This document shows, piece after piece, positions 1 through 64,000 of a DNA stretch of 64,000 bases. The stretch covers positions 6,667 to 70,666 of the forward strand of contig JAJZCR010000003.1 in assembly GCA_021851715.1 (NCBI GenBank), written 5' to 3'. Source of the DNA: Planctomycetota bacterium. GTDB lineage: Bacteria; Planctomycetota; Phycisphaerae; WQYP01. The notes under the pieces were generated by a model. That model was not told the DNA's origin. It did not search any database and worked only from the letters and a program-made list of their open reading frames with translations. Positions within the stretch are counted from its first letter, which is position 1, and each line of letters begins with the position of its first letter. The position numbers and the translations under genes were made by a program.

Positions 1-582
1 GCACAGCAGATGATTCTTAGCCGCCAGCTTCTTGACAAAATTGCTGTAACGGATGAGCACGTCATTGTAGCTTCCTGGCCGATGGTGCGGATTGATTGGA
101 TACCCTTTCCGCTGGGCATAATTATCCCACGGAGAAGGGGCAATAAGCACAATTTTTACCCCCGGCAGATGGGCCTGCAGCGATTGAATAATGTGCCGGT
201 AGCCGTTTTTGTAGATCATGAAAATATGCTCATTCAACGGTCTGTAGCTAGCATCATTCATGCCCAGCATAATGGTGACCACGTTGGGTTTGAAAGGAAA
301 TACGTCGCGCTTCAATCGTAAATTAATCCCGCCGGCCCAACCACCCGTAACCCGATCGCCGCCCACGCCGGAATCCACAAACCGTACGTGCAGGTTGGGA
401 AACCGCGTGCGAATAAAGGTTTGTACCGCCACCGGGTAATATCGCTGCTCGGTAATGCTGTCTCCGTAAAACACCACGCGATCACCGGATTGAATGAAAA
501 AATCTTTCGCCTGTGCTGCATTCCCGCTGTTCCAAAGCGTTAAAAGCAATGCACACGTTGCCAGCCAAAGCATCGATTTCAT
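1..582 (-). CDS. Secreted SGNH/GDSL hydrolase (5' part; runs off the left edge)
   Basis: Manual translation from ATG 582: MKSMLWLATCALLL...DRVVFYGDSITEQRYY...DSGVGGD...IMLGMNDAS. Open to base 1. Absent from the ORF track because there is no stop in the window. Close paralogue of 33594..35021. Confidence 0.85.
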   Translation of the reverse strand, partial: MKSMLWLATCALLLTLWNSGNAAQAKDFFIQSGDRVVFYGDSITEQRYYPVAVQTFIRTRFPNLHVRFVDSGVGGDRVTGGWAGGINLRLKRDVFPFKPNVVTIMLGMNDASYRPLNEHIFMIYKNGYRHIIQSLQAHLPGVKIVLIAPSPWDNYAQRKGYPINPHHRPGSYNDVLIRYSNFVKKLAAKNHLLC

Positions 583-701
583 AGTCACATTTCCCCAATA
601 CAGGTCGGTCCGTCCGCCGGTCACGCAAATTGACCATCCACTTGCGGACAACCCGCAGATCATCATCGCTGCTCTTCCGCTGCCGGTCAACACCGTGGAG
701 C

Positions 702-1559
702 TTATTTCCGGGTGCGTGGCGCGGCTGCGGGTGGTGACTGCATGCGGCGGCGAAAAGCCTGCGGGCTTAGACCGGTATGCCGCTTAAAACGCAGACTGAA
801 ATAAAAAGGACTGGGAAAGCCCGCTGCCGCCGCCACCTGTTTAATGGAATGTTGGCTCATCATCAGCATCTGGCGGGCGTGGCCCATGCGATGCTGTTCG
901 ATAAATTGGCGCGGCGAGATGCCGGTCTGGGCTTTGAATAAATGGGCAAAGCGCGATTCGGACAACAGGGCTGTCCGGGCCAGTGTGGCAATGGGTGTTG
1001 GCCGCGACATGTCCGCAAAGAGCAGGTCCATGGCCGCCCGAATGCGCTCATCCATGCGGTTGTTCTGGGCATCGGGGTGGAGTTCATCCAGTTGCAGCAG
1101 TATTTCCTCCAGGGCATTCATGGCGAAAGCCTGGCCCCTGCGATGGGTGCCAATCGCCAGGGTATGCATCCGTTGGAACGCACCTGCATGATGCCTTCGC
1201 CGCGACGGGTCGGCCACGGAAATTCGCATCAGCCCCGGCCATACCCGCGGCCAATCCAGCAGGTCCATCCAGTGCGAACGCGGCTGAAAATGCGCCCAGA
1301 GCAACTCCCACCGTCCGATGGCGGGGTCAGTCTGGTAATGGTGGTAGGCCCGGGGTGAAAATACAATCGCATCACCCGGGCCGGTACGAAGCTCTTGCTG
1401 TGCGTAACGCAGCAGACCGCCACCGCCCACCGTATAAATAAGCAGCCAATCGGGCGTGCCGCCCGGTCGATAGCACCGATAGCCCAACGTTTCCTTAAAA
1501 TGGCCGGTGAAAATATTGCTGACAAGAACCGTCGAATTGTGCGGCACAGCCTGGCTCAT
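702..1559 (-). CDS. AraC-family transcriptional regulator
   Basis: N-terminal AraC-type ligand-binding region (RPGGTPDWLLIYTVGGGG) and C-terminal double HTH (LSESRFAHLFKAQTGISP...GFPSPFYFSLRFKRHTGLSP). Confidence 0.92.
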   Translation of the reverse strand: MSQAVPHNSTVLVSNIFTGHFKETLGYRCYRPGGTPDWLLIYTVGGGGLLRYAQQELRTGPGDAIVFSPRAYHHYQTDPAIGRWELLWAHFQPRSHWMDLLDWPRVWPGLMRISVADPSRRRHHAGAFQRMHTLAIGTHRRGQAFAMNALEEILLQLDELHPDAQNNRMDERIRAAMDLLFADMSRPTPIATLARTALLSESRFAHLFKAQTGISPRQFIEQHRMGHARQMLMMSQHSIKQVAAAAGFPSPFYFSLRFKRHTGLSPQAFRRRMQSPPAAAPRTRK

Positions 1560-1694
1560 AGCAGAATATTATATCATATTAGCAACTTTTTGTTCTTGTT
1601 TGTCCATACCGCCGGTGCTAATATCCTCTATGAATGTTGGATTTATTGGCTATGCCATGATTTAACCATGCTGGGCGTAATAGGAGAAAAGTAT

Positions 1695-2516
1695 ATGGTG
1701 TATGCGGTCCAATCCGTCTCGCCCCTGAGCTGTTTTCAGGAGCAGGGGTATTTTCTGGCCCGCGGGCTGATATCACCCGCGGAGGCGGAGAACATCCGTG
1801 ATACGTTTATGGCCCTGGCCGCCAACGGCCCGATTCCGGGGATCTCCGATATTCTTGCCGGTGCCCAACCGGGCGATCCGCTGGCGTTTTATCCGCGGAT
1901 GATGAATCCGCATCGGCATCCGGAATATCCGGTGGGGCCGCTGGCTTTGCGTTACCTGCTGGATGACCGGATTCTGGCCTTGCTGCGGGCTTTGGTCGGA
2001 TCAGATGTGTGGGCGGCGCAAAGCATGTTTTACTTCAAGCCGCCCGGATCCCGCGGCCAGGCGTTGCATCAGGATAATTTTTATCTGAAAGTGAAACCGG
2101 GCACATGCCTGGCGGCGTGGATGGCCATTGACGATTGCGATCGCGAAAACGGTGCCATGGAAGTGGTGCCGGGCAGTCATCATCTGCCGACAATTTGTCC
2201 GGAAGTGGCGGATGCGGCGCATTCATTCACCACGAATCTCGTGCGCCCACCGGAAAATATGTATCCGGTGATGCCGGTGATGCGGGCCGGCGACGTGCTG
2301 TTTTTTAACGGCCAGTTGATTCATGGCTCCACGCCGAATGTCAGTTCCTCCCGGTTTCGCCGGGCTTTGATATTTCATTACATGCCGGCCGGCAGCGAGG
2401 AAATTGCCGGCTGGTACGATACGCTGGATTCCAGGGGGCAACGGGTGACGAGTGTGAAGGTGTCGACCGATGGCGGCCCGTGCGGCACGCCGTTTGAAGC
2501 CACCGCGCCGCACTGA
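1695..2516 (+). CDS. Phytanoyl-CoA dioxygenase (PhyH)-family Fe(II)/2-oxoglutarate dioxygenase
   Basis: HQD motif (LHQDNFY), distal His (LIHGSTPN) and RRALIFHY. AGGAG Shine-Dalgarno precedes ATG 1695. Divergent from the AraC gene. Confidence 0.88.
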   Translation: MVYAVQSVSPLSCFQEQGYFLARGLISPAEAENIRDTFMALAANGPIPGISDILAGAQPGDPLAFYPRMMNPHRHPEYPVGPLALRYLLDDRILALLRALVGSDVWAAQSMFYFKPPGSRGQALHQDNFYLKVKPGTCLAAWMAIDDCDRENGAMEVVPGSHHLPTICPEVADAAHSFTTNLVRPPENMYPVMPVMRAGDVLFFNGQLIHGSTPNVSSSRFRRALIFHYMPAGSEEIAGWYDTLDSRGQRVTSVKVSTDGGPCGTPFEATAPH

Positions 2517-2577
2517 CCAGTGCGATGGTGCCGGTGAGAGGCTGGTGTTTCCCCGCACCACGCCAGAGGGCAGCGGC

Positions 2578-3615
2578 TTAATTGTGATCCGGCTTTTTGG
2601 GCTTGAAAAGCGTAACCATCACGTGCAATAACTTGCGTATGGGCGGTGCGATAAAGGTTTTGCTGATGTGGGGAATTTCCGGACGGACTTTCACCTTGTG
2701 TCCATGCAGGGTGATGACCACCGTCTGGCTTTTGGCGGCAATGGATTTATTGCGATCAAAGCGCAGATGAATAAGGGTCTTTTGGGCGGTGGCGGAGATG
2801 GTGATTTTCTCAGCCTGGTATGGATAAGCTCGCAATATGTGTCTGAGCACGGGGTCCATCTGGGAATACCCGGTGGCGGTCAGCATGCTCCCCAGCACGG
2901 GAATCCGATACATCCGCAGCGTTCCGGGTTTGGTGCTGGTGGCGGTGATGGTGCCGGTGATGGCTCCGGAAAAGTGAATGTTAAGGGCGGCGGCGAAGTC
3001 GGCCGGTCCCATGATGTCAAAGTTCTGCGGCGCAAAATGAGCCAGGAGTGCCGCCTGGTTGATGTTGGTGCCGGCGCAGGTGATGCGCAAAGTGGCATTT
3101 GCCAGGGAAAGCGTTGCGTTGCCGGCCATGGTGCCGCCCAGGGCATGGAATTGAAAATGACGAAGATTCACGCGACCATTGATAAAATTCCAATGCATGA
3201 CCAGGGCTGAGGCATGCAGCCACGCATAGCCAAGGGAGGTAATGCGGGTGATGCCCTGGCGGGCGTTCATGGCCAGTACACCGTTCGCATGCCGGGAGGC
3301 ATCTACGCGGGCAGTGGTGCGAACATGTTGCAGCGAAAGCTGCTGTGGCCCGTGATCCGGGAATTTTACGCCATCCGCTCCCAGCCGCACCGTGCCATGA
3401 CACGATTGCAGCGTCTTGTTGGCCAGCCAATGGATTTTCCCGGTAAAGGCCGCATAGCCATTGCGGATACGGACATTTTTTTTCAGCAGGTGGCGCATCG
3501 TGGCGCTCAGGGCGGCGGCCCGTATGGAATATGTCGGCTGTGCGGCCAGGGCGGCAATGATGACGATGCCGGCCAGGTTTTTAATGCTGCGATGGTGTTG
3601 CCAGGAGCGATCCAT
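2578..3615 (-). CDS. Hypothetical membrane-anchored or exported beta-rich protein (possibly AsmA/YdbH-like)
   Basis: 345-aa ORF with an N-terminal hydrophobic segment and repeated amphipathic beta-strand pattern. Last gene of the kinase-fabF run. Family is a guess. Confidence 0.5.
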   Translation of the reverse strand: MDRSWQHHRSIKNLAGIVIIAALAAQPTYSIRAAALSATMRHLLKKNVRIRNGYAAFTGKIHWLANKTLQSCHGTVRLGADGVKFPDHGPQQLSLQHVRTTARVDASRHANGVLAMNARQGITRITSLGYAWLHASALVMHWNFINGRVNLRHFQFHALGGTMAGNATLSLANATLRITCAGTNINQAALLAHFAPQNFDIMGPADFAAALNIHFSGAITGTITATSTKPGTLRMYRIPVLGSMLTATGYSQMDPVLRHILRAYPYQAEKITISATAQKTLIHLRFDRNKSIAAKSQTVVITLHGHKVKVRPEIPHISKTFIAPPIRKLLHVMVTLFKPKKPDHN

Positions 3616-3667
3616 ACCGGGGGGTTATGATAGCCGCTTTTTTTCGCGGAGTCAGCTTGAGGGCGGC

Positions 3668-4915
3668 TTAGTCTTTCAGCACCCGCACCACCAGGGCGGA
3701 ATTTTTGCTGCCAAAAGCGATGCAGTTGCACAAGGCTAGCGTGGCATCGGTGGGGCGGGCATGCGTGGGGACGTAATCCAAATCACATTCCGGGGCCGGG
3801 TCGATCAGGTTGAGGGTGGGCGCGATGAAGCCCTGCCGCAGCGACAGAATCGTGGCGGCAAGGCCCGCGGCACCGCACGCGCCCTGCGGATGGCCGATCA
3901 TGGATTTGGTGCTGCTCATTGGAATGTTGCCGGCGTGCCGGCCGAAGCATTTGTGAATGGCCATGGTTTCCAGCCGGTCATTGAGCACGGTGCCGGTGCC
4001 ATGAAGATTGACGTATTGAATCTGCTGCGGCGAAACGCCGGCGTCGGTCATCGCCAGTTGCATAGCCCGCGCCGATTGGGCGGCATCGGGCGCAGGCTGC
4101 ACGCGGTGAAAGGCATCGCACGTGCTGGCCCAGCCCAGCACTTCGGCCAGGATGCGGGCACCGCGGGCGCGGGCATGGCGGTAATCTTCCAGCACAAACA
4201 TCCACGCCCCTTCTGCAAGAACAAAGCCCTGGCGGTCTCGCGAAAAGGGGCGGCTGGCCCGTTGTATCGGATCCACGGGGCCGGCCAGCACGCGCATAAG
4301 TTCAAAGCCGCCGATGATGGCGGGCGTTATGGGAGCATCCGCTCCGCCGGCCAGCATCATCGGCGTGTTCTGCCGCTGGATATGCCACAGGGCGTATCCG
4401 ATGGCGTCGGTGCTCGAAGCGCATCCATTGCTGATGACATGGGAGGGTCCGTGCAGGCCCAGGGCGATGGAAATTTCACTGGAGGCTCCGCCGCCGGTGG
4501 CAGCGGAAACGCCAAAAGGTGAAATTTTGCCTTCGTCGGTAAAAAAGGCGCGGTATTGGCTTTCCATGAATTCCGCCGCACCACCGCCGGACCCCAGGAT
4601 CACGCCGATATTTCCGGCCAGGTCGCTCTCTGGAGGAACCGCCACATCCGCCATGGCCATTGCTTCACGGGCCGCGGACAGGGCCATGGGCACAATGCGC
4701 GGCACCCGGCGCAAATCACGGGCGTCCATGATGTCGGGCGGGTGGAAGGTCTTCAGTGCGCCACCAAATCGCGTTTGGATCGGGGCCTTGGCGAGGCTGG
4801 GGATCCAGTCAATTCCGCTGATGCCATGCTCAAGGGCACTGGTAAAAGCGGCCGCCCCGAGACCGTTGGGTGAAACCACGCCAATTCCGGTGACAACAAC
4901 GCGCTGTGAGCTCAT
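3668..4915 (-). CDS. fabF: Beta-ketoacyl-ACP synthase (FabF/KAS II family)
   Basis: RVVVTGIG start, catalytic Cys (SNGCASS), His motifs (NLHGTGT, KSMIGHPQGA). C-terminal NCIAFGSKN deviates from the canonical NSFGFGG. Likely start ATG 4915. Confidence 0.8.
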   Translation of the reverse strand: MSSQRVVVTGIGVVSPNGLGAAAFTSALEHGISGIDWIPSLAKAPIQTRFGGALKTFHPPDIMDARDLRRVPRIVPMALSAAREAMAMADVAVPPESDLAGNIGVILGSGGGAAEFMESQYRAFFTDEGKISPFGVSAATGGGASSEISIALGLHGPSHVISNGCASSTDAIGYALWHIQRQNTPMMLAGGADAPITPAIIGGFELMRVLAGPVDPIQRASRPFSRDRQGFVLAEGAWMFVLEDYRHARARGARILAEVLGWASTCDAFHRVQPAPDAAQSARAMQLAMTDAGVSPQQIQYVNLHGTGTVLNDRLETMAIHKCFGRHAGNIPMSSTKSMIGHPQGACGAAGLAATILSLRQGFIAPTLNLIDPAPECDLDYVPTHARPTDATLALCNCIAFGSKNSALVVRVLKD

Positions 4916-4944
4916 GAAAAGTCCGCCAGAAGGTTTGTGCCACA

Positions 4945-5784
4945 TCAGCCATGGGTATTCGCCCGCGATTTGTAGCGTGCTAAAAATCGCCGTCGGCAAT
5001 GAATTATAGGCTGGGCGAAAACGCGATGTACGCGGATATACCAGCTTTGATGGTTGGCGCGGGCAAAATCGTCGGCATGACAGATTTCCGGGGCCAGGCG
5101 GGTTTTATGTTTGTAATAATGATAGCGGTCTTCGGCTTGGAGCCGCTTGAGAATGGCGCGCGCCAGAAAATTGTCATCCTGATTTTTGCGACAGTTGAAG
5201 GAAATTTGAAAATCTATGAGCCACGGATGGTGGTCGTCGCCATACAGTATATTTTCGCGCTTATTGGAATCCACGTAGGCGACATGCCGGGCGTGAATCG
5301 CAGCAAAAAGGTCTTGCAACTCACGGAAAAAATCCGCATTGGGGTGGCAATCAGGGGATAAATCGCGGCCCGGAACAAAGGCGTGGATGTACCCGTTGGT
5401 GCCCAGCGTGCCCAAAAATTCCGGAATGCCGGCAATGCCCTGCAGCTTGCGCAAGATGCGGATTTCATGGCCGGCCACCATGGCCCCCAGCCAGCGCATG
5501 GGAAGCCCCCACAGCGGAAAACTGCGTTGAATTTTCAGCACGGCCCAGTCAGCGGTGGGGGCTTCGTCCGGGGGCGGTGCGGCGGCAGAGTCCGCTTGTG
5601 CCGATGAAACAACCGGGCGATAAAGGCCGGTGGCCGCATAAAAATCATGTTTGAACAGCTTGTGGAAGCGGTAGCGTCGGCCGCGGAGTTCAAATTCCGC
5701 CGGCATCGAATGGTACCCCAGGGCAAAAAGCCACGCCGGAGGCTTTTGGAGTGAGCGGGAAGTGGCATTTGGAAGCTTGGTCAT
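4945..5784 (-). CDS. Atypical protein-kinase-like protein (RIO/Kdo-kinase-like fold)
   Basis: VLKIQ Lys motif, HEIRIL Glu, catalytic-loop-like DSNKRENIL and LIDFQ (DFG equivalent). Confidence 0.6.
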   Translation of the reverse strand: MTKLPNATSRSLQKPPAWLFALGYHSMPAEFELRGRRYRFHKLFKHDFYAATGLYRPVVSSAQADSAAAPPPDEAPTADWAVLKIQRSFPLWGLPMRWLGAMVAGHEIRILRKLQGIAGIPEFLGTLGTNGYIHAFVPGRDLSPDCHPNADFFRELQDLFAAIHARHVAYVDSNKRENILYGDDHHPWLIDFQISFNCRKNQDDNFLARAILKRLQAEDRYHYYKHKTRLAPEICHADDFARANHQSWYIRVHRVFAQPIIHCRRRFLARYKSRANTHG

Positions 5785-5945
5785 CTTGACCGATAAGTAT
5801 ATACCAGATGGGGCGTGTTGGGCAGCTTCACGGCCGGTGGGCGGTTGGTTTTATCGCCTCAGGGAAAAGAACTGATTATAATGATCAGATGGAACAAGGG
5901 TCTGGCGGGAGGGATGGTTATTTTGAACATGAGAGGATAGGTACG

Positions 5946-6206
5946 ATGGCAAAAAAAGAAGACAAACCAATGACCTTCGAGGATGCCATGGGGCAACTGG
6001 AAAAGATTGTCGAACAGATTGCCGGCGGCAAAATTGGCCTGGAGGAAACGATGGACCGTTACGAACATGGCATGGAACTGGTTAAAAAATGCCGCAGCAT
6101 TCTGGAGCGTGCGGAACAGCGGATACAAGTATTGTCGGAATCTGGCGGGGGGGGGCAGGTGGTCGCGTTGGAACCATCCCAGGATGGCCGCGTTGAACAA
6201 TCATGA
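5946..6206 (+). CDS. xseB: Exodeoxyribonuclease VII small subunit
   Basis: MTFEDAMGQLEKIVEQI...IGLEETMDRYEHGMELVKKCRSILERAEQRI. GAGG Shine-Dalgarno upstream of ATG 5946. Confidence 0.93.
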   Translation: MAKKEDKPMTFEDAMGQLEKIVEQIAGGKIGLEETMDRYEHGMELVKKCRSILERAEQRIQVLSESGGGGQVVALEPSQDGRVEQS

Positions 6207-6263
6207 GGCGCGGGTTGTTGGCTGGCCCGGCGATCCGGCAGGTTTAACGAAAGGTGCTATCTC

Positions 6264-7595
6264 ATGGCGGAGAGTTCCGGTGCGCAATTAGGAAATGTAG
6301 AGGTTGATGCGGGGCAGATTTCGGAGCCGGGGGCCTCCAACTGGCGGCGTTTGGGCGGCATCGGCGATGGTCATTCGGGGGAGGAGACATTTACCAGGGG
6401 TTTGCTCTATCTGGTGTCGCTGGTGGTGGTGCTGGCGACGGTGTCCGGCACGATTATTTTTTATCGCGACGCGATCCTGGCGAAAATGGCGCACGGCGCG
6501 GCGTTGCAAGTGGCGTTTTTGGGCGGGCTTGTGGGAGTGGTGCTGGCCGCGGTTTTACTGGCGCTGGCCGGCCTGCTGGGGGTGGCATTGCGGCAGGCGC
6601 GGGCGCTGCGGGCAATACACAATTCGCTGGACCGGTTGCGTGGGCGCGTGGATGAAGCGCACCGCGATCTGGCCGGGCGGGTGGCACTGCTGGATGAATC
6701 GCTGCGCAATGCCTCCGCGTTCTCCGGCGGTGAGCGGACGGAGATATCCGGAGCCGCGGCGAATGCGGCCGGCGGGGATCAACTGGATTCGGCGGCGGGG
6801 CGGCAGTTGGTGGACTTGCTGGTGCAGCTGCGGGAGGTGGCGTTGATGAACGATCAGCAGCGCCAGGCCATGTCAGATACGTATTGGAAGAAGAAAAAGG
6901 CCCGCCTGGCCGAGACCATCAGCCATCACATTCAGCGGCGGGAATGGCGGCGCGCCGGGGATCGCATCGATGAAATGCTGGCGGTGGATTCTTCGGATCC
7001 GGTGGCGCGCGAATTCCTGCAGCGCGTTTCCGATGAAAAGCAGGCGGAAGTGGAGCAGGTGGTCCGCGATGCCAAAAACCAGTTGGGCGAATGGATCAGC
7101 ATTGGTGAATGGGATAAGGTCCGCGAGTTGCTGCACCGCCTGTCGGAGCATTATGCGGATGAACCGGCGGTGGCCGCCCTGGTGGATCAGGTGCGCAAAG
7201 AGGAGCATGCCGCCCGAATTGACGAATTGCACAGTTTGTTTGCCGCGCTCAAGGAGGCCACGGAACATCGTCAATGGCAACGGGCCTGGATTTGCGCCCG
7301 GCAGTTGATTCAGCGTTACCCGGATGAAAAACTGGTGGAACAGATCCGGGCCAATCTGCCGACGCTGGAGCAAAACGCCCGCATTCAGGAGTGCAAGGAG
7401 GATGAGGCCATGTTTCAGGACTTGCTGCATCGGCAGCGCTATGAAGAAGCACTGGAAGTGGCCAACCGCATGGTCGAAAAATTTCCGGATTCACCCGCGG
7501 CCGTGGAACTGACCCACCGCATGATCCCCAAGGTGCGGGAACTGGCGCGGCAGGACCGCTTGAAGCGGCAACAGGCCGCCGGGAAAGTTACCTGA
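6264..7595 (+). CDS. Hypothetical inner-membrane protein, two TM helices plus helical/TPR-like C-terminal region
   Basis: Two hydrophobic segments near the N-terminus followed by coiled-coil and repeated helical units (W..A...l..l...yP). Confidence 0.7.
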   Translation: MAESSGAQLGNVEVDAGQISEPGASNWRRLGGIGDGHSGEETFTRGLLYLVSLVVVLATVSGTIIFYRDAILAKMAHGAALQVAFLGGLVGVVLAAVLLALAGLLGVALRQARALRAIHNSLDRLRGRVDEAHRDLAGRVALLDESLRNASAFSGGERTEISGAAANAAGGDQLDSAAGRQLVDLLVQLREVALMNDQQRQAMSDTYWKKKKARLAETISHHIQRREWRRAGDRIDEMLAVDSSDPVAREFLQRVSDEKQAEVEQVVRDAKNQLGEWISIGEWDKVRELLHRLSEHYADEPAVAALVDQVRKEEHAARIDELHSLFAALKEATEHRQWQRAWICARQLIQRYPDEKLVEQIRANLPTLEQNARIQECKEDEAMFQDLLHRQRYEEALEVANRMVEKFPDSPAAVELTHRMIPKVRELARQDRLKRQQAAGKVT

Positions 7596-7657
7596 AACGC
7601 TGCTGATGCCACGGATCCGGGTTTCCGGGCATGACCCGCATGATCGGCATAACCTTT

Positions 7658-8581
7658 TTATTCCGGACGATCTTTGTTGCCGGGTCGTAACAGGGCGCTG
7701 ATGCCGGGTTTGAATACCACCTTGCCCTCCACCACCACGAGTTCTTCATTGAGAAAAAATGTGACAGCCTTGGCCAGCGTCTGGGCTTCCAGTTCCAATC
7801 CGCGGGTGCGCACCTCGGCGGCGGTATCTTGACCGATATTAATGTGAAATACGTCCTGCAGAATAATGGGGCCTTGGTCCAGCGCTTCGGTGACAAAATG
7901 GGCCGTGCATCCGGTAACGCGCACTCCGCTTTCAAACGCCTGGCGGTAGGGGTTGGCACCTGGAAAATGCGGCAGCAGCGACGGGTGGATATTGATAATT
8001 TTCCAACGGTAGGCCTGCACAATTTCCGTCGGCAGAATCTGCATGTACCGGGCCAGCACAATCAGATCGGGCTCCAGGGATTTCAGGGTGTGCGCCAGCC
8101 AGGTCAAATGCTGGGCCTTGGCCTCAGCGGTTGTGCCGCTGGCTTTCCAGTGAAAGGGCACGCCCGCCACTTTAGCCAGTGGTTCGAGCGTGGGGTGGTT
8201 GGCCAGGACAGCCACGAATTGGCCGTTCAAATCCTGTTTTGCCGCCACCGTCAGAAGGGTCTCAAGGCAATGGGGTTCCCTGCTTACCAGCACCACCACA
8301 CGCCGCGGCCGGCGAAGCTGTTGCAGGGTAACCCGCACCTCCATGGAAAGCTCCTGCCCCAGATGCAGCAGGCCCGTGATCAGTTGATCCAGCGATTCGG
8401 TCATCTCCCGGATATCCACCAGCATATTCATCACGAATACACCGCTGAGGACGCGCTGTTCGGTGTCTTCTATATTGATGCCGCGCTCGGCGACAAACGT
8501 GGCAAAGCGGGCTACCACGCCCTTCTGGTCCCGGCCCTGCACGGAAATCAGGGCCATTACTTTGACGGCGTTTTCTGGCAT
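7658..8581 (-). CDS. purU: Formyltetrahydrofolate deformylase
   Basis: N-terminal ACT domain (GRDQKGVVA) and formyltransferase motifs LARYMQIL, INIHPSLLPHFPGANPY, GCTAHFVTEALDQGPII. Confidence 0.92.
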   Translation of the reverse strand: MPENAVKVMALISVQGRDQKGVVARFATFVAERGINIEDTEQRVLSGVFVMNMLVDIREMTESLDQLITGLLHLGQELSMEVRVTLQQLRRPRRVVVLVSREPHCLETLLTVAAKQDLNGQFVAVLANHPTLEPLAKVAGVPFHWKASGTTAEAKAQHLTWLAHTLKSLEPDLIVLARYMQILPTEIVQAYRWKIINIHPSLLPHFPGANPYRQAFESGVRVTGCTAHFVTEALDQGPIILQDVFHINIGQDTAAEVRTRGLELEAQTLAKAVTFFLNEELVVVEGKVVFKPGISALLRPGNKDRPE

Positions 8582-8598
8582 GCATACATCCTTATAGT

Positions 8599-9555
8599 TT
8601 ACAGGTTTCGGTGGTTCGACCGGCTTTTGGGCGGGGCGGCAATGACCCGTGTGGCGGGCAGGTGAATTCCCAGCAGCGCGGGGACATCACGTTCCACTAT
8701 GGCCCCCAGTATTTCCCGCGGTATCACCGGAAGATTGGTGCCTTTGGCCAGGAAGTTCAGATTGTAGAGAGTGCTGACGGCTGTTGCCGCATCGGAAAAT
8801 GGAAAGTCGCTGCCAAAACAGATTTTTTCGTCAATCTGGTGCTGGCACGCACGTACCAGGGAATCATAGGCAATCCATGGCTTCTGCAGCAGTGCCGAGA
8901 TGTCGGTATACACATTGGGATGTTTGGCCAGCAAAATAAAAGTTTCATCAATCCATGGATAACCCATGTCCGCGATAAGGATTTTCAAATTCGGAAAATT
9001 GCGGGCCACTTCATCCAGCAGGATCGGGCGGCCATAGTCCAGCTTGATGCGCGGCGATAAATACACCCCGTGATCAAAAATAATGGGGAGCTTCAGTTCC
9101 GCGGCCGCCTCATACACTTCCATGGCCCGCGTGTCACACGGATGAAAGTCCTGCGCCGCAGGGCACAGCGTAATGCCCTTGAGGCTGCTTTCCGTCGTGA
9201 TCTGCCGGACCTGCCGGCAGGCATCCTCCGCGGTGGGGTCTATCCCGGCAAAGCCGATCATCTGGTCCGCGTGTTCGCCGCAGTAATCCGCGATGAAACT
9301 GTTGGGAATATCGGCACCCAGGTAACGGCTGCAAAACCCCAGCACGAAACATCGCCCTGCAGGTTCGCTGAGAATATGGTGGCTGGCCGTGTCCGCTTTG
9401 GGCAACAGCCGGATGCGATCCCGCCCAAACACCATGGGCCGGGCCAGGTCCGGCAGCGCACCTGGCCCGAGTTGCTCCGGGCTTTGCCAGATGTGGCTGT
9501 GGCAATCAACAATCATAGGCCAGGTTCCTTTACGTGTATCAGCGGCCGCGGTCAT
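8599..9555 (-). CDS. Amidohydrolase-family protein (Amidohydro_2 type)
   Basis: IVDCHSH metal motif, GFAGIDP, LPIIFDHG, FGSDFPF. Confidence 0.85.
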   Translation of the reverse strand: MTAAADTRKGTWPMIVDCHSHIWQSPEQLGPGALPDLARPMVFGRDRIRLLPKADTASHHILSEPAGRCFVLGFCSRYLGADIPNSFIADYCGEHADQMIGFAGIDPTAEDACRQVRQITTESSLKGITLCPAAQDFHPCDTRAMEVYEAAAELKLPIIFDHGVYLSPRIKLDYGRPILLDEVARNFPNLKILIADMGYPWIDETFILLAKHPNVYTDISALLQKPWIAYDSLVRACQHQIDEKICFGSDFPFSDAATAVSTLYNLNFLAKGTNLPVIPREILGAIVERDVPALLGIHLPATRVIAAPPKSRSNHRNL

Positions 9556-10472
9556 CCGTGTAATGATATCCGTGGATCCGCAAACGCATAGGCGATATCC
9601 ACCAGCAGGTTAAACGCCACCAGTATCACTGTATATACCATCACAATGCCCAGCACCAGCGGAATATCCTTATCCAGGCAGGCGTTGACAAAATCTTCAC
9701 CCATGCCCGGAATGGCAAAAATCTTCTCCACTACAAAGGATCCCGTCAATAATGCCGCCGCCGCAGGACCTAAAAACGAAAGCACCGGAAGGCTGGCGTT
9801 GGGCAGAATATGCCCGACAATCACGCGGTTCGGCGGCAGGCCTTTGGCACGGGCGGTACGCACGTAATCGGCGGAGAATTCATCCAGCATGCCGCTGCGG
9901 GTCAGCCGGGCGATGTATGCCAGAAAGCCTGCTGCCAGCGTACACGCAGGCAGTATCACCTGGGCCAGATCACCCCAGCCGCCCGACGGCAGAAGCGCCC
10001 CATAGGTGGAAAACACCAGCAGTAAAATCGAACCGATGACAAAACTGGGCAGGCTGATTCCCAGCAGACTGCCCACGGTCAGCGTCAGGTCCGGCCAATG
10101 TCCGCGTGTTACCGCACCCAGCATGCCCAGCGCCACGCCCAGCCACAGCGCGAGGAGCAAAGCCAGGGATCCCAGCGAAACCGAAATCGGCAGCGACGAG
10201 CGAATGACATCCAGCACCGTCCAGTTAGCGTAGCTGATGGTAGGCCCCAGATCACCCCGGGTGATGACGCGCCACGGATAGGCCCAGTATGCATGCCACG
10301 GATGATTCAGTCCATACCGCACTTTCAGGGCGTGGATGATGGCAGGCGGCGGTTGCTTTTCTCCGATAAACGGGTTGCCGGGTGCAGCCATCAGCAGCCA
10401 GAAGGTGCAGGTATATACCACAAAGATCACCAGCAACGACTGGCCGATGCGGGATATCAGAAATCGCATCAT
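9552..10472 (-). CDS. oppB: Oligopeptide/dipeptide ABC transporter permease (OppB/DppB type)
   Basis: GDLGPTI, EAA-loop variant DYVRTARAKGL, GSFVVEKIFAIPGMG. Confidence 0.9.
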   Translation of the reverse strand: MMRFLISRIGQSLLVIFVVYTCTFWLLMAAPGNPFIGEKQPPPAIIHALKVRYGLNHPWHAYWAYPWRVITRGDLGPTISYANWTVLDVIRSSLPISVSLGSLALLLALWLGVALGMLGAVTRGHWPDLTLTVGSLLGISLPSFVIGSILLLVFSTYGALLPSGGWGDLAQVILPACTLAAGFLAYIARLTRSGMLDEFSADYVRTARAKGLPPNRVIVGHILPNASLPVLSFLGPAAAALLTGSFVVEKIFAIPGMGEDFVNACLDKDIPLVLGIVMVYTVILVAFNLLVDIAYAFADPRISLHG

Positions 10473-12172
10473 GGATGAGTGCCTCCGCGAGGCCGGTGTT
10501 TCCAGTGGATATATTGCAGCAGGGTTATCATCCGGACATTGGGCCCAATACCACCGATCTTACGGGAATGATACATCAGGCCGTCGGTATATTGAAATAA
10601 TGGAATCGCCGGCATGTAACGATCCACCAGCAACCGTTCGGCATCGCCGAGCAGGGTAAACCGCTGCGCCGGATTCGGCTCGATATCCGCCTGATGCATC
10701 AACTGGTCGAATTGGCGGTTGGAAAACTGGCTGTGATTGTTGGGATTGCCGGAGCGAAAAAGATCCAGCCAGGTGGTGGGGTCCATGTAATCTCCGTACC
10801 AGCCGGCCCGCGCAATATCGAAATTGCCATGCACGCAATCCTGGTTGAACGCTTTGCTTTCTTCGGTTTCGATGCGGATGCGCACGCCCAGATGCCGCCG
10901 CCACATCTGGGCGATGGCCTGCGCCACCAGCATGTTCATGGAATCGGTATCGTTGGTCAGAAACTTCAGCGGTCGCAAGCCGCGCCCGTCCGGGTAACCC
11001 GCTTGCCGCATCAGGCGCCGGGCCTCCAGCACGTTCATGGCCAGTCCATGCGGGCTGTGGTAGCCGGGAATGGTTCCGGGCGGCACCAGCACCGTGAGCG
11101 GTTTCTCATGGAGCCGCGTAACATCCGTGACGATTTGCTTTTTATCAATGGCCAGGTCCAGCGCCCGGCGAATCAATGGATTGGTCAGCGGAGTATGGGT
11201 GCAGTTGATAATGTAATAATACGTACCAAAGACCGACCTGTAATGCACATCGTGCCGCAGGCCGGCCTGCTGCTGGCGCAGCAGCGCCGCGGTGAATTCC
11301 GGCGGCACAAATGAAAGCACGTCCACAGCCCCGCTTTGATAGGCCCGGAATGCCGAAAGCGCATCCGAAAATGAAACGACGTGCAATTCCCGGCAACGCA
11401 CGGTCTTGCGGTCCCAATAATAGGGATTGGGCTTGAATTCCAGATATTGGTGGAATTTCCAGGCGGTGAGTCGGTATGCGCCATTGGTGACCAGGTTGGG
11501 TGGCCGGGTAAAGCGCGGATTGTAGTAGGCCAAGGAATGACCGGACCGGACGGTGAAGCGGGCCATGCTGGCCTGATTAAGAGGGAAAAATGGCGGAAAC
11601 GCCATCAGGTCCAGAAAATAGGGGCAGGGAGCGTTGAGATGCACAATAAGCGTATGCAAGTCAGGAGCCTTGATGCCCACTGAAGAAAATGGCCTGGGCC
11701 TCGCGTGCGGGTTGGCCAGCGCGTTGAAATAGGCCCTGGCCCCGGAGATATGGAAAAACATTTCCACATAGCCGGCACCGGTCGCCGGATGCAACATGCG
11801 CTTCCAGGCGAAAATGAAATTGGCGGTGGTTACCGGGTCTCCGTTGGACCAGCGTGCATGGTGGCGCAGATGAAATGTATAGGTGCGGCCATGGGCGGAA
11901 ATGGTCCAGGTTTTGGCCACGCCCGGCATAGGATTGAGCGTTTTGGGGTTGTACTGGGTCAGCCCCTGCCACAGCGCCAGCCCCGCTCGAATGTCCTGCA
12001 TCCACGTCATCCCGGCGGGGTCCAGCGTGTGAATTTGCCCCGCTTGGCAAAAAATGATCGCCCGGGATCGGGCGGCATCCCCGCCCGAAATCCAAAAGCC
12101 ACCGACAAATATCAGCATCAGCAGCAAAGAAAACATAATCAGCACACGGCGCATTAACGCACAGAATAGCAC
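10469..12172 (-). CDS. oppA: Oligopeptide ABC transporter substrate-binding protein
   Basis: TLDPA, PGVAKTW..S..GRTYTFHLR..ARWSNGDPVTTANF, RAGWYGDYMDPTTWL. Confidence 0.9.
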   Translation of the reverse strand: MLFCALMRRVLIMFSLLLMLIFVGGFWISGGDAARSRAIIFCQAGQIHTLDPAGMTWMQDIRAGLALWQGLTQYNPKTLNPMPGVAKTWTISAHGRTYTFHLRHHARWSNGDPVTTANFIFAWKRMLHPATGAGYVEMFFHISGARAYFNALANPHARPRPFSSVGIKAPDLHTLIVHLNAPCPYFLDLMAFPPFFPLNQASMARFTVRSGHSLAYYNPRFTRPPNLVTNGAYRLTAWKFHQYLEFKPNPYYWDRKTVRCRELHVVSFSDALSAFRAYQSGAVDVLSFVPPEFTAALLRQQQAGLRHDVHYRSVFGTYYYIINCTHTPLTNPLIRRALDLAIDKKQIVTDVTRLHEKPLTVLVPPGTIPGYHSPHGLAMNVLEARRLMRQAGYPDGRGLRPLKFLTNDTDSMNMLVAQAIAQMWRRHLGVRIRIETEESKAFNQDCVHGNFDIARAGWYGDYMDPTTWLDLFRSGNPNNHSQFSNRQFDQLMHQADIEPNPAQRFTLLGDAERLLVDRYMPAIPLFQYTDGLMYHSRKIGGIGPNVRMITLLQYIHWKHRPRGGTHP

Positions 12173-12226
12173 AATCCTGGCACCAAATGAAGGATTGCCG
12201 CCTGCGGATTCACCCTTTCGGCCGGC

Positions 12227-13648
12227 GTGGCAATTTGCTCGATCCTTAAGTTGCTCCGGGGAGAGGCTGGAGGTAAAATTAAGTCTCTGGTGTTGGCTGG
12301 GAATGGTCGATTGTCATCACAACAACTTATACAGCGCTTCAACGCTCGCACGGCCGTCATTGGGGTGATGGGCCTGGGTTATGTGGGGCTGCCGTTGCTG
12401 CGAACTTTTCATGCCGCAGGCTTCCGGACCATGGGCTTTGATATAGATCCGGCCAAGGTGGAAATGCTGCGGTCCGGCCGATGCTATCTGCGACACTTGG
12501 GGGATGACTTTATCCGCGACATGGCCGCATCCGGCCGCTTTGAAGCCACCTGCGATTTTCAACGGCTAAGCGAGCCGGACGCCATTGTGATCTGCGTGCC
12601 CACGCCCCTGGGCCGACATGCTGAACCTGATTTAAGCTTTGTCCAACAGACCGCCGAAGCGGTGGCCCGCCAGTTGCGTTCCGGCCAGTTGGTGGTGCTG
12701 GAATCGACGACCTATCCCGGCACCACCCGTGAAGTGGTACTGCCGATATTGGAAAAAGCGGCGGCGGGCAAGCCGACGGCACTGCGCTGCGGCGTGGATT
12801 TTTTCCTGGCTTTCAGTCCGGAGCGGGAAGATCCCGGCCGCAAGAGTCACAGCACCCAGACGATTCCGAAACTGGTGGGAGGCATCGACGCAGAAAGCCT
12901 GGCCGCGGCGGTGGCCCTCTACGAAGCTGCGGTGCAAAAAGTGATTGCGGTAAGCAGTGCGGAGGTGGCCGAATCCGCCAAGTTGCTGGAAAACATCTAC
13001 CGGTGCGTGAACATCGCACTGGTCAATGAAATGAAGGTTCTGTTGGAGCGGCTGGGAATTGATATCTGGGAAGTGGTGGATGCGGCGGCCACCAAGCCGT
13101 TTGGCTTTCAGGCATTTTATCCCGGTCCCGGCCTGGGAGGGCACTGCATTCCGATAGATCCGTTTTACCTGACCTGGAAGGCCCGGGAAGTGGGTTTGCC
13201 GACGCGATTCATTGAGCTGGCCGGTGAAATCAACCAGCACATGCCGGACTACGTTATTCAACGGCTGGCCGGGGCGCTCAATGGGCATAACAAATCGGTG
13301 AAGGGCAGTCGCATTCTGGTGTTGGGCATGGCCTACAAACCGGATATTGATGACATTCGGGAAAGCCCCAGCCTTGAACTTATCGAAAAATTATTAGCCC
13401 TGCAGGCGCAGGTGGATTATAACGATCCGCACATTCCGCAGATTCCGCAGATGCGGCGGCACCGGCTGCGCTTAAAAAGCGTGGACATTTCTCCGGCGGT
13501 GCTGGCTGGTTACGACTGCATACTGATTGCGACGCATCACTGCGTCTATAACTGGCAAGAAATTGCCGATAACGCCCGGCTGATTGTGGACACGCGCGGC
13601 GTGATGCGCAAGGTGCCCCATGCGCCGGGCAAGGTTGTTTTTGCTTAA
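12227..13648 (+). CDS. Nucleotide-sugar dehydrogenase (UDP-glucose/GDP-mannose family, WbpA/WecC-like)
   Basis: GLGYVGLP Rossmann motif, ICVPTP, LESTTYPG, SPERED, GPGLGGHCIPIDP, AYKPDIDDIRESP. Exact start uncertain. Confidence 0.92.
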   Translation: MAICSILKLLRGEAGGKIKSLVLAGNGRLSSQQLIQRFNARTAVIGVMGLGYVGLPLLRTFHAAGFRTMGFDIDPAKVEMLRSGRCYLRHLGDDFIRDMAASGRFEATCDFQRLSEPDAIVICVPTPLGRHAEPDLSFVQQTAEAVARQLRSGQLVVLESTTYPGTTREVVLPILEKAAAGKPTALRCGVDFFLAFSPEREDPGRKSHSTQTIPKLVGGIDAESLAAAVALYEAAVQKVIAVSSAEVAESAKLLENIYRCVNIALVNEMKVLLERLGIDIWEVVDAAATKPFGFQAFYPGPGLGGHCIPIDPFYLTWKAREVGLPTRFIELAGEINQHMPDYVIQRLAGALNGHNKSVKGSRILVLGMAYKPDIDDIRESPSLELIEKLLALQAQVDYNDPHIPQIPQMRRHRLRLKSVDISPAVLAGYDCILIATHHCVYNWQEIADNARLIVDTRGVMRKVPHAPGKVVFA

Positions 13649-13747
13649 CTTCCAGTCATGGCCGCGCGGCGGTTGGGCGGCCCTCTGCGCGCGCGGCACC
13701 GGGGCGATTTCAGCCTTGGTTCGCACGGCCTGCACATTTTGCCGCGG

Positions 13748-14143
13748 TCAGGGGGTCAGGCCCTGATGCACTTTGACCGAGGAAGAACTGAAGGCGTAAT
13801 TCTCCACGATGTTTTGTTTGTTGAAGTAGATGACCAGGGAATTCCGGTGGCCGCGGGCATCTGAACGGAATAGATTTTCAAACGGAATAAAATCGCTGGC
13901 CGTGGCATGCATCTTGGTAAATTCATATTCCCATATCTGGTTTCCACCGGATGTGAATGAGATCTTCATCGGATCTCCATAGAGTGCCCGCACCTGTGCC
14001 TCGGTGGTCTGCCCGCGCACCAGATGGGCAGAAACGGTTTGGGAAGTTTGGTGGGCAATGCGGTCGTTACCGGCGCTGGAACATCCGGCTACGGCGGTGG
14101 TGAGCATCAGCGATGCGGCCGTGATGAGGTGTTTGCGATTCAT
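13748..14143 (-). CDS. Lipoprotein with SmpA/OmlA (BamE-like) domain
   Basis: Lipobox VAG-C after a basic/hydrophobic leader from ATG 14143. G.T.EAQVRALYGDP...W.Y pattern. Confidence 0.7.
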   Translation of the reverse strand: MNRKHLITAASLMLTTAVAGCSSAGNDRIAHQTSQTVSAHLVRGQTTEAQVRALYGDPMKISFTSGGNQIWEYEFTKMHATASDFIPFENLFRSDARGHRNSLVIYFNKQNIVENYAFSSSSVKVHQGLTP

Positions 14144-14291
14144 CGTGGATCTCCTGCCAAAGTTATTACAAAAAAACAGACGGCGCCCCGAATGACACCA
14201 GTTTGCCGCCGATACCATTCATATCCGGTTATTAAACCTGTATCGGCCGGGAAAAGCAAGTTGGCCGTTGCCCTTTGCCGGTTCCGCGATT

Positions 14292-14573
14292 TTAAGCCCG
14301 GGTATCTGGTGCGCCGGAGGAATGATTGCCCGCGGTGGTGGCCTCCGGCATTGGGGCTTCCTTGGACGTTGGTTGGGGGCTTTTTTGAAAGTGCCCCCAG
14401 CACAGGAAAAATATAATGATGCCCACCGTGGTGGCACCGCAAAGCTGCACCGACCAATCCAGGATTCCCTGCGGACGGGCCAGGTAACGGATGCTCATCA
14501 TCAGGGCCGCCAATCCCACGAAAATCGCCACCAACGAGCTTATCACGTCGCCGATAATTCGTTGTTTGTTCAT
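14292..14573 (-). CDS. Small hypothetical membrane protein (2 TM)
   Basis: 93 aa with two hydrophobic segments. AAGG upstream. Co-oriented between the S41 protease and the lipoprotein gene. Confidence 0.55.
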   Translation of the reverse strand: MNKQRIIGDVISSLVAIFVGLAALMMSIRYLARPQGILDWSVQLCGATTVGIIIFFLCWGHFQKSPQPTSKEAPMPEATTAGNHSSGAPDTRA

Positions 14574-14619
14574 GACCGTATTCCTTTCAAGGGCCGGGGC
14601 ACCTTCAGGCCCGGCCAGA

Positions 14620-16863
14620 TCAGTTGGTCTGGGCCAACTGCAGCCGCATCATCATCAGGGCGGTATCCAACTGCGTGTCATAGGCTTTTTCATTGGTGAC
14701 CATCTTGATGACCTTTTGCGTTGCCGGTGAGGGCTTATAGCCGGGAGCGGGAATAATATCGTTGTACTGCCATGTGGCCTCCAACTGGCGCATCTGCAGC
14801 GGTGAAAATGGTACGTATACGTCGGGTTGAACGCCCCACACCCTGGCATGATCCAGGCGCTGGATGCATTCGCCATTGGGTAGATAGTAGTAGGCCATGG
14901 TGATTTTCATCAAGGCGTTTCCCTTGATTCCCACCGGATGCATGGTTTGCACGCAACCTTTTCCAAAGGTGCGGTGGCCCACCAGCAAGGCCCTCTTCAG
15001 GTCGTGCATGGATCCGCTGAAAATTTCTGAAGCGCTGGCGCTGTCCTGATTCACCAGGAGAATCACCGGAATATTGGGGGGCACCAGCGGATCTCCCTGC
15101 GCCACGTAATCGTGTCGCGGCCACACCCGGCCCTGGGTGGACAGAATGGTGCCCTCACTCAGGAACATGTTGCACATTTTCAGCGCGGTTTCCAGATAGC
15201 CGCCCGGGTTAAAACGCAGATCCAGGATCAGGCCATGCACATGATGGCGCAGCAGATGCTGGATGGCTTTGTGAAATTCCTGCGCGGTATCCAGTTGAAA
15301 TTGCGTGATGCGGATGTAGCCGATATGGTCGCGCCGATCAATCATGAATCGCCATTGGGTTGAACCATGTTTGCGGCGGATGCCTTTGATGGAATTAACG
15401 CGAATTTCCTGACGCTTCAGCCGAAACACCAGGATGCCCGGATGGCCCTTGCGGCGGATGCCAAGGGTGACGTAGGTGCCGGGCTTGCCCGTAATCCGCT
15501 GCACCACCTGGTTGATGGTAATGCCGGTGGTGCTCTGACCATTGATGGTGACGATCACATCACCGGCTTCAATGCCGGCCCGGAATGCCGGCGTGCCCAC
15601 CAGCGGGCTTACGACCCGCGGTGCGGCGTTGGTCATCTGGATCTGAATGCCCACTCCGCCGAAGACGCCGCTGATTTCCTTGTCAAATTCCTTCACTTCC
15701 TTCGGCCAGAACACCACGGTGTACGGGTCCAGCGTGGCCAGGCCGCTGTCGGTGAATTCGCGGATCACAACGCGTTTGGGCAGTTGCACTGTGTTGTTGT
15801 TGGCGTTGGCTACTTCCTGCCAGTAGCCTATCATCTGGGCGGTATCGATGCTCTTGGCGGTTTTCACCTGTTGCATAATTTGCGCCAGATCATTGCTGAA
15901 TTGACGGCTTTTTTTTACGTTGGCCAGCATGGGAAAGGCATAATGCAGTGGCGGTAATTCCGGAAACAATTCGATGGTACGCAGGCCGCCCACCAGCAGC
16001 TTGCGGTAGGGCACCGGCAGCACCCAGGCATCATGGGCCCGCTGGAAGGCGTTGATCAGCATCACCTGGCTGATGCCGGTCAGGCGGTTTCTCCAGTTGG
16101 AAAATGTGGGCGGGGTCTGAAAGGTGGGGGCCGGTTTTTTGTTGGGGACCAACGTATTGTTTTTGTTGATTTTGCTTTGCTTAAACAGTTTGCTCTGCAT
16201 CGCAAAGAACTGCTTGGGTGTGTAGCGCCCGAGCAGCGTGGTGATGCGCACCATGCGCTTATAACGCCTGTCATAGCGCATGGAGATTTTGAACAGGTGG
16301 TGCAGATCGGCATAGAGTTCCAACGATTCCAGCCAGCGACCCTGGTGATCATACAGCGCAGCCTTTTGGGCAACTTGCTGTGCAATCGCTTCTACCCATG
16401 GCAAATGACGGAAGGCGGTTTGATGCCCACTGATCGCGTAGGCGGCCAGCAGGTGGCTGATGGCTGACAGGTCCTTTCCCGCCTTGGCCGACTTTTGTGC
16501 CAACTGCGATTGCTGTACATATTGATGGTGCGTTTTTTTCGCTATGGCCAGCATGCGCCGGGCGTAGGTCTTCTGCCATGTGTAAATTTGGGCCATGCCG
16601 GGGGCGTTGGGATCGGATGGACGCAAGGCCAGAAGCGTGTGGATTTTTTGCTTGCGCACCAGCCGGCTGACTTGCTCGGCGTACGCGGCGGGCGCATTGG
16701 AGCTTAGCAGCTTCACCACGCCGGCTGAATTGTCGGTTACAGTACCGGCGCAGGCGCTGTTGCCCCCAAGACGCCAACTCAGCAGAATAATGGATACAAT
16801 TCCCAATCCAATGAGAATACTGCTGCTGACCAGCATTTTTCGAATCAAGTGCGAATCATCCAC
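14620..16863 (-). CDS. ctpA: S41-family carboxyl-terminal processing protease (CtpA/Prc) with long N-terminal extension
   Basis: LDPYT, PDZ domain (FGGVGIQI), LDLRFNPGG, catalytic SASASEIFSG and TFGKGCVQ. Confidence 0.9.
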   Translation of the reverse strand: MDDSHLIRKMLVSSSILIGLGIVSIILLSWRLGGNSACAGTVTDNSAGVVKLLSSNAPAAYAEQVSRLVRKQKIHTLLALRPSDPNAPGMAQIYTWQKTYARRMLAIAKKTHHQYVQQSQLAQKSAKAGKDLSAISHLLAAYAISGHQTAFRHLPWVEAIAQQVAQKAALYDHQGRWLESLELYADLHHLFKISMRYDRRYKRMVRITTLLGRYTPKQFFAMQSKLFKQSKINKNNTLVPNKKPAPTFQTPPTFSNWRNRLTGISQVMLINAFQRAHDAWVLPVPYRKLLVGGLRTIELFPELPPLHYAFPMLANVKKSRQFSNDLAQIMQQVKTAKSIDTAQMIGYWQEVANANNNTVQLPKRVVIREFTDSGLATLDPYTVVFWPKEVKEFDKEISGVFGGVGIQIQMTNAAPRVVSPLVGTPAFRAGIEAGDVIVTINGQSTTGITINQVVQRITGKPGTYVTLGIRRKGHPGILVFRLKRQEIRVNSIKGIRRKHGSTQWRFMIDRRDHIGYIRITQFQLDTAQEFHKAIQHLLRHHVHGLILDLRFNPGGYLETALKMCNMFLSEGTILSTQGRVWPRHDYVAQGDPLVPPNIPVILLVNQDSASASEIFSGSMHDLKRALLVGHRTFGKGCVQTMHPVGIKGNALMKITMAYYYLPNGECIQRLDHARVWGVQPDVYVPFSPLQMRQLEATWQYNDIIPAPGYKPSPATQKVIKMVTNEKAYDTQLDTALMMMRLQLAQTN

Positions 16864-16975
16864 TGCAAAACATCCTTACGAGCATCCCCGCAAACCGCAA
16901 CGGAATTGCCAAGATACCCTAAATTAAACAGGCAAGCACGCCAACAGCGCTGTCAGCTTACCGCCTTGGGTGTCA

Positions 16976-17023
16976 AAAACATCGCCAAGTTTGCCCAGGC
17001 CCCAATGGCGGCAAGCTTGGCGA
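16976..17023 (-). terminator. Probable rho-independent terminator downstream of der
   Basis: 14-bp stem (16982-16995 with 17010-17023, one non-Watson-Crick pair) followed on the minus strand by TGTTTTTG. Confidence 0.5.
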
Positions 17024-17199
17024 GATAACATCAAGCGGCGGATCTTGCAATCGTCCGGAGGGTTCCGCCGTCGCCATAATCATTATAGTAAATCGTCCAT
17101 CTGTGTGGCTTTCGTGAAATATAATCGACCGGCCATCGCGCCATTAAAAACCTGCTTAAGTGCTCAGAAAAGCCCGGGCAAATGCTGGTGTTTTCCGTC

Positions 17200-18591
17200 T
17201 TAATTACGACTGGGAGGCCTCCGGCGTTCAACTCGGATGACGGGCGGCGTGATCGGCCGCAGGCCTTTGCTGCGATGATGACTCCGCACATAAAGGCGAA
17301 TCGGCGTTTCCGTAAGCACGGTTCTGGCCCTGAGCTGCCGGACGAAAAACCGCCGATATTCTTCCGTAATGAATTCCGGATTATTCACAAACAGCACAAT
17401 AGTGGGCGGGTACACACCAATCTGTGTGGCATAATACACCTTTACCGGGCGGGTGGTGGGGCTGCTGGGGCCGCGTAACTTCAAAATGTCCTCTACTGCC
17501 TGGTTCAATTGGCCGGTCGTGAGACGATGCCCGGCCTGGGCATGAATGGTAAAAGCCAGGTGTACGGTCTGTTCGATGTTCAGGCCTTCTTTTGCGCTGA
17601 TCCCGACAATGGGCGCATAATCCAGCCGGCGCAGAATGCTGCCGATGTAAGTGGAATACTCTTCCAGGGAAGCACGCTGGGCGACCAGATCCCATTTATT
17701 GACAACGATGATCACCGGCTTGAATTCCTCGGCAATATACGCGGCTATCTTTTGATCCACATCGCCCGATTCCTGCGTCGCATCCAGCAGCAGAAAAACC
17801 ACATCCGCCCGCCGAATCGAACGCTGGGCCCGGTGAAAGCTGTAAAATTCCAGATCGTTGCTAGTCATTTTAGATCGTTTGCGTACACCGGCGGTATCGA
17901 TGATCAGAACGCAACGGCCCGCCACCTCCACGCGCACATCCACGCTGTCCCGGGTGGTGCCCGGAATATCCGAGACAATCACGCGATTTTCACCCGCCAG
18001 GGCGTTGACCAGCGTACTTTTGCCGGCGTTACGCTTGCCCACCATGGCCAGTTTGAGTTCCGGGTTCGGCGGCGATGTTTCATCCTCTTCTGGCACAGGC
18101 AGTGCCGCTGTTACCGCATCGAGCAATTGATTGCGACCGCGATTCTGCGTGCAGGAAACGCTGATCGGCTCTCCAAAGCCCAGCGAGAAAAACTCCGCGG
18201 CATTGGCCGCCAGACGCGGACCATCCGCTTTGTTGGCCACCAGCAGTACCGGTTTGTTGAATTGTCTCAGATAGGCAGCCACGGTGCGGTCCAGCACGGT
18301 GGGGCCGTCCTTGACATCCAGCACAAAAAGCAGCAAATCCGCCGCCTGAATCGCCAACCCCAACTGCGTCTGGACCTCGGGCGCAAGCTCCTGCGAATCC
18401 GCAATGCCGTAGCCACCGGTATCGGTTAATTCAAAGGTTCGGCCGGCATGCGTCACCAGCGACGAAATACGGTCGCGGGTGACGCCGGCAGTCGGATCGA
18501 CAATGGAAATAAGCCGTCCGGTGAGAAAATTCAGCAGGCTGGATTTTCCCACGTTGGGACGGCCGACAATGGCAACATGACGCAAAGACAT
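17200..18591 (-). CDS. der: Ribosome biogenesis GTPase Der (EngA)
   Basis: Two tandem GTPase domains (GRPNVGKSS/DTGG/NKAD and GKRNAGKST/DTAG/NKWD) plus a KH-like C-terminus. Confidence 0.96.
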   Translation of the reverse strand: MSLRHVAIVGRPNVGKSSLLNFLTGRLISIVDPTAGVTRDRISSLVTHAGRTFELTDTGGYGIADSQELAPEVQTQLGLAIQAADLLLFVLDVKDGPTVLDRTVAAYLRQFNKPVLLVANKADGPRLAANAAEFFSLGFGEPISVSCTQNRGRNQLLDAVTAALPVPEEDETSPPNPELKLAMVGKRNAGKSTLVNALAGENRVIVSDIPGTTRDSVDVRVEVAGRCVLIIDTAGVRKRSKMTSNDLEFYSFHRAQRSIRRADVVFLLLDATQESGDVDQKIAAYIAEEFKPVIIVVNKWDLVAQRASLEEYSTYIGSILRRLDYAPIVGISAKEGLNIEQTVHLAFTIHAQAGHRLTTGQLNQAVEDILKLRGPSSPTTRPVKVYYATQIGVYPPTIVLFVNNPEFITEEYRRFFVRQLRARTVLTETPIRLYVRSHHRSKGLRPITPPVIRVERRRPPSRN

Positions 18592-18623
18592 CAATTCACT
18601 TCATTTTCTGGCCGGGGCTGGAT

Positions 18624-22343
<3,720 letters not shown>

Positions 22344-22429
22344 GTTCAAGGCCTTTGATTGTCAAGTTGTTGAAAAAACCAGTGGGGGCACGTCATCATC
22401 CCGCGGCGCTGTTAAAAATCCGGCGGGTT

Positions 22430-22879
22430 TTACGCCGATGGCGGCGGTGCCAGCAGGCTGTGGCAACGCACAAAATCCAGCGCGCGGGAGAGCGTGCGGA
22501 GTGTCGGATGGGCGGCTGCGGGATTGCCCCTGCATGGCTCGGATAGTGCGGGCCCACCGCCGTCCGCCATCGGCAGGATGCACATGGATCGTGTCTGCCG
22601 CCGCAGCCTGTATACCCGTCCAAGTTGATACAGCCTGCCGAAGGCACCGCGGTGCAGCACCTCATGCCAGTGGTTCCATACGTCGGCGATGCGGGGAAGC
22701 GGGGCGGTGCCGAGTGCGACCTGTGAAAGCGATGAAAATTTGGCGGCCACTTTGCTCCGGCCGGAGGTGGTGGCTGTCGAGCTGCAGGAAACAATGGCCA
22801 ACGCGCAGGACAGCACGGCGATGACCGCCGCACCGGCCCGTCCGCCATGGTGGAAGATACTGGATTTTGAACTTGCCAT
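22430..22879 (-). CDS. Putative small exported/lipoprotein ORF directly upstream of secA
   Basis: 149 aa. Hydrophobic leader AGAAVIAVLSCALAIVS-C. C-terminus SLLAPPPSA. Stop lies 86 nt before the secA ATG. Overlapping alternative frames exist. Confidence 0.45.
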   Translation of the reverse strand: MASSKSSIFHHGGRAGAAVIAVLSCALAIVSCSSTATTSGRSKVAAKFSSLSQVALGTAPLPRIADVWNHWHEVLHRGAFGRLYQLGRVYRLRRQTRSMCILPMADGGGPALSEPCRGNPAAAHPTLRTLSRALDFVRCHSLLAPPPSA

Positions 22880-23301
22880 ATTCAGCTAACCTGTCCGCCG
22901 ACATATTATCCATCTATCTTAGCCTGCATCTGGATAAAATGCACGGTGTCAAAGTGGCTTGTCGGTGGGTTGGGCGTGGCCATCAATGGCGGCCGGCGGC
23001 CGGAGGATGCGTTGGGCAGGCAGGCCCGCACGCGGCAGGTTTGGGCACACGGCATCCCGGCCAAACCACAGCCGGGCCCGGCGAGGGTGCGGGAGTGGCC
23101 GAAATTGCAACGCCAAAGGAAAGCGGTGGAAGTTTCGGCGGCCCGGCCTGTGGCCGGTAAAAATTTGCCCAAAATAGTTAATAGATAAATATATTTTAAT
23201 GATTTATTCATGCCGGGCATGGTCGTCCGGGCCGGCTGCAAGGTGGCAAAATTCCGCTCTAGACTAGGCCGCATACGTACTAAAAAACATCATTTTCAAA
23301 C

Positions 23302-23332
23302 TTTGCGCAAAATGTCCGGCGATTTGCGCAAA
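23302..23332. promoter_or_regulatory. Tandem palindromic operator TTTGCGCAAA-N11-TTTGCGCAAA (21-bp period)
   Basis: Boxes at 23302-23311 and 23323-23332. The same arrangement recurs at 36863-36893. Confidence 0.65.
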
Positions 23333-23489
23333 AAGGTATCGTGTTGGAAGTCTCGGCGCGTTAGGCTCCTCATGTGATCAAGGTGCGGGGTATGAGTCTG
23401 GAGCCGGAATCTTCAGTGTTCGTGCTGTTTCCGGCGATGTCACCATCCAGCTTCCATATCCCGGGGGTTCTTGAAACGAAGGAGTCGTC

Positions 23490-26400
23490 ATGGCTTTCCT
23501 GGATCATCTACGCACAGCATGGTACATACACGCGAGGAACCTTACCGAGCGGCGCGCCCGCCAGGGCCGGAGGCACGTGTCGAGGCGTCAGCGCCGGCTG
23601 CTTTTTGAAGCGCTGGAGCCGCGTGTTCTGCTGTCCGCCAGCGGCGGCTTTACCAACGCCGGACTGGAAGGCCAGTATTTCAACAACACCACCCTCTCCG
23701 GCGCAGCGAGCTTCGTGCGGTCCGACGTGCGCATTGACTTTAACTGGGGTTCCGGCAGCACTACCCAAGCCCCCGGCGGGTCCACCGATCCCGGCTATAG
23801 CGCCGTCGGTGCCAACAACTGGTCTGCGGAATGGACCGGCTCGGTGATCCCCGCCTTCAGCGAAACCTACACCTTCACGGCCACCGCCGACGACGGCGTG
23901 CGGTTGTATATCAAACCCACCGGCACCAGCACCTGGACCACGCTGATCAATAACTGGACCAACAGCAACGTCACCGCGTACAGCGCCAACTATACCCTGA
24001 CTGCCGGAACCAGTTACGACATCGAGCTCCAGCATTATCAAGCCACGGACCCAAGTGAACTGATCCTCCAATGGTCCAGCCCCTCCACGCCGCAAGCCGT
24101 CATCGGACCGCTGACAGAGACGGGCCTGAACAACCCCGACTGGACGGCGGCCTACACCAATCTTGTCAACGGTGCCCGTAATTCATGGAGCGGTGTCAAT
24201 GGCAATCCCGCTCCGGCCATGGATGCCAATGGTTGGCCGGAAGGTGACGGTGAGTATGTATTTCAGGAGAGTCTTAATCAAGGCCTTGGCATCGACCCTT
24301 TAATGCTTGGAACCATCAACTTCAGCTTCAATGGCTCAGCGGACGTGTCCATCATGGGAAACGTAAACAGATCCTCGCTGACCTACAGTTACAACGCCAC
24401 CACCAATACCACCACCGGGAGCTTTACCACGGTGGACAATAATATTAACGCCAGCTTTTTCATCTTCACCAACTCCAGCCGCACCGGCGTGGCTGGTGGT
24501 CCCGGCGGCATCACGAACCTGAAGTTGATGCGTCCCATCTCGCCCGGGGCCACTACCAGTTACGCCACCGGTACCACATTTACAACCCCAATGGAATCGG
24601 CGTTGAGCAATTTCACGGCCATCCGCTTCCAACTCGTAGCCAATCAACAAGTCAACTGGTCCGATCGCACCAGTCCTAACTATTTTAACCAGAGTTTCGG
24701 GGCCGTCACGAATCCACAGCTCGGCGTAGGCGGCCCGTCAAACGACGGGCCAAGTTGGGAAAATGAAATCATGCTCTGCAATGAAACCGGCCGCGATATG
24801 ATGATCAGCCTGCCTCCCCTGGCCAATGATCAGTACATCACCAACCTGGCCAACCTGCTCAGATACGGCTCCGATGCCAACGGCAATCCCTATACCGCAC
24901 CCACCGCCAACCCGGTTCATCCCGGCTTGAATTCCAATTTGCACGTGTATCTTGAGCTGGGCAACGAATTATGGAATTTTGCCGGCATTTTCAGTACCGA
25001 TTTCAATAATATCAATGCTCTGACCGCCCAGCATGTGCAGGCCAATGACGCGGACTTTCAGATTGTCAATTACGATAATCTCAGCACGGCCACCAATGCC
25101 AGCGGCCAGTACGTCTCTATGAACACATGGCGTTATCGCATGATCGTGTTGCGCATGGTCCAGATCAGCAACATTTTCCGCAGCGTGTATGGCGATGCCG
25201 CCATGCCCAATTCCGGCAACTCCAACGCCACCATCCGTCCCCTTTACGAGTGGCAATACGGAAACTTGAATAACACCGCTGAACTGGGCTTAAACTGGGC
25301 CCAAAATTATTTTGACAACGCCGATGGGGTCCAGCATGTGACCACGCCGGAACCGATCAATTATTACCTTTGGGGCGGCGGCGGAGCGACTTACTACGGC
25401 GGCGACAACAGCGAAGGCCTGACCAATCTTCCGGCCGACAACAATTTCTACACCAGCACGCCGCTACCAGCCGGTTATAACCAGGATCCGACCGGTACGC
25501 CCTTCACCTTCACCGGTACCGCCGGTATCGCCGGTTATACCGCCGGCAATGCGCTGGGTATCCCACAACCGGACAACAGCCTTTATGGCGGTGACGGCAG
25601 CTACAGCAATCAGGTCGGCTACATCACCGATGCGGGCCAAATGTCCTTTACTTTTACCACGCCGACAAACCAAACCTCAGACCTTTACGCCTTTAGCTTC
25701 AAGGCCGTGAATCGCACCGAATCCACCGGCACGGTGGACCAGGAGAACCTGCGCGTGTACCTTGATTACGGTACCGCCAACCAAGTAGATATTACCGCAA
25801 AATCCTACAGCCAAGGCAACGGTTATACGCCGGCCAGTTATGCCCAGGCCGGTTCCGATTGGGAATCCCGCGTTGTGGCGTGGACGATGTCCGATTATTA
25901 CTACACGCAAAGCACTGCTCTGGCCGCCGGTAGCACGCACACGATTACCATCGTGGGTGAGGGCGATATCGCCAATCCCAGCCTTACAAACCAGACGGCG
26001 TTTTTCACCGATGTGCGCGTGACCAGTGTGGATGCAATTTTTGCCGGAGGCATTCCTGCCGGTGGTGATGCGACCGGTCAACCGGTTGGTTCCGATTTGG
26101 TCAACACCATGAATGTGGAGGCCAATTGGGCCAAGGCTTTCGGTTTGCAGGAGCTTTCCTACGAGGGTGGCTGGTCGTTGGGGGGTGATGACGGCGGATC
26201 GTGGATACAACTTGACGCCAAATACGGCGATCCGCGCACCGCAACCGCCCAGCAGACTTATATGAATGAATTTTATCAGGCCGGTAGTTCGGTCAGCATG
26301 TTGGGTACCTATGCCCAATGGCCTGATTGGAGTGATTATTACGCCCAGCAGGGGCTATTGAATATCACGCAGTATCCCATTGTGCAGGGCATTAATAATG

Positions 26401-26855
26401 CCGCCAACACCCTGCCGCCGACGGCCACCAACGGCATTTTGGCGCCCGCCGTTTTAACTCCCGCCACCGCCTGTATTGTCGAAGGCACCGGTACGCTTGG
26501 CCAAATTACTACCGCCGGCGGCTTTATCAACTGGATGGTCGTTGTACCGACCAGCGGCTACTATACCTTGAATCTGACCACCAGCGGCAGCGGCGGCACT
26601 GCGGTGATTCTGGCGGACAGTGCCGTGGTTAACAGTGGTGCCAGTGGCGGCGGGGGCGAATTTTGCCCCTGGCAGGTGGCCAATCTGTTAATGGAAAGCC
26701 ACCAGGGCGAACCGTTTTCACAGACGGCCATGCCGGGGTCCATACCCGCTCATGGCGGGGTGATCAACGCCGGATTTGCGGATGGACACGTGGAGTCCAT
26801 CAATTCCATCCAAGCCTTTGCCACCGCGTGTACCCCGGCCAACGCCCTTCGCTAG
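23490..26855 (+). CDS. Paralogue A: LEPR-XLL leader + PA14 + GH-A-like barrel with insert + in-frame H-X9-DG prepilin tail
   Basis: RRLLFEALEPRVLLS leader; PA14 (IDFNWG...W.G...DDGVRL); ELGNELWN and SYEGGW motifs; the last 67 codons match the C-terminus of 37060..37992. Confidence 0.85.
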   Translation: MAFLDHLRTAWYIHARNLTERRARQGRRHVSRRQRRLLFEALEPRVLLSASGGFTNAGLEGQYFNNTTLSGAASFVRSDVRIDFNWGSGSTTQAPGGSTDPGYSAVGANNWSAEWTGSVIPAFSETYTFTATADDGVRLYIKPTGTSTWTTLINNWTNSNVTAYSANYTLTAGTSYDIELQHYQATDPSELILQWSSPSTPQAVIGPLTETGLNNPDWTAAYTNLVNGARNSWSGVNGNPAPAMDANGWPEGDGEYVFQESLNQGLGIDPLMLGTINFSFNGSADVSIMGNVNRSSLTYSYNATTNTTTGSFTTVDNNINASFFIFTNSSRTGVAGGPGGITNLKLMRPISPGATTSYATGTTFTTPMESALSNFTAIRFQLVANQQVNWSDRTSPNYFNQSFGAVTNPQLGVGGPSNDGPSWENEIMLCNETGRDMMISLPPLANDQYITNLANLLRYGSDANGNPYTAPTANPVHPGLNSNLHVYLELGNELWNFAGIFSTDFNNINALTAQHVQANDADFQIVNYDNLSTATNASGQYVSMNTWRYRMIVLRMVQISNIFRSVYGDAAMPNSGNSNATIRPLYEWQYGNLNNTAELGLNWAQNYFDNADGVQHVTTPEPINYYLWGGGGATYYGGDNSEGLTNLPADNNFYTSTPLPAGYNQDPTGTPFTFTGTAGIAGYTAGNALGIPQPDNSLYGGDGSYSNQVGYITDAGQMSFTFTTPTNQTSDLYAFSFKAVNRTESTGTVDQENLRVYLDYGTANQVDITAKSYSQGNGYTPASYAQAGSDWESRVVAWTMSDYYYTQSTALAAGSTHTITIVGEGDIANPSLTNQTAFFTDVRVTSVDAIFAGGIPAGGDATGQPVGSDLVNTMNVEANWAKAFGLQELSYEGGWSLGGDDGGSWIQLDAKYGDPRTATAQQTYMNEFYQAGSSVSMLGTYAQWPDWSDYYAQQGLLNITQYPIVQGINNAANTLPPTATNGILAPAVLTPATACIVEGTGTLGQITTAGGFINWMVVVPTSGYYTLNLTTSGSGGTAVILADSAVVNSGASGGGGEFCPWQVANLLMESHQGEPFSQTAMPGSIPAHGGVINAGFADGHVESINSIQAFATACTPANALR
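26653..26855 (+). repeat. Copy 1 of the prepilin 3'-end (H-X9-DG) repeat
   Basis: 203 nt, 11 mismatches to 37790..37992 by manual alignment (about 95%). Confidence 0.95.
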
Positions 26856-26940
26856 CGGCCCCGGGGCCGGCTGGGTCCCTTTGGCCGCGGCAAAGCTATG
26901 TTGACATGGCCTGCGGCGATAGGGGCATCGCCGGCTGCGG
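26856..26940 (+). repeat. Diverged spacer homologous to 37993..38104
   Basis: Shared blocks such as ggccggctgggtccct/ggccgaccgggcccct and gcggcgataggggcatcgccggctgcgg/gcggcgatgggggcatcgctggctacgg. Confidence 0.7.
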
Positions 26941-27085
26941 CTGGCATCCTCGCCGTCGCCGCCGGACACATCGCGGAAGATGAATCATGCTCAGGGACCA
27001 GACCGGGAAAGAGCAGTCGGTTTTTCTGCGGTACCGGTCGCAACCGAGCCCTATGCGAAAGCGGCCTCATATTAAAGGATAAAAC

Positions 27086-29233
27086 ATGCCCAAGTCGAAT
27101 CGGATGAACCGCCGGGAAATGTTGTCTCGCATGGCTCAACTGGGAGTCGCAGCAGGTGCCGGTGCTGTGCTGGCGAAGAACAGCCTTGCCGGCTTGCCCG
27201 GCAGGGTCATTGCCAATGCTTCCGGGCGCGGCCGTCTGGAAGCCACGGCTTCCACGGGCCGTGGGCTGAATCAGTTCGGCATGAATGTATGGAGTTGCAG
27301 CGACTGGGACGGCAGTTTTGCCTTTGTCGATGCCATGAAGCAAGCACGGCAATGGCAGACTCCCAACATGCGGGCCATGGCCTCGTACGACGGTCTGGGC
27401 TGGCCGACCCAGGACGCCGGAACTGTGGTTTATACCGGCAACGCGGAGCACATCAATGGTATATACAAGCTGCTTTTTCAAGGGCAGGGGGTCATTCGCC
27501 CCGTGTACGGTTCCCCGATGACCGTGGCCGGCCAGCGCTACGATGCCGCCACCAATACCACCACTGCCGATATAACCTTTAAGCTTTCTCCCACCGGGGC
27601 GAGCCAATCGGTTGGTTTGGCGATTCTCGATTCCAAACGCGCGCCGCACTCACCCCAAGGGTCCGGGTTTACCAACGTGCGCCTGTACCGGCCAGGTTAT
27701 CCCACCAACGGAAGCGTGGTATTCACCGATTATTACGTGAAGGCCATGCAGTTTGGCAGCGTCATCCGCACCATGGACTGGACGGCGACCAACGGCAATA
27801 CCGTGGTCCACTGGGCGGACCGGCAAACCCCGCTGACGTTCTACAAGCCGTGCCCGCCATACATTCAAGCGGGCGGCGGACGGTTGGGCGGCACCGCGCT
27901 GGGGGTAGCACTGGAGCACCAGATTCAGTTGGCCAACCAGACCCAACGCGATCTGTGGATCAATGTACCCGTGGCGGCCGATGATGATTTTGTAACGAAA
28001 ATGGCGCAGGCCCTTCGCTATGGCACCGATGGCACGAATCCTTACACTTCGCCGCAGGCCGATCCAAAATATCCTCCGCTGGATGCGGGCTTGAATGTCT
28101 ATGTGGAATTTGCCAATGAAACCTGGAATTATGCCGGTGGGTTCTGGTGCTTTTATGTGCTCATGGATATGGTGAAAAAACTGCCGGCTTCGCATCCGAT
28201 TAAGGCCATTGACCCGCAAAATAACATTTATTACACAGCGTATCGCTATACCGCATACCGGATATCACAAATCAGCGATTTATTCCGATCGGTCTTCGGC
28301 GATGCGGACATGATGCAGCGGGTGCGGCCGCAGTTGATGTGGCAGAAAGGCACCGGTGGCACTTTTGGCGAAGGGTTCACCCAAATGTGCTGGCTGGATG
28401 CCTATGGCGGCAAACAGCACCCACCCCGAACGGTGCGGAGCTATATCCATGGTGCGGGCGGTTCCGCCTACTATGGCGTCAACAAGTTGTCCGCCAATCC
28501 GGATCAATACTTTGCGGCCGGCAATTACCCGGATACAAAAACCGTTCTCGCCTTTCGTAATGACGCCATGGCTGCTAAAAATTGGGGAGTGCAGCGCGTA
28601 GCCTACGAGGGCGGCGATGGCGTGGACGGCCTGCCGACCGCCCAAATCTTGGCCATCAATGCCGATCCGCGCATGAAAACCATGACGGAATTCATGCAAA
28701 ACTACTATGCCCAACAGGGCGGAGACCTGCTGATGTACTACACCGTCGTCGGGCCGGCGGACTGGGAATTCACACCCGACATCATGAATCTCAATACGCC
28801 CAAGTTTAACGCTTTGAAGGCTCTGAAACATGGGCAGCGGGACGCGGTAACCCTTGGGCAGGCCCTACCCGGTACGCTGTGGTGTGGCGAGGTTCCAGGC
28901 GTCGGTACCGCCGGCCCCTACAGCACCAAATACAATGGCCATCGCGTTCTGGGCGGCTTTCGCAACCCCGGAACCTGGCTGGCCTTTCCGGGGCACACCG
29001 CCGCGCCTTTCACCGCTGATGTCACTGTTCAAGGCCGGCCCGGCGTGCCCAGTGTGCTGGCTATCTGGATCAACGGCATCAGATTCGGTACGGTTGATAT
29101 GACCCAACGCAATAAGGTCTGCTGGAGCAGCGTGCTTGGCAGGGTACGCATTGCGGCCGGACTGGTGATGGTGCGTGTGGAACTGGTAAGCGGCAGTCTG
29201 GACTTGTACTCGCTCAGGGTGCGCCGGGCCTGA
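27086..29233 (+). CDS. Paralogue B: Tat-exported GH-A-like protein, no PA14, no barrel insert
   Basis: NRREML twin-arginine leader; IRTMDW, EFANETWN and AYEGGDG motifs; C-terminal beta-sandwich. Confidence 0.85.
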   Translation: MPKSNRMNRREMLSRMAQLGVAAGAGAVLAKNSLAGLPGRVIANASGRGRLEATASTGRGLNQFGMNVWSCSDWDGSFAFVDAMKQARQWQTPNMRAMASYDGLGWPTQDAGTVVYTGNAEHINGIYKLLFQGQGVIRPVYGSPMTVAGQRYDAATNTTTADITFKLSPTGASQSVGLAILDSKRAPHSPQGSGFTNVRLYRPGYPTNGSVVFTDYYVKAMQFGSVIRTMDWTATNGNTVVHWADRQTPLTFYKPCPPYIQAGGGRLGGTALGVALEHQIQLANQTQRDLWINVPVAADDDFVTKMAQALRYGTDGTNPYTSPQADPKYPPLDAGLNVYVEFANETWNYAGGFWCFYVLMDMVKKLPASHPIKAIDPQNNIYYTAYRYTAYRISQISDLFRSVFGDADMMQRVRPQLMWQKGTGGTFGEGFTQMCWLDAYGGKQHPPRTVRSYIHGAGGSAYYGVNKLSANPDQYFAAGNYPDTKTVLAFRNDAMAAKNWGVQRVAYEGGDGVDGLPTAQILAINADPRMKTMTEFMQNYYAQQGGDLLMYYTVVGPADWEFTPDIMNLNTPKFNALKALKHGQRDAVTLGQALPGTLWCGEVPGVGTAGPYSTKYNGHRVLGGFRNPGTWLAFPGHTAAPFTADVTVQGRPGVPSVLAIWINGIRFGTVDMTQRNKVCWSSVLGRVRIAAGLVMVRVELVSGSLDLYSLRVRRA

Positions 29234-29395
29234 GATCGCAAGCCCGCAATTGTGGCTGGAACAGAGCACTAGTCGCTGCGACTGGCCCAACATAACGGTG
29301 CATGATCCGGCATGGCCCGCTGTTTCAGCGATGCAATCGGCGATAACGGCCTGGATTTTTTTTGTACAGACGGACAAAGGCGCAGATAAAGCCGG

Positions 29396-29742
29396 AGGCG
29401 GTGGCCCGGCGGTCATCTTAAACCAGATTCCAGGTGATGAAATGTTGCTTTCGGACTGCAGTTTGTATTCCAAATGTGGCGGGTTTTCAATATGACTATT
29501 CCCTCACCGAGGTCAATGCGAGTTATACCGTGGCCGGTTGGGGCGACTTTTGCCCCTGGCCGGTGGCCACCCTGTTAATGGAAAGCCGCCAGGGCGAACC
29601 GTTCCCGCAGACGGCCATGCCGGGGTCCATACCCGCTCATGGCGGGGTGATCAACTCCGGATTTGCGGATGGACACGTGGAGTCCATCAATTCCATCCAA
29701 GCCTTTGCCACCGCATGTACCCCGGCCAACGCCCTCCGTTAA
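29396..29742 (+). pseudogene. Copy 2 of the prepilin 3' end: 5'-truncated, frameshifted fragment
   Basis: 347 nt, about 97% identical to 37647..37992, with an extra A (TATTCCAAATG vs TATTCCAATG) near 29473. No prepilin N-terminus upstream. Confidence 0.9.
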
Positions 29743-30053
29743 GGCCAAGTCCTTAAGGCACGCTTCCCGCGCGTCGTGGATAAGACGCGCCGAATTTGGT
29801 CCGGTCTCAAGGTTGGCCTCGGTAACTGTTCTTGTGATGTTTTCATGTACAATCCAGGTCCGTGTCCGGGACTCTGCAGTATGAATTTACGTGCTGTGGA
29901 TCCGGCGCTTATTTCCACGGCCGCGCCGCCGCTCGCCCATCGCCGCAATAAACTCTGCTGCGGAACGTTGTGAATCTCATCGTCCGCCTCGCCGTGAACG
30001 GCTGTTGAACCTTGAGTGATTGTTTCAACAATTACCATTGAAGGGATTTTGCC

Positions 30054-33000
30054 ATGATTTTTCGCCAGTCATATTCAACCATACGACAGATACTCCTGCC
30101 GCTGATTGTGCTGATCGCCACCGGCCCGTTGTGCTGGTCCGCGACCCGGGCCGGTGTGGCCGGCGGATTGATGAACGCCGGCATTGTCGGCAGTTATTTT
30201 TCCAATACGCATTTTGCCGGCACGCCCACCTTCACCCGGCGCGATGACCGCATCGATTTTAACTGGGGCCGATACCGCCCGGTCGGCGGATCCAATACGC
30301 CCCAATACCACAACTTTCCACGCCGCAATTTCTCCGTGCGCTGGAGTGGCCGGGTGATGCCAGGCTATGCCGGCAAGTATATATTTACAGTTGCTTCCGA
30401 CGATGGCGCGGTGCTCACCATTCAAGGGCCGGCGTCGGCACATCCGCATACCATCATGGACAGCCGGCAACCTGGAAAGGCCCAGAGCCGGCCCGTGCAG
30501 TTGGCTGCAGGCAAGGCATATCGTTTGATTCTAAGTTACCGGCATACGTCGGGCATCGCCTATTGCCGGCTGCTGTGGAACAAAGTTGGTTCCCCGGTGC
30601 GGGTCATGGGCCCGTTGCGGGCTCAAGGCATTAACGCTACCTCCTGGGCGAAATATGTATGGGCGAATGCGGTGCGCGAAGCCTGCAACTGGTACAGGGG
30701 CAAGTCCAACGCTCACGGGGAGCTTGTCACGAACGGCACGTTGGTGGCGTATGCGGGCCGCGGCACCTACACCATGCTGTTCCACGGCCGGGCCAACGTG
30801 CAACTGCAACTGGTCCCCGGTGATTTTACCGTTGGGTCGAAGAAGTATGCGCCGACACTTCCCGCCGGGGCCGGTTACGATGCCGCCACCAACACGACAG
30901 CGGCCCAGTTGCATATCCATGGCAACCGCGGGATGTTCTTTCTAGCTTTCAAGGATACGCGGAAAAATGCGTCCGCGGCCGCGGGCACGGGTATCACCCA
31001 CCTGCAGCTTTATATGCCCATGTTTCCCGGAGCCAAAAAGTCCGAGCCGGTCGGCACGGTTGTTTACCCACCGATCCGCCGGGCGTTTTCGCACTTTACC
31101 GTTATTCGCTGGCTCGAACAGGCCAATCTGGTGGAAACCGGCCGCTGGCGGGACCGCACCGTTCCGGGCGATCTGTTTTTCACCGCCCACGCTTATGCCA
31201 ATAACAACGGCGGTGAATGCTGGGAAGACCTGGTCATGCTGGCCAACGAAACCGGAAAAGACCTGTACATTACCATGCCCGTAGCCGCCAACCATGCTTA
31301 TTTCAAGAAGCTGGCCCTGCTGCTTAAATACGGCTCTAACGGCAAGGAGCCATACACGTCCATGCGGCCCGATCCGGTTTTCCCGCCGCTGAACCCCAAT
31401 TTAAAGGTCTATTTTGAAGTCGGCAATGAAATCTGGAACTGGGCCTTTGGTTCCAGCTTCCAGGCTGGGCAGATATCTCAACGTGAAATAAAGGCAGGCT
31501 CTGCGGCTGCCAAGATATTCAACTACAATGGTCACGGCAATTACCGCACCTGGCAGGTCTGGCGAACCGTGGTCGCCAGCAATACGTTTCGTTTGGTTTT
31601 CGGCAACAAGGCCATGGGCACCCGCATTCGTCCTTTGCTGGAAGATCAATACAACAACTACAACCTCACGGCCTGGTACTCTTTGAACTTTCTGGACGGC
31701 TACTATGACAACGGCACCGGCCACAACGTGGCCCACCCGCATCCGGTGAACTATTACATCTGGGGTGGCGGCGGTGCTACCTATTACGGTGTCGGCAATC
31801 CGCTGGGACTCCAGCACCGGATACGGTTTGCCGATGCCGGCTTCGAGCAGCCGGTGCTGCCGGATTATTCCGTCAAAAAAGACCCCGCCGGGACCCCATG
31901 GCATTTTCAGGGTGACGCGGGCATTTATCGCTGGGCTTCCCACGCCGTGGCCGGCTTCGCGGGCGGAAAGCTCCACAATTGCAACACCAAACAGGCCGTC
32001 GGTATGCAGTTCAGCGTGGGACCGCGGCCGATATTGGTTCACGCGATGGGAGGTTATCTCAACGGATTCATGCCTTCCGCGGCGGTGGTGCTTCTGAACG
32101 CGTCGAATCACAAGGTTCTGGCACGCGTGGTGTTGCCGCAGCAGCGGCCGGCCGATGCATTTTCCGGCGTCTTTTTGATCCGGCTTCAAGCGCCGCTTCA
32201 ACTTGAGCCCGGCCAAAAGTATGATCTTCTGGAAACGCCCCTGCAATACTGGTCCTGGCATCCCTTTACCCTCTATGGTGCCGGCACCAACATCGTGGCC
32301 GGACCGGGAGTTTCCGTGCTGGGGCCGGTTTCCGCCGCAGTGACATCGCCCGATCCGGGCCGATGGACTCTGCACTTCCATTCCGCCGTTGGACACGCCT
32401 GCGGACCCGTGGATTTCGACTATAGCAGTTCACCTTCACCATCTCATGCGGTCGCTTTTCCGAAACCTCTTGCCGGCTGCCAGGCGGCGTTTATCCGCGG
32501 CCGCGGCTCGATGGCACAAACGGTTAACTTCTCCAAGCCCGGTGATTATGCGCTGCTGTTTAATGCCGCTGGTTCCGGCAAGGGTTGGCCCAGTTACACT
32601 CCATTTCAAGTCCTGTGCGACAACCACAACGCCAGTCCGGCCCAGCAGAACAGCGATTTGATTGCACCCACGGCGGCCATAGGCGGGTGGGGCCGGCAGA
32701 TTAAAAACTTGCGGGAACACTACGGCAGTGCCGTATTTCACGTGGCCACGGCCGGACCGCATGTCATCCGTATTCAGGGCATGGGCAAAGGCGGAAAAGC
32801 GCCCCGGCCGTTTATTGTCTTTGATCACATCCGAATCTGCAGCGTGGCCAGCATCATCAACAGTGGGTTTTCTTCCGGCCAGGCGGCCGGGCAGGTAAGC
32901 CAGAACAACTATGCCAGGCAACTCAACGGCCAGGCCCAGTACCCCACGGCATTCGGCCTGCACGTGGTCGCCTACGAAGCCGGCTGGTCTTTGGGTGGAG

Positions 33001-33548
33001 ATTTTGGCAGCGTGCCCATCCAGGCTTTTGCCAAGTTCCATGCCCCCGGTGCCACCACCATCAATAACGCTGCAGGCGAAATTTTCGCCCACAGTGGCGG
33101 GTTTCTTAATGTGTGGGGTGTCTACGGCTATTGGCCCTCATACAACATCGCCCATGCCGGACGCTATCCTCTGATGAAGAGTGTCATTCATCTTGCGAAT
33201 ACCGTGCCGCCCGCTTCCAATGCGGGAATTGCCCTGCCGGCAACGCTTTCGTCGACCAATGCCATCCAGTGGACCTGGCAGAAACCTGTCGCTGAACTGG
33301 GCCGCCCTGGTGCCTGGCTGAGTTGGATTGTCTGCAATCGCACGCCGCATACCGCTGTTTTTCATCTGAAGGTTCAAGCTTCCGGCAACGGCCGGTATGA
33401 TGTGTTGGTGGACGGTCGTGAGCTTGTTGCCAATCAGCCCGTCGCCCACGAGGTCGCGGTCACCGTACACCTTGCACCAGGAGATCATGGCATTCTCGTG
33501 CGCAACGCCGGCGGGGCCATGTCCATCCAGGCTGTAACCTGCCGTTAA
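30054..33548 (+). CDS. Paralogue C: Sec signal + PA14 + GH-A-like barrel with large insert + C-terminal beta-sandwich
   Basis: Signal peptide; PA14 (RIDFNWG, SDDGA); EVGNEIWN and AYEAGW motifs. Confidence 0.85.
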   Translation: MIFRQSYSTIRQILLPLIVLIATGPLCWSATRAGVAGGLMNAGIVGSYFSNTHFAGTPTFTRRDDRIDFNWGRYRPVGGSNTPQYHNFPRRNFSVRWSGRVMPGYAGKYIFTVASDDGAVLTIQGPASAHPHTIMDSRQPGKAQSRPVQLAAGKAYRLILSYRHTSGIAYCRLLWNKVGSPVRVMGPLRAQGINATSWAKYVWANAVREACNWYRGKSNAHGELVTNGTLVAYAGRGTYTMLFHGRANVQLQLVPGDFTVGSKKYAPTLPAGAGYDAATNTTAAQLHIHGNRGMFFLAFKDTRKNASAAAGTGITHLQLYMPMFPGAKKSEPVGTVVYPPIRRAFSHFTVIRWLEQANLVETGRWRDRTVPGDLFFTAHAYANNNGGECWEDLVMLANETGKDLYITMPVAANHAYFKKLALLLKYGSNGKEPYTSMRPDPVFPPLNPNLKVYFEVGNEIWNWAFGSSFQAGQISQREIKAGSAAAKIFNYNGHGNYRTWQVWRTVVASNTFRLVFGNKAMGTRIRPLLEDQYNNYNLTAWYSLNFLDGYYDNGTGHNVAHPHPVNYYIWGGGGATYYGVGNPLGLQHRIRFADAGFEQPVLPDYSVKKDPAGTPWHFQGDAGIYRWASHAVAGFAGGKLHNCNTKQAVGMQFSVGPRPILVHAMGGYLNGFMPSAAVVLLNASNHKVLARVVLPQQRPADAFSGVFLIRLQAPLQLEPGQKYDLLETPLQYWSWHPFTLYGAGTNIVAGPGVSVLGPVSAAVTSPDPGRWTLHFHSAVGHACGPVDFDYSSSPSPSHAVAFPKPLAGCQAAFIRGRGSMAQTVNFSKPGDYALLFNAAGSGKGWPSYTPFQVLCDNHNASPAQQNSDLIAPTAAIGGWGRQIKNLREHYGSAVFHVATAGPHVIRIQGMGKGGKAPRPFIVFDHIRICSVASIINSGFSSGQAAGQVSQNNYARQLNGQAQYPTAFGLHVVAYEAGWSLGGDFGSVPIQAFAKFHAPGATTINNAAGEIFAHSGGFLNVWGVYGYWPSYNIAHAGRYPLMKSVIHLANTVPPASNAGIALPATLSSTNAIQWTWQKPVAELGRPGAWLSWIVCNRTPHTAVFHLKVQASGNGRYDVLVDGRELVANQPVAHEVAVTVHLAPGDHGILVRNAGGAMSIQAVTCR

Positions 33549-33593
33549 GCGGCTTTGTCGCCGGCGTATGCCGGCATAATAAGGTGCTTTATC

Positions 33594-35021
33594 ATGATGC
33601 GATTGATCACTTTAACCACGGTCTGGTTGTCGATGATGGCCGGGGCAATCCTGGGCCTTGGCACCGCATCGGCGGCAGCGGCCGGTGCATTTTATCTTCG
33701 CCCCCATGATCGGGTGGTTTTCTACGGCGACAGCATCACCGAGCAGCGCTACTATCCCGTGGCGGTGCAAACCTTTGTACGCACCCGCTTTCCGGATCTG
33801 AAGGTTCGCTTTGTCGATTCCGGCGTGGGGGGGGACACCGTCCGCGGAGGATGGGCCGGCCCCATCGACCAGAGACTCAAACGCGATGTCCTGCCCTTTC
33901 ACCCCACCGTGGTAACCATCATGCTTGGCATGAACGACGGCGGCTATCGTCCCTTCAATGCCGTTGTCCTGCAGCGATACCTGCAGGGATACGTGCATAT
34001 CATTCAATGGCTGCGGGCGCATCTTCCGGGCGTGCGGTTGGTGTTGATCGAGCCATCGCCGTTTGACGACTATTCCGGGCCGGTCAGACGACGCGGGCTT
34101 GGCACCTACAACCAGATGCTGATTCGCATGGGCCGGGCGGTTGCCCAACTGGCCGCCAGGTACCATGCCCTTTGCGTTAATTTCAACGCACCGCTGGTGA
34201 AAGTTATCCAACAAGTCCGCCGGATCAACCCGGCATTGGCTCCGCGCATCATTCCGAAACGCGTGCATCCAGGTGCCACGGCCCAGATGGTCATGGCCCA
34301 GTTGCTGCTGCAGGCCTGGAATGCGCCGGCCCTGGTGTCTTCGGTGGAAATCCGCGCAGGCTCCGCCCCGACGGTCACCCGGGCCGTGAACACGCGCGTC
34401 GGCGATTTGACGTTTGCACGCGGTGCACTTTCCTGGACGCAAACCGACCGGGATTTGCCTTATCCCATGATGACCCTGCATGCCCGGCATGCACCCCAGT
34501 TTCCACCCGTTCTCTGGTGGAATCGAAAAACTCACAAGCCTGGAAACTGGCCCGGCCCCACGCAGAATCTCAGCTACACCAATCCGCTTGCGGCACTGGT
34601 GTTGCACCTCACACACGCGTATCAAGTGCTCGATCAGCAGCGGTTGCGGGTTTCGGGCCTGCCCGCCGGCAACTATGAATTGCAGATTAATGCTCAGTCT
34701 ATCGGCCGCTTCACCGCCGCAAAGCTTGCCGCCGGCATAAATCTCGCCCGCTACAACACCCCGATGATGGCCCGGGCCCGCCATGTCATGACGTTGGTAT
34801 GGCAGCAGACGCAGTATCGCTTTAGGGCATGGAGGCGTCATCAATTGCCCGCCCTGGGCTTTGGATACAAGGCCAAACGCGCCGCGCCCGCCGCGCTGGC
34901 CAGGGCGCTGGCGATCGCCAGGGTCATGTATCGCCAATGCCGGCGGATGGATGCCGCCCAATACGCCGCCGCTCAGCCACGCCCGGACCGTTATCGCCTG
35001 ACGCGGATAGCCACGCCATGA
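33594..35021 (+). CDS. Secreted SGNH/GDSL hydrolase (putative carbohydrate esterase)
   Basis: Signal peptide; blocks GDSIT, GVGGD, LGMNDG; block V reads PKRVHP. Start ATG 33594 or 33597. Confidence 0.88.
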   Translation: MMRLITLTTVWLSMMAGAILGLGTASAAAAGAFYLRPHDRVVFYGDSITEQRYYPVAVQTFVRTRFPDLKVRFVDSGVGGDTVRGGWAGPIDQRLKRDVLPFHPTVVTIMLGMNDGGYRPFNAVVLQRYLQGYVHIIQWLRAHLPGVRLVLIEPSPFDDYSGPVRRRGLGTYNQMLIRMGRAVAQLAARYHALCVNFNAPLVKVIQQVRRINPALAPRIIPKRVHPGATAQMVMAQLLLQAWNAPALVSSVEIRAGSAPTVTRAVNTRVGDLTFARGALSWTQTDRDLPYPMMTLHARHAPQFPPVLWWNRKTHKPGNWPGPTQNLSYTNPLAALVLHLTHAYQVLDQQRLRVSGLPAGNYELQINAQSIGRFTAAKLAAGINLARYNTPMMARARHVMTLVWQQTQYRFRAWRRHQLPALGFGYKAKRAAPAALARALAIARVMYRQCRRMDAAQYAAAQPRPDRYRLTRIATP

Positions 35022-35222
35022 ATTGAGCCATCCACCGGCACCCGCCTCGCACCGATCTCCAGACTTCCGCAGCCGTGGTACGCCTTTCCTCGACCGCCAG
35101 TTTCTGCCAGCCAATGTTGGGCATTGCCCACGTCGGGCTGATCGCCTAAAATACCGCCTGTCAAAAGACAGTCGCTGAATAATTTGGCGTGTACGGTGGC
35201 AGGCCTTCTAAGGAGAATAACT

Positions 35223-36215
35223 GTGGCGAAACAACAGCACTTCCATGTTCTGCGTATATCTCCGCGAGTACGGCCGCACCGATTGGCATGTGCCTTTTTC
35301 GCCTGTAGTGTTTTGGCTTTTGCCGGAGCACTTCAGGCCGCCGGTTCCCCCGCCTTGGATCAACTCCACACCTGGCTGGCTCAGCGGCATTACCACCGGG
35401 CGCTGCAAACGGCCACCACGTGGTTGAACCTCAATCACCGGGCCATGCGGCACAAGCATCTGACCCGCTACGAATTGCAATGCGTTCGGGCCAGGGCGAT
35501 GCTGCGGATTTCCGCATTTGCCGGGGCTATGGATGCTTTTCGTGCCGCGGCTGCTGTAGCGCCAACCATCCAGGACGCCCGCACCAGCCGGGCGATGGCG
35601 GACTTGATTGACCACAGTTTCGGCGGCGTGTACAAGCATCGCGTTCATCAAGGTGGCCGCCTGATCATCAAGAGCTTCAACATTGGGCCGAAAGCCTCGC
35701 GCCGGCAAGCCATGCAGGCGCTGGCCCGGGACCAGTGGAAAACACTTCATCCCAGAATAATCCGGGCGTTGCGTGCCGCCTCGCTGAACCCATCGCTTCG
35801 TCTCCTGCCGGCGCTTCGCCTGGCGGTGGATGTGCAATTCGCCGCGGATCTTGAGCCCAATGGATCCTCGGTTGCCAAAGGTGCTCAGCCGCCAGCCCTG
35901 GCCGCCGTGAACTCGGTGAGCGCTCACCTTCAGACGCGCATTGCCGCCGGACTCCAGACGCTGCAGTCCACCGTGTATAACATCCAGCGTCTGGCGGATG
36001 GCAAAGTGCGTAGCGGCCGCATGATGATCCGGCGGGGATTAAACGGGACCCAGCGTGATACGCTGCAGAATATTGTGGACATCTGCTCCCGGATACAGAG
36101 ATCCATCGCCAGGTTCACGCGGCTATTTCCGGATTTCCCCAAAGATGTGACAGCACTCAAAGAGTTGAATGACCGCGCCCGGCAGGTGCAGGTAGAGGCT
36201 GCGCATGTGCATTGA
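35223..36215 (+). CDS. Hypothetical secreted helical protein
   Basis: AAGGAG Shine-Dalgarno before GTG 35223; signal-like LACAFFACSVLAFAGALQA; TPR-like helical N-terminal region. Confidence 0.65.
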   Translation: MAKQQHFHVLRISPRVRPHRLACAFFACSVLAFAGALQAAGSPALDQLHTWLAQRHYHRALQTATTWLNLNHRAMRHKHLTRYELQCVRARAMLRISAFAGAMDAFRAAAAVAPTIQDARTSRAMADLIDHSFGGVYKHRVHQGGRLIIKSFNIGPKASRRQAMQALARDQWKTLHPRIIRALRAASLNPSLRLLPALRLAVDVQFAADLEPNGSSVAKGAQPPALAAVNSVSAHLQTRIAAGLQTLQSTVYNIQRLADGKVRSGRMMIRRGLNGTQRDTLQNIVDICSRIQRSIARFTRLFPDFPKDVTALKELNDRARQVQVEAAHVH

Positions 36216-36260
36216 ATTCCAGGCCGCACCGGTACAAGCCTTGCAGGACAGACAGCCGTG

Positions 36261-36621
36261 CCTAGTGTAATGGTATCCGCGACATCAGGCCTGCGGCCCC
36301 ATGAAAACCCGTAGCCGGTTGTTCCTCCGCCAACCTGTGCCGGTTGTCATTCCTCCATGTTTCAGCCCGGCCCGTTGTTGGGTCGCGAGCACCGCACCGC
36401 CCTCTGCCACTCCACCCTCACGACGAGCAACAAAGGCTCTTCGATGCACTGCATTTGCAACGCCATCTACCCCCTTCATCCCTGCAACCACCGTCTTGAA
36501 CACCCCCTTGGGGTCATACAACTTCCCGCCCCAGAAAATATCATCAAAACCCCTGTCAATACGCATCCGCATCTGTGTCATGCTTGCTTTTTTAAAGAAT
36601 AACTTGTAAACTCACGCTAGG
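36261..36621 (+). mobile_element. Internally deleted IS-like remnant (about 361 bp), family uncertain
   Basis: Imperfect terminal inverted repeats CCTAGTGTAA (36261) and reverse complement CCTAGCGTGA (36612-36621). Frameshifted fragment GREHRTALCHSTLT/DEQQRLFDALHLQRHLPP resembles the C-terminal tail of IS1634/IS4-type transposases. No target duplication seen. Confidence 0.45.
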
Positions 36622-36624
36622 CTG

Positions 36625-36741
36625 TACGTACACGCGAGGAACCTCACCAGTCGGTGCCGCCGCCAGAACCGGGGTTACGTGTCGAGGCGTCAGCGTCGGC
36701 TGCTTTTTGCAGCGCTGTGTCCTGTATTCCGCCTTCTCTGA
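36625..36741 (+). pseudogene. Decayed copy of the paralogue A N-terminal LEPR-XLL leader
   Basis: YVHARNLTSRCRRQNRGYVSRRQRRLLFAAL vs YIHARNLTERRARQGRRHVSRRQRRLLFEAL at 23523: 78/93 nt identical with no gaps. Start removed and stop at 36739. Confidence 0.85.
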
Positions 36742-36862
36742 TCCCCGTGGCGCCCTTTGCGATCTTCTCGTTTCCGCAGTACATCATTTCCCCACGTACG
36801 CCTAATTTGGCTTGGTTTCATTGGCTAAATAGCGGCAAGATTCACAAAAAAATATTTTAAAC

Positions 36863-36893
36863 TTTGCGCCAAACGAATCAGGATTTGCGCAAA
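36863..36893. promoter_or_regulatory. Second tandem operator TTTGCGCCAA-N11-TTTGCGCAAA
   Basis: Boxes at 36863-36872 and 36884-36893 with a 21-bp period. The upstream A/T tract is also conserved with 23282-23301. Confidence 0.65.
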
Positions 36894-37059
36894 ATGGGCT
36901 TTTTTAGCTTCCGCGATTGGTGTAACCTCAACTTCAGATGGCGCAGGTCGCGAGTTAAATCAGTTGTGCGGAAGGCGTTCTTCCGGCGTTCGCCGGAACC
37001 ATTCGCAATCTGGGCTCGCCGCTGTCGGAGATGGCTCCCATAGGGAGCAAGGAGTTTTT

Positions 37060-37992
37060 ATGTTGTCCAAGTCACGTTCCACAATTTTGCTGGCTGCGGC
37101 TGGCAAACTAAGGCGTGCGTCCGGTTTTACCCTGGTGGAGCTTTTGGTGGTAATTTCGATTATCGCCATTCTGATCGCCTTGCTGTTGCCGGCACTGGCG
37201 GCAGCGCGGCAGGCCGCCGATGTTACATTATGCGCCAGCAACGAGCGGCAAATTGTGCTGGGCATTCAATATTACGCGCAAGATTACCAAGACATGGTGC
37301 CGTTTAATGGTGCCGATGGCGGTGCGTGGTTTGACAGTCTGGGCGGTGCGCCGTTGATGCAGAATTATGCACCGATTCGCTACCACATGACTTCGTATTT
37401 ACCCGGTTTGGATACCGGTTATTATGGCTACAACCATCCCAGTTCCGCAGTGTGGCTGTGCCCACTTTTTCAGAATGCGTTCCAGGGCCAGAACATGACC
37501 AATTTTTATCATCCGGTGTCACAATACGTTGGCCAGGGGGCCAAGTACCTTCCATGCAATTATTCGCTCAACGCGAACTTGTATGCATACATGAATGGGA
37601 GCAATCAATATGTCAGCCCGCTGCCGTTGCCGTACGGATCTCCCAAAGGCGGTGGCCCGGCGGTCATCCTAAACCAGATTCCAGGTGATGAAATGTTGCT
37701 TTCGGACTGCAGTTTGTATTCCAATGTGGCGGGTTTTCAATACGACTATTCCCTCACCGAGGTCAATGCGAGTTATACCGTGGCCGGTTGGGGCGCCTTT
37801 TGCCCCTGGCAGGTGGCCACCCTGTTAATGGAAAGCCGCCAGGGCGAACCGTTTTCACAGACGGCCATGCCGGGGTCCATACCCGCTCATGGCGGGGTGA
37901 TCAACTCCGGATTTGCGGATGGACACGTGGAGTCCATCAATTCCATCCAAGCCTTTGCCACCGCATGTACCCCGGCCAACGCGCTACGATAA
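37060..37992 (+). CDS. Prepilin-type N-terminal cleavage/methylation protein (DUF1559-like) with C-terminal H-X9-DG motif
   Basis: [32 protein letters not shown]...CASNERQI; [21 protein letters not shown] Shine-Dalgarno before ATG 37060. Confidence 0.93.
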
Positions 37993-38225
37993 CCGGCCCG
38001 CGTGGCCGACCGGGCCCCTCCAACTGCGGTGATGGGGATCCAGCATGGCGGTGCGGGAATTGCGCTTGTGTTTGCCGCGGCGATGGGGGCATCGCTGGCT
38101 ACGGGGTGGACTTTGCGGCGGGATAGGTTGCACACAAACGCCTGGTCAGCGAACAAAACCAGATGCGTCATCAAATATTATGTTATTAGGGGCGGCCACT
38201 TTATAACTTTATTACTGGAGCTTTT

Positions 38226-41200
38226 ATGTTTCATGAGTCATACCGGAATCGCGGGCGCGATGTGCCATTATTCGTGATTGCCGTGGCTTTGATATTCCTG
38301 GTGGTGGCGGCAGGGTCCGTGGGGACGGCTGCGGCGGGGCCGTTAGTGGCCAGTGGAGGGGGCTTTCTGGGCGGGGGAATAAAAGGGCAATATTATGTGG
38401 ACCATGCCGGACGGCATTTCGCCGGAAAGCCAGTTTTTTCCCGGCGCGATGTGCGCATTGATTTTAACTGGGGGCCGCATTCCAGCTTTTACACCGTGGC
38501 GGGCAGCAATACGTACCGCTTGCCGGATCGGCATTTTTCAGTGAGCTGGCGGGGCCGTCTGATGACACGCTACAGCCAAACCTATCAGTTTTCTGTGACC
38601 AGCGCGGGTGGTGGAGCACGGGTGGAAATAAAGCCCGCAGGAACTAAAACCTGGACAATGCTGGCCGACGCCTGGACGGCCCACCATCTTCAGCGGAACC
38701 ACAAGAGCCTGCCTCTGATTGCCGGAAAGGTCTACGACTTTCGGGCGCAGTATTATCACCGCAGCGGCGCGGCCCGGATGCAGGTTCGGTGGGTGTGTCC
38801 GCTGACCCGGCGCAGGGCCATTGGTCCGGTGGAGCGCGTTGGTGTGAACGGTTCCACCCCTATTGATTGGGATCCCGGCCTGATGTTTGCAGATGTGATT
38901 AAAACCTGCCGCATTGGGCAACTGTCGCCTCATTTAAGTGCCCATGGCTGGCCCATCGGCAATGCGAGTTTTGTACTGTTTACTCTGCCCGCCAACGCCG
39001 CCGGCACGTACACGCTTACCTTCAAAGGGCGGGCGAAAGCGACTATCGCCTGGATAAAAAACCGTGTTATCTCCAGCCATTATGATGCCGTCGATAACAC
39101 CACCACCGAAATTATACGATGTGGTGCGGGCCACAAGGCCGAGTTGGTCCTTCAACATACGCGGCGGCTGCCCACCGACCATCACGCCACCGGCGTAACC
39201 GATATCCGGCTGATGCGTCCCATTGCGATTGGCGCGCATACCAGCTATCCGCCTACCACCACGTTTACCACGCCGTATAAGACCTTGCTGCGTAAATTCA
39301 CAGCCATCCGATTCATGGATTTTCTGGGCATGAACAGTCCCCAGGGATTCAACGGCGGCAACGCTCTGGTCCATTGGAGTCGGCGCCTCAGGCCCAGTTT
39401 TTCATCCCAAACCGGGGTGCATTATGCGTATCAAGGCGCTGGAGGCGCTTTGGAATACGCAGTGGAACTCTGCAATGAAACCGGCAAGGACATGTGGATG
39501 AATATTCCCATGCCGGCGGACAACGGCTACCTGCACAAACTGGCCCTGGCCCTGAAATATGGCTTTGATGCGCACGGTAATCCGTACACCAGCCGGCAGG
39601 TGGATCCCGCCTGGCCGCCGCTGAATTCCAATTTACGCGTTTACCTGGAATATTCCAATGAGGTGTGGAACGGCGGGTTTTATCAGCATAATCTGTGCTC
39701 CCAACTGGCTCTGCGGGCGGTGAAAGACCACTCCCGCAATGGCCTTATTCTCAGCTACGATCACACCACCAATCCGACGCTGCTGGGCCAGCGCTGGTGG
39801 ATACTGCGCACCAAAGAGATCAGCGATGCTTTTCGCCAGGTCTGGGGCAATGCCGCGATGATGCGGGTGGTGCGGCCGGTGTTTGAATTTCAGTACGGCA
39901 ATTACAACAACACCGCGGACCTGACGCTGCAATTCCTGGCCAATTATTTTAACAATGAGGATGGGCACCATGTGGCGCATCCGCATCCGTTGAATTACTA
40001 TCTGTACGCAGCCGGCGGCGGCTGGTACAACACCGTCAATAACAACAGCGGTCTGGGTGCGGTAAAAATCAGCAACCGCCATTTTCAGATGCCCGTCGTC
40101 GCGGCCAATACGGTCCAGACCGCCCCCGTTCATGCCAATTGGAGATTCTCCGGTGCCGCTGGCCTGGTGGGAGCCAATCCTTCCGCCACATCTGCCGCCG
40201 TTGCCACCCATCTGGGTTCGCTGCTCAAGTCGTCGCAGAAGGGTAATCAAGGCGTGGGGTATCGCTTTACCGTTGGCAATCACAACCTGGACCTGCAATC
40301 GATCGGCTATTACGTCGCCAAAGGCGATTGGGCGACCCACGTTATCTTTCTGCTCAATTCCCACCGGAAGCTTATGCTGCGCAGCGTGGGTATCGCCACG
40401 GCCCACCAGCCGGTGGGCCACTATGCCTATGCGAACGTCGGGCCGGTGGAGCTTAAGGCCCATCATCATTACTACCTGATTTCGCTGATTTGTTCCTGGA
40501 CCAGGCGCGATTCCTATTATGGCCCCAATACCACACTGCAAACCACTCCGGACATTCGCGTTGACTGTGCTGAATCCGCAGTGATGCCCAAAGCATATTG
40601 GCTCTCCAGGCAATGGGTGTTCCACCGCGGCCCGTCCGGCCATGTGGCTGGGCCGATCAATTTTACCTACGTATTGGCCCCGTCGGCCAAGGCCATGCCT
40701 CCGCGACCGCAGGCCGTATACGGTGCCCAGGCGGCTTATCTGCAATCCGGGGGCAGCCTGTCGCAAAAAATAGACATGCCTGCCGGTGTATGTGATGTGC
40801 AGGTTCTCGCATCCTCATCCACCGCAGCCAAGGATGATTTCCAGGTGCGTATCGGTCGCCACATTCTGCATGGTGGCTGGCCGCCGAACATCACGCCGGA
40901 GGCCGGAGCCTATCAATGGTACACGGTTGGCCCGGCGGACATTCGCGTGGCCGGCGTGCATAAGTTTGAGTTGATCAAAGGCTCGGGCCAGGGGACTATT
41001 TTCATCAATGCCGTGCGTGTGGTCACGACCGCTCCGATCATCGCTTCCGGGTTAAAAAACACCACCCCCGTCTGGAGGACGGAAGCGGACTGGGCGCGGG
41101 CTTATGGCCTGCGCACGGCGGGTTATGAAGGCGGTTTTGAAATCGGCGGTGACAGTCCCAATGGAGTAACAATGGCCGCCAACGTCGCTCCGCGTGTCAA

Positions 41201-42536
41201 GCGGTTTACCGCCGAGACGCTCCAGGATTACCTTTCCGCGGGCGGCAATGTGCCGATTGTGTTCTGTGTCAGCGGCGGCGCTTACTCCGTGGTGATGAGC
41301 TCTCCCCTGGGTATACCCAATATTTTCTGTCAGCATACGCCCAAGCTGGCCGGGTACAGGCAGGTGATGGCCCATCTGCCTCCGCCGGTGAGCAATGGAA
41401 TACTGATACCCACGGTGCTTACCCCGGCGAATGCAACCCTGGCTTATGACAATCCGCCGCATGAAACATGGACCTATACCGATCCCAGCGGTGTACTGAA
41501 ACGCATGGGCGGCTGGATGAGTTGGAACATTCTGGTGGCTGCGGGCGGCATGTATCACGTGGCCGCAACCGCCGCCACCACGGGCCGGTATGAACTGCTG
41601 GTGGATTCGGTGCCCATTGCGCAAGGTGGCGCGGGCGCATCGGCCGCTGGCTCGATTCGCCTGACGCCCGGTTTGCATGCGGTGAAAGTCCGCAACCTCG
41701 GCAACGTAGCCGTGACGGTGCGGCAGATCAGCGTCACCCAGGTGGGTGCGCCGGCGGCACCCCGCTTGCGCAGCGTAATTGTCAGCCCACACACGGCCCA
41801 GTTGCGTTGGTCGGCTGTTCCGGGAGCGTCGGGCTATATCATTGCCTGGGGAGCAGCGCCGGGAGCCATGACCCATTTTGTCGATGCCGGAGTAGCCGTT
41901 TCCAAAACGATCTCTTCTGGAATAAATCTCGCCAGGGTTCATTATTTTGGTGTTTTGGCTTATGGTCCGGCCCGGCAGCGCGGCATGACGTCCAATATCA
42001 TTCGGGCGGTGTGGTTTGCATCATCGCCGTTGCAGGATCTGAAATTTGGTTCGCTCCGGGTGGGTACCAGGTTCCGCCAGGTCCAGTTGCATGGTTTTAA
42101 TATCTTTGGATGGGGCGGCGGAGATTTTCTGCAGGTGCAGGGCAAAACTCAACCGCGGAAACAGCAGGTATGGCCGGGCGGCTGGCCGGAAACCATGCTC
42201 TTCTCGATGACCTGGGGGCATAATTTCGGCATTGTCCAAGCGGACGGCAAGCCATTGACGATGCATTCCATGGACGTTGCAGTCAACTATGGCCATGAAC
42301 AGGATAGCTGCATCGTGCGTGGTTACGACCCGGATGGCATTTGCGCCTTTCAGAAAGTGGTGGCTTTTGCCATACCGCAGAAGAGGCAGGCCGCCTGTGT
42401 GCATCTGTCCCTCCACTGGATCGATGTTTCGCGTGTGGATGTCATCTGGACCACGGGCCGGCACGGAACGGGTCGCGGTCGTTTCGGGGCCATCGGCAGG
42501 ATCGTGGTGGGCGGCGGCAGCGATGTGTTTCACTGA
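38226..42536 (+). CDS. Paralogue D: Sec signal + PA14 + GH-A-like barrel with large insert + beta-sandwich + FN3-like + extra C-terminal domain
   Basis: Signal peptide; PA14 (RIDFNWG, but DD replaced: TSAGGG); IRFMDF, EYSNEVWN and GYEGGF motifs; FN3-like LRWSAVPGASGYII...YFGVLAY. Confidence 0.85.
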   Translation: MFHESYRNRGRDVPLFVIAVALIFLVVAAGSVGTAAAGPLVASGGGFLGGGIKGQYYVDHAGRHFAGKPVFSRRDVRIDFNWGPHSSFYTVAGSNTYRLPDRHFSVSWRGRLMTRYSQTYQFSVTSAGGGARVEIKPAGTKTWTMLADAWTAHHLQRNHKSLPLIAGKVYDFRAQYYHRSGAARMQVRWVCPLTRRRAIGPVERVGVNGSTPIDWDPGLMFADVIKTCRIGQLSPHLSAHGWPIGNASFVLFTLPANAAGTYTLTFKGRAKATIAWIKNRVISSHYDAVDNTTTEIIRCGAGHKAELVLQHTRRLPTDHHATGVTDIRLMRPIAIGAHTSYPPTTTFTTPYKTLLRKFTAIRFMDFLGMNSPQGFNGGNALVHWSRRLRPSFSSQTGVHYAYQGAGGALEYAVELCNETGKDMWMNIPMPADNGYLHKLALALKYGFDAHGNPYTSRQVDPAWPPLNSNLRVYLEYSNEVWNGGFYQHNLCSQLALRAVKDHSRNGLILSYDHTTNPTLLGQRWWILRTKEISDAFRQVWGNAAMMRVVRPVFEFQYGNYNNTADLTLQFLANYFNNEDGHHVAHPHPLNYYLYAAGGGWYNTVNNNSGLGAVKISNRHFQMPVVAANTVQTAPVHANWRFSGAAGLVGANPSATSAAVATHLGSLLKSSQKGNQGVGYRFTVGNHNLDLQSIGYYVAKGDWATHVIFLLNSHRKLMLRSVGIATAHQPVGHYAYANVGPVELKAHHHYYLISLICSWTRRDSYYGPNTTLQTTPDIRVDCAESAVMPKAYWLSRQWVFHRGPSGHVAGPINFTYVLAPSAKAMPPRPQAVYGAQAAYLQSGGSLSQKIDMPAGVCDVQVLASSSTAAKDDFQVRIGRHILHGGWPPNITPEAGAYQWYTVGPADIRVAGVHKFELIKGSGQGTIFINAVRVVTTAPIIASGLKNTTPVWRTEADWARAYGLRTAGYEGGFEIGGDSPNGVTMAANVAPRVKRFTAETLQDYLSAGGNVPIVFCVSGGAYSVVMSSPLGIPNIFCQHTPKLAGYRQVMAHLPPPVSNGILIPTVLTPANATLAYDNPPHETWTYTDPSGVLKRMGGWMSWNILVAAGGMYHVAATAATTGRYELLVDSVPIAQGGAGASAAGSIRLTPGLHAVKVRNLGNVAVTVRQISVTQVGAPAAPRLRSVIVSPHTAQLRWSAVPGASGYIIAWGAAPGAMTHFVDAGVAVSKTISSGINLARVHYFGVLAYGPARQRGMTSNIIRAVWFASSPLQDLKFGSLRVGTRFRQVQLHGFNIFGWGGGDFLQVQGKTQPRKQQVWPGGWPETMLFSMTWGHNFGIVQADGKPLTMHSMDVAVNYGHEQDSCIVRGYDPDGICAFQKVVAFAIPQKRQAACVHLSLHWIDVSRVDVIWTTGRHGTGRGRFGAIGRIVVGGGSDVFH

Positions 42537-42709
42537 AAATGCCGCGCCGCCCGGAGTGCTCAGCCGGCGGTGGCACGTACCCGTCTGGTTTCCTGCAAGG
42601 AAAAACTTATCAATGTGACAACTCTTGATCAGCACTTGGCAAAACGGCCGCGCAGCGGCTAAAAATGCCTGCGCTGTAAAACATGAATGTTTTTTGCGAC
42701 GCTTTCCAT

Positions 42710-43591
42710 CTATACGCTGCGCAGATATTCCCGGGAACAGATCAGGCCGCGTTTTTCACCTTCTTCAGTGCCATTGAAATGTTCATCTTCGAGTTCCACG
42801 CTGACCATGCCCTGATAGTGAGCGGCCTTGAGCAGGGAAAAAATACGCCCCCAATGGGCGCAGCCGTGGCCCGGAATGGTGTAGCGCCAGTGATGGCCAC
42901 CCCAGCCATGGCCTTTGGCGAACGTGGCGGGCTGCAGGTTGCCGTGCTCATAAAGCTCATCCTCCAGTAATTCCGTATCTTTGCCATGAACGTGGTAGAC
43001 ACGCGGGGCAAATTCGGCCAGAAATCGCACATGGTCGATTCCGACGCGGATTAAATGCGATGGATCGTAATTGATGCCGACATTGCCGGGTAGATCTTTG
43101 AGAAATGCGCGATAGTCGGCGGTGGTGCAGGACAGGCTCGAATAATGAGGTGCTCCACCGGGCCAGCCTTCAATGGCCAGTCGGGCACCCGTGGAACTTA
43201 TGGCTTGGGCAAGCTGGCCGTAGCCGTCGATGGCCAAGCGGAAATTTTCCGCGCGTGGGCGGGCATGATCTTCCGGAATAACCACAATAAAAAAGTTTTT
43301 CACGCCAAGGGCGGCACAATGCTTGACGATTTCAGTATTCCGGGCGGCACCTTCTTTGCGTTTGCCGGCATCGTGGGAGGCCAGCATGGCCCAGTCTTTC
43401 AAATCCACAGTACCGATGGTCAAACCGGCATCCTTGATTTTTCGCAGTTCGTTGACAGGTTCAGGACCGGTGTCGAGGCCGGCAAAATGATGGTCTTTGG
43501 CAAACTTGGCCAGCGTCTCCAGATCGCGCTGCCAGGGGCTGCCGCCGCGCCTGAATCCAATGGGGAACTCGCCTGTGTGGGTATGGGACAT
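42710..43591 (-). CDS. Sugar phosphate isomerase/epimerase (xylose-isomerase-like TIM barrel)
   Basis: LAIEGWP, INYDPSHL, HVHGKD, SVELED metal motifs. GGAGG Shine-Dalgarno before ATG 43591. Confidence 0.88.
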   Translation of the reverse strand: MSHTHTGEFPIGFRRGGSPWQRDLETLAKFAKDHHFAGLDTGPEPVNELRKIKDAGLTIGTVDLKDWAMLASHDAGKRKEGAARNTEIVKHCAALGVKNFFIVVIPEDHARPRAENFRLAIDGYGQLAQAISSTGARLAIEGWPGGAPHYSSLSCTTADYRAFLKDLPGNVGINYDPSHLIRVGIDHVRFLAEFAPRVYHVHGKDTELLEDELYEHGNLQPATFAKGHGWGGHHWRYTIPGHGCAHWGRIFSLLKAAHYQGMVSVELEDEHFNGTEEGEKRGLICSREYLRSV

Positions 43592-43805
43592 GGGTTGAAA
43601 CCTCCGATCTTTAGAGTACATTCACCAACTGCAGCGCATGGTACAGCGGGAACGGAATTCCATCAATCCCTGGTGGCAAGCTTACTTTCCTCCGGCAAGG
43701 TTGCTACACTTTTGGGGAGAGGATAAAGGCGGAAGTGCCGGTTATGATCGGCGCATGCAGTTGTGAACTTTGAAATAAGGTCAGGCATTTATAGAAAGGT
43801 GAATC

Positions 43806-44915
43806 ATGGCTGGCGCAAACATCAACCTTCATACCAAGGCTCTGCAGGATATTGGACAAAGCCTGTGGCTGGATAACATCACCCGGAAATTGCTGTCCAG
43901 CGGAACGCTGCAGCGGTATATCCAGGACCTTGCCGTTACCGGGCTGACCTCGAACCCCACTATTTTTGATCATGCCATCAGTAAAAGTAATTTTTACGAT
44001 GACGCCATCCATCACCTGCGGAAAACCGGCAACCGTTCGACGGAAGACATTTTTTTTCAACTGGCGATTGATGATCTGCAACGGGCCGCCGATTTATTTC
44101 GCCCCGTTTACGACCGGACCGGCGGCGTGGATGGTTTTGTGTCCTTGGAGGTCTCGCCGTTGCTCGCTTACGATACGGCCCGGACACTCGCCGCCGCTAA
44201 AAATCTTTGGGCCCGTGCGGCCCGGCCGAATTTGTTGATTAAGATTCCAGGCACGGCCGCGGGCCTTCCGGCGATCGAGGAGGCGATTTTTCATGGTATA
44301 CCGGTAAATGTGACGCTGTTGTTTTCGGCCCGGCAGTATGTGGCCGCCGCGGAGGCGTACACGCGCGGCATTGAGCGGCGCATTGCGGCGGGCCTTCCTG
44401 CCCGGGTAGGCAGCGTGGCCAGCGTGTTTGTCAGTCGATGGGATAAGGCGGTCGTGGGTAAAGTGCCCGAAGTTCTGCGTAACAGGCTGGGCCTTGCCGT
44501 GGCAGGTTATACGTATAAGGCGTACCGGGAATCGATGGGATCCGGCCGATGGAAAAAGCTTATTGCCGCCGGGGCTATGCCCCAGCGGCTTTTGTGGGCC
44601 AGCACCGGCACCAAGGATCCCCAGGCCCAGGATACGTTTTACATCAGCGCTTTGGCCGCACCGGACACCATCAACACCATGCCGGAGGAAACATTGCTGG
44701 CGTTTGCGGACCATGGCACGGTCGGTCAGACGATGACCCCGGATGTGGGCCGGTCGGAACAGGTCGTGAAAGAATGTGCCGGAGCGGGCATTCAGGTGGA
44801 TACATTGGCGGAACAGTTGCAGCAGGAAGGCGCCGCATCGTTTGTAAAATCGTGGAATGAACTGATGGAGGCGGTGAAAACCAAGGGGGCAAGCCTGGCG
44901 GCCGCCCGCGATTGA
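43806..44915 (+). CDS. tal: Transaldolase
   Basis: WLDNITR, GLTSNPTIF, VSLEVSP, Schiff-base IKIPGT, NVTLLFS, RLLWASTGTK. Confidence 0.95.
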   Translation: MAGANINLHTKALQDIGQSLWLDNITRKLLSSGTLQRYIQDLAVTGLTSNPTIFDHAISKSNFYDDAIHHLRKTGNRSTEDIFFQLAIDDLQRAADLFRPVYDRTGGVDGFVSLEVSPLLAYDTARTLAAAKNLWARAARPNLLIKIPGTAAGLPAIEEAIFHGIPVNVTLLFSARQYVAAAEAYTRGIERRIAAGLPARVGSVASVFVSRWDKAVVGKVPEVLRNRLGLAVAGYTYKAYRESMGSGRWKKLIAAGAMPQRLLWASTGTKDPQAQDTFYISALAAPDTINTMPEETLLAFADHGTVGQTMTPDVGRSEQVVKECAGAGIQVDTLAEQLQQEGAASFVKSWNELMEAVKTKGASLAAARD

Positions 44916-45001
44916 AGGCCGCGTGCCGGGCGTAACCGGAATTGATGCCTGGCCGCGGGCGCGGCCGAACAGGCAATGTCTTATTTCAATGGAGTTGTTT
45001 C

Positions 45002-46669
45002 ATGGTGGTAAACGAAAGTATCAAAACTGCAGTGGCCGGCGAAAAGAACATGTCGCTTCAGCGGCACCCAGCCTGGCAGGCCCTGGCCCGCCACTACGAA
45101 ACGCTGCGCACCCGGGAATTGCGGGACTTGTTCGCCGGCGACTCGGGACGGGCGGAACGCTTCCAGGTGGAAGCGGCGGGCTTGTTTCTTGATTATTCCA
45201 AGCATCGCATGACCGACGAAACCATGGCCCTGTTGTTCGATTTGGCCCGGCAAACCGGGGTGGAAGCGCGGCGCGATGCGATGTTCGCGGGGGACAAGAT
45301 CAACCTCACGGAAAACCGCAGCGTGTTACACGTGGCGCTTCGGGCCTCGCGGACCGACACGTATAAGGTGGATGGAAAAAATGTGGTGCCCGAAGTACAC
45401 CAGGTGCTGGACCGGATGGCCGCATTTGCAAATCACATACGCTCCGGCGGGTGGAAGGGCTATACCGGTGAGCCGATCCGCAATGTCATTAACATCGGCA
45501 TCGGGGGTTCGGATTTAGGCCCGGTCATGGCATTCGAGGCGTTGCGGCACTATTCCCGCCGGGATATGACCTTTCGGTTTGTTTCCAACATTGACGGTAC
45601 CGATTTTACCGAGGCCGTGGACGGTTTGGTGCCGGCGCAGACGCTGTTTATTGTGTCCTCGAAAACATTCACCACGCTGGAAACCATGACCAATGCCCAC
45701 AGCGCACGCGACTGGCTGCTGCGGGCGGCCAGGGATCCGGCACATACGGCGCGTCATTTTGTGGCGGTTTCGACCAATGCCCAGGCGGTGCGGGAATTCG
45801 GCATTGACCCGGCCAACATGTTTGAATTTTGGGATTGGGTGGGGGGGCGGTATTCAATGGATTCCGCCATCGGGCTGTCCACCATGTTGGCGGTGGGGCC
45901 GGAGAATTTTACCCGTTTATTGGCCGGTTTCCGGGCCATGGATCATCATTTTCGCACCGCACCCATGGAAAAAAATATGCCTGTGATCATGGGGTTGCTG
46001 GCGGTATGGTACAATAATTTTTTCGGAAGTCAGACGGTGGCCGTACTGCCGTACGATCAATACCTCAAGCGATTTCCAGCGTATTTGCAGCAATTGACCA
46101 TGGAATCCAACGGGAAAAGCATCACCCTGAATGCCCAGCGTGTGGATTATCAAACCGGGCCGATCTACTGGGGCGAACCCGGTACCAATGGGCAACATTC
46201 TTTTTATCAGTTGATCCATCAGGGCACGAAACTCATTCCGTGTGACTTCATCGGTTTTTGCCGGTCGCTCAATCCGCTGGGCAAGCATCATGACCTGCTC
46301 ATGGCCAATGTTTTTGCGCAGGCGGAAGCGCTGGCATTCGGCAAAACGGCGGCGGAAGTCAAAGCCGAAGGCACGCCGGATTGGCTGGTTCCGCATCGCA
46401 CATTTGAAGGCAACAGGCCATCCAATGTTATTTTGGCTGAGACGCTCACACCCGAAGTGCTTGGATCGCTGGTGGCGCTGTATGAACACTCAGTGTTCAC
46501 GCAGGGGGCCATTTTCTCGATTGATTCGTTTGATCAATGGGGAGTGGAATTGGGCAAAGTGCTGGCGAAACGCATTGGGGACGAACTCTTCGCCCTGACC
46601 GATTCCGGACTGACCCATGATGCTTCTACCAATGCCTTGATCCGCCGCTATAGACGGGCCAGGGCGTAA
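45002..46669 (+). CDS. pgi: Glucose-6-phosphate isomerase
   Basis: [63 protein letters not shown]. Confidence 0.96.
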
Positions 46670-46965
46670 GGCCAAGTGACCAAGCCGGTTGCGTTGTTGA
46701 TGGCTGGAATTCACTTTCATACATCTCTGTAGCTGATTTCCATGTCAAGTAACGCTGGGGTAAGAATCTGGGGAAAAGGGGAAATTCCGGTACGAAAGCC
46801 GCTCATTTTCTTATGACGCAGGCCCGCTGTGGGCAACGCCTTTGTCCGATCGTGATGAAAGCCATGCCTTGGCTGGTTTTGCGCGCAATGCAACCGGTTC
46901 GGCTCGGTGGGTGCAGAATTACCAAAATAATGTATCTTATTACCTCGTAGTTACGGAGTAGGTGA

Positions 46966-48198
46966 ATGGACCAAAAAACTATTGCCATCGTTGGTGCCGG
47001 TGCACGTGGTGTGGGATTTGGTGATATTTGTGCCGCAGTGCCGCATCTGGCCAGAGTGGTGGCGGTGGCCGAGCCGCGGGATGATTACCGGAAGACATTT
47101 TCCGCAACGCACCAGATTTCGCCGGATCGTCAATTCAGGGGTTGGCAGGATTTTACCGCCCAACCGCGAATGTGCGATGCGGTCATCATTGCCACCATGG
47201 ATCAGGACCATGTTGGCCCGGCGGTAGCGTGTCTGGAAAAGGGCTACGATGTGCTGCTGGAAAAGCCCATGGCTACAACACTGGCGGATTGTCAGGCGAT
47301 TGAGGCCGCGCAGCGCCGTAGCGGCTGCATTATGGGGGTGTGCCATTCGCTGCGCTATCACAAAAGCTTTCGTATGGTTAAGGATCTGGTGGCGGGTGGT
47401 GCCATCGGTCGGATTGTAACGGTGGAACTCATCGAGCAGGTGGCGTTCTGGCACCAGGCCCACAGCTTTGTGCGGGGCAATTGGGGAAACCAGGCTCGCA
47501 GCACGTTTATGCTTTTGGCCAAGAGTTGCCATGACGTGGATTATCTTTGTTATCTGATTCCGGATCCGTGTCGGCGGGTTAGTTCTTTTGGATCATTAAG
47601 TTATTTTCGCCCGGAAAACGCGCCTGCCGGCAGCACCAGCCGATGTACGGATCCGTGCCCGGTTGAACCGACATGTGCTTATTCGGCGATCAAGCAATAC
47701 GTGAATGTAGCCAATCCACAGGCGTGGCCTGCCAGTGCGGTGAGTCTGGATGCCAGTCGGTCGGCGCGTTTGCAGGCCCTTAAAACCGGTCCTTATGGGC
47801 GCTGCGTCTGGAAGTGCGATAACGACGTGGTGGACCATCAGGTGGTGAATTTTGAATATGCCGGTGGCATTACCGCTGTGTTTACCATGACGGCGTTTAC
47901 CAGGGCCGGCGGCCGCAGGTTGACCGTCCATGGCACACAAGGCGAATTAACGTTTGATGAAAGCAGCATCCGCATACAGAACTTCACGGATGGAAGCTCC
48001 AGGATAATTGAGCCGGGGGCGGAAACGGGCGGGCATGGCGGAGGCGACTATCGACTGACGTGTGAATGGCTTAGGGCATTGCACAGCCGGGATGACTCGG
48101 CGGTGGTGGCGAATGCTCAGGAATCGCTGCGGACGCATCGCGTGGTGTTTGCGGCGGAACAGTCACGTTTGGAAGGCCGCGTTATCGCGTTGGATTGA
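46966..48198 (+). CDS. Gfo/Idh/MocA-family oxidoreductase
   Basis: IVGAGARG, LLEKPMA, HSFVRGNW, AKSCHDVD, GHGGGD. Confidence 0.92.
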   Translation: MDQKTIAIVGAGARGVGFGDICAAVPHLARVVAVAEPRDDYRKTFSATHQISPDRQFRGWQDFTAQPRMCDAVIIATMDQDHVGPAVACLEKGYDVLLEKPMATTLADCQAIEAAQRRSGCIMGVCHSLRYHKSFRMVKDLVAGGAIGRIVTVELIEQVAFWHQAHSFVRGNWGNQARSTFMLLAKSCHDVDYLCYLIPDPCRRVSSFGSLSYFRPENAPAGSTSRCTDPCPVEPTCAYSAIKQYVNVANPQAWPASAVSLDASRSARLQALKTGPYGRCVWKCDNDVVDHQVVNFEYAGGITAVFTMTAFTRAGGRRLTVHGTQGELTFDESSIRIQNFTDGSSRIIEPGAETGGHGGGDYRLTCEWLRALHSRDDSAVVANAQESLRTHRVVFAAEQSRLEGRVIALD

Positions 48199-48271
48199 GG
48201 CATGCGGGGAGAATTGTCACGCGGAAAATCCCCGCGGATTGAAAGGGCAGAAGGGAAGATGTCATGAATAA

Positions 48272-48522
48272 GCCGGCCTGGCGGGCATCGAGTATACTGC
48301 CAGCCGCGAAATCTGGGCAGCGCCGTTGTACAACGTAGCCGGGAATAACCCCTTCTTTTTGTGCTGAATCATTATCCTGAGGCGGCGCTATTCCGGGTCA
48401 AACTTGCCGGCGCGTATACGGTTCTGCGCCACTTGGAAACAGCTCAGGCCATTCTATTGCTGGATGGAATTGCGAATCTGGATATCAATCGGAAATCTGC
48501 AGAAATTTATGAAGTGTGCTGA
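48272..48522 (+). pseudogene. Possible frameshifted C-terminal gene fragment
   Basis: AGLAGIEYTASREIWAAPLYNVAGNN, then a one-base shift to PLLFVLNHYPEAALFRVKLAG...INRKSAEIYEVC-stop. Protein-like and reminiscent of GH42 C-terminal domains (inference). Confidence 0.3.
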
Positions 48523-48710
48523 TGACATGATGGCGGTAAAATTAAACGACAGCGCGGTTGGTTTCGCTTAAGGGGTGGGAAGCTTGGCATCAGAAGTTGG
48601 ATTGTCATGGTGGAGACCCGGTACAGCTGGATTGTGGGATAGAGCGGTGCAGGGTATGGTTAATGCTCCAGCGACCTGAATTGTCAGTTTAATCAAAAGG
48701 AATGGTGTTC

Positions 48711-50108
48711 ATGAAAGTGGCTTTTGTTGGAGGTGGAGCTTTCCGCCTGGTGGGTATTCTGCGCGAGGCGTTAAGTTTCCCGGAACTTTTTGCGGATGGG
48801 GAAATACGGCTCTTTGATTTAAATGCTCCGCGGGCTCAGGCGGTGGCGCGGATGGTGGCCAAAACGCCGGAATTTGCCGCGGTTAAGTGTCGCATCACCT
48901 GTCCGACCAGGCTGGAGGATGCACTGGAAGGTGTGGACATGGTAGGGGTAATTCTGATGGGTGGGTCGTACCGCACGCATCGGTTGGCAGATAAGATCAG
49001 TAATGAGCATGGGTTTTTATCCTCTGATAATGTTTCGCCCAACGGTGCGATGCTGGGGCTGAAGACCGGGGCCACGTTGCTCCATATTGCACGCAAGATG
49101 GAGCGGCATTGTTCCAAGGCGTGGCTGGTGGATTTCGCCAATCCGATTGCCGTGCTTAGCGGCATGATCAACAACCACACAAAAATTCAAGCCTTTGGAA
49201 TATGTGAAGGTTTCACCAACCATGAATGGGATTTGACCCGCATCTTTGGCAAGGATGAGCAAGGTGATGGCTGTGCGGTGGAAACGGCCGGGATTAACCA
49301 CTTGAGCTTTATCTTAAGGGGGACGTACCAGGGGAGAGAGTTATTCGCAGCCTTGAACAGGAGGCTTAAGTCCGGATGGAAAATGTGCCGCATGGATTCC
49401 TATCGGGGCCGGGCGGTGAATCAGCGCATCGCCAGCGGCGTGGTGGAGCTGGTGCGGTTTTACAGGGAATTGGGCGTGCTGATTTTTTCCACCGAGGGAG
49501 ATGGGATGGAACACATGAATTATGAACAATGCATGGCGCGCAAGAATTATGATGTTGCCGCTCCCGGTCCGGCGCAGATAAGCGTGGAGCTTAAAAAATT
49601 CACCGAGGCAAGGGCCGCGGCCCAACAGCAGTTTGCGACACTGCTGGATAAAAAACTGCATGTGAAATTCTGGGATAGCGCTGGGAAAACGTCTGGTGTT
49701 GAGTGGGCCGCCAAAAGCAAACGCAGCGCCTTTGTTGAAATGATGCGTGGCCGTGCGGGTCAAACGGTTCCTATTGTCACAAGCACTTTGAACCTGGGGG
49801 CGGTGGCGGGTTTCACGGATCGGACGGTTTTGGAATATTCGCAGATCATTGAAAAGGGGAAGGTGCGCCCGGCCGGCCATTATCAGGTGCCCGCGATCAT
49901 GCACGGCATGCTGGCGGGTATCGCCAATCATCAGACGATGTTAGGTGATGCCATGGCCACGGAAGACCCGAAACTGCTGGCGCAGGCTTTATTGGCTTAT
50001 CCGATCAGGCAGTTTTCGCCAGCCGCAAGAAGTTTGTTTAAGCAACTGCTTCGACTGAACCGGGATGAAATACAACCCCAATTACGTCGGGCTGTGGATT
50101 ATCTGTAA
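48711..50108 (+). CDS. Family 4 glycoside hydrolase (divergent)
   Basis: Rossmann start KVAFVGGG, DFANP, conserved Cys in GICEG, GINHL, GGK/LDH-like fold layout. Confidence 0.8.
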   Translation: MKVAFVGGGAFRLVGILREALSFPELFADGEIRLFDLNAPRAQAVARMVAKTPEFAAVKCRITCPTRLEDALEGVDMVGVILMGGSYRTHRLADKISNEHGFLSSDNVSPNGAMLGLKTGATLLHIARKMERHCSKAWLVDFANPIAVLSGMINNHTKIQAFGICEGFTNHEWDLTRIFGKDEQGDGCAVETAGINHLSFILRGTYQGRELFAALNRRLKSGWKMCRMDSYRGRAVNQRIASGVVELVRFYRELGVLIFSTEGDGMEHMNYEQCMARKNYDVAAPGPAQISVELKKFTEARAAAQQQFATLLDKKLHVKFWDSAGKTSGVEWAAKSKRSAFVEMMRGRAGQTVPIVTSTLNLGAVAGFTDRTVLEYSQIIEKGKVRPAGHYQVPAIMHGMLAGIANHQTMLGDAMATEDPKLLAQALLAYPIRQFSPAARSLFKQLLRLNRDEIQPQLRRAVDYL

Positions 50109-50180
50109 AAAGGGACAAATTCGGCCGGCACCTGGGCGTGCCGAAGCCGGTGTGTCGCAGAAGCTTATCGGAGTAAAACG

Positions 50181-50942
50181 ATGAAGAATGAAAACTCAGG
50201 CCGAGCTTACCTTCAAAACGTTACGGAAAAACTGGCCAGTGTGGAAGCTCATCAGGCCGCAGCGCTGCGGCAGGCGGGTGTGATGATTGCCGACACCTAC
50301 CAGAAAGATCGGTTGTTGCACGTTTATGCAGGTGGCGGGCACACGGTGATGATGGTGTGCGAGATGTTTTTCAGGGCGGGCGGGTTGGCGAATGTAAACC
50401 CGATTTTCGGCCACGATATTTCGCCGCTGTGTCAGGCCCTGAAGTATCTGGAAATTGAGCGCAGTACCGGTTATGGGGCATGTCTCATACGCTATTACAA
50501 TCTGGCTAAAGATGATCTGCTCATTATCTTTCATAATATCGGTTACAACCCGGCTACTATTGATGCGGCGGCAGAGGCTAAGCAGCGCGGCGTTAAAATT
50601 ATTGCAGTTTCATCGCGGCACTGGCGGGACAACCTGCCTCGTGATCATCACATTCGCCACCCGAATAAAAAGCACCTCTTTGAGTACGCGGATTTGTGCA
50701 TTGATGATGAAAATCCCTTTGGCGATGCGGATTTCAAGCTGCCGGGTTTCGACACGCCTATGGCCCCCACCTCCACGATGATTGATGCCTACCTTGCCCA
50801 TCGTATGGTTATGGAGGCTGTGGCGGAAATGCTGCGGCGTGGCTTGGAACCACCGATTTTCCGCAGCGCTAATCTTCCTGGTGGCGACCAATACAATGCC
50901 GCTCTGCTGGAGCGATACCGCAATCGGGTCAAGGATTTATAA
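50181..50942 (+). CDS. SIS-domain sugar isomerase-like protein
   Basis: GGGHTVMMVCEMFFRAGGL, NIGYNPATIDAAAEAK, PTSTM, PPIFRSAN.PGGD. Confidence 0.85.
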   Translation: MKNENSGRAYLQNVTEKLASVEAHQAAALRQAGVMIADTYQKDRLLHVYAGGGHTVMMVCEMFFRAGGLANVNPIFGHDISPLCQALKYLEIERSTGYGACLIRYYNLAKDDLLIIFHNIGYNPATIDAAAEAKQRGVKIIAVSSRHWRDNLPRDHHIRHPNKKHLFEYADLCIDDENPFGDADFKLPGFDTPMAPTSTMIDAYLAHRMVMEAVAEMLRRGLEPPIFRSANLPGGDQYNAALLERYRNRVKDL

Positions 50943-50997
50943 CTACGGTGGGTGCTGGTGCCTTGCGAATTACGTTAGGTCATAAGCAGGAGTTCAA

Positions 50998-52227
50998 ATG
51001 ATAAGTAAATTAAAAGCAGATGGGATGGCCGCTGGCACGCTGTATCTGCACCAGGCTCGGGAGCGATTGGAGCGCTTGAAAATATCCATCGATCAGATGG
51101 TGGACATGGGCCGGAAAATGGCCAGACCGCTATTGGCCGGAGGGGCATTATTTACGCCGCCAACAACCTCCTGGTTTGGCAACGAATACGGCGGTCGTGC
51201 GGGCGGCTTCATGGGCCTGCATGATGCCAATGATGTTCCCCAAAGCGATAAAGATGTGGCGTTTTTGGCTTTGCCGGATCCGCGCTGCACGACCACTGCA
51301 ACCAGGAAGTTACTGGAAAAACTCGCCGCTTCGTCGGCCCAATTGTTTGTGGTGGGCACGCCGGCGGAACTTCCAAAGCAGTTGCATACGAGAATCGCGG
51401 GTTTTACCGGTGGTGATTCGGTTACACAGGGAGAGTACCGCTTTGGGGAGTTTAGTCCGTTGGTGGGATTTCGGGCATTTGAACAGTTTGTGCGGATGTG
51501 GATGACCACCGGCGAACTTATAACGGAGTGTATTCGTGCCGGCAAAATGCCGGTAATCTGGATGAGCGTGTGGTTGGAGGGTGCTTTTGTCCGTAATGCG
51601 AGTTTTATGAACCATAGCAATACCCGCGAGCCATGGTCCTATCCGATGTTTCATGAGAATCGCTATATTCCGCCGCTGGAGCCTGGCTACGCGAGCCAGG
51701 CGTTTTTGACGGCGCTGACAGCGGTTCATGAGCGTTTGGAATCGCAACTGCCTTTGCTTGGGCAGGCGGGTGCGTGGATGGCCGCAGCGCACCGCAGCGG
51801 CCATAAAGTTCACGCCATGGCGGTGGGCCATGCTTATCCGAACATACTCGAGATCTCCAACCCGGAGCAATATCCTGTGCGATGGTGGCCGCCGATGAGC
51901 GATCTTAATCGTGCGGTGCCAATGAAAATCGGCCAGGATGAAGTGGTACTCCATCTTGGCTATGCGCCGGTGGATATCGTCGACGTCCAGCGTATTGTAG
52001 ATCGTGGGGTCAAGTTCATTTATACCAGCCCTTATGGCCGTCCGGCGGCGCTCAAAGATCATCCCAATCTGCTGTGGTTTGATTTACCGTGGCGGCCCAC
52101 GGATGCTACTGTGGATGTACCCGGTTATTCGGTGCGCATTTTGCCGATGAGTTCCAGTGCACAGGCCCTGGCCTATAACGCCATGATGGCGGAATTTGCC
52201 CAGGCCATGCAGTGGTCGCGCCAGTAA
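50998..52227 (+). CDS. Hypothetical protein with two degenerate SIS-like halves
   Basis: First half has GGALF...EYGGRAGG. Second half has AGAWMAAAHRSGHKVHAMAVGH. Both echo the neighbouring SIS protein. Confidence 0.6.
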   Translation: MISKLKADGMAAGTLYLHQARERLERLKISIDQMVDMGRKMARPLLAGGALFTPPTTSWFGNEYGGRAGGFMGLHDANDVPQSDKDVAFLALPDPRCTTTATRKLLEKLAASSAQLFVVGTPAELPKQLHTRIAGFTGGDSVTQGEYRFGEFSPLVGFRAFEQFVRMWMTTGELITECIRAGKMPVIWMSVWLEGAFVRNASFMNHSNTREPWSYPMFHENRYIPPLEPGYASQAFLTALTAVHERLESQLPLLGQAGAWMAAAHRSGHKVHAMAVGHAYPNILEISNPEQYPVRWWPPMSDLNRAVPMKIGQDEVVLHLGYAPVDIVDVQRIVDRGVKFIYTSPYGRPAALKDHPNLLWFDLPWRPTDATVDVPGYSVRILPMSSSAQALAYNAMMAEFAQAMQWSRQ

Positions 52228-52236
52228 AGATCGGCA

Positions 52237-54111
52237 TCATTTTTCCACGGGTACGACAATGCCGCGGATGATCGTGCGCTGTGCCAGCAGAAAAATCATC
52301 AGGGTGGGAATGCTGGCGATCAGCACCGCGGCATAGATGGCGGCTGGAGTGGATTGCTGTTCAAACTGGTAAAGCCATACCGTGATGAGCCACATGTGTT
52401 GAGCGGGGCAGACAATTAAAGCCCCAAGAAAATTGGTGTAGGCACCCACAAACGTGCCCAGCGCGACCCATGCCAGGATAGGCTTGCTCAGGGCCAGCGT
52501 AATTTGAAAGAACATGCGCAGTTCCGAAGCGCCGTCAATGCGGGCGGCCTCGTAAAGCTCCCGGGGGAGGGAATCAAAGAATCCTTTGAGCAGAAAAATC
52601 ATGTAACCGTTGGCGATGGAGGGCAGTACCAAAGCACCGAAGGTATTGAGCAGGTGCAGGTGTCGCAGTATGATGAATACGGGAATCATGGTGACCATGG
52701 GTGGAAAAGCCATGGTGGCCATGAGCATCAGCAGCATTTTATAGGTACCCGGCAGGCGGAAGCGGGACATGGAGTAAGCGGCCAGCGGATTTACCAGCAG
52801 TGCGGCCAGGATGGCCAGCGCACAATAGATGAGAGTGTTGAGCATGGCTCGCCCATGGAAGATCATCTGATTGAAAACATTGACGTAGTTAAGCGTGGCA
52901 AAGTCCCAACGGAGTTTCAGGGAGTGTTGACACACGTACTGATACGTAATCTGGTCCATGGGAAGCTGCGCATCGGCAAATCTCGGGTAATGGGTGTGCT
53001 CGGTGGCGTTGAGCTTGGCGAGGTTGTGGTGGTAATGCCGGCGCAGCCACGCCCGCCAAACATACCCCGGACCGGTCAGACGATAAACGGATGGGTTTAA
53101 TGTGCGGAGGAATGCGGCATAATCCTGAGCCTGGCCCCCCCCGAACCAATGGCCGCGGGGTAGTGGAATCGCCCCAAACGATGGATAGTGGCCATGCCAA
53201 CTGATATTCAGGGCCGCGATATGGGTGTAGCGTCCGGCCAAAAAGCTTTGCCATGCGGCGGGGCTTTCTCCCTTGAGCAGCACAAATGATGGATTGAGAT
53301 CCCGGCGAACAAAAGTCAGCCAGTCTTGGCGGAGTAACGGATGATTCGCGGGGGGTACACGGTCGGGGAGTACAAACGTTATGAATGAACTCACATGATG
53401 CGCATGGGCACGATTATATCCGGCGACGCTGGAAAGACCATACTTCGGCTGAATCATGGTGGCGAGAAAATAGCCGGTGATAGAGGGGATGTAGCGCTCG
53501 GCCACAGGAGACCGGCGCAGCAGTTGAAAGTAAGCCGTCCAGATGGGATCGGGGTGATAGTTAAACCGCTGGGAGAGCCAGTTGGGAGGGGTTGGTGTGA
53601 TATCGGTCCAGGAACTGGTGGGAGCGCCGATGGCCCGGCCAAAGGCCCGCAAGTTACCGTGAAACTCTTGCGCCAGCCGCGTCCGCAATCGCCGCAGGTT
53701 GGGCGGCGTGGTATTAAAGCCGGAAATTCCGCCCAAGACCCACCAGTTATGGGAAACTTTTACATGTCGAAGAAAAGTCCGCAGATCGGAAATTCGACCG
53801 GGAATAAGCCGGGCGGGAACGCGGGCATCATTAAACGTGTAGGCATGCTGGTGGGTATTCTCATTAAGAATGCCAACGCTTTGATCGTATTTGGTTTCAA
53901 GAAATTTACGGTAAAGGCTTTTGTCGCTGGTAAAAAAAGATGGAATTAAGCCAAGGCTCGATGAATCCATTTCACTGCGCATGGAACCGGAAAGCATCAG
54001 CAGAAAGGGATAAATCATGCTGACGCCTCCGAGGGTTAATAACAGGATAATGCCCGTGTGCAGCAGTTTGCCGCGAAAGTTGCGTGTTTCAGCTCTGGAA
54101 ATAATGGGCAT
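52237..54111 (-). CDS. Carbohydrate ABC transporter permease (MalG-like) with very large periplasmic insertion
   Basis: TM1 YPFLLMLSGS, about 370 aa hydrophilic insert, then NTLIY...AAYSMSRF, EAA loop ELYEAARIDGAS. Confidence 0.9.
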   Translation of the reverse strand: MPIISRAETRNFRGKLLHTGIILLLTLGGVSMIYPFLLMLSGSMRSEMDSSSLGLIPSFFTSDKSLYRKFLETKYDQSVGILNENTHQHAYTFNDARVPARLIPGRISDLRTFLRHVKVSHNWWVLGGISGFNTTPPNLRRLRTRLAQEFHGNLRAFGRAIGAPTSSWTDITPTPPNWLSQRFNYHPDPIWTAYFQLLRRSPVAERYIPSITGYFLATMIQPKYGLSSVAGYNRAHAHHVSSFITFVLPDRVPPANHPLLRQDWLTFVRRDLNPSFVLLKGESPAAWQSFLAGRYTHIAALNISWHGHYPSFGAIPLPRGHWFGGGQAQDYAAFLRTLNPSVYRLTGPGYVWRAWLRRHYHHNLAKLNATEHTHYPRFADAQLPMDQITYQYVCQHSLKLRWDFATLNYVNVFNQMIFHGRAMLNTLIYCALAILAALLVNPLAAYSMSRFRLPGTYKMLLMLMATMAFPPMVTMIPVFIILRHLHLLNTFGALVLPSIANGYMIFLLKGFFDSLPRELYEAARIDGASELRMFFQITLALSKPILAWVALGTFVGAYTNFLGALIVCPAQHMWLITVWLYQFEQQSTPAAIYAAVLIASIPTLMIFLLAQRTIIRGIVVPVEK

Positions 54112-54129
54112 GGTTACTCCATAGTTGAA

Positions 54130-55125
54130 TCATCGACCGCCCTTGAATTCAGCCTTGGAAAGCATTTTGAGTTGGGTGGCGGTAAACCAGATTAGAATAA
54201 TGCCCAGCAGCCAGGCCATGGCCGTACCGACGCCGAACTGCAGTTTAAGGAAAGTGCGGAAGAAAATTTCCAGCGGAATAATAAGCGTGGCGTGATTCGG
54301 TCCACCTCCGGTTAAGGCCAGAATATAATCGGTGCCGCCTTGAAAAGCGGCGATGACCGCGGCGATAAATTGTATGACAATCAGATACTTCAATTGGGGT
54401 AACGTGATATAGAATATTTTATGCCAAATACGTGCTCCATCCATTTCCGCCGCTTCGTAGAGTTCGTCAGGGACCGTTTTCAGCGCTGCCAGGTACAAAA
54501 TGGAGCCCGCTCCGGAACCAGCCCAGATCGTGGGCAATACCACGCAGAGCATGGCCGCCCCCGGCGACTGTATCCATCCCAGCGGGGCCAGATGGAAGGG
54601 GCCGATCAGCCCTTTGAAAAGTGCCAGCCCTGCCATCGGGCCGCTCTCGCTGATACGGACGGCGATCGGTTGAAGCGTCACGGCCGTCAATGTGCCCGCC
54701 ACGACCCACAGAGCAGCTTTGAGGGGACGGCTCATTTCCTCAATTCGGATCGGCAGCATGATGAGAATCGCAATAAATGAAAGCCACAGGCCCAGGGCCA
54801 GCAGTTTTATGAGGGTGGCGGATATTGGGCCGCAAAGATTCAACATCAGTAGAAGGTGGTTCAGTACGCCATATTTGGATGGATCATAAAGTTGCCGCCA
54901 CAGGAACATAATCAACACGCCGCTGATAACCGAGGGCAGATAATAGACAGTGCGGAAAATATATTTGAGCGTAGCGGTGGGAACCTCCTGGAGTAAAATG
55001 GCCAGCAGAATGGGCGGCCAAAATCCCAGTCCGATGGTCAGGGCAACGAAATAAATGGTGCGCTCGAAGGAACTCCAGAATCGGGCATCGAAAAGCACCT
55101 TGGCAAAATTGTCTACACACGCCAA
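54130..55125 (-). CDS. Carbohydrate ABC transporter permease (MalF-like), N-terminally truncated
   Basis: DNFAKVL..RFWSSFERT, EAA loop ELYEAAEMDGA. Lacks TM1 and has only a TTG start overlapping the upstream stop. Confidence 0.8.
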   Translation of the reverse strand: MACVDNFAKVLFDARFWSSFERTIYFVALTIGLGFWPPILLAILLQEVPTATLKYIFRTVYYLPSVISGVLIMFLWRQLYDPSKYGVLNHLLLMLNLCGPISATLIKLLALGLWLSFIAILIMLPIRIEEMSRPLKAALWVVAGTLTAVTLQPIAVRISESGPMAGLALFKGLIGPFHLAPLGWIQSPGAAMLCVVLPTIWAGSGAGSILYLAALKTVPDELYEAAEMDGARIWHKIFYITLPQLKYLIVIQFIAAVIAAFQGGTDYILALTGGGPNHATLIIPLEIFFRTFLKLQFGVGTAMAWLLGIILIWFTATQLKMLSKAEFKGGR

Positions 55126-56684
55126 AGCTCAAACAAAAACAGGGCACCAATCACCAAAATGGTAATTATCGCAATGATTCTCCGCATTCGCATGACGTTA
55201 AGCGGTATGGCCCCCAGCAGTTGATAGTTAATGCGCTGCGATGCCTGCTTGAGCGACCGGCTGATGAGTGGAATCGCCCGGCTTCGTGGCTCGTTGCCCA
55301 GGTTGTGCTCCAAGGCGGAGTTGATGGGAGTGGACATGGGAAAATAAATATTCTGGGTGCTGTGTTGGTAAGGTTCCGGCACGCCGTTAGCCAGGGCGGT
55401 ATCAAAGGCTGTAGCCCATCCGGCGGGCACTTGCCGCAGCAGCCAGGTGTAGCCAAACTTTCGCAGCAGATCAGGATTTACGAATTGTCCGTATCCGGAC
55501 TGCACAAATGTTTGTACGCTTAGCCGCTGGGCCTGCGGACCGGTGATAAACCAGATATAGCGCATCACGCCGATTTGCTGTTGGGGCGTGGATTTGGCAA
55601 ACACGCCGAGCATGCTCGCGTTTAATTCACCGCTGCTGGTTCCGCCGGGAGGATGCGGTATCGGAGCAATACCCACGATCTGCGGATTCGTTGCCTGGAT
55701 TAATTCCTGTGACAGGGTGCCAAACATCATGGCAATATGGCCCTGGCTCCAAAGCCAGTACATATTGCCTGTACCGCTCACGCCGATGTAAGCCGTTCCG
55801 TGAATGGCCTGACCATCCGAGACGAAACGACCTTGGGCAAGTTTGCAAAAATAGTAAATGGCTTGGGCGGTTTGCGGCGAATCGTAAACGGAATGCCACC
55901 GGCCCAGAGAGTTTCGCGCAATGACGCGAGACCCATTGGAGGCCAGAAGTGGGAACATGCTGTAACTGATATTGCGCCCGCCGCCAAATGCGATGCCGTA
56001 TTGCCTCTGGGATGGAATGGTCAGCTTGCGGGCATCTTGAAGTAATTGATCCCATGTGCGCGGTGGCTTGCGCGGATTCAGACCCGCGGCCCGGAACAGA
56101 TCCTTGCGATACAGTAAGGCACTAACCAGGATGCTGGTGGGCATCGACCAGACGTGCTTTCTGTGGCTGTGGTCACCGTGGCGATAGATCACCGGCCAGG
56201 CGGCTTGGGGTACGCGCCGGCGCATAAGTTTCATGGCCTGGGCGATTTCGGCAGGGTTGGGGTTGGCCAACCACCGGCCTTGGGCGTTTACGTGCCGCTG
56301 CGCCGGGTTCTTGCTGAGCACTCGGGCCAACAGCACTTCCATGGGTGCTAAAAATCCATGTTCAATGTAGGTGGAAGACTGCCGGAAGTTCACGTAAATG
56401 GCATTCGGCGGCATGCCTGCTGCAATGGCCATCAGTGGGCCGGTATCCATGGACGATCCCTGGATGGTCGGCATGGCAAACGCTTTGATCTTGTATTGAG
56501 GATATTCTTTACGAAAGGCCCGCAGCACACGTCGTGCGGCCATGGAACCCACATCGGTACTGCCCGGATACGGCAAACCTGCGGCTACAAACTCGACGGG
56601 GGTAGAGGCGGCATTGGCTGGCAAGCCTTTCATCAGCAGTACGGCTAGAAACGCCAGGCAACTTGTGGTGCGCACTTTCACCAC
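55113..56684 (-). CDS. Sugar ABC transporter solute-binding protein ending in a TM helix
   Basis: Signal peptide (GTG start near 56684), SBP family 1 motifs (LLYRKDLFRAAGL, PRTWDQL), C-terminal hydrophobic helix IIAIITILVIGALFLF. Confidence 0.85.
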   Translation of the reverse strand: MVKVRTTSCLAFLAVLLMKGLPANAASTPVEFVAAGLPYPGSTDVGSMAARRVLRAFRKEYPQYKIKAFAMPTIQGSSMDTGPLMAIAAGMPPNAIYVNFRQSSTYIEHGFLAPMEVLLARVLSKNPAQRHVNAQGRWLANPNPAEIAQAMKLMRRRVPQAAWPVIYRHGDHSHRKHVWSMPTSILVSALLYRKDLFRAAGLNPRKPPRTWDQLLQDARKLTIPSQRQYGIAFGGGRNISYSMFPLLASNGSRVIARNSLGRWHSVYDSPQTAQAIYYFCKLAQGRFVSDGQAIHGTAYIGVSGTGNMYWLWSQGHIAMMFGTLSQELIQATNPQIVGIAPIPHPPGGTSSGELNASMLGVFAKSTPQQQIGVMRYIWFITGPQAQRLSVQTFVQSGYGQFVNPDLLRKFGYTWLLRQVPAGWATAFDTALANGVPEPYQHSTQNIYFPMSTPINSALEHNLGNEPRSRAIPLISRSLKQASQRINYQLLGAIPLNVMRMRRIIAIITILVIGALFLFELWRV

Positions 56685-57069
56685 GCCCCTTGGACCGCAA
56701 TGGCGGCGGATTCCAGGGCCGGCCCACGAACCACTGCGGCGATACCAGTTGATGCGGAGCATATTTTTGTCCTATCGCGGTTCATGCTCTTAAGTGCTTG
56801 GCGTATTTTAAACGCTCCTCCCGCGGGAGTCTTGCACGGAACAGCCGCTTTTATCGGTTCAAGAACCGGAATCTTGACCATATCATCGTCGTTTCGGCCA
56901 TGCTGCATCCCGGCCGTATCATATTTCAGGGTACAGTGTTTGGCCCGTAAGGGCCGGACGTCGCAGGTGAGCATTCGCACGATCCACAGCTAAGATCGTG
57001 GCTACCCCATGGTTGGCATTCAGCGGTATAATCCCACCGTTGGAATGAATCAGGAGTCACTATAGCCTC

Positions 57070-58596
57070 ATGCCATACGATACACTGCAAGAATTTCTCC
57101 AGGTGTTGGAGTCCCAGGGTGAACTGCGCCGCATTACCACTCCGGTGGATCCAGTATTGGAAGTTGCGGAAATAACCGATCGTGTGAGCAAATCACCGAC
57201 GCGTGATGGCCAGTATCCGGCTGCGGGCAAAGCTCCGTTTGCGGCACCCAACCCGCAGCATGGCACGGCGGCCGTGAATCAGGCCCTGCTCTTTGAACAT
57301 GTCAGCGGCAGTGATATTCCGCTGGCGATTAATACCTTTGGTTCTTTTCAGCGGGTGCATCAGGCTTTGGGATGCGAACATCTTGATGCACTGGCGGAGC
57401 GCATTGCAGAATTGGTGCAACCTGAAATGCCCACCCGGTTGATGGATAAGCTCAAAAAAGGGCTGGATCTGCTGAAAATTGGCAGTTACGCGCCGAAAAT
57501 TCGCACCGGCGCAGCCCTGTGTCAGCAGGTGGTCCTGACCGATGAGGCGGATTTGACCCGCCTGCCCATCATTCAATGCTGGCCCAAGGATGGTGGAAAA
57601 TATATCACGTTCGGACAGGTGGTCACGAAGCATCCGGAGACGGGAGCACGCAATTTGGGCATGTATCGTGTACAGGTGCTGGATAAAAAGCTGACCGCCA
57701 TGCACTGGCATAAACATCACGATGGCGCCAGGCATTTTCGGGCGTGGGCATCCTTAAACAAGCCGTGCCCGCTGGCCATTACACTGGGCGGCGAAAGCGT
57801 GCTGCCGTACGCGGCCACCGCTCCGCTGCCGGCGGGAGTGGATGAACATTTCTTTGCGGGATTTTTGATGGGGCGCGGACTGGACTTGGTGCCGTGCAAA
57901 ACCATTCCGCTGGAAGTGTCCGCCAATTGTGACATGGTGATTGAAGGCTTTGTGGATCCAGAGCAAACAGTGCTGGAAGGCCCCTTTGGTGATCACACCG
58001 GCTTTTATTCGCTGGCGGATCAATATCCCGTTTTCCGGGTGACCGCGATTACCCATCGGCGCAATCCTGTTTATCCGACGACCATTGTTGGCAAACCACC
58101 ACAGGAGGATTTTTATCTGGGCAAGGCGACGGAGCGCATATTCCTGCCGCTGCTTAAGTTGATGATCCCCGACATCATCGATTACGAACTGCCGATGTTC
58201 GGAGTCTTTCACAACTGTGCCTTTATCAAAATTCGCAAGGAATATCCGTACCATGCACGCAAGGTGATGCACGCGGTATGGGGGGCGGGCCAGATGGCCT
58301 GGACGAAAATGATTGTGGTGGTGGATGAACATGTGGATGTGCATAGTGTGGATGATGTGATGTTTCACGTGGCGGCGAATGTGGATCCGCGGCGTGACAC
58401 GGTTCTCGTGGATGGCCCGCTGGATATTCTGGATCACGCAGCTCCGGCGCTTGGCGCGGGTTCCAAACTCGGTATTGATGCCACCAAAAAATGGGTGGGG
58501 GAGGGACAGGTACGCGAGTGGCCGGAGGAACTGTTTATGGATGACGCTACCGTGGCCCGGGTGAACCAGCGCTGGAGGGAATATGGTTTCTCGTGA
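57070..58596 (+). CDS. ubiD: UbiD-family prFMN-dependent decarboxylase (quinone biosynthesis type)
   Basis: RNLGMYRVQ, EGPFGDHTGFYS, TIVGKPPQED, DHAAP..G.GSKLGIDAT. Confidence 0.92.
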   Translation: MPYDTLQEFLQVLESQGELRRITTPVDPVLEVAEITDRVSKSPTRDGQYPAAGKAPFAAPNPQHGTAAVNQALLFEHVSGSDIPLAINTFGSFQRVHQALGCEHLDALAERIAELVQPEMPTRLMDKLKKGLDLLKIGSYAPKIRTGAALCQQVVLTDEADLTRLPIIQCWPKDGGKYITFGQVVTKHPETGARNLGMYRVQVLDKKLTAMHWHKHHDGARHFRAWASLNKPCPLAITLGGESVLPYAATAPLPAGVDEHFFAGFLMGRGLDLVPCKTIPLEVSANCDMVIEGFVDPEQTVLEGPFGDHTGFYSLADQYPVFRVTAITHRRNPVYPTTIVGKPPQEDFYLGKATERIFLPLLKLMIPDIIDYELPMFGVFHNCAFIKIRKEYPYHARKVMHAVWGAGQMAWTKMIVVVDEHVDVHSVDDVMFHVAANVDPRRDTVLVDGPLDILDHAAPALGAGSKLGIDATKKWVGEGQVREWPEELFMDDATVARVNQRWREYGFS

Positions 58597-58639
58597 GCCA
58601 CCAGATCGGCCCGGCTCAGCTGCCGGCGGAGTGCCGACC

Positions 58640-60049
58640 ATGGTCGAGGAGTTGTTGGCCAAAATCCGTGCGGATTCGGAATGGCGATCCGTTCTGAAAG
58701 GGGAAGCGCATATCGGCCAGGCACCGGGACGGCTGGATGTCATGGGTGGAATCGCGGACTACACCGGTGCGCTGGTTTGCCAGATGCCGTTGGCCCTGTC
58801 CACGGCGGTGCTCGTGCAAAGGCGGACCGACCGTCTGGTGGTCATCAAAAGCTACAACGATCCTGTGGATTCGCGCGGTGGCCCGGCGAATTTTCGTATG
58901 AGTTTGGATGACTTTTATGGTTCCGGATCCCTGTTGGCGGATTCAGTCGTTCGCGCCAGATTTGCCGGAGATGATCACTGGTCGGCGTACGTGGCGGGAA
59001 TTTTTTGGGTGCTGGCGAAAGGCCGTCACCTCACCGGGCGGACCAAAGGGGCCAACATCTGCTGCTATTCCAATGTACCCATGGGGGTCGGGCTTTCCAG
59101 CAGCGCGGCGCTGGAAGTGGCGGCCATGAATGCCGTTGCTGGTGCTTACCATCTTGCTCTGGATACCCTGGAAACGGCGGTGCTGGCCCAAAAAGTGGAA
59201 AATCAAATTGCCCTGGCTCCCTGTGGCATTATGGATCAGGTAGCCAGTTCACTCGGCCGGCGGAAAAAACTCCTTTTGCTGAAGTGTCAGCCGCATACGG
59301 TGGCAGGCTATGAAGACTTGCCGGCTGGAACAACGGTGGTGGCCATCAGCAGTGGTGTGAAACATTCGATCGCAGGGAGTGCGTACAGGCGGGTGCGGGT
59401 GGCGGCTTTTATGGCCCACGCGATCATGGCTGCCATGGCGCGGGAATTGGGCCTGAAATCGGATCCGACCGGCGGTTATCTGGCCAATGTGCAGCCGGGC
59501 TTCTACCGGCGTTATTTGCGGCCCATCCTGCCACGCGAAATGTCCGGGCGGGATTTTCTCCGGTGCTACCGGCGTACCGCCGACACTGTGACGCAGATTG
59601 ATCCGGATGAAAAATATGCAATACGTGCTGCGGCAGAGCATCACATTATGGAAAACCAACGGGTCGAGAGGTTTGTCGCGGCGTTAAAGGCCGCAGCCCA
59701 GGATCGCAAAAAAAATCTTCGGCGAGCTGGACGGTTGATGCTTGCGGCCCACGCCAGTTACACCCATCGGGTGGCACTGGGTTGCAGGGAGACGGATTTT
59801 CTCGTGCGGGCCGTGGTCCGTAACGGGCCAAACAAGGGCTTTTATGGTGCTAAAGCCACCGGCGGTGGCGGCGGCGGAAGCATTGCCATCCTGATGGATG
59901 ATTCCCCGCAGAACCATGGCATCTTGGACGACATTGTGCAGGCCTGTAATCGAAAATTCTCCACTCAGGCGGTGGTTATCCGCGGTTCCGGTCCCGGCGC
60001 GTCGGAATTGGGCATATTGACGCTGGCTGATGGCAGGATCGTCGGCTAA
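58640..60049 (+). CDS. GHMP-family sugar kinase (galactokinase / L-arabinokinase-like)
   Basis: [43 protein letters not shown]. Confidence 0.88.
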   Translation: [469 protein letters not shown]

Positions 60050-60121
60050 TATCGCCAACCGCTCCGGTGCGGACCATTGACTGAACAGTCAAAATGCCCC
60101 CCAGGACAAAGGACAGTCTCC

Positions 60122-61714
60122 ATGATGAAAACCAGATTTGCTCCATCCCCTACCGGCTTTTTACATGTCGGCGGCGCGCGAACGGCTTTATTCAACTGGC
60201 TTTATGCCCGTCGCCTGGGCGGTAAGTTCATTTTACGCATTGAAGATACGGATCAGGTGCGCTCGACTGTGGAATCCGCAGCGGGAATTCTGCAGGATAT
60301 GCTGTGGCTGGGGTTGAATTGGGATGAAGGCCCACAGGTCGGGGGCGGTAAAAATGAATATTTTCAGAGCATGCGCCTGGCAACTTATGAAGAACATATC
60401 CAGAAGTTGTTAAAGGACGGCCGGGCTTATGAATGCTACGAAACGCCGGAACAACTCGCGGCCATGCGCGCCATCTTTGATAAAGCCAAGCGACCATTTC
60501 GCTATCGCCGGGCTATGCCGGGACGAGCTCCGCGGACGGATGGTCCAACGGTGATCCGTTTTGACATGCCCTACGAAGACATCACCATTCACGATGCCAT
60601 TCTCGGTCATGTGACAGTCCGGGCCGACGAGCATGATGATATTATTATTCGTAAATCCGACGGCTTTCCCACGTATCACTTTGCGGTGGTGGCGGATGAC
60701 CATGCGATGGGTGTTACCCATGTGTTGCGGGCGCAGGAACACCTGATGAACACGCCCAAGCACTTGGCGCTTTACCGGGCCTTGGGATGGGAGCCGCCAA
60801 CATATGCCCACACCCCGCTGGTATTCAACATGGATTCCACCAAAATGTCCAAACGTGACAAAACCAGGGCCGCCCGCGCCGGATTGCAGGCCTATGCGAA
60901 GCGGACGGCGGATGAGGGCTATTCCAAGTTGGCGGCTGTTGCCGGGGTTTCCCTTGAGCTGATACAGGCGTTTATGGCCAAAAAAGTGGACGATCCCGCG
61001 CTGGCAGCCACACTGGCCGGCGCTATTGGACTGGATCTGCCGGAAATTGATGTACAGGATTTTCGCCGGAGCGGCTACATGGCTGACGCATTGTTGAATT
61101 TTATTGCCCTTATCGGCTGGGCTCCGGGAGAAAATCGTGAAGTGCTTTCCCGCCAGGAAATGCTGAATTTATTTTCCGTTGAAACCATCGGCAAGACGAA
61201 TGGCCGCTTTGATCGCAAAAAGCTTACCTGGATGAACGGTGAATACATTCGTAAGGCGTCCATGGATGAACTTCTCGCCGCCCTGAAAAGTTTCATCGAG
61301 GTGACGGATTATCCATTGAAGGCAGCTTCCGATGCGGTATTGCGGGAACTATTGGCCATGTATAAGGACCGCATGGCCACGTTTGCGGAAATGGCGAGAA
61401 ACTGCGGCTTTTTCTTTCAGGATCCCGTTTACGATGAAAAGGCCATGAACAAGTTTGTCAACACTGACGAAGGTCGTACCTTTCTGCGGCAAATTTATCC
61501 GATTTTGGCCGCGGTGGAGGATTGGCGCAAAGAGACCTTGACTCCGTCCATGGAACAAATTTTGTCTTTAGGGGAAAAGAAGGGGGCTGCGGCTCAGGCC
61601 ATGCGCGTGGCGGTCAGCGGCGGAGCGGTCTCGCCGCCGCTGCTGGAAACCATCGCCTTGTTGGGTCGTGATAAAACACTTTTCCGCCTTAAGACTTTCA
61701 TCCCGTCCCATTGA
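60122..61714 (+). CDS. gltX: Glutamate--tRNA ligase
   Basis: TRFAPSPTGFLHVGGAR (HIGH motif), LRIEDTD, KMSKR. Confidence 0.96.
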   Translation: MMKTRFAPSPTGFLHVGGARTALFNWLYARRLGGKFILRIEDTDQVRSTVESAAGILQDMLWLGLNWDEGPQVGGGKNEYFQSMRLATYEEHIQKLLKDGRAYECYETPEQLAAMRAIFDKAKRPFRYRRAMPGRAPRTDGPTVIRFDMPYEDITIHDAILGHVTVRADEHDDIIIRKSDGFPTYHFAVVADDHAMGVTHVLRAQEHLMNTPKHLALYRALGWEPPTYAHTPLVFNMDSTKMSKRDKTRAARAGLQAYAKRTADEGYSKLAAVAGVSLELIQAFMAKKVDDPALAATLAGAIGLDLPEIDVQDFRRSGYMADALLNFIALIGWAPGENREVLSRQEMLNLFSVETIGKTNGRFDRKKLTWMNGEYIRKASMDELLAALKSFIEVTDYPLKAASDAVLRELLAMYKDRMATFAEMARNCGFFFQDPVYDEKAMNKFVNTDEGRTFLRQIYPILAAVEDWRKETLTPSMEQILSLGEKKGAAAQAMRVAVSGGAVSPPLLETIALLGRDKTLFRLKTFIPSH

Positions 61715-61862
61715 GCATTGTCCGGTAACGGATACGAAGGCCTCTTTTATCAGGCAGTTTTCCGCGCAATTTTCACAGGTTCGCCTAGACTTTAGGCAGA
61801 AACAAGCGAACTTAGCGGCTTGCTGTTGGGCTGGTGCAAGCCTGCATTGATTGTGCAGGCAG

Positions 61863-61878
61863 TGGCACAGTGTTTGCT
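61863..61878 (+). promoter_or_regulatory. Sigma54 (-24/-12) promoter upstream of amt
   Basis: TGGCAC-AGTGT-TTGCT matches the consensus TGGCAC-N5-TTGCW. A TGGTGCA NtrC-like half-site lies at about 61832. Fits nitrogen control of amt. Confidence 0.75.
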
Positions 61879-62219
61879 AATTCTATCTGGCGAGGTAGGC
61901 AGCGTTATGAAGGCTGTCAATCCGCGGCAAGATGTGATTGCCGGAGTGAATTTGCCAGGGTCACCGCGCAAGGACCCTGACCGTGAGTGGTGCGCGCAGA
62001 AAAGGAACAGGAGGTCAACATGATGAAATAGCTGCGTGGGTTGAGTCAGGGAGAGGAGAAAGGCAGGTGCGCATGCCGGGAACACCCGGATGTCACGATG
62101 GCCCAGCACAGTTACCTGCGTCGGTTTTTGAGGAAGTTGTACAGTGATCCACCATTTTTTTCCGCGTGTGCCGGAGAAGTGGATCGGCTTCCTGTGGTAC
62201 GCTTAATGGAGATACTTCG

Positions 62220-63728
62220 ATGCTTTCAGAAAACCTGTTCTCACGGGAGCGGATACGCTGGTTTTCGATCATGGCGCTGGTCATGATGGTGATCATGCTC
62301 GCCGCTCCCTTGTTTGCTCAAACAACAACCGCTCCGGCTCCGCCAACCAGTGCGCCGGCTGCGGTCAATTATGCCACTCCCACATGGCTTTCGCATGGCG
62401 ATACGGCTTGGCAGCTTATTGCCGCCACGATCGTAGGCATGCAAAGCATTCCGGGTTTGGCCATCCTGTACGGCGGCGTGGTCAAGAAAAAGTGGGCCGT
62501 CAATTCCGCCTTCATGGTTTTTTACGCTTTTTCAGCTGTGCTTATTGCGTGGCTGCTGTGGGCGTATAACATGGGATTCGGCCCGGAATGGACGTCATTT
62601 CTCGGACACCCTGCACCGGTGGCCAATATGCTGGATGAATTAAACCAGGCCATTGTGCCGGGGCCGAATCCGGCGTCACCATTTGCCTCGCCTGCGTTTC
62701 CGATGGCCGCCATGGTCTACTTCCAGTTTGTATTTGCAGCTATTACGCTGATTTTAATTGCCGGATCGCTCTTCGGTCGCATGAGCTTTGTGGCCTGGAT
62801 GCTTTTTGTTCCGCTGTGGCTGACTTTTTCCTACACTGTCGGGGCCTTTACCTTGTGGGGCGGAGGCTGGTTGGCTCAATGGGGCGTGATTGACTATTCG
62901 GGTGGATATGTGATTCACCTGGCTGCGGGCGCCAGCGCCTTCACTGCAGCAGCAATCATTGGCCCGCGACTTCCGCAGGATCGCAGCAACTTCAAAGCCA
63001 ACAATATCCTGATGGTGCTGGCCGGTGCCGGCATGGTCTGGCTGGGCTGGAACGGCTTCAACGGCGGTGATCCATATTCGGCTAATGCCGATGCCGCGGT
63101 CGCTGTCTTGAATACCAATGTGGCCACTGCCGCTGCCCTCTTGGTGTGGATGCTTTGCGATTACGCCAAATATGGCAAACCGTCGGTCCTTGGTGCGGTC
63201 AATGGCATGATTGCCGGCTTGGTGGCAATTACACCCTCCGCCGGTGTGTGCAACGGATACGGGGCGCTGATTATAGGATTGTGCGCCGGCACCATTCCGT
63301 GGTTCACCATGAATGTCCTTGGCTCCAAGCTTGCCATCTTCAAAAAGGTGGATGACTGCCTGGGTGTTGTGCATACGCATGGAGTGGCCGGCTTGACCGG
63401 TGGCCTGTTGGTTGGCCTCCTGGCCACCACTCAGGGTGAATCTGCCTTTGCTTGTGTGAACACCAACGGCGGCTTGTTTTACGGTGGTGGAATACACCAG
63501 TTGCAGTTGCAGCTTTGGGGTGCAGGTTTCATCATTGCCCTCAATGTGATTGTGACGGCTGTAATTCTCTACGTGATCAAGATCTTTGTGCCGCTGCGCA
63601 TGTCGGATTCCATGCTCAAGATTGGCGATCATGCAGTCCATGGTGAAGAGGCTTATGGGCTTGCCGAGGACGACTACAGCGACTCAGACCCAGCAGCGAC
63701 CGGGCACGCTGCGAGTGTGTCAGTGTAA
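62220..63728 (+). CDS. amtB: Ammonium transporter (Amt family)
   Basis: GDTAW, PGLAILYGG, FQFVFAAIT, DYSGGYVIH, GWNGFNGG, GLVAITP, DDCLGVVHTHG. GGAG Shine-Dalgarno before ATG 62220. Confidence 0.96.
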   Translation: MLSENLFSRERIRWFSIMALVMMVIMLAAPLFAQTTTAPAPPTSAPAAVNYATPTWLSHGDTAWQLIAATIVGMQSIPGLAILYGGVVKKKWAVNSAFMVFYAFSAVLIAWLLWAYNMGFGPEWTSFLGHPAPVANMLDELNQAIVPGPNPASPFASPAFPMAAMVYFQFVFAAITLILIAGSLFGRMSFVAWMLFVPLWLTFSYTVGAFTLWGGGWLAQWGVIDYSGGYVIHLAAGASAFTAAAIIGPRLPQDRSNFKANNILMVLAGAGMVWLGWNGFNGGDPYSANADAAVAVLNTNVATAAALLVWMLCDYAKYGKPSVLGAVNGMIAGLVAITPSAGVCNGYGALIIGLCAGTIPWFTMNVLGSKLAIFKKVDDCLGVVHTHGVAGLTGGLLVGLLATTQGESAFACVNTNGGLFYGGGIHQLQLQLWGAGFIIALNVIVTAVILYVIKIFVPLRMSDSMLKIGDHAVHGEEAYGLAEDDYSDSDPAATGHAASVSV

Positions 63729-63735
63729 GTTGTAG

Positions 63736-63773
63736 GGTATCGCTGCCCGGGGTTTAACCAGGGCAGCGATACC
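63736..63773 (+). terminator. Hairpin after amt, probable terminator
   Basis: Perfect 13-bp stem GGTATCGCTGCCC/GGGCAGCGATACC followed by TGTTT. Confidence 0.65.
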
Positions 63774-63802
63774 TGTTTCCGAGTGTTTTGGTGTTATGGT
63801 GC

Positions 63803-63832
63803 ATGAGCCTCGGCTTGACCGCCGAGGCTCAT
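63803..63832. repeat. Second perfect hairpin
   Basis: ATGAGCCTCGGC-TTGACC-GCCGAGGCTCAT: 12-bp stem, 6-nt loop, no U-tract. Confidence 0.6.
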
Positions 63833-64000
63833 CGCGCCAGGAGGCGGACCTGATTTGCCGAAGCGCCACTATGACTTAGAGTTGCAGGGGATGTTCAAGA
63901 ACATTCCGGGCATTGCTTCAATAACTCCCGTGACGGAGGAAAAGTATCCGCGTCGGGCCGGTTATCACCTGCACTATAAAACGCTTGTGCGCCGGAGCGA

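Follow-up and report, generated by a model that had tools for sequence, protein, structure and literature searches.

Four neighbouring genes of a planctomycete, A, B, C and D, probably encode secreted members of a large family that crosses phylum boundaries, is built on a clan GH-A-type barrel and consists of putative retaining beta-polysaccharide hydrolases, the different states of an insert in the barrel representing old subfamilies. The genes lie in a window (the whole stretch of DNA that was analysed) of 64,000 nucleotides, whose coordinates are used throughout. All four are intact open reading frames, with the following extents, domains and putative catalytic pairs:

23490..26855, + strand: gene A, 1121 aa; LEPR-XLL-type leader, PA14 domain (aa 56-200), beta-sandwich, GH-A-like barrel
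24963-24968 and 26160-26165, + strand: putative catalytic pairs of A, N492-E493 and Y891-E892
27086..29233, + strand: gene B, 715 aa, insert-free; Tat-like leader, strand 1 (aa 64-68), beta-sandwich (aa ~105-205), barrel (to aa ~590)
28115-28120 and 28604-28609, + strand: putative catalytic pairs of B, N344-E345 and Y507-E508
30054..33548, + strand: gene C, 1164 aa; PA14 domain (aa 42-167), beta-sandwich, barrel, then C-terminal sandwich
31425-31430 and 32973-32978, + strand: putative catalytic pairs of C, N458-E459 and Y974-E975
38226..42536, + strand: gene D, 1436 aa, the most diverged copy; PA14 domain, beta-sandwich, barrel, long C-terminal extension that has no Pfam match
39657-39662 and 41124-41129, + strand: putative catalytic pairs of D, N478-E479 and Y967-E968

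The core motifs of the four proteins are (A/G/S)NExWN and (A/S/G)YE(G/A)G, and a regex scan also found IRxx(D/E), (R/K)YG and GGGxxYY in all of them. NExWN starts at nt 24963 (A), 28115 (B), 31425 (C) and 39657 (D), and YE(G/A)G at nt 26160, 28604, 32973 and 41124, respectively; the scan thereby reproduced exactly the NE and YE positions that an earlier note on this DNA had listed. The stretch between the first residue of the strand-6 motif and the Tyr of YEG measures 262 aa in A, 51 in B, 403 in C and 370 in D, in agreement (in the order B, A, C, D) with the approximately 40, 250, 390 and 365 aa previously counted between the motifs. The proteins are 29-33% identical (to A) and share 80 invariant alignment columns, including N-E (MAFFT), and a profile of B-type homologues recognizes the three paralogues far beyond chance (E 4.9e-96 for D, 1.6e-78 for A and 5.3e-71 for C). 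The N-terminal PA14 domain (PF07691) of A, C and D was detected with E values from 4e-14 to 5e-10 and with 53.1, 39.7 and 40.2 bits, all above the Pfam gathering cut-off of 24 bits, while hmmscan with Pfam gave no PA14 match in B.

The barrel core and its putative catalytic residues

In clan GH-A, the C-terminal end of strand 4 bears an Asn-Glu pair whose glutamate is the acid/base, and that of strand 7 bears the nucleophile glutamate. The same arrangement is found in an AF2 model of the insert-free protein B (pLDDT 89, pTM 0.88): eight beta/alpha repeats form the (beta/alpha)8 barrel that the earlier note had expected of an AlphaFold model, strand 4 (aa 338-342) is followed by N344-E345 and strand 7 (aa 503-506) by E508; strand 6 and helix 6 span aa 456-463 and 484-499, and helix 4 starts within about nine residues after N-E. 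Among 45 B-type sequences, no variation occurs at N344, E345 and E508, nor at R228 (strand 2), Y462/Y463 (strand 6) and W560 (after strand 8), a conservation pattern that parallels that of GH5. The 27 C-type sequences compared likewise show no change in N-E or Y-E, and both motifs are kept in 355 of 369 full-length relatives.

Structural comparison agrees with a GH-A-like barrel. In a Foldseek search of the PDB, the best matches of B were the GH5_34 enzyme CtXyl5A (GH5-CBM6; 5la1, 2y8k and 5g56; E 2.8e-10 for 5la1) and the GH128-CBM6 enzyme CBM6E (8j3x, E 2e-9; PMC10956234), further matches being GH30 (4qaw), GH79 (5bwi and 7pr9), GH44 (3fw6), GH51 (2y2w), GH2 and GH10. The probability of the top matches was 1.00 or close (0.98-1.00 for GH2); TM scores on the query were low (0.16-0.31) because the query has several domains. 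Barrels from outside the clan (GH66, GH27, GH29 and GH156) were also among the good matches; the best structural matches of the modelled B are mostly, though not exclusively, clan GH-A enzymes.

From these positions we infer that E345, in the N-E pair after strand 4, would act as the acid/base and E508, in the Y-E-G-G motif after strand 7, as the nucleophile. The most likely activity is predicted to be retaining hydrolysis of a beta-linked polysaccharide.

Modules inserted into and appended to the barrel

The barrel seems to be decorated with sugar-binding-type modules, namely the N-terminal PA14 domain in A, C and D and a C-terminal CBM6/35-like domain, and the beta-sandwich appears to be placed between strand 1/helix 1 and strand 2. 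The extra sequence that the earlier note had noticed inside the barrel lies, according to models and alignment, between strand 6 and helix 6. The loop at this site, on the catalytic face, carries nothing in B, one jelly-roll in A, and a jelly-roll with a DUF4082-like sandwich inside it in C and D. These modules are located as follows:

25419..26093, + strand: single-module insert of A, aa ~644-868, from strand 6 (GGGGATYY) to helix 6; length class 225-250
31809..32909, + strand: two-module insert of C, aa ~586-952, from strand 6 to helix 6
31935..32471, + strand: nested DUF4082-like block of C, aa ~628-806, interrupting the outer module
40053..41078, + strand: two-module insert of D, aa ~610-951, by alignment with C
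40188-40718, + strand: nested block of D, about aa 655-831
28862..29230, + strand: C-terminal CBM6/35/36-like beta-sandwich of B, aa 593-715, by Foldseek

The insert of C is all-beta: an AF2 model of aa 565-985 (pLDDT 84.6) contains 24 strands of at least three residues (model residues 43-366), recognized by Foldseek as tandem CBM-like sandwiches, followed by two helices (model residues 367-372 and 386-402), the second of which is helix 6. The insert of A and the outer module of C can be aligned over their whole length (hhalign probability 100%, E 1.4e-69), and a block of about 180 residues is present only in C and D, with no counterpart in the A-type profile in the hhalign comparison. The outer modules are thus collinear and the block is extra; the second module of C and D is truly nested inside an A-type module, as the earlier note had described next to a single beta-rich module in A.

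The nested block is a remote relative of DUF4082. It aligned by hhalign over 151 columns with DUF4082-bearing PEP-CTERM proteins of related genomes (97.9%, E 3.2e-13; four proteins matching PF13313, three of them above its cut-off), whereas four negative controls gave E values of 0.3-0.8. By contrast, the Pfam DUF4082 HMM (PF13313) had no match at E<=10 on the isolated inserts of C and D, nor any in the host genome. The likeness formerly proposed by eye therefore stands as remote profile-profile homology, and not at the level of the family's own HMM, which misses the block of C and D. To our knowledge, DUF4082 has no established function.

The C-terminal sandwich of B resembles solved CBMs (Foldseek target TM 0.77 for 1uy2, 0.74 for 1o8s, 0.70 for 7ay3 and 0.62 for 1w0n), with rmsd values of 2.7-3.2 (2.7 for 1uy2) except for 1w0n (5.9), and a profile search of PDB sequences gave a weak match of the B profile to the CBM 2w3j (E 0.22). 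In homologues, Pfam recognizes CBM_35_2 at the C-terminus of P0034 and CBM_6 at residues 580-674 of P0119. Fusions in relatives involve fn3, CBM6, He_PIG, Laminin_G_3, PKD, Big_2 and T9SS tails; such accessory domains are typical of secreted CAZymes.

Relation to known families

The barrel core had no match in Pfam (2025 release), NCBIfam (2026 release) or PDB sequences, and no GH was retrieved when a profile was run against all PDB sequences at E<=10. None of about 380 relatives is named a glycoside hydrolase, their names being 'hypothetical', 'PA14 domain-containing' and 'fibronectin type III domain-containing', and the databases and papers searched yielded no characterised member. Membership of GH5 was rejected at the sequence level: hmmscan gave no match to Cellulase (PF00150) at E<=0.1, and hhalign gave a probability of 0.3% for the family profile against one built from 12 GH5 domains of related genomes. 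Likewise, Pfam GH79 had no match in A-D. The bacterial heparanase/beta-glucuronidase structures of that family (5bwi, 7pr9) gave the highest target TM for the barrel plus sandwich of B (0.46-0.48), but their identity to B is about 10%, their catalytic motifs differ and their sandwich is built differently. CtXyl5A and CBM6E resemble B in that the GH-A barrel is directly followed by a CBM6-type sandwich, and in CBM6E the barrel and CBM domains are reported to fold as one unit (PMC10956234). However, they are only 8-12% identical to B with no sequence-profile similarity, and they lack both an insert after strand 6 and a beta-sandwich close to the N-terminal end of the barrel.

The insert itself has precedents. 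MtGlu5, a GH5 endo-beta-1,4-glucanase of Meiothermus taiwanensis (PDB 7VT8), combines, like the present family, a clan GH-A barrel with a beta-jelly-roll at the beta6-alpha6 loop: its CBM29-like module is inserted at this loop/helix 6 and cooperates with the catalytic domain in substrate binding (PMC9063844), and its acid/base and nucleophile glutamates are therefore about 240 residues apart. The design of A-D is thus a variant of a known one. MtGlu5 is a recognizable GH5 enzyme, about 50% identical to TmCel5A, whereas the family described here has no detectable GH5 similarity; and MtGlu5 carries a single module, without a nested second module, a PA14 domain or a beta-sandwich after strand 1. 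By analogy with MtGlu5 (PMC9063844), the inserts of the present family probably lengthen the substrate cleft or form a wall of it, and so would set the preference in chain binding; the earlier note's proposal that the inserts may tune specificity has its precedent in this enzyme.

GH148 (the EngU beta-glucanase) belongs to clan GH-A and was recognized only by weak local similarity; like the present family, it has a CBM inside the barrel and different inserts at one site in different members (PMC5725463). Its published description nevertheless sets it apart: its motifs are INNEN/VTEYN instead of NExWN/YEGG, and its insert follows strand 4 in all members, instead of strand 6 with half of the members, B among them, lacking it. 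By motifs and insert site, membership of GH148 was thus rejected. Although its design principle has precedents, the family may well qualify as a new glycoside hydrolase family.

Family spread, locus and alternative explanations

The family comprises 1,890 clusters (50% identity) at E<=1e-30 and is spread over Planctomycetota, Lentisphaerota, Abditibacteriota, Armatimonadota, Myxococcota, Fibrobacterota, Acidobacteriota and Betaproteobacteria; the T9SS tails of some members point to Bacteroidota as well. About half of the family has no insert. Among some 215 relatives, insert lengths fall into three discrete classes (about 50, 225-250 and 350-425 residues), each found in many proteins across several phyla, and the insert state clusters on the core tree; the insert is thus not 'hypervariable', as it had been called in the earlier note. 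Moreover, A-D all resemble proteins from other phyla more than they resemble one another: identity is 41% between C and proteins of Abditibacteriota and Lentisphaerota and 47% between B and proteins of Holophaga and Uliginosibacterium, as compared with 29-33% among A-D. On sequence evidence, and given three fixed lengths that each extend over several phyla, A-D therefore belong to old subfamilies and are not recent local duplicates or variants. All three states happen to lie side by side in this genome, in a region that is rearranging. Further features of the locus are:

26586..26855, + strand: prepilin H-X9-DG tail fused to A; repeat family D1, TIGR04294 match, junction at about nt 26644-26655
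33555..35021, + strand: SGNH/GDSL esterase-like gene directly downstream of C; Pfam Lipase_GDSL_2, E 1e-18
36964..37992, + strand: full-length DUF1559/H-X9-DG prepilin-like gene upstream of D

The C-terminal sandwich of A is cut off and fused in frame to the prepilin tail, this tail and nt 29396-29742 being truncated copies of the 3' end of the prepilin-like gene. A congener contig (L068) that is 99% identical has 9.2 kb more at the A/prepilin junction, and another congener shows a different gene order at the locus. In a congener, two PEP-CTERM proteins are encoded between A and B.

The 9.2-kb deletion, the three prepilin-tail copies and the altered gene order could suggest that the locus shuffles modules through a locally hypervariable cassette, thereby diversifying specificity, a reading implied by the earlier note. 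This is scarcely credible and already largely refuted by the cross-phylum identities and the fixed length classes given above, and the rearrangements touch gene ends and spacers, not the inserts; the three insert states do not form a locally diversifying cassette. It is very improbable, too, that the barrel has lost or never had hydrolase activity and serves lectin- or adhesin-type surface proteins or transglycosylases on a GH-like scaffold. Hydrolysis is a prediction, and the proteins are rich in binding-type modules (PA14, CBM-like, DUF4082-like), but N-E, Y-E, the strand-2 Arg, the strand-6 Tyr and the strand-8 Trp show little or no variation from phylum to phylum, as would be expected of an active site. 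In addition, the one clearly decayed family copy in the host genome has lost the nucleophile (VAYAGG), which suggests that this Glu is otherwise under selection.

With regard to substrate, the proteins might act on exopolysaccharide made by the cell itself, trimming it or setting it free like PslG or BcsZ, instead of scavenging foreign polysaccharides. Immediately downstream of a B-type homologue that is 62% identical, there is an exopolysaccharide cluster with a Wzx flippase, GT2/GT4 transferases, acetyl- and sulfotransferases, WecG and exosortase EpsH/EpsI, many host taxa produce exopolysaccharide or flocs heavily, and the congener's PEP-CTERM proteins would fit as well. We consider this unlikely, as such a cluster was present in only one of nine inspected contexts and as a set of four or five divergent paralogues, equipped with PA14 and CBM modules and accompanied by an SGNH esterase, points rather to degradation. 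The family could also already belong to a CAZy family that has no Pfam model or solved structure, e.g. a recent one founded on one characterised enzyme: it is very large, and CAZy founds families on single characterised members that can lack both, GH148 being such a case (PMC5725463). The names of the relatives in all sources, the lack of a model in the Pfam and NCBIfam releases searched, and the different motifs and insert site of GH148, the sole structure-less GH-A family checked, make this rather unlikely.

The preferred reading, of secreted putative hydrolases with old insert subfamilies, could tentatively be taken further, although we are far from sure of it: the family may constitute a new clan GH-A CAZy family of about 2,000 clusters (50% identity) in at least eight phyla, with domain-in-domain-in-domain subfamilies, acting on a glycan outside existing families, e.g. 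an acetylated bacterial exopolysaccharide. If true, there would be subfamilies defined by a DUF4082-like sandwich inside a jelly-roll inside the beta6-alpha6 loop. The gene context of relatives gave no clear substrate, most of them being stand-alone genes; the pair formed by C and the GDSL gene is conserved in related Planctomycetota MAGs.

Four paralogous genes and the fold of their core

Four genes of the window encode related proteins with predicted export leaders, which we call A to D:

A, 23490-26855, + strand, intact long ORF (1121 aa); NExWN at nt 24963, YE(G/A)G at 26160, 262 residues from the strand-6 motif GGGxxYY to YE
B, 27086-29233, + strand, intact long ORF (715 aa); NExWN at 28115, YE(G/A)G at 28604, 51 residues from GGGxxYY to YE
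C, 30054-33548, + strand, intact long ORF (1164 aa); NExWN at 31425, YE(G/A)G at 32973, 403 residues from GGGxxYY to YE
D, 38226-42536, + strand, intact long ORF (1436 aa); NExWN at 39657, YE(G/A)G at 41124, 370 residues from GGGxxYY to YE

The earlier note had described them as four paralogues with common catalytic motifs, and a regular-expression scan reproduced every motif coordinate. The proteins are 29-33% identical to one another, share 80 invariant columns and, when scored against a profile of B-type homologues, give E values of 5e-96 (D), 2e-78 (A) and 5e-71 (C). The sole Pfam match in the four proteins is an N-terminal PA14 domain, present in A, C and D. In A, NCBIfam also recognizes an LEPR-XLL leader and an H-X9-DG prepilin tail. 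The shared core matched nothing in Pfam or NCBIfam, B had no match in either, and a Pfam scan of the C-terminal 297 residues of D yielded nothing useful. Likewise, no glycosidase was found among PDB sequences at E<=10 (phmmer and a 45-sequence profile; a weak CBM match concerned the C-terminus only), so that at this threshold the family is without a sequence-level relative among solved structures.

The AlphaFold2 model of B, which carries no extra loop module, is of high confidence (45 homologues, pLDDT 89, pTM 0.88; elements read from the DSSP string). It starts with a strand (aa 64-68), a short helix and a beta-sandwich (~aa 105-205), continues with seven more strand-helix units (strands 226-229, 289-294, 338-342, 413-418, 456-463, 503-506 and 546-551) and ends with a second sandwich (aa 596-715). 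Because the first sandwich has only seven strands after it and is preceded by a strongly conserved segment (N62, G65, D73, D82, R88), aa 64-68 is read as the putative barrel strand 1, which completes the predicted eight strand-helix units and would make the first sandwich itself an insertion in the barrel. This sandwich is common to all four proteins (B aa 64-205, window 27275-27700) and seems to lie between strand 1/helix 1 and strand 2; the model thus suggests a second, constant barrel insertion rather than an N-terminal domain.

The clan GH-A signature proposed from the sequence is borne out by the model, in which strand 4 is followed by N344-E345 (E345 being the putative acid/base) and strand 7 by E508 (the putative nucleophile). 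R228, Y462/Y463 and W560, invariant family-wide, lie at strands 2, 6 and 8, in what is, in the model, a GH5-like constellation. Foldseek matches of the B model in the PDB are mostly clan GH-A enzymes with a probability of 1.00 or near, the best being the GH5-CBM6 protein CtXyl5A (E 2.8e-10) and a GH128-CBM6 protein (2e-9), followed by GH30, GH79 (target TM 0.47), GH44, GH51, GH2 and GH10; a few are barrel glycosidases from outside the clan (GH66, GH27, GH29, GH156), and isolated CBM6/36 modules match the C-terminal domain (TM 0.62-0.77). Identity is 8-12% across all these matches. Membership of GH5 was rejected, since there is no Pfam match and hhalign returned a probability of 0.3% against GH5 domains from related genomes, both with a B-type profile and with a combined 216-sequence core. 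Given this low identity and the empty GH5 comparison, the modelled family would belong with clan GH-A by fold and by the position of its catalytic motifs, not by sequence.

As to the chemistry, we infer that A-D would be secreted retaining glycanases (with Tat-like, Sec or LEPR-XLL leaders) with E345 (B numbering) as proton donor to the leaving group and a glycosyl-enzyme intermediate on E508. The polymer would be held by PA14, the C-terminal CBM-like domain and the modules inserted in barrel loop 6. Because they are located at the rim of the cleft, these modules probably add subsites or a wall, and would thereby differ in the chain context that they prefer.

The insert between strand 6 and helix 6

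In B, strand 6 is followed by ~20 residues, helix 6 (484-499) and strand 7. The extra sequence of A, C and D enters at exactly this strand 6-helix 6 point, on the barrel's catalytic face. When C aa 565-985 was modelled (pLDDT 84.6), 24 strands of at least three residues made up an all-beta structure, followed by a short helix and a long one, the counterpart of helix 6. Its Foldseek matches are tandem or single sandwiches of the sugar-binding type (E 1e-4 to 4e-8), among them CBM51 pairs, CBM6, the CBM35 of Xyn30D, malectin-like domains and a PNGase accessory domain, with no family dominant. Pfam scans of the isolated inserts gave nothing useful.

The claim that C and D carry one module nested within another held up on profile comparison: the A-type insert profile (n=69) and the C-type profile (n=39) align end to end in hhalign (probability 100%, E 1.4e-69) save for one block of ~180 residues (C aa ~628-806), which A-type proteins lack. 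Because this block alone is left unmatched, the C/D insert is read as an A-type module with a second module placed after its first strands. The nested module had been called DUF4082-like by eye. With the threshold relaxed to E<=10, the Pfam DUF4082 model remained silent, both on the isolated inserts and across the whole genome; a profile of the nested block, aligned with four small PEP-CTERM DUF4082 proteins of related genomes, nevertheless gave 151 columns at a probability of 97.9% (E 3.2e-13, compared with E 0.3-0.8 for four controls: the outer module, the A-type insert, the GH5 profile and the reversed target), which supports remote homology.

A CBM inserted in a GH-A barrel loop is already known. 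The nearest precedent is MtGlu5, a GH5 enzyme of Meiothermus taiwanensis whose CBM29-like jelly roll occupies the same loop as the insert of A, C and D, lengthens the cleft and makes catalysis more efficient (PMC9063844). GH148 follows the same design idea in another barrel loop (PMC5725463), and its published description sets it apart from the present family: the motifs and the insert site differ, and all GH148 members contain an insert. 'CBM6E', retrieved as a 'disruptive CBM', was also set aside as an inserted CBM, being really a C-terminal CBM6 that disrupts curdlan. What appears to be new is the nested two-level insertion, its combination with the sandwich that follows strand 1, and the large size of the unannotated family. 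The series of no module, one module and a nested pair on one barrel makes a clean system for studying how inserted binding modules reshape a cleft, and would also place DUF4082 in a functional setting for the first time.

Size and distribution of the family

Word sharing retrieved 239 homologues for B and 190 for C, and an exhaustive profile search over 1.84 billion cluster representatives yielded 1,890 at E<=1e-30 and 5,505 at E<=1e-10. Both catalytic motifs are kept in 355 of 369 full-length members. Among the hosts are Planctomycetota, Victivallales/Lentisphaerota, Abditibacteriota, Capsulimonadaceae, Myxococcota, Fibrobacterota, Acidobacteriota (Geothrix, Holophaga, Terracidiphilus) and Betaproteobacteria (Niveibacterium, Uliginosibacterium), and T9SS tails on some members point to Bacteroidota as well.

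The insert had been described as hypervariable, a description that does not hold at the scale of the family. Between strand 6 and the nucleophile, only three length classes occur:

~50 residues, n=108, PA14 in none
225-250 residues, n=72
350-425 residues, n=34

Moreover, each window gene resembles proteins from other phyla more than it does the genes next to it: C shares 41% identity with proteins of Abditibacteriota and Lentisphaerota, and B 47% with proteins of Holophaga and Uliginosibacterium. In a tree of the barrel core, an insert-free clade stands apart from a PA14 clade (support 99), within which single and nested forms interleave with at least five changes of state. From these sequences, the insert is best regarded as a three-state character of old subfamilies, all three states being present in the window's genome.

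Relatives are named in their sources 'hypothetical', 'fibronectin type III domain-containing' or 'PA14 domain-containing', and none as a glycosidase; nor did a literature search yield any characterised member or any newly described family of such architecture. That a recent CAZy family already covers these proteins we consider rather improbable. If they are truly outside CAZy, they are among the larger unannotated sets of probable polysaccharide degraders in soil, freshwater and wastewater bacteria, and genome-based estimates of carbon turnover miss them because their annotation reads 'PA14' or 'fibronectin' only. The family is a practical target for biochemical characterisation, with B, which is small, insert-free and modelled with high confidence, as the entry point.

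Neighbourhood and rearrangement of the locus

The other features of the locus that concern us here are:

18624-22349, - strand, secA, upstream of A-D, encoding 1241 aa (a typical SecA has ~900 aa, and this one is much longer)
26586-26855, prepilin tail fused to A, junction ~26644-26655
29396-29742, truncated prepilin 3' end between B and C, 97-99% identical to the corresponding part (37647-37992) of the full gene upstream of D
33555-35021, SGNH/GDSL esterase-like gene between C and D (488 aa)
35184-36215, 343-aa ORF between C and D, no matches
between C and D, DUF1559/H-X9-DG prepilin-like gene

Downstream of D lie a xylose-isomerase-like TIM gene, a transaldolase gene and PGI. Pfam scans of the C-terminal half of the SGNH protein and of the 343-aa ORF gave nothing useful.

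The C-SGNH pair, with a prepilin gene upstream, is kept in Planctomycetota MAGs with C orthologues of 71-74% identity; the SGNH genes downstream of these orthologues (L008 13549-14982, L013 4250-5680) show 77-79% identity. The substrate may reasonably be guessed to be esterified (acetylated). At L004 12529-22217, from a JGI metagenome, a B-type homologue with 62% identity lies directly upstream of a complete-looking exopolysaccharide cluster (Wzx flippase, hexapeptide acyltransferases, GT2/GT4/WecG transferases, a sulfotransferase and exosortase EpsH/EpsI). The nine homologue neighbourhoods inspected revealed no PUL-like pattern; the clues are the SGNH partner in close relatives and this one exopolysaccharide cluster, seven of the contexts being uninformative on substrate. 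In Abditibacteriota, a GDSL gene lies ~7 kb from the C orthologue.

The 270-nt prepilin tail occurs in three copies at the locus. Since the truncated 3' end between B and C is near-identical to the gene before D, a prepilin gene followed by a gene for a secreted glycosidase-like protein appears to form a repeated unit; the pairing also occurs in related MAGs (L008/L009). A same-genus contig, 99% identical to the window (L068), carries an extra 9.2 kb (2813-12015) at window nt ~26644-26655. This segment holds the remainder of A (1803-aa open frame including fn3 and a DUF1349-like domain) and genes for a subtilase S8, a sugar-sensor regulator of the periplasmic-binding/AraC (XylR-like) type and two PEP-CTERM proteins; a DUF1559 prepilin gene is represented by its 5' part. 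The window's version of A has its aa 1-1055 in frame with the last ~65 prepilin residues; barrel and insert are intact and the C-terminal domains are gone. Because the congener carries the rest of A within DNA absent from the window, A in the window's genome is, as judged from this alignment, a deletion chimera, reflecting either a real deletion or a population variant in the MAG.

A box with two TTTGCGC(A/C)AA palindromes precedes A (23294-23336) and the prepilin gene (36855-36897; 77% identical). The 5' coding leader of A (23522-23615) has an 84%-identical copy at 36624-36717, 230 nt before the second box, in reversed order. The box may be a site for a regulator and the leader copy what is left of a gene. 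The window lacks the XylR/AraC-type regulator of the congener.

A fifth, decayed B-type copy lies on another contig of the same genome (C102, L010:3018-3737). It is 67% identical to B and retains strands 5-8 alone, with the nucleophile Glu replaced by Ala (VAYAGG) and 36 CBM residues deleted. The copy lies just after genes for a PAS histidine kinase and a LuxR-type response regulator, a pair likewise found upstream of the C orthologue in the related MAG L008.

Follow-up and report, generated by a model that had tools for sequence, protein, structure and literature searches.

A probable strain-level deletion chimera of a PA14 protein and a prepilin-type H-X9-DG tail in an uncultured planctomycete

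Chimeric open reading frames that arise by illegitimate, microhomology-mediated deletion are well known in bacterial genomes. The chimera that we describe here differs from the known cases in nothing essential: a 3-nt microhomology links two genes of the same orientation, the DNA that lay between them is gone, the frame and stop codon of the downstream gene are used, and the event is specific to a strain. It is unusual for its size (9.2 kb and four genes) and because a recognizable C-terminal motif was kept in frame. It is a standard deletion-generated chimera, and it is also a truncated member of the PA14 family.

Both of the parent families have been described. The PA14 secreted proteins of Planctomycetota and Verrucomicrobiota are 1300-1940 aa long, with a PA14 domain, a body, a sandwich, and an FN3 domain. 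Residues 1-1056 of the chimera are a typical member: they have the PA14 domain and the conserved body of ~800 residues, and they are 74% identical to a protein of 1937 aa. Unlike the other members, the chimera is truncated inside the sandwich (the break is at aa 1056), lacks the FN3 domain and all other distal domains, and carries a foreign tail. The second parent belongs to the prepilin-type H-X9-DG or DUF1559 family of the PVC superphylum (TIGR04294 and PF07596, with a TIGR02532 N-terminus). The last 66 residues of the chimera are a bona fide 3' end of this family (PW...H-x9-DG-HVESINS). However, the helix with the cleavage and methylation site is missing, and so is ~80% of the globular head: a complete head has ~230-300 residues between the helix and the motif, and only the last 66 of ~290 mature residues are kept. 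With a LEPR-XLL type leader in place of the prepilin N-terminus, the tail is a fragment and not a member of the family. Planctopirus has 68 DUF1559-type paralogs, two of which are essential (PMC10632474); the function of DUF1559 was not addressed in the literature that we searched. Given so many DUF1559-type paralogs beside exported enzymes, we would expect scars of this kind to recur.

The stretch of DNA that we analyzed, which we call the window, is 64,000 nt long. These are its features that matter here:

23490..26855, plus strand: chimeric ORF of 1121 aa, in which the truncated gene A runs into the pilin tail, frame open
23598..23663, plus strand: LEPR-XLL or planctomycete extracellular N-terminal motif at aa 37-58 (NF012209 score of 26.9 bits, cut-off 17)
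23655..24089, plus strand: PA14 domain of the chimera, aa 56-200 (PF07691, E = 3.9e-14)
24090..26441, plus strand: large uncharacterised body of gene A, with homologs in paralogs B, D, and E and in a wide family of PA14 proteins of 1300-1940 aa
26442..26655, plus strand: N-terminal part of the truncated C-terminal sandwich (CBM-like) of gene A, cut after ...NSGASGGG
26653..26655, plus strand: deletion junction, GGG common to both parents (junction peptide of the chimera, ...NSGASGGGGEFCPWQVANLLMESHQGEPF...)
26653..26855, plus strand: what is left of a prepilin-type H-X9-DG gene, its last 66 codons and the stop
26856..27085, plus strand: spacer before gene B, which is the original 3' flank of the lost pilin gene
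27086..29233, plus strand: gene B (paralog of 715 aa), the right-hand neighbor, intact
29396..29742, plus strand: remnant of a second pilin gene, truncated at the 5' end and frameshifted by a 1-nt insertion (A), with 97% identity to the intact gene
30054-33548 and 38226-42536: gene A paralogs D and E
36964-37992 (gene row 37057..37992), plus strand: intact paralogous prepilin-type H-X9-DG gene, the reference for the tail (TIGR02532, 25.2 bits against a cut-off of 16.3)

The original prediction, made by reading the sequence, was that a hydrolase-like protein switches in frame to the H-X9-DG tail of a pilin at 26653. Our analysis confirms the switch. The gene A part ends ...TAVILADSAVVNSGASGGGG and is followed in frame by EFCPWQ...NALR and a stop codon; the sandwich ends abruptly after ...ILADSAVVNSGASGGG, and the pilin-derived frame runs from nt 26653. 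The protein was also expected to combine a LEPR-XLL leader with an H-X9-DG motif and to lack a prepilin N-terminus, and it does. Besides the NF012209 match, PF07595 matches the leader region weakly. The motif is H1088-GGVINAGFA-D1098-G1099 (nt 26751-26786), and searches of the chimera for a prepilin N-terminus with TIGR02532 and PF07963 gave no match. TIGR04294 scores 17.1 bits on the chimera, which is just below its cut-off of 19, as are the scores of intact members of the family at this locus (16.7-16.9 bits). The body of gene A, which had been predicted to be hydrolase-like, has no match in Pfam, NCBIfam, or the sequences in PDB. A scan of 26500-27200 for promoters and terminators found none.

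We searched 40 related genomes with the sequence of the chimera. One of them, G004 (contig C88 of the MAG Planctomycetota bacterium DBS1-1.bin122, JAJYDW010000070.1), matches residues 119-1056 at 99% identity and has gene A as an open frame of 1803 aa. There, gene A continues for ~865 residues beyond the junction point, with the rest of the sandwich, an FN3 domain (residues 991-1062 of the ortholog), and further domains including a DUF1349-like region. Past the junction it reads AITGVVYLAKGNHSIAVRS...FLVSQVSIVGQ and then enters the FN3 domain; the continuation reads ...ASGGGAITGVVYLAKGNHSIAVRSAGSTAFLVSQVSIVGQ... A complete gene A in close relatives, together with a lack of other such fusions, had been named beforehand as evidence against the tail being a module. 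The closest relative does have a complete gene A with a much longer C-terminus, and our searches of the relatives, of the genome itself, and of 1.84 billion representative proteins gave no second fusion.

In this relative, gene A is followed, in order, by a PEP-CTERM protein that resembles S8 subtilases, a regulator of the AraC type that has a periplasmic-binding domain, two further PEP-CTERM proteins, an intact prepilin-type H-X9-DG gene of 350 aa, the ortholog of gene B, and a 5'-truncated pilin remnant. The 3' end of its pilin gene and the 3' flank match the tail and the spacer in the window. On the left, 15 of 2804 nt of gene A upstream of the junction differ (99.5% identical); on the right, the spacer at 26856-27085 differs from the relative's pilin-to-gene-B spacer at 2 of 230 nt, and gene B differs from its ortholog at 20 of 2148 nt. 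Overall, the flanks of the deletion are 99.3% identical, and the genes on either side differ by 0.5-0.9%. The interval that is absent from the window is L029 2814-12027 in G004, or 9,214 nt, and with it went 45% of gene A, four whole genes, and five-sixths of the pilin gene. The core of the claim that a deletion joined two neighboring genes is therefore supported, as the 99.5%-identical ortholog keeps everything between. But the event was larger than proposed, and the genes were not immediate neighbors, as four genes and ~865 codons of gene A lay between them.

Two other observations came from this comparison. First, the window's MAG and G004 have the same genus label but share 99.3% identity across 5.3 kb (window 23844-29395). 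Judging from this identity, they are probably strains of one species, or else the locus was exchanged recently. Second, the AraC-type regulator (L029 7418-8845) carries a Peripla_BP_3 sugar-binding domain; it is deleted in the window, and only a paralog at 65-68% identity is left, on C56.

The sequence at the junction is ..GGCGGCGGGGCCATA on the A side, ..GGTTGGGGCGCCTTTT on the pilin side, and ..GGCGGCGGGGGCGAATTTT in the window. The sole perfect overlap is GGG, within an imperfect patch of 16 nt. A microhomology had been placed at 26653, which is the correct position; it had been given as GGGGCG, but comparison with the undeleted relative gives GGG only.

The tail's DNA shares 92-95% identity with the 3' end of the intact gene (36964-37992) and with the positional ortholog in G004. 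The likeness of the fused copy to the intact gene continues for ~30 nt past the stop codon, with a further patch of 28 nt. Because the homology extends beyond the stop codon, the fused copy is the remains of a whole gene that was once there and not an inserted domain. In all, the window holds three copies of the 203-nt piece: 26653-26855, the remnant at 29396-29742 (347 nt), and the 3' end of 36964-37992.

Could the 9.2 kb have been inserted in the relative instead, so that the window would show the ancestral state? There is just one closely related genome to compare with, which leaves some room for this idea. However, the insert would have to complete the sandwich exactly, along with the FN3 architecture of ~100 homologs and the first 285 codons of the pilin gene. 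Paralogs D and E run beyond aa 1054-1056 of gene A, and homologs of gene A at 76% and 55% identity, from related genomes, also extend past aa 1054. We found 125 database homologs at E <= 1e-50, with query coverage of up to 95%; none covers more than 95% of the chimera, so none covers the pilin tail. About 120 database homologs, typically 1300-1940 aa long with FN3, all continue beyond aa 1054-1056, as do profile-search matches of 1706 and 1937 aa. All of the relatives of the pilin have prepilin N-termini. The completeness of the domains in all homologs effectively refutes an insertion already, and we give it practically no weight.

A more practical concern is that the junction might be an error of assembly, either a chimeric contig or a minority deletion variant that the assembler took for the main path. 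This MAG has 154 contigs and is 88% complete, and the tail is a repeat with three copies at 93-97% identity. But the join lies at the boundary of unique and repeated sequence with just 3 shared nt, and a false path of this kind is not expected in a de Bruijn graph with k = 141 (the value of k is taken from the contig's name; it is a MEGAHIT k141 contig, 87,316 nt long). Also, an identical protein is encoded on a second, longer contig: the 1121-aa protein is recorded on 3 contigs, the longest of 152,322 nt, although the two assemblies that contain the chimera may share reads. The 9.2-kb segment is missing from the whole bin; searching the rest of the 3.87-Mb assembly for it turned up only paralogous pieces at 65-96% identity. 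Finally, the tail has private substitutions, and its flanks match the orthologous position in G004. A scan of JGI metagenomes for the exact 31-nt pattern of the left flank gave no match. Given the contigs and the sequences, the junction does not look like an obvious artefact, and we think that an error of assembly is a decidedly unlikely explanation.

Our preferred explanation is that the chimera came from one recent deletion of ~9.2 kb that is specific to this lineage and took place through illegitimate recombination at GGG, and that the half sandwich and the tail are probably an unconstrained appendage. We put the probability of this at roughly 0.78. The ancestor would have had gene A (~1921 aa, with a LEPR-XLL leader, PA14, the large body, the CBM-like sandwich, FN3, and further domains), the S8 subtilase-like PEP-CTERM protein, the AraC or periplasmic-binding-type regulator, the two PEP-CTERM proteins, the prepilin-type H-X9-DG gene, and gene B, in that order. 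A double-strand break or replication slippage would have come first. Microhomology-mediated end joining between G-runs in gene A and in the pilin gene would then have removed the 9.2 kb that separate codon 1056 of the former from codon ~285 of the latter. The frames would have matched by chance, which should happen about 1 time in 3. Because the join is in frame, translation of the truncated gene A would carry on across the 66 remaining pilin codons and end at the stop codon of the pilin gene. If gene A's promoter, which is unchanged, drives transcription of the ORF, then the product would be a secreted PA14 enzyme without the distal strands of the sandwich, FN3, or the other C-terminal domains. 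It would end in 66 irrelevant residues, and gene B would retain its original upstream spacer. The strain would also have lost the subtilase-like protein, the sugar-type AraC regulator, and the two PEP-CTERM proteins.

The divergence of the tail points to relaxed constraint. The fused tail differs from its positional ortholog in G004 at 7 of 203 nt (3.4%), with four amino acid replacements (A to E, T to N, R to H, and S to A) and one silent change, and all of the changes are private to the fused copy. The flanks have diverged by 0.71% over 5.3 kb, which is significantly less (P = 0.001, Fisher test). The pilin pseudogene remnant at 29396-29742 has diverged by 3.4% as well. The local synonymous rate is ~1.6% and is compatible with the tail (P = 0.05, or P = 0.23 if two adjacent doublets are counted as single events). 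Meanwhile, the tails of the intact pilin copies in the two genomes are identical as proteins, and dN/dS for genes A and B is ~0.25. The enzyme part thus keeps its constraint, whereas the tail evolves as the neighboring pseudogene does. Since residues 1-1056 are still under purifying selection, they probably continue to work as a secreted enzyme.

We also considered positive selection on the tail and rejected it, as the divergence fits the local synonymous rate and equals that of the pseudogene remnant. On the other hand, the positions of the tail that are invariant in the family (P, W, H, G-V-I-N, F, D-G, and others) are all intact, and the four replacements are all at variable positions. With so few changes, this has a probability of ~0.2 by chance. 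From this pattern, the tail may be under weak residual constraint.

An AlphaFold 2 (AF2) model of the intact pilin has a pLDDT of 69. In this model, the tail consists of a loop of low confidence, a short helix, the beta-hairpin of the H-X9-DG motif (residues 281-295), and a terminal helix; as modelled, it is a fragment of the larger pilin head. A Foldseek comparison of the model to the PDB had no matches at E <= 0.001, and the matches to TcpA and CofA were at the level of chance. The original prediction had proposed modelling the truncated sandwich together with the tail, and AF2 gave no confident fold for this end of the chimera (137 aa, mean pLDDT of 40), which is weak evidence, as the alignment for the sandwich half is shallow. 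MAFFT misplaced the sandwich halves of the paralogs onto the tail, and these were left out of the alignment before folding. The half sandwich and the tail are probably an unfolded appendage that selection does not constrain.

If the H-X9-DG end were a portable module, as had been suggested, then we would expect to see it on other proteins that are not prepilins. We did not find any. All 11 of the loci with a related tail, from five genomes, encode ordinary prepilin proteins of 283-363 aa. Within the window's own genome, the motif occurs without a prepilin N-terminus in the chimera, in the remnant at 29396-29742, and in a copy on C123 that was split by an insertion sequence (IS), and nowhere else. 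A search for the tail among proteins of 616-1962 aa found none, and a profile search of 1.84 billion representative proteins never found the sandwich and the tail together: the tails were in short pilins or fragments, and the sandwiches were in long PA14 proteins. A strict regular expression did give apparent H-X9-DG proteins that are not prepilins on C73 and C79, but these were false, as the N-termini were normal on inspection (GF(T/S)L(T/I)E). The matches to the regular expression on C40 were unrelated proteins.

What can be said for a working tail is that the fusion is in frame, that the invariant residues of the tail are all intact, and that H-X9-DG pilin-like genes are conserved upstream of PA14 enzymes in several genomes, which makes a functional link plausible. 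The tail would then keep its native interaction, for example with the partner or the envelope site that recognizes this motif on pseudopilins, and would give the secreted enzyme a new localization. Yet neither the 99.5%-identical relative nor any other genome or protein that we searched has the fusion, the tail evolves like the adjacent pseudogene, and the chimeric end is not predicted to fold. The in-frame outcome, for its part, has a prior of 1 in 3. The 66 residues are just part of a larger fold: they are a loop, a beta-hairpin, and a short helix from a pilin head of ~290 residues, and for that reason we do not see them as a docking or sorting module. We consider a working module quite unlikely. 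A specific form of this idea, that the chimera is expressed and exported via the LEPR-XLL leader and that the surviving PW...H-X9-DG hairpin still binds a partner of this huge, uncharacterised family of pseudopilins, seems to us more doubtful still. If it were true, then the chimera would be a natural experiment, in which the motif is a transferable interaction element that does not depend on the prepilin helix. The other possibility in the original prediction, a neutral deletion scar, is the one that the evidence favors, given the undeleted relative, the lack of comparable fusions, and a tail that evolves like a pseudogene. Most likely, this is a strain-level deletion chimera and the tail is an unconstrained passenger.

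The truncated pilin copies might also bring to mind the silent pilS cassettes of Neisseria, which are promoterless, 5'-truncated pilin fragments near the expressed pilE. Here, two promoterless 3' fragments, including the fused one, lie at most 11 kb upstream of an intact copy, both diverge faster than their own flanks, and the substitutions among the copies look mosaic in the alignment. They could then be donors that diversify the intact pilin gene by gene conversion. But unlike the Neisseria cassettes, these fragments are the most conserved part of the family instead of the variable part, and they derive from recent deletions; the fused one was formed only recently, by the deletion described above. 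Furthermore, the intact copies of the two genomes are identical as proteins across the fragment region, and the private changes of the fragments are absent from both of the intact copies that we examined. It would be very surprising if these fragments were donor cassettes.

If our preferred reading is correct, then this uncultured planctomycete of the Phycisphaerae type offers a clean and well-documented example of how a microhomology-mediated deletion makes a chimeric ORF that stays in frame. The chimera has little importance in itself. However, annotation pipelines would label it as "LEPR-XLL / H-X9-DG", and surveys of protein architectures could take such scars for new architectures. Also, a comparison of the two strains could reveal what purpose the lost regulator and gene A's distal domains serve.

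More broadly, this locus of glycan enzymes and pseudopilins is in flux: there are three units of a pilin followed by an enzyme, two of the pilins have decayed, a further pilin was split by an IS, and four genes including a regulator were lost. The remnant at 29396-29742 is an older 5' truncation that is found in at least three genomes (also in G004, at L029 14622-15101, and in protein P0124), with the common start ...FFVQTDKGADKAGGGGP... In the relatives, it is an open frame of 142-159 aa. The remnant has diverged about 5 times as fast as its flanks, which is also true of the fused tail. The split gene, at C123:17417-20234 (minus strand), is an H-X9-DG pilin that is interrupted after ...QYYAM by an insertion of 1.7 kb. 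The insertion encodes a DDE_Tnp_1/DUF772 (IS5-like) transposase at 18299-19741 (plus strand), and the ortholog in G004 is intact (L055 5266-6174).

An H-X9-DG pilin-like gene lies directly upstream of a PA14 paralog at three places in the window (26855-27086, 29742-30054, and 37992-38226) and also at L047, at L048, and in G002:C14, with spacers of 231-312 nt. The conservation of this pair in several genomes of the genus suggests a functional pairing of a pseudopilin and an exported enzyme.

The intact pilin gene in the window has an unusually long leader, with 22 residues before G|FTLVELLVV. Its 5' untranslated region and first 14 codons (window 36813-37100) share 91% identity with the leader of a PEP-CTERM gene (L029 ~8991-9278), and the leader region also resembles the start of the S8 subtilase gene (L029 5531-5760). 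From these similarities, unrelated genes of the locus seem to share a cassette with the promoter and the leader, which would explain why the pilin's leader is so long. Another variation on the family is at C73:4821-11149, where three prepilin-type proteins of 460-504 aa are encoded in tandem. They have an identical C-terminus (RHLGQINVSFTDGSAHTV) and a long Gly/Asn-rich insert, which looks like a beta-helix, between the helix and the motif.
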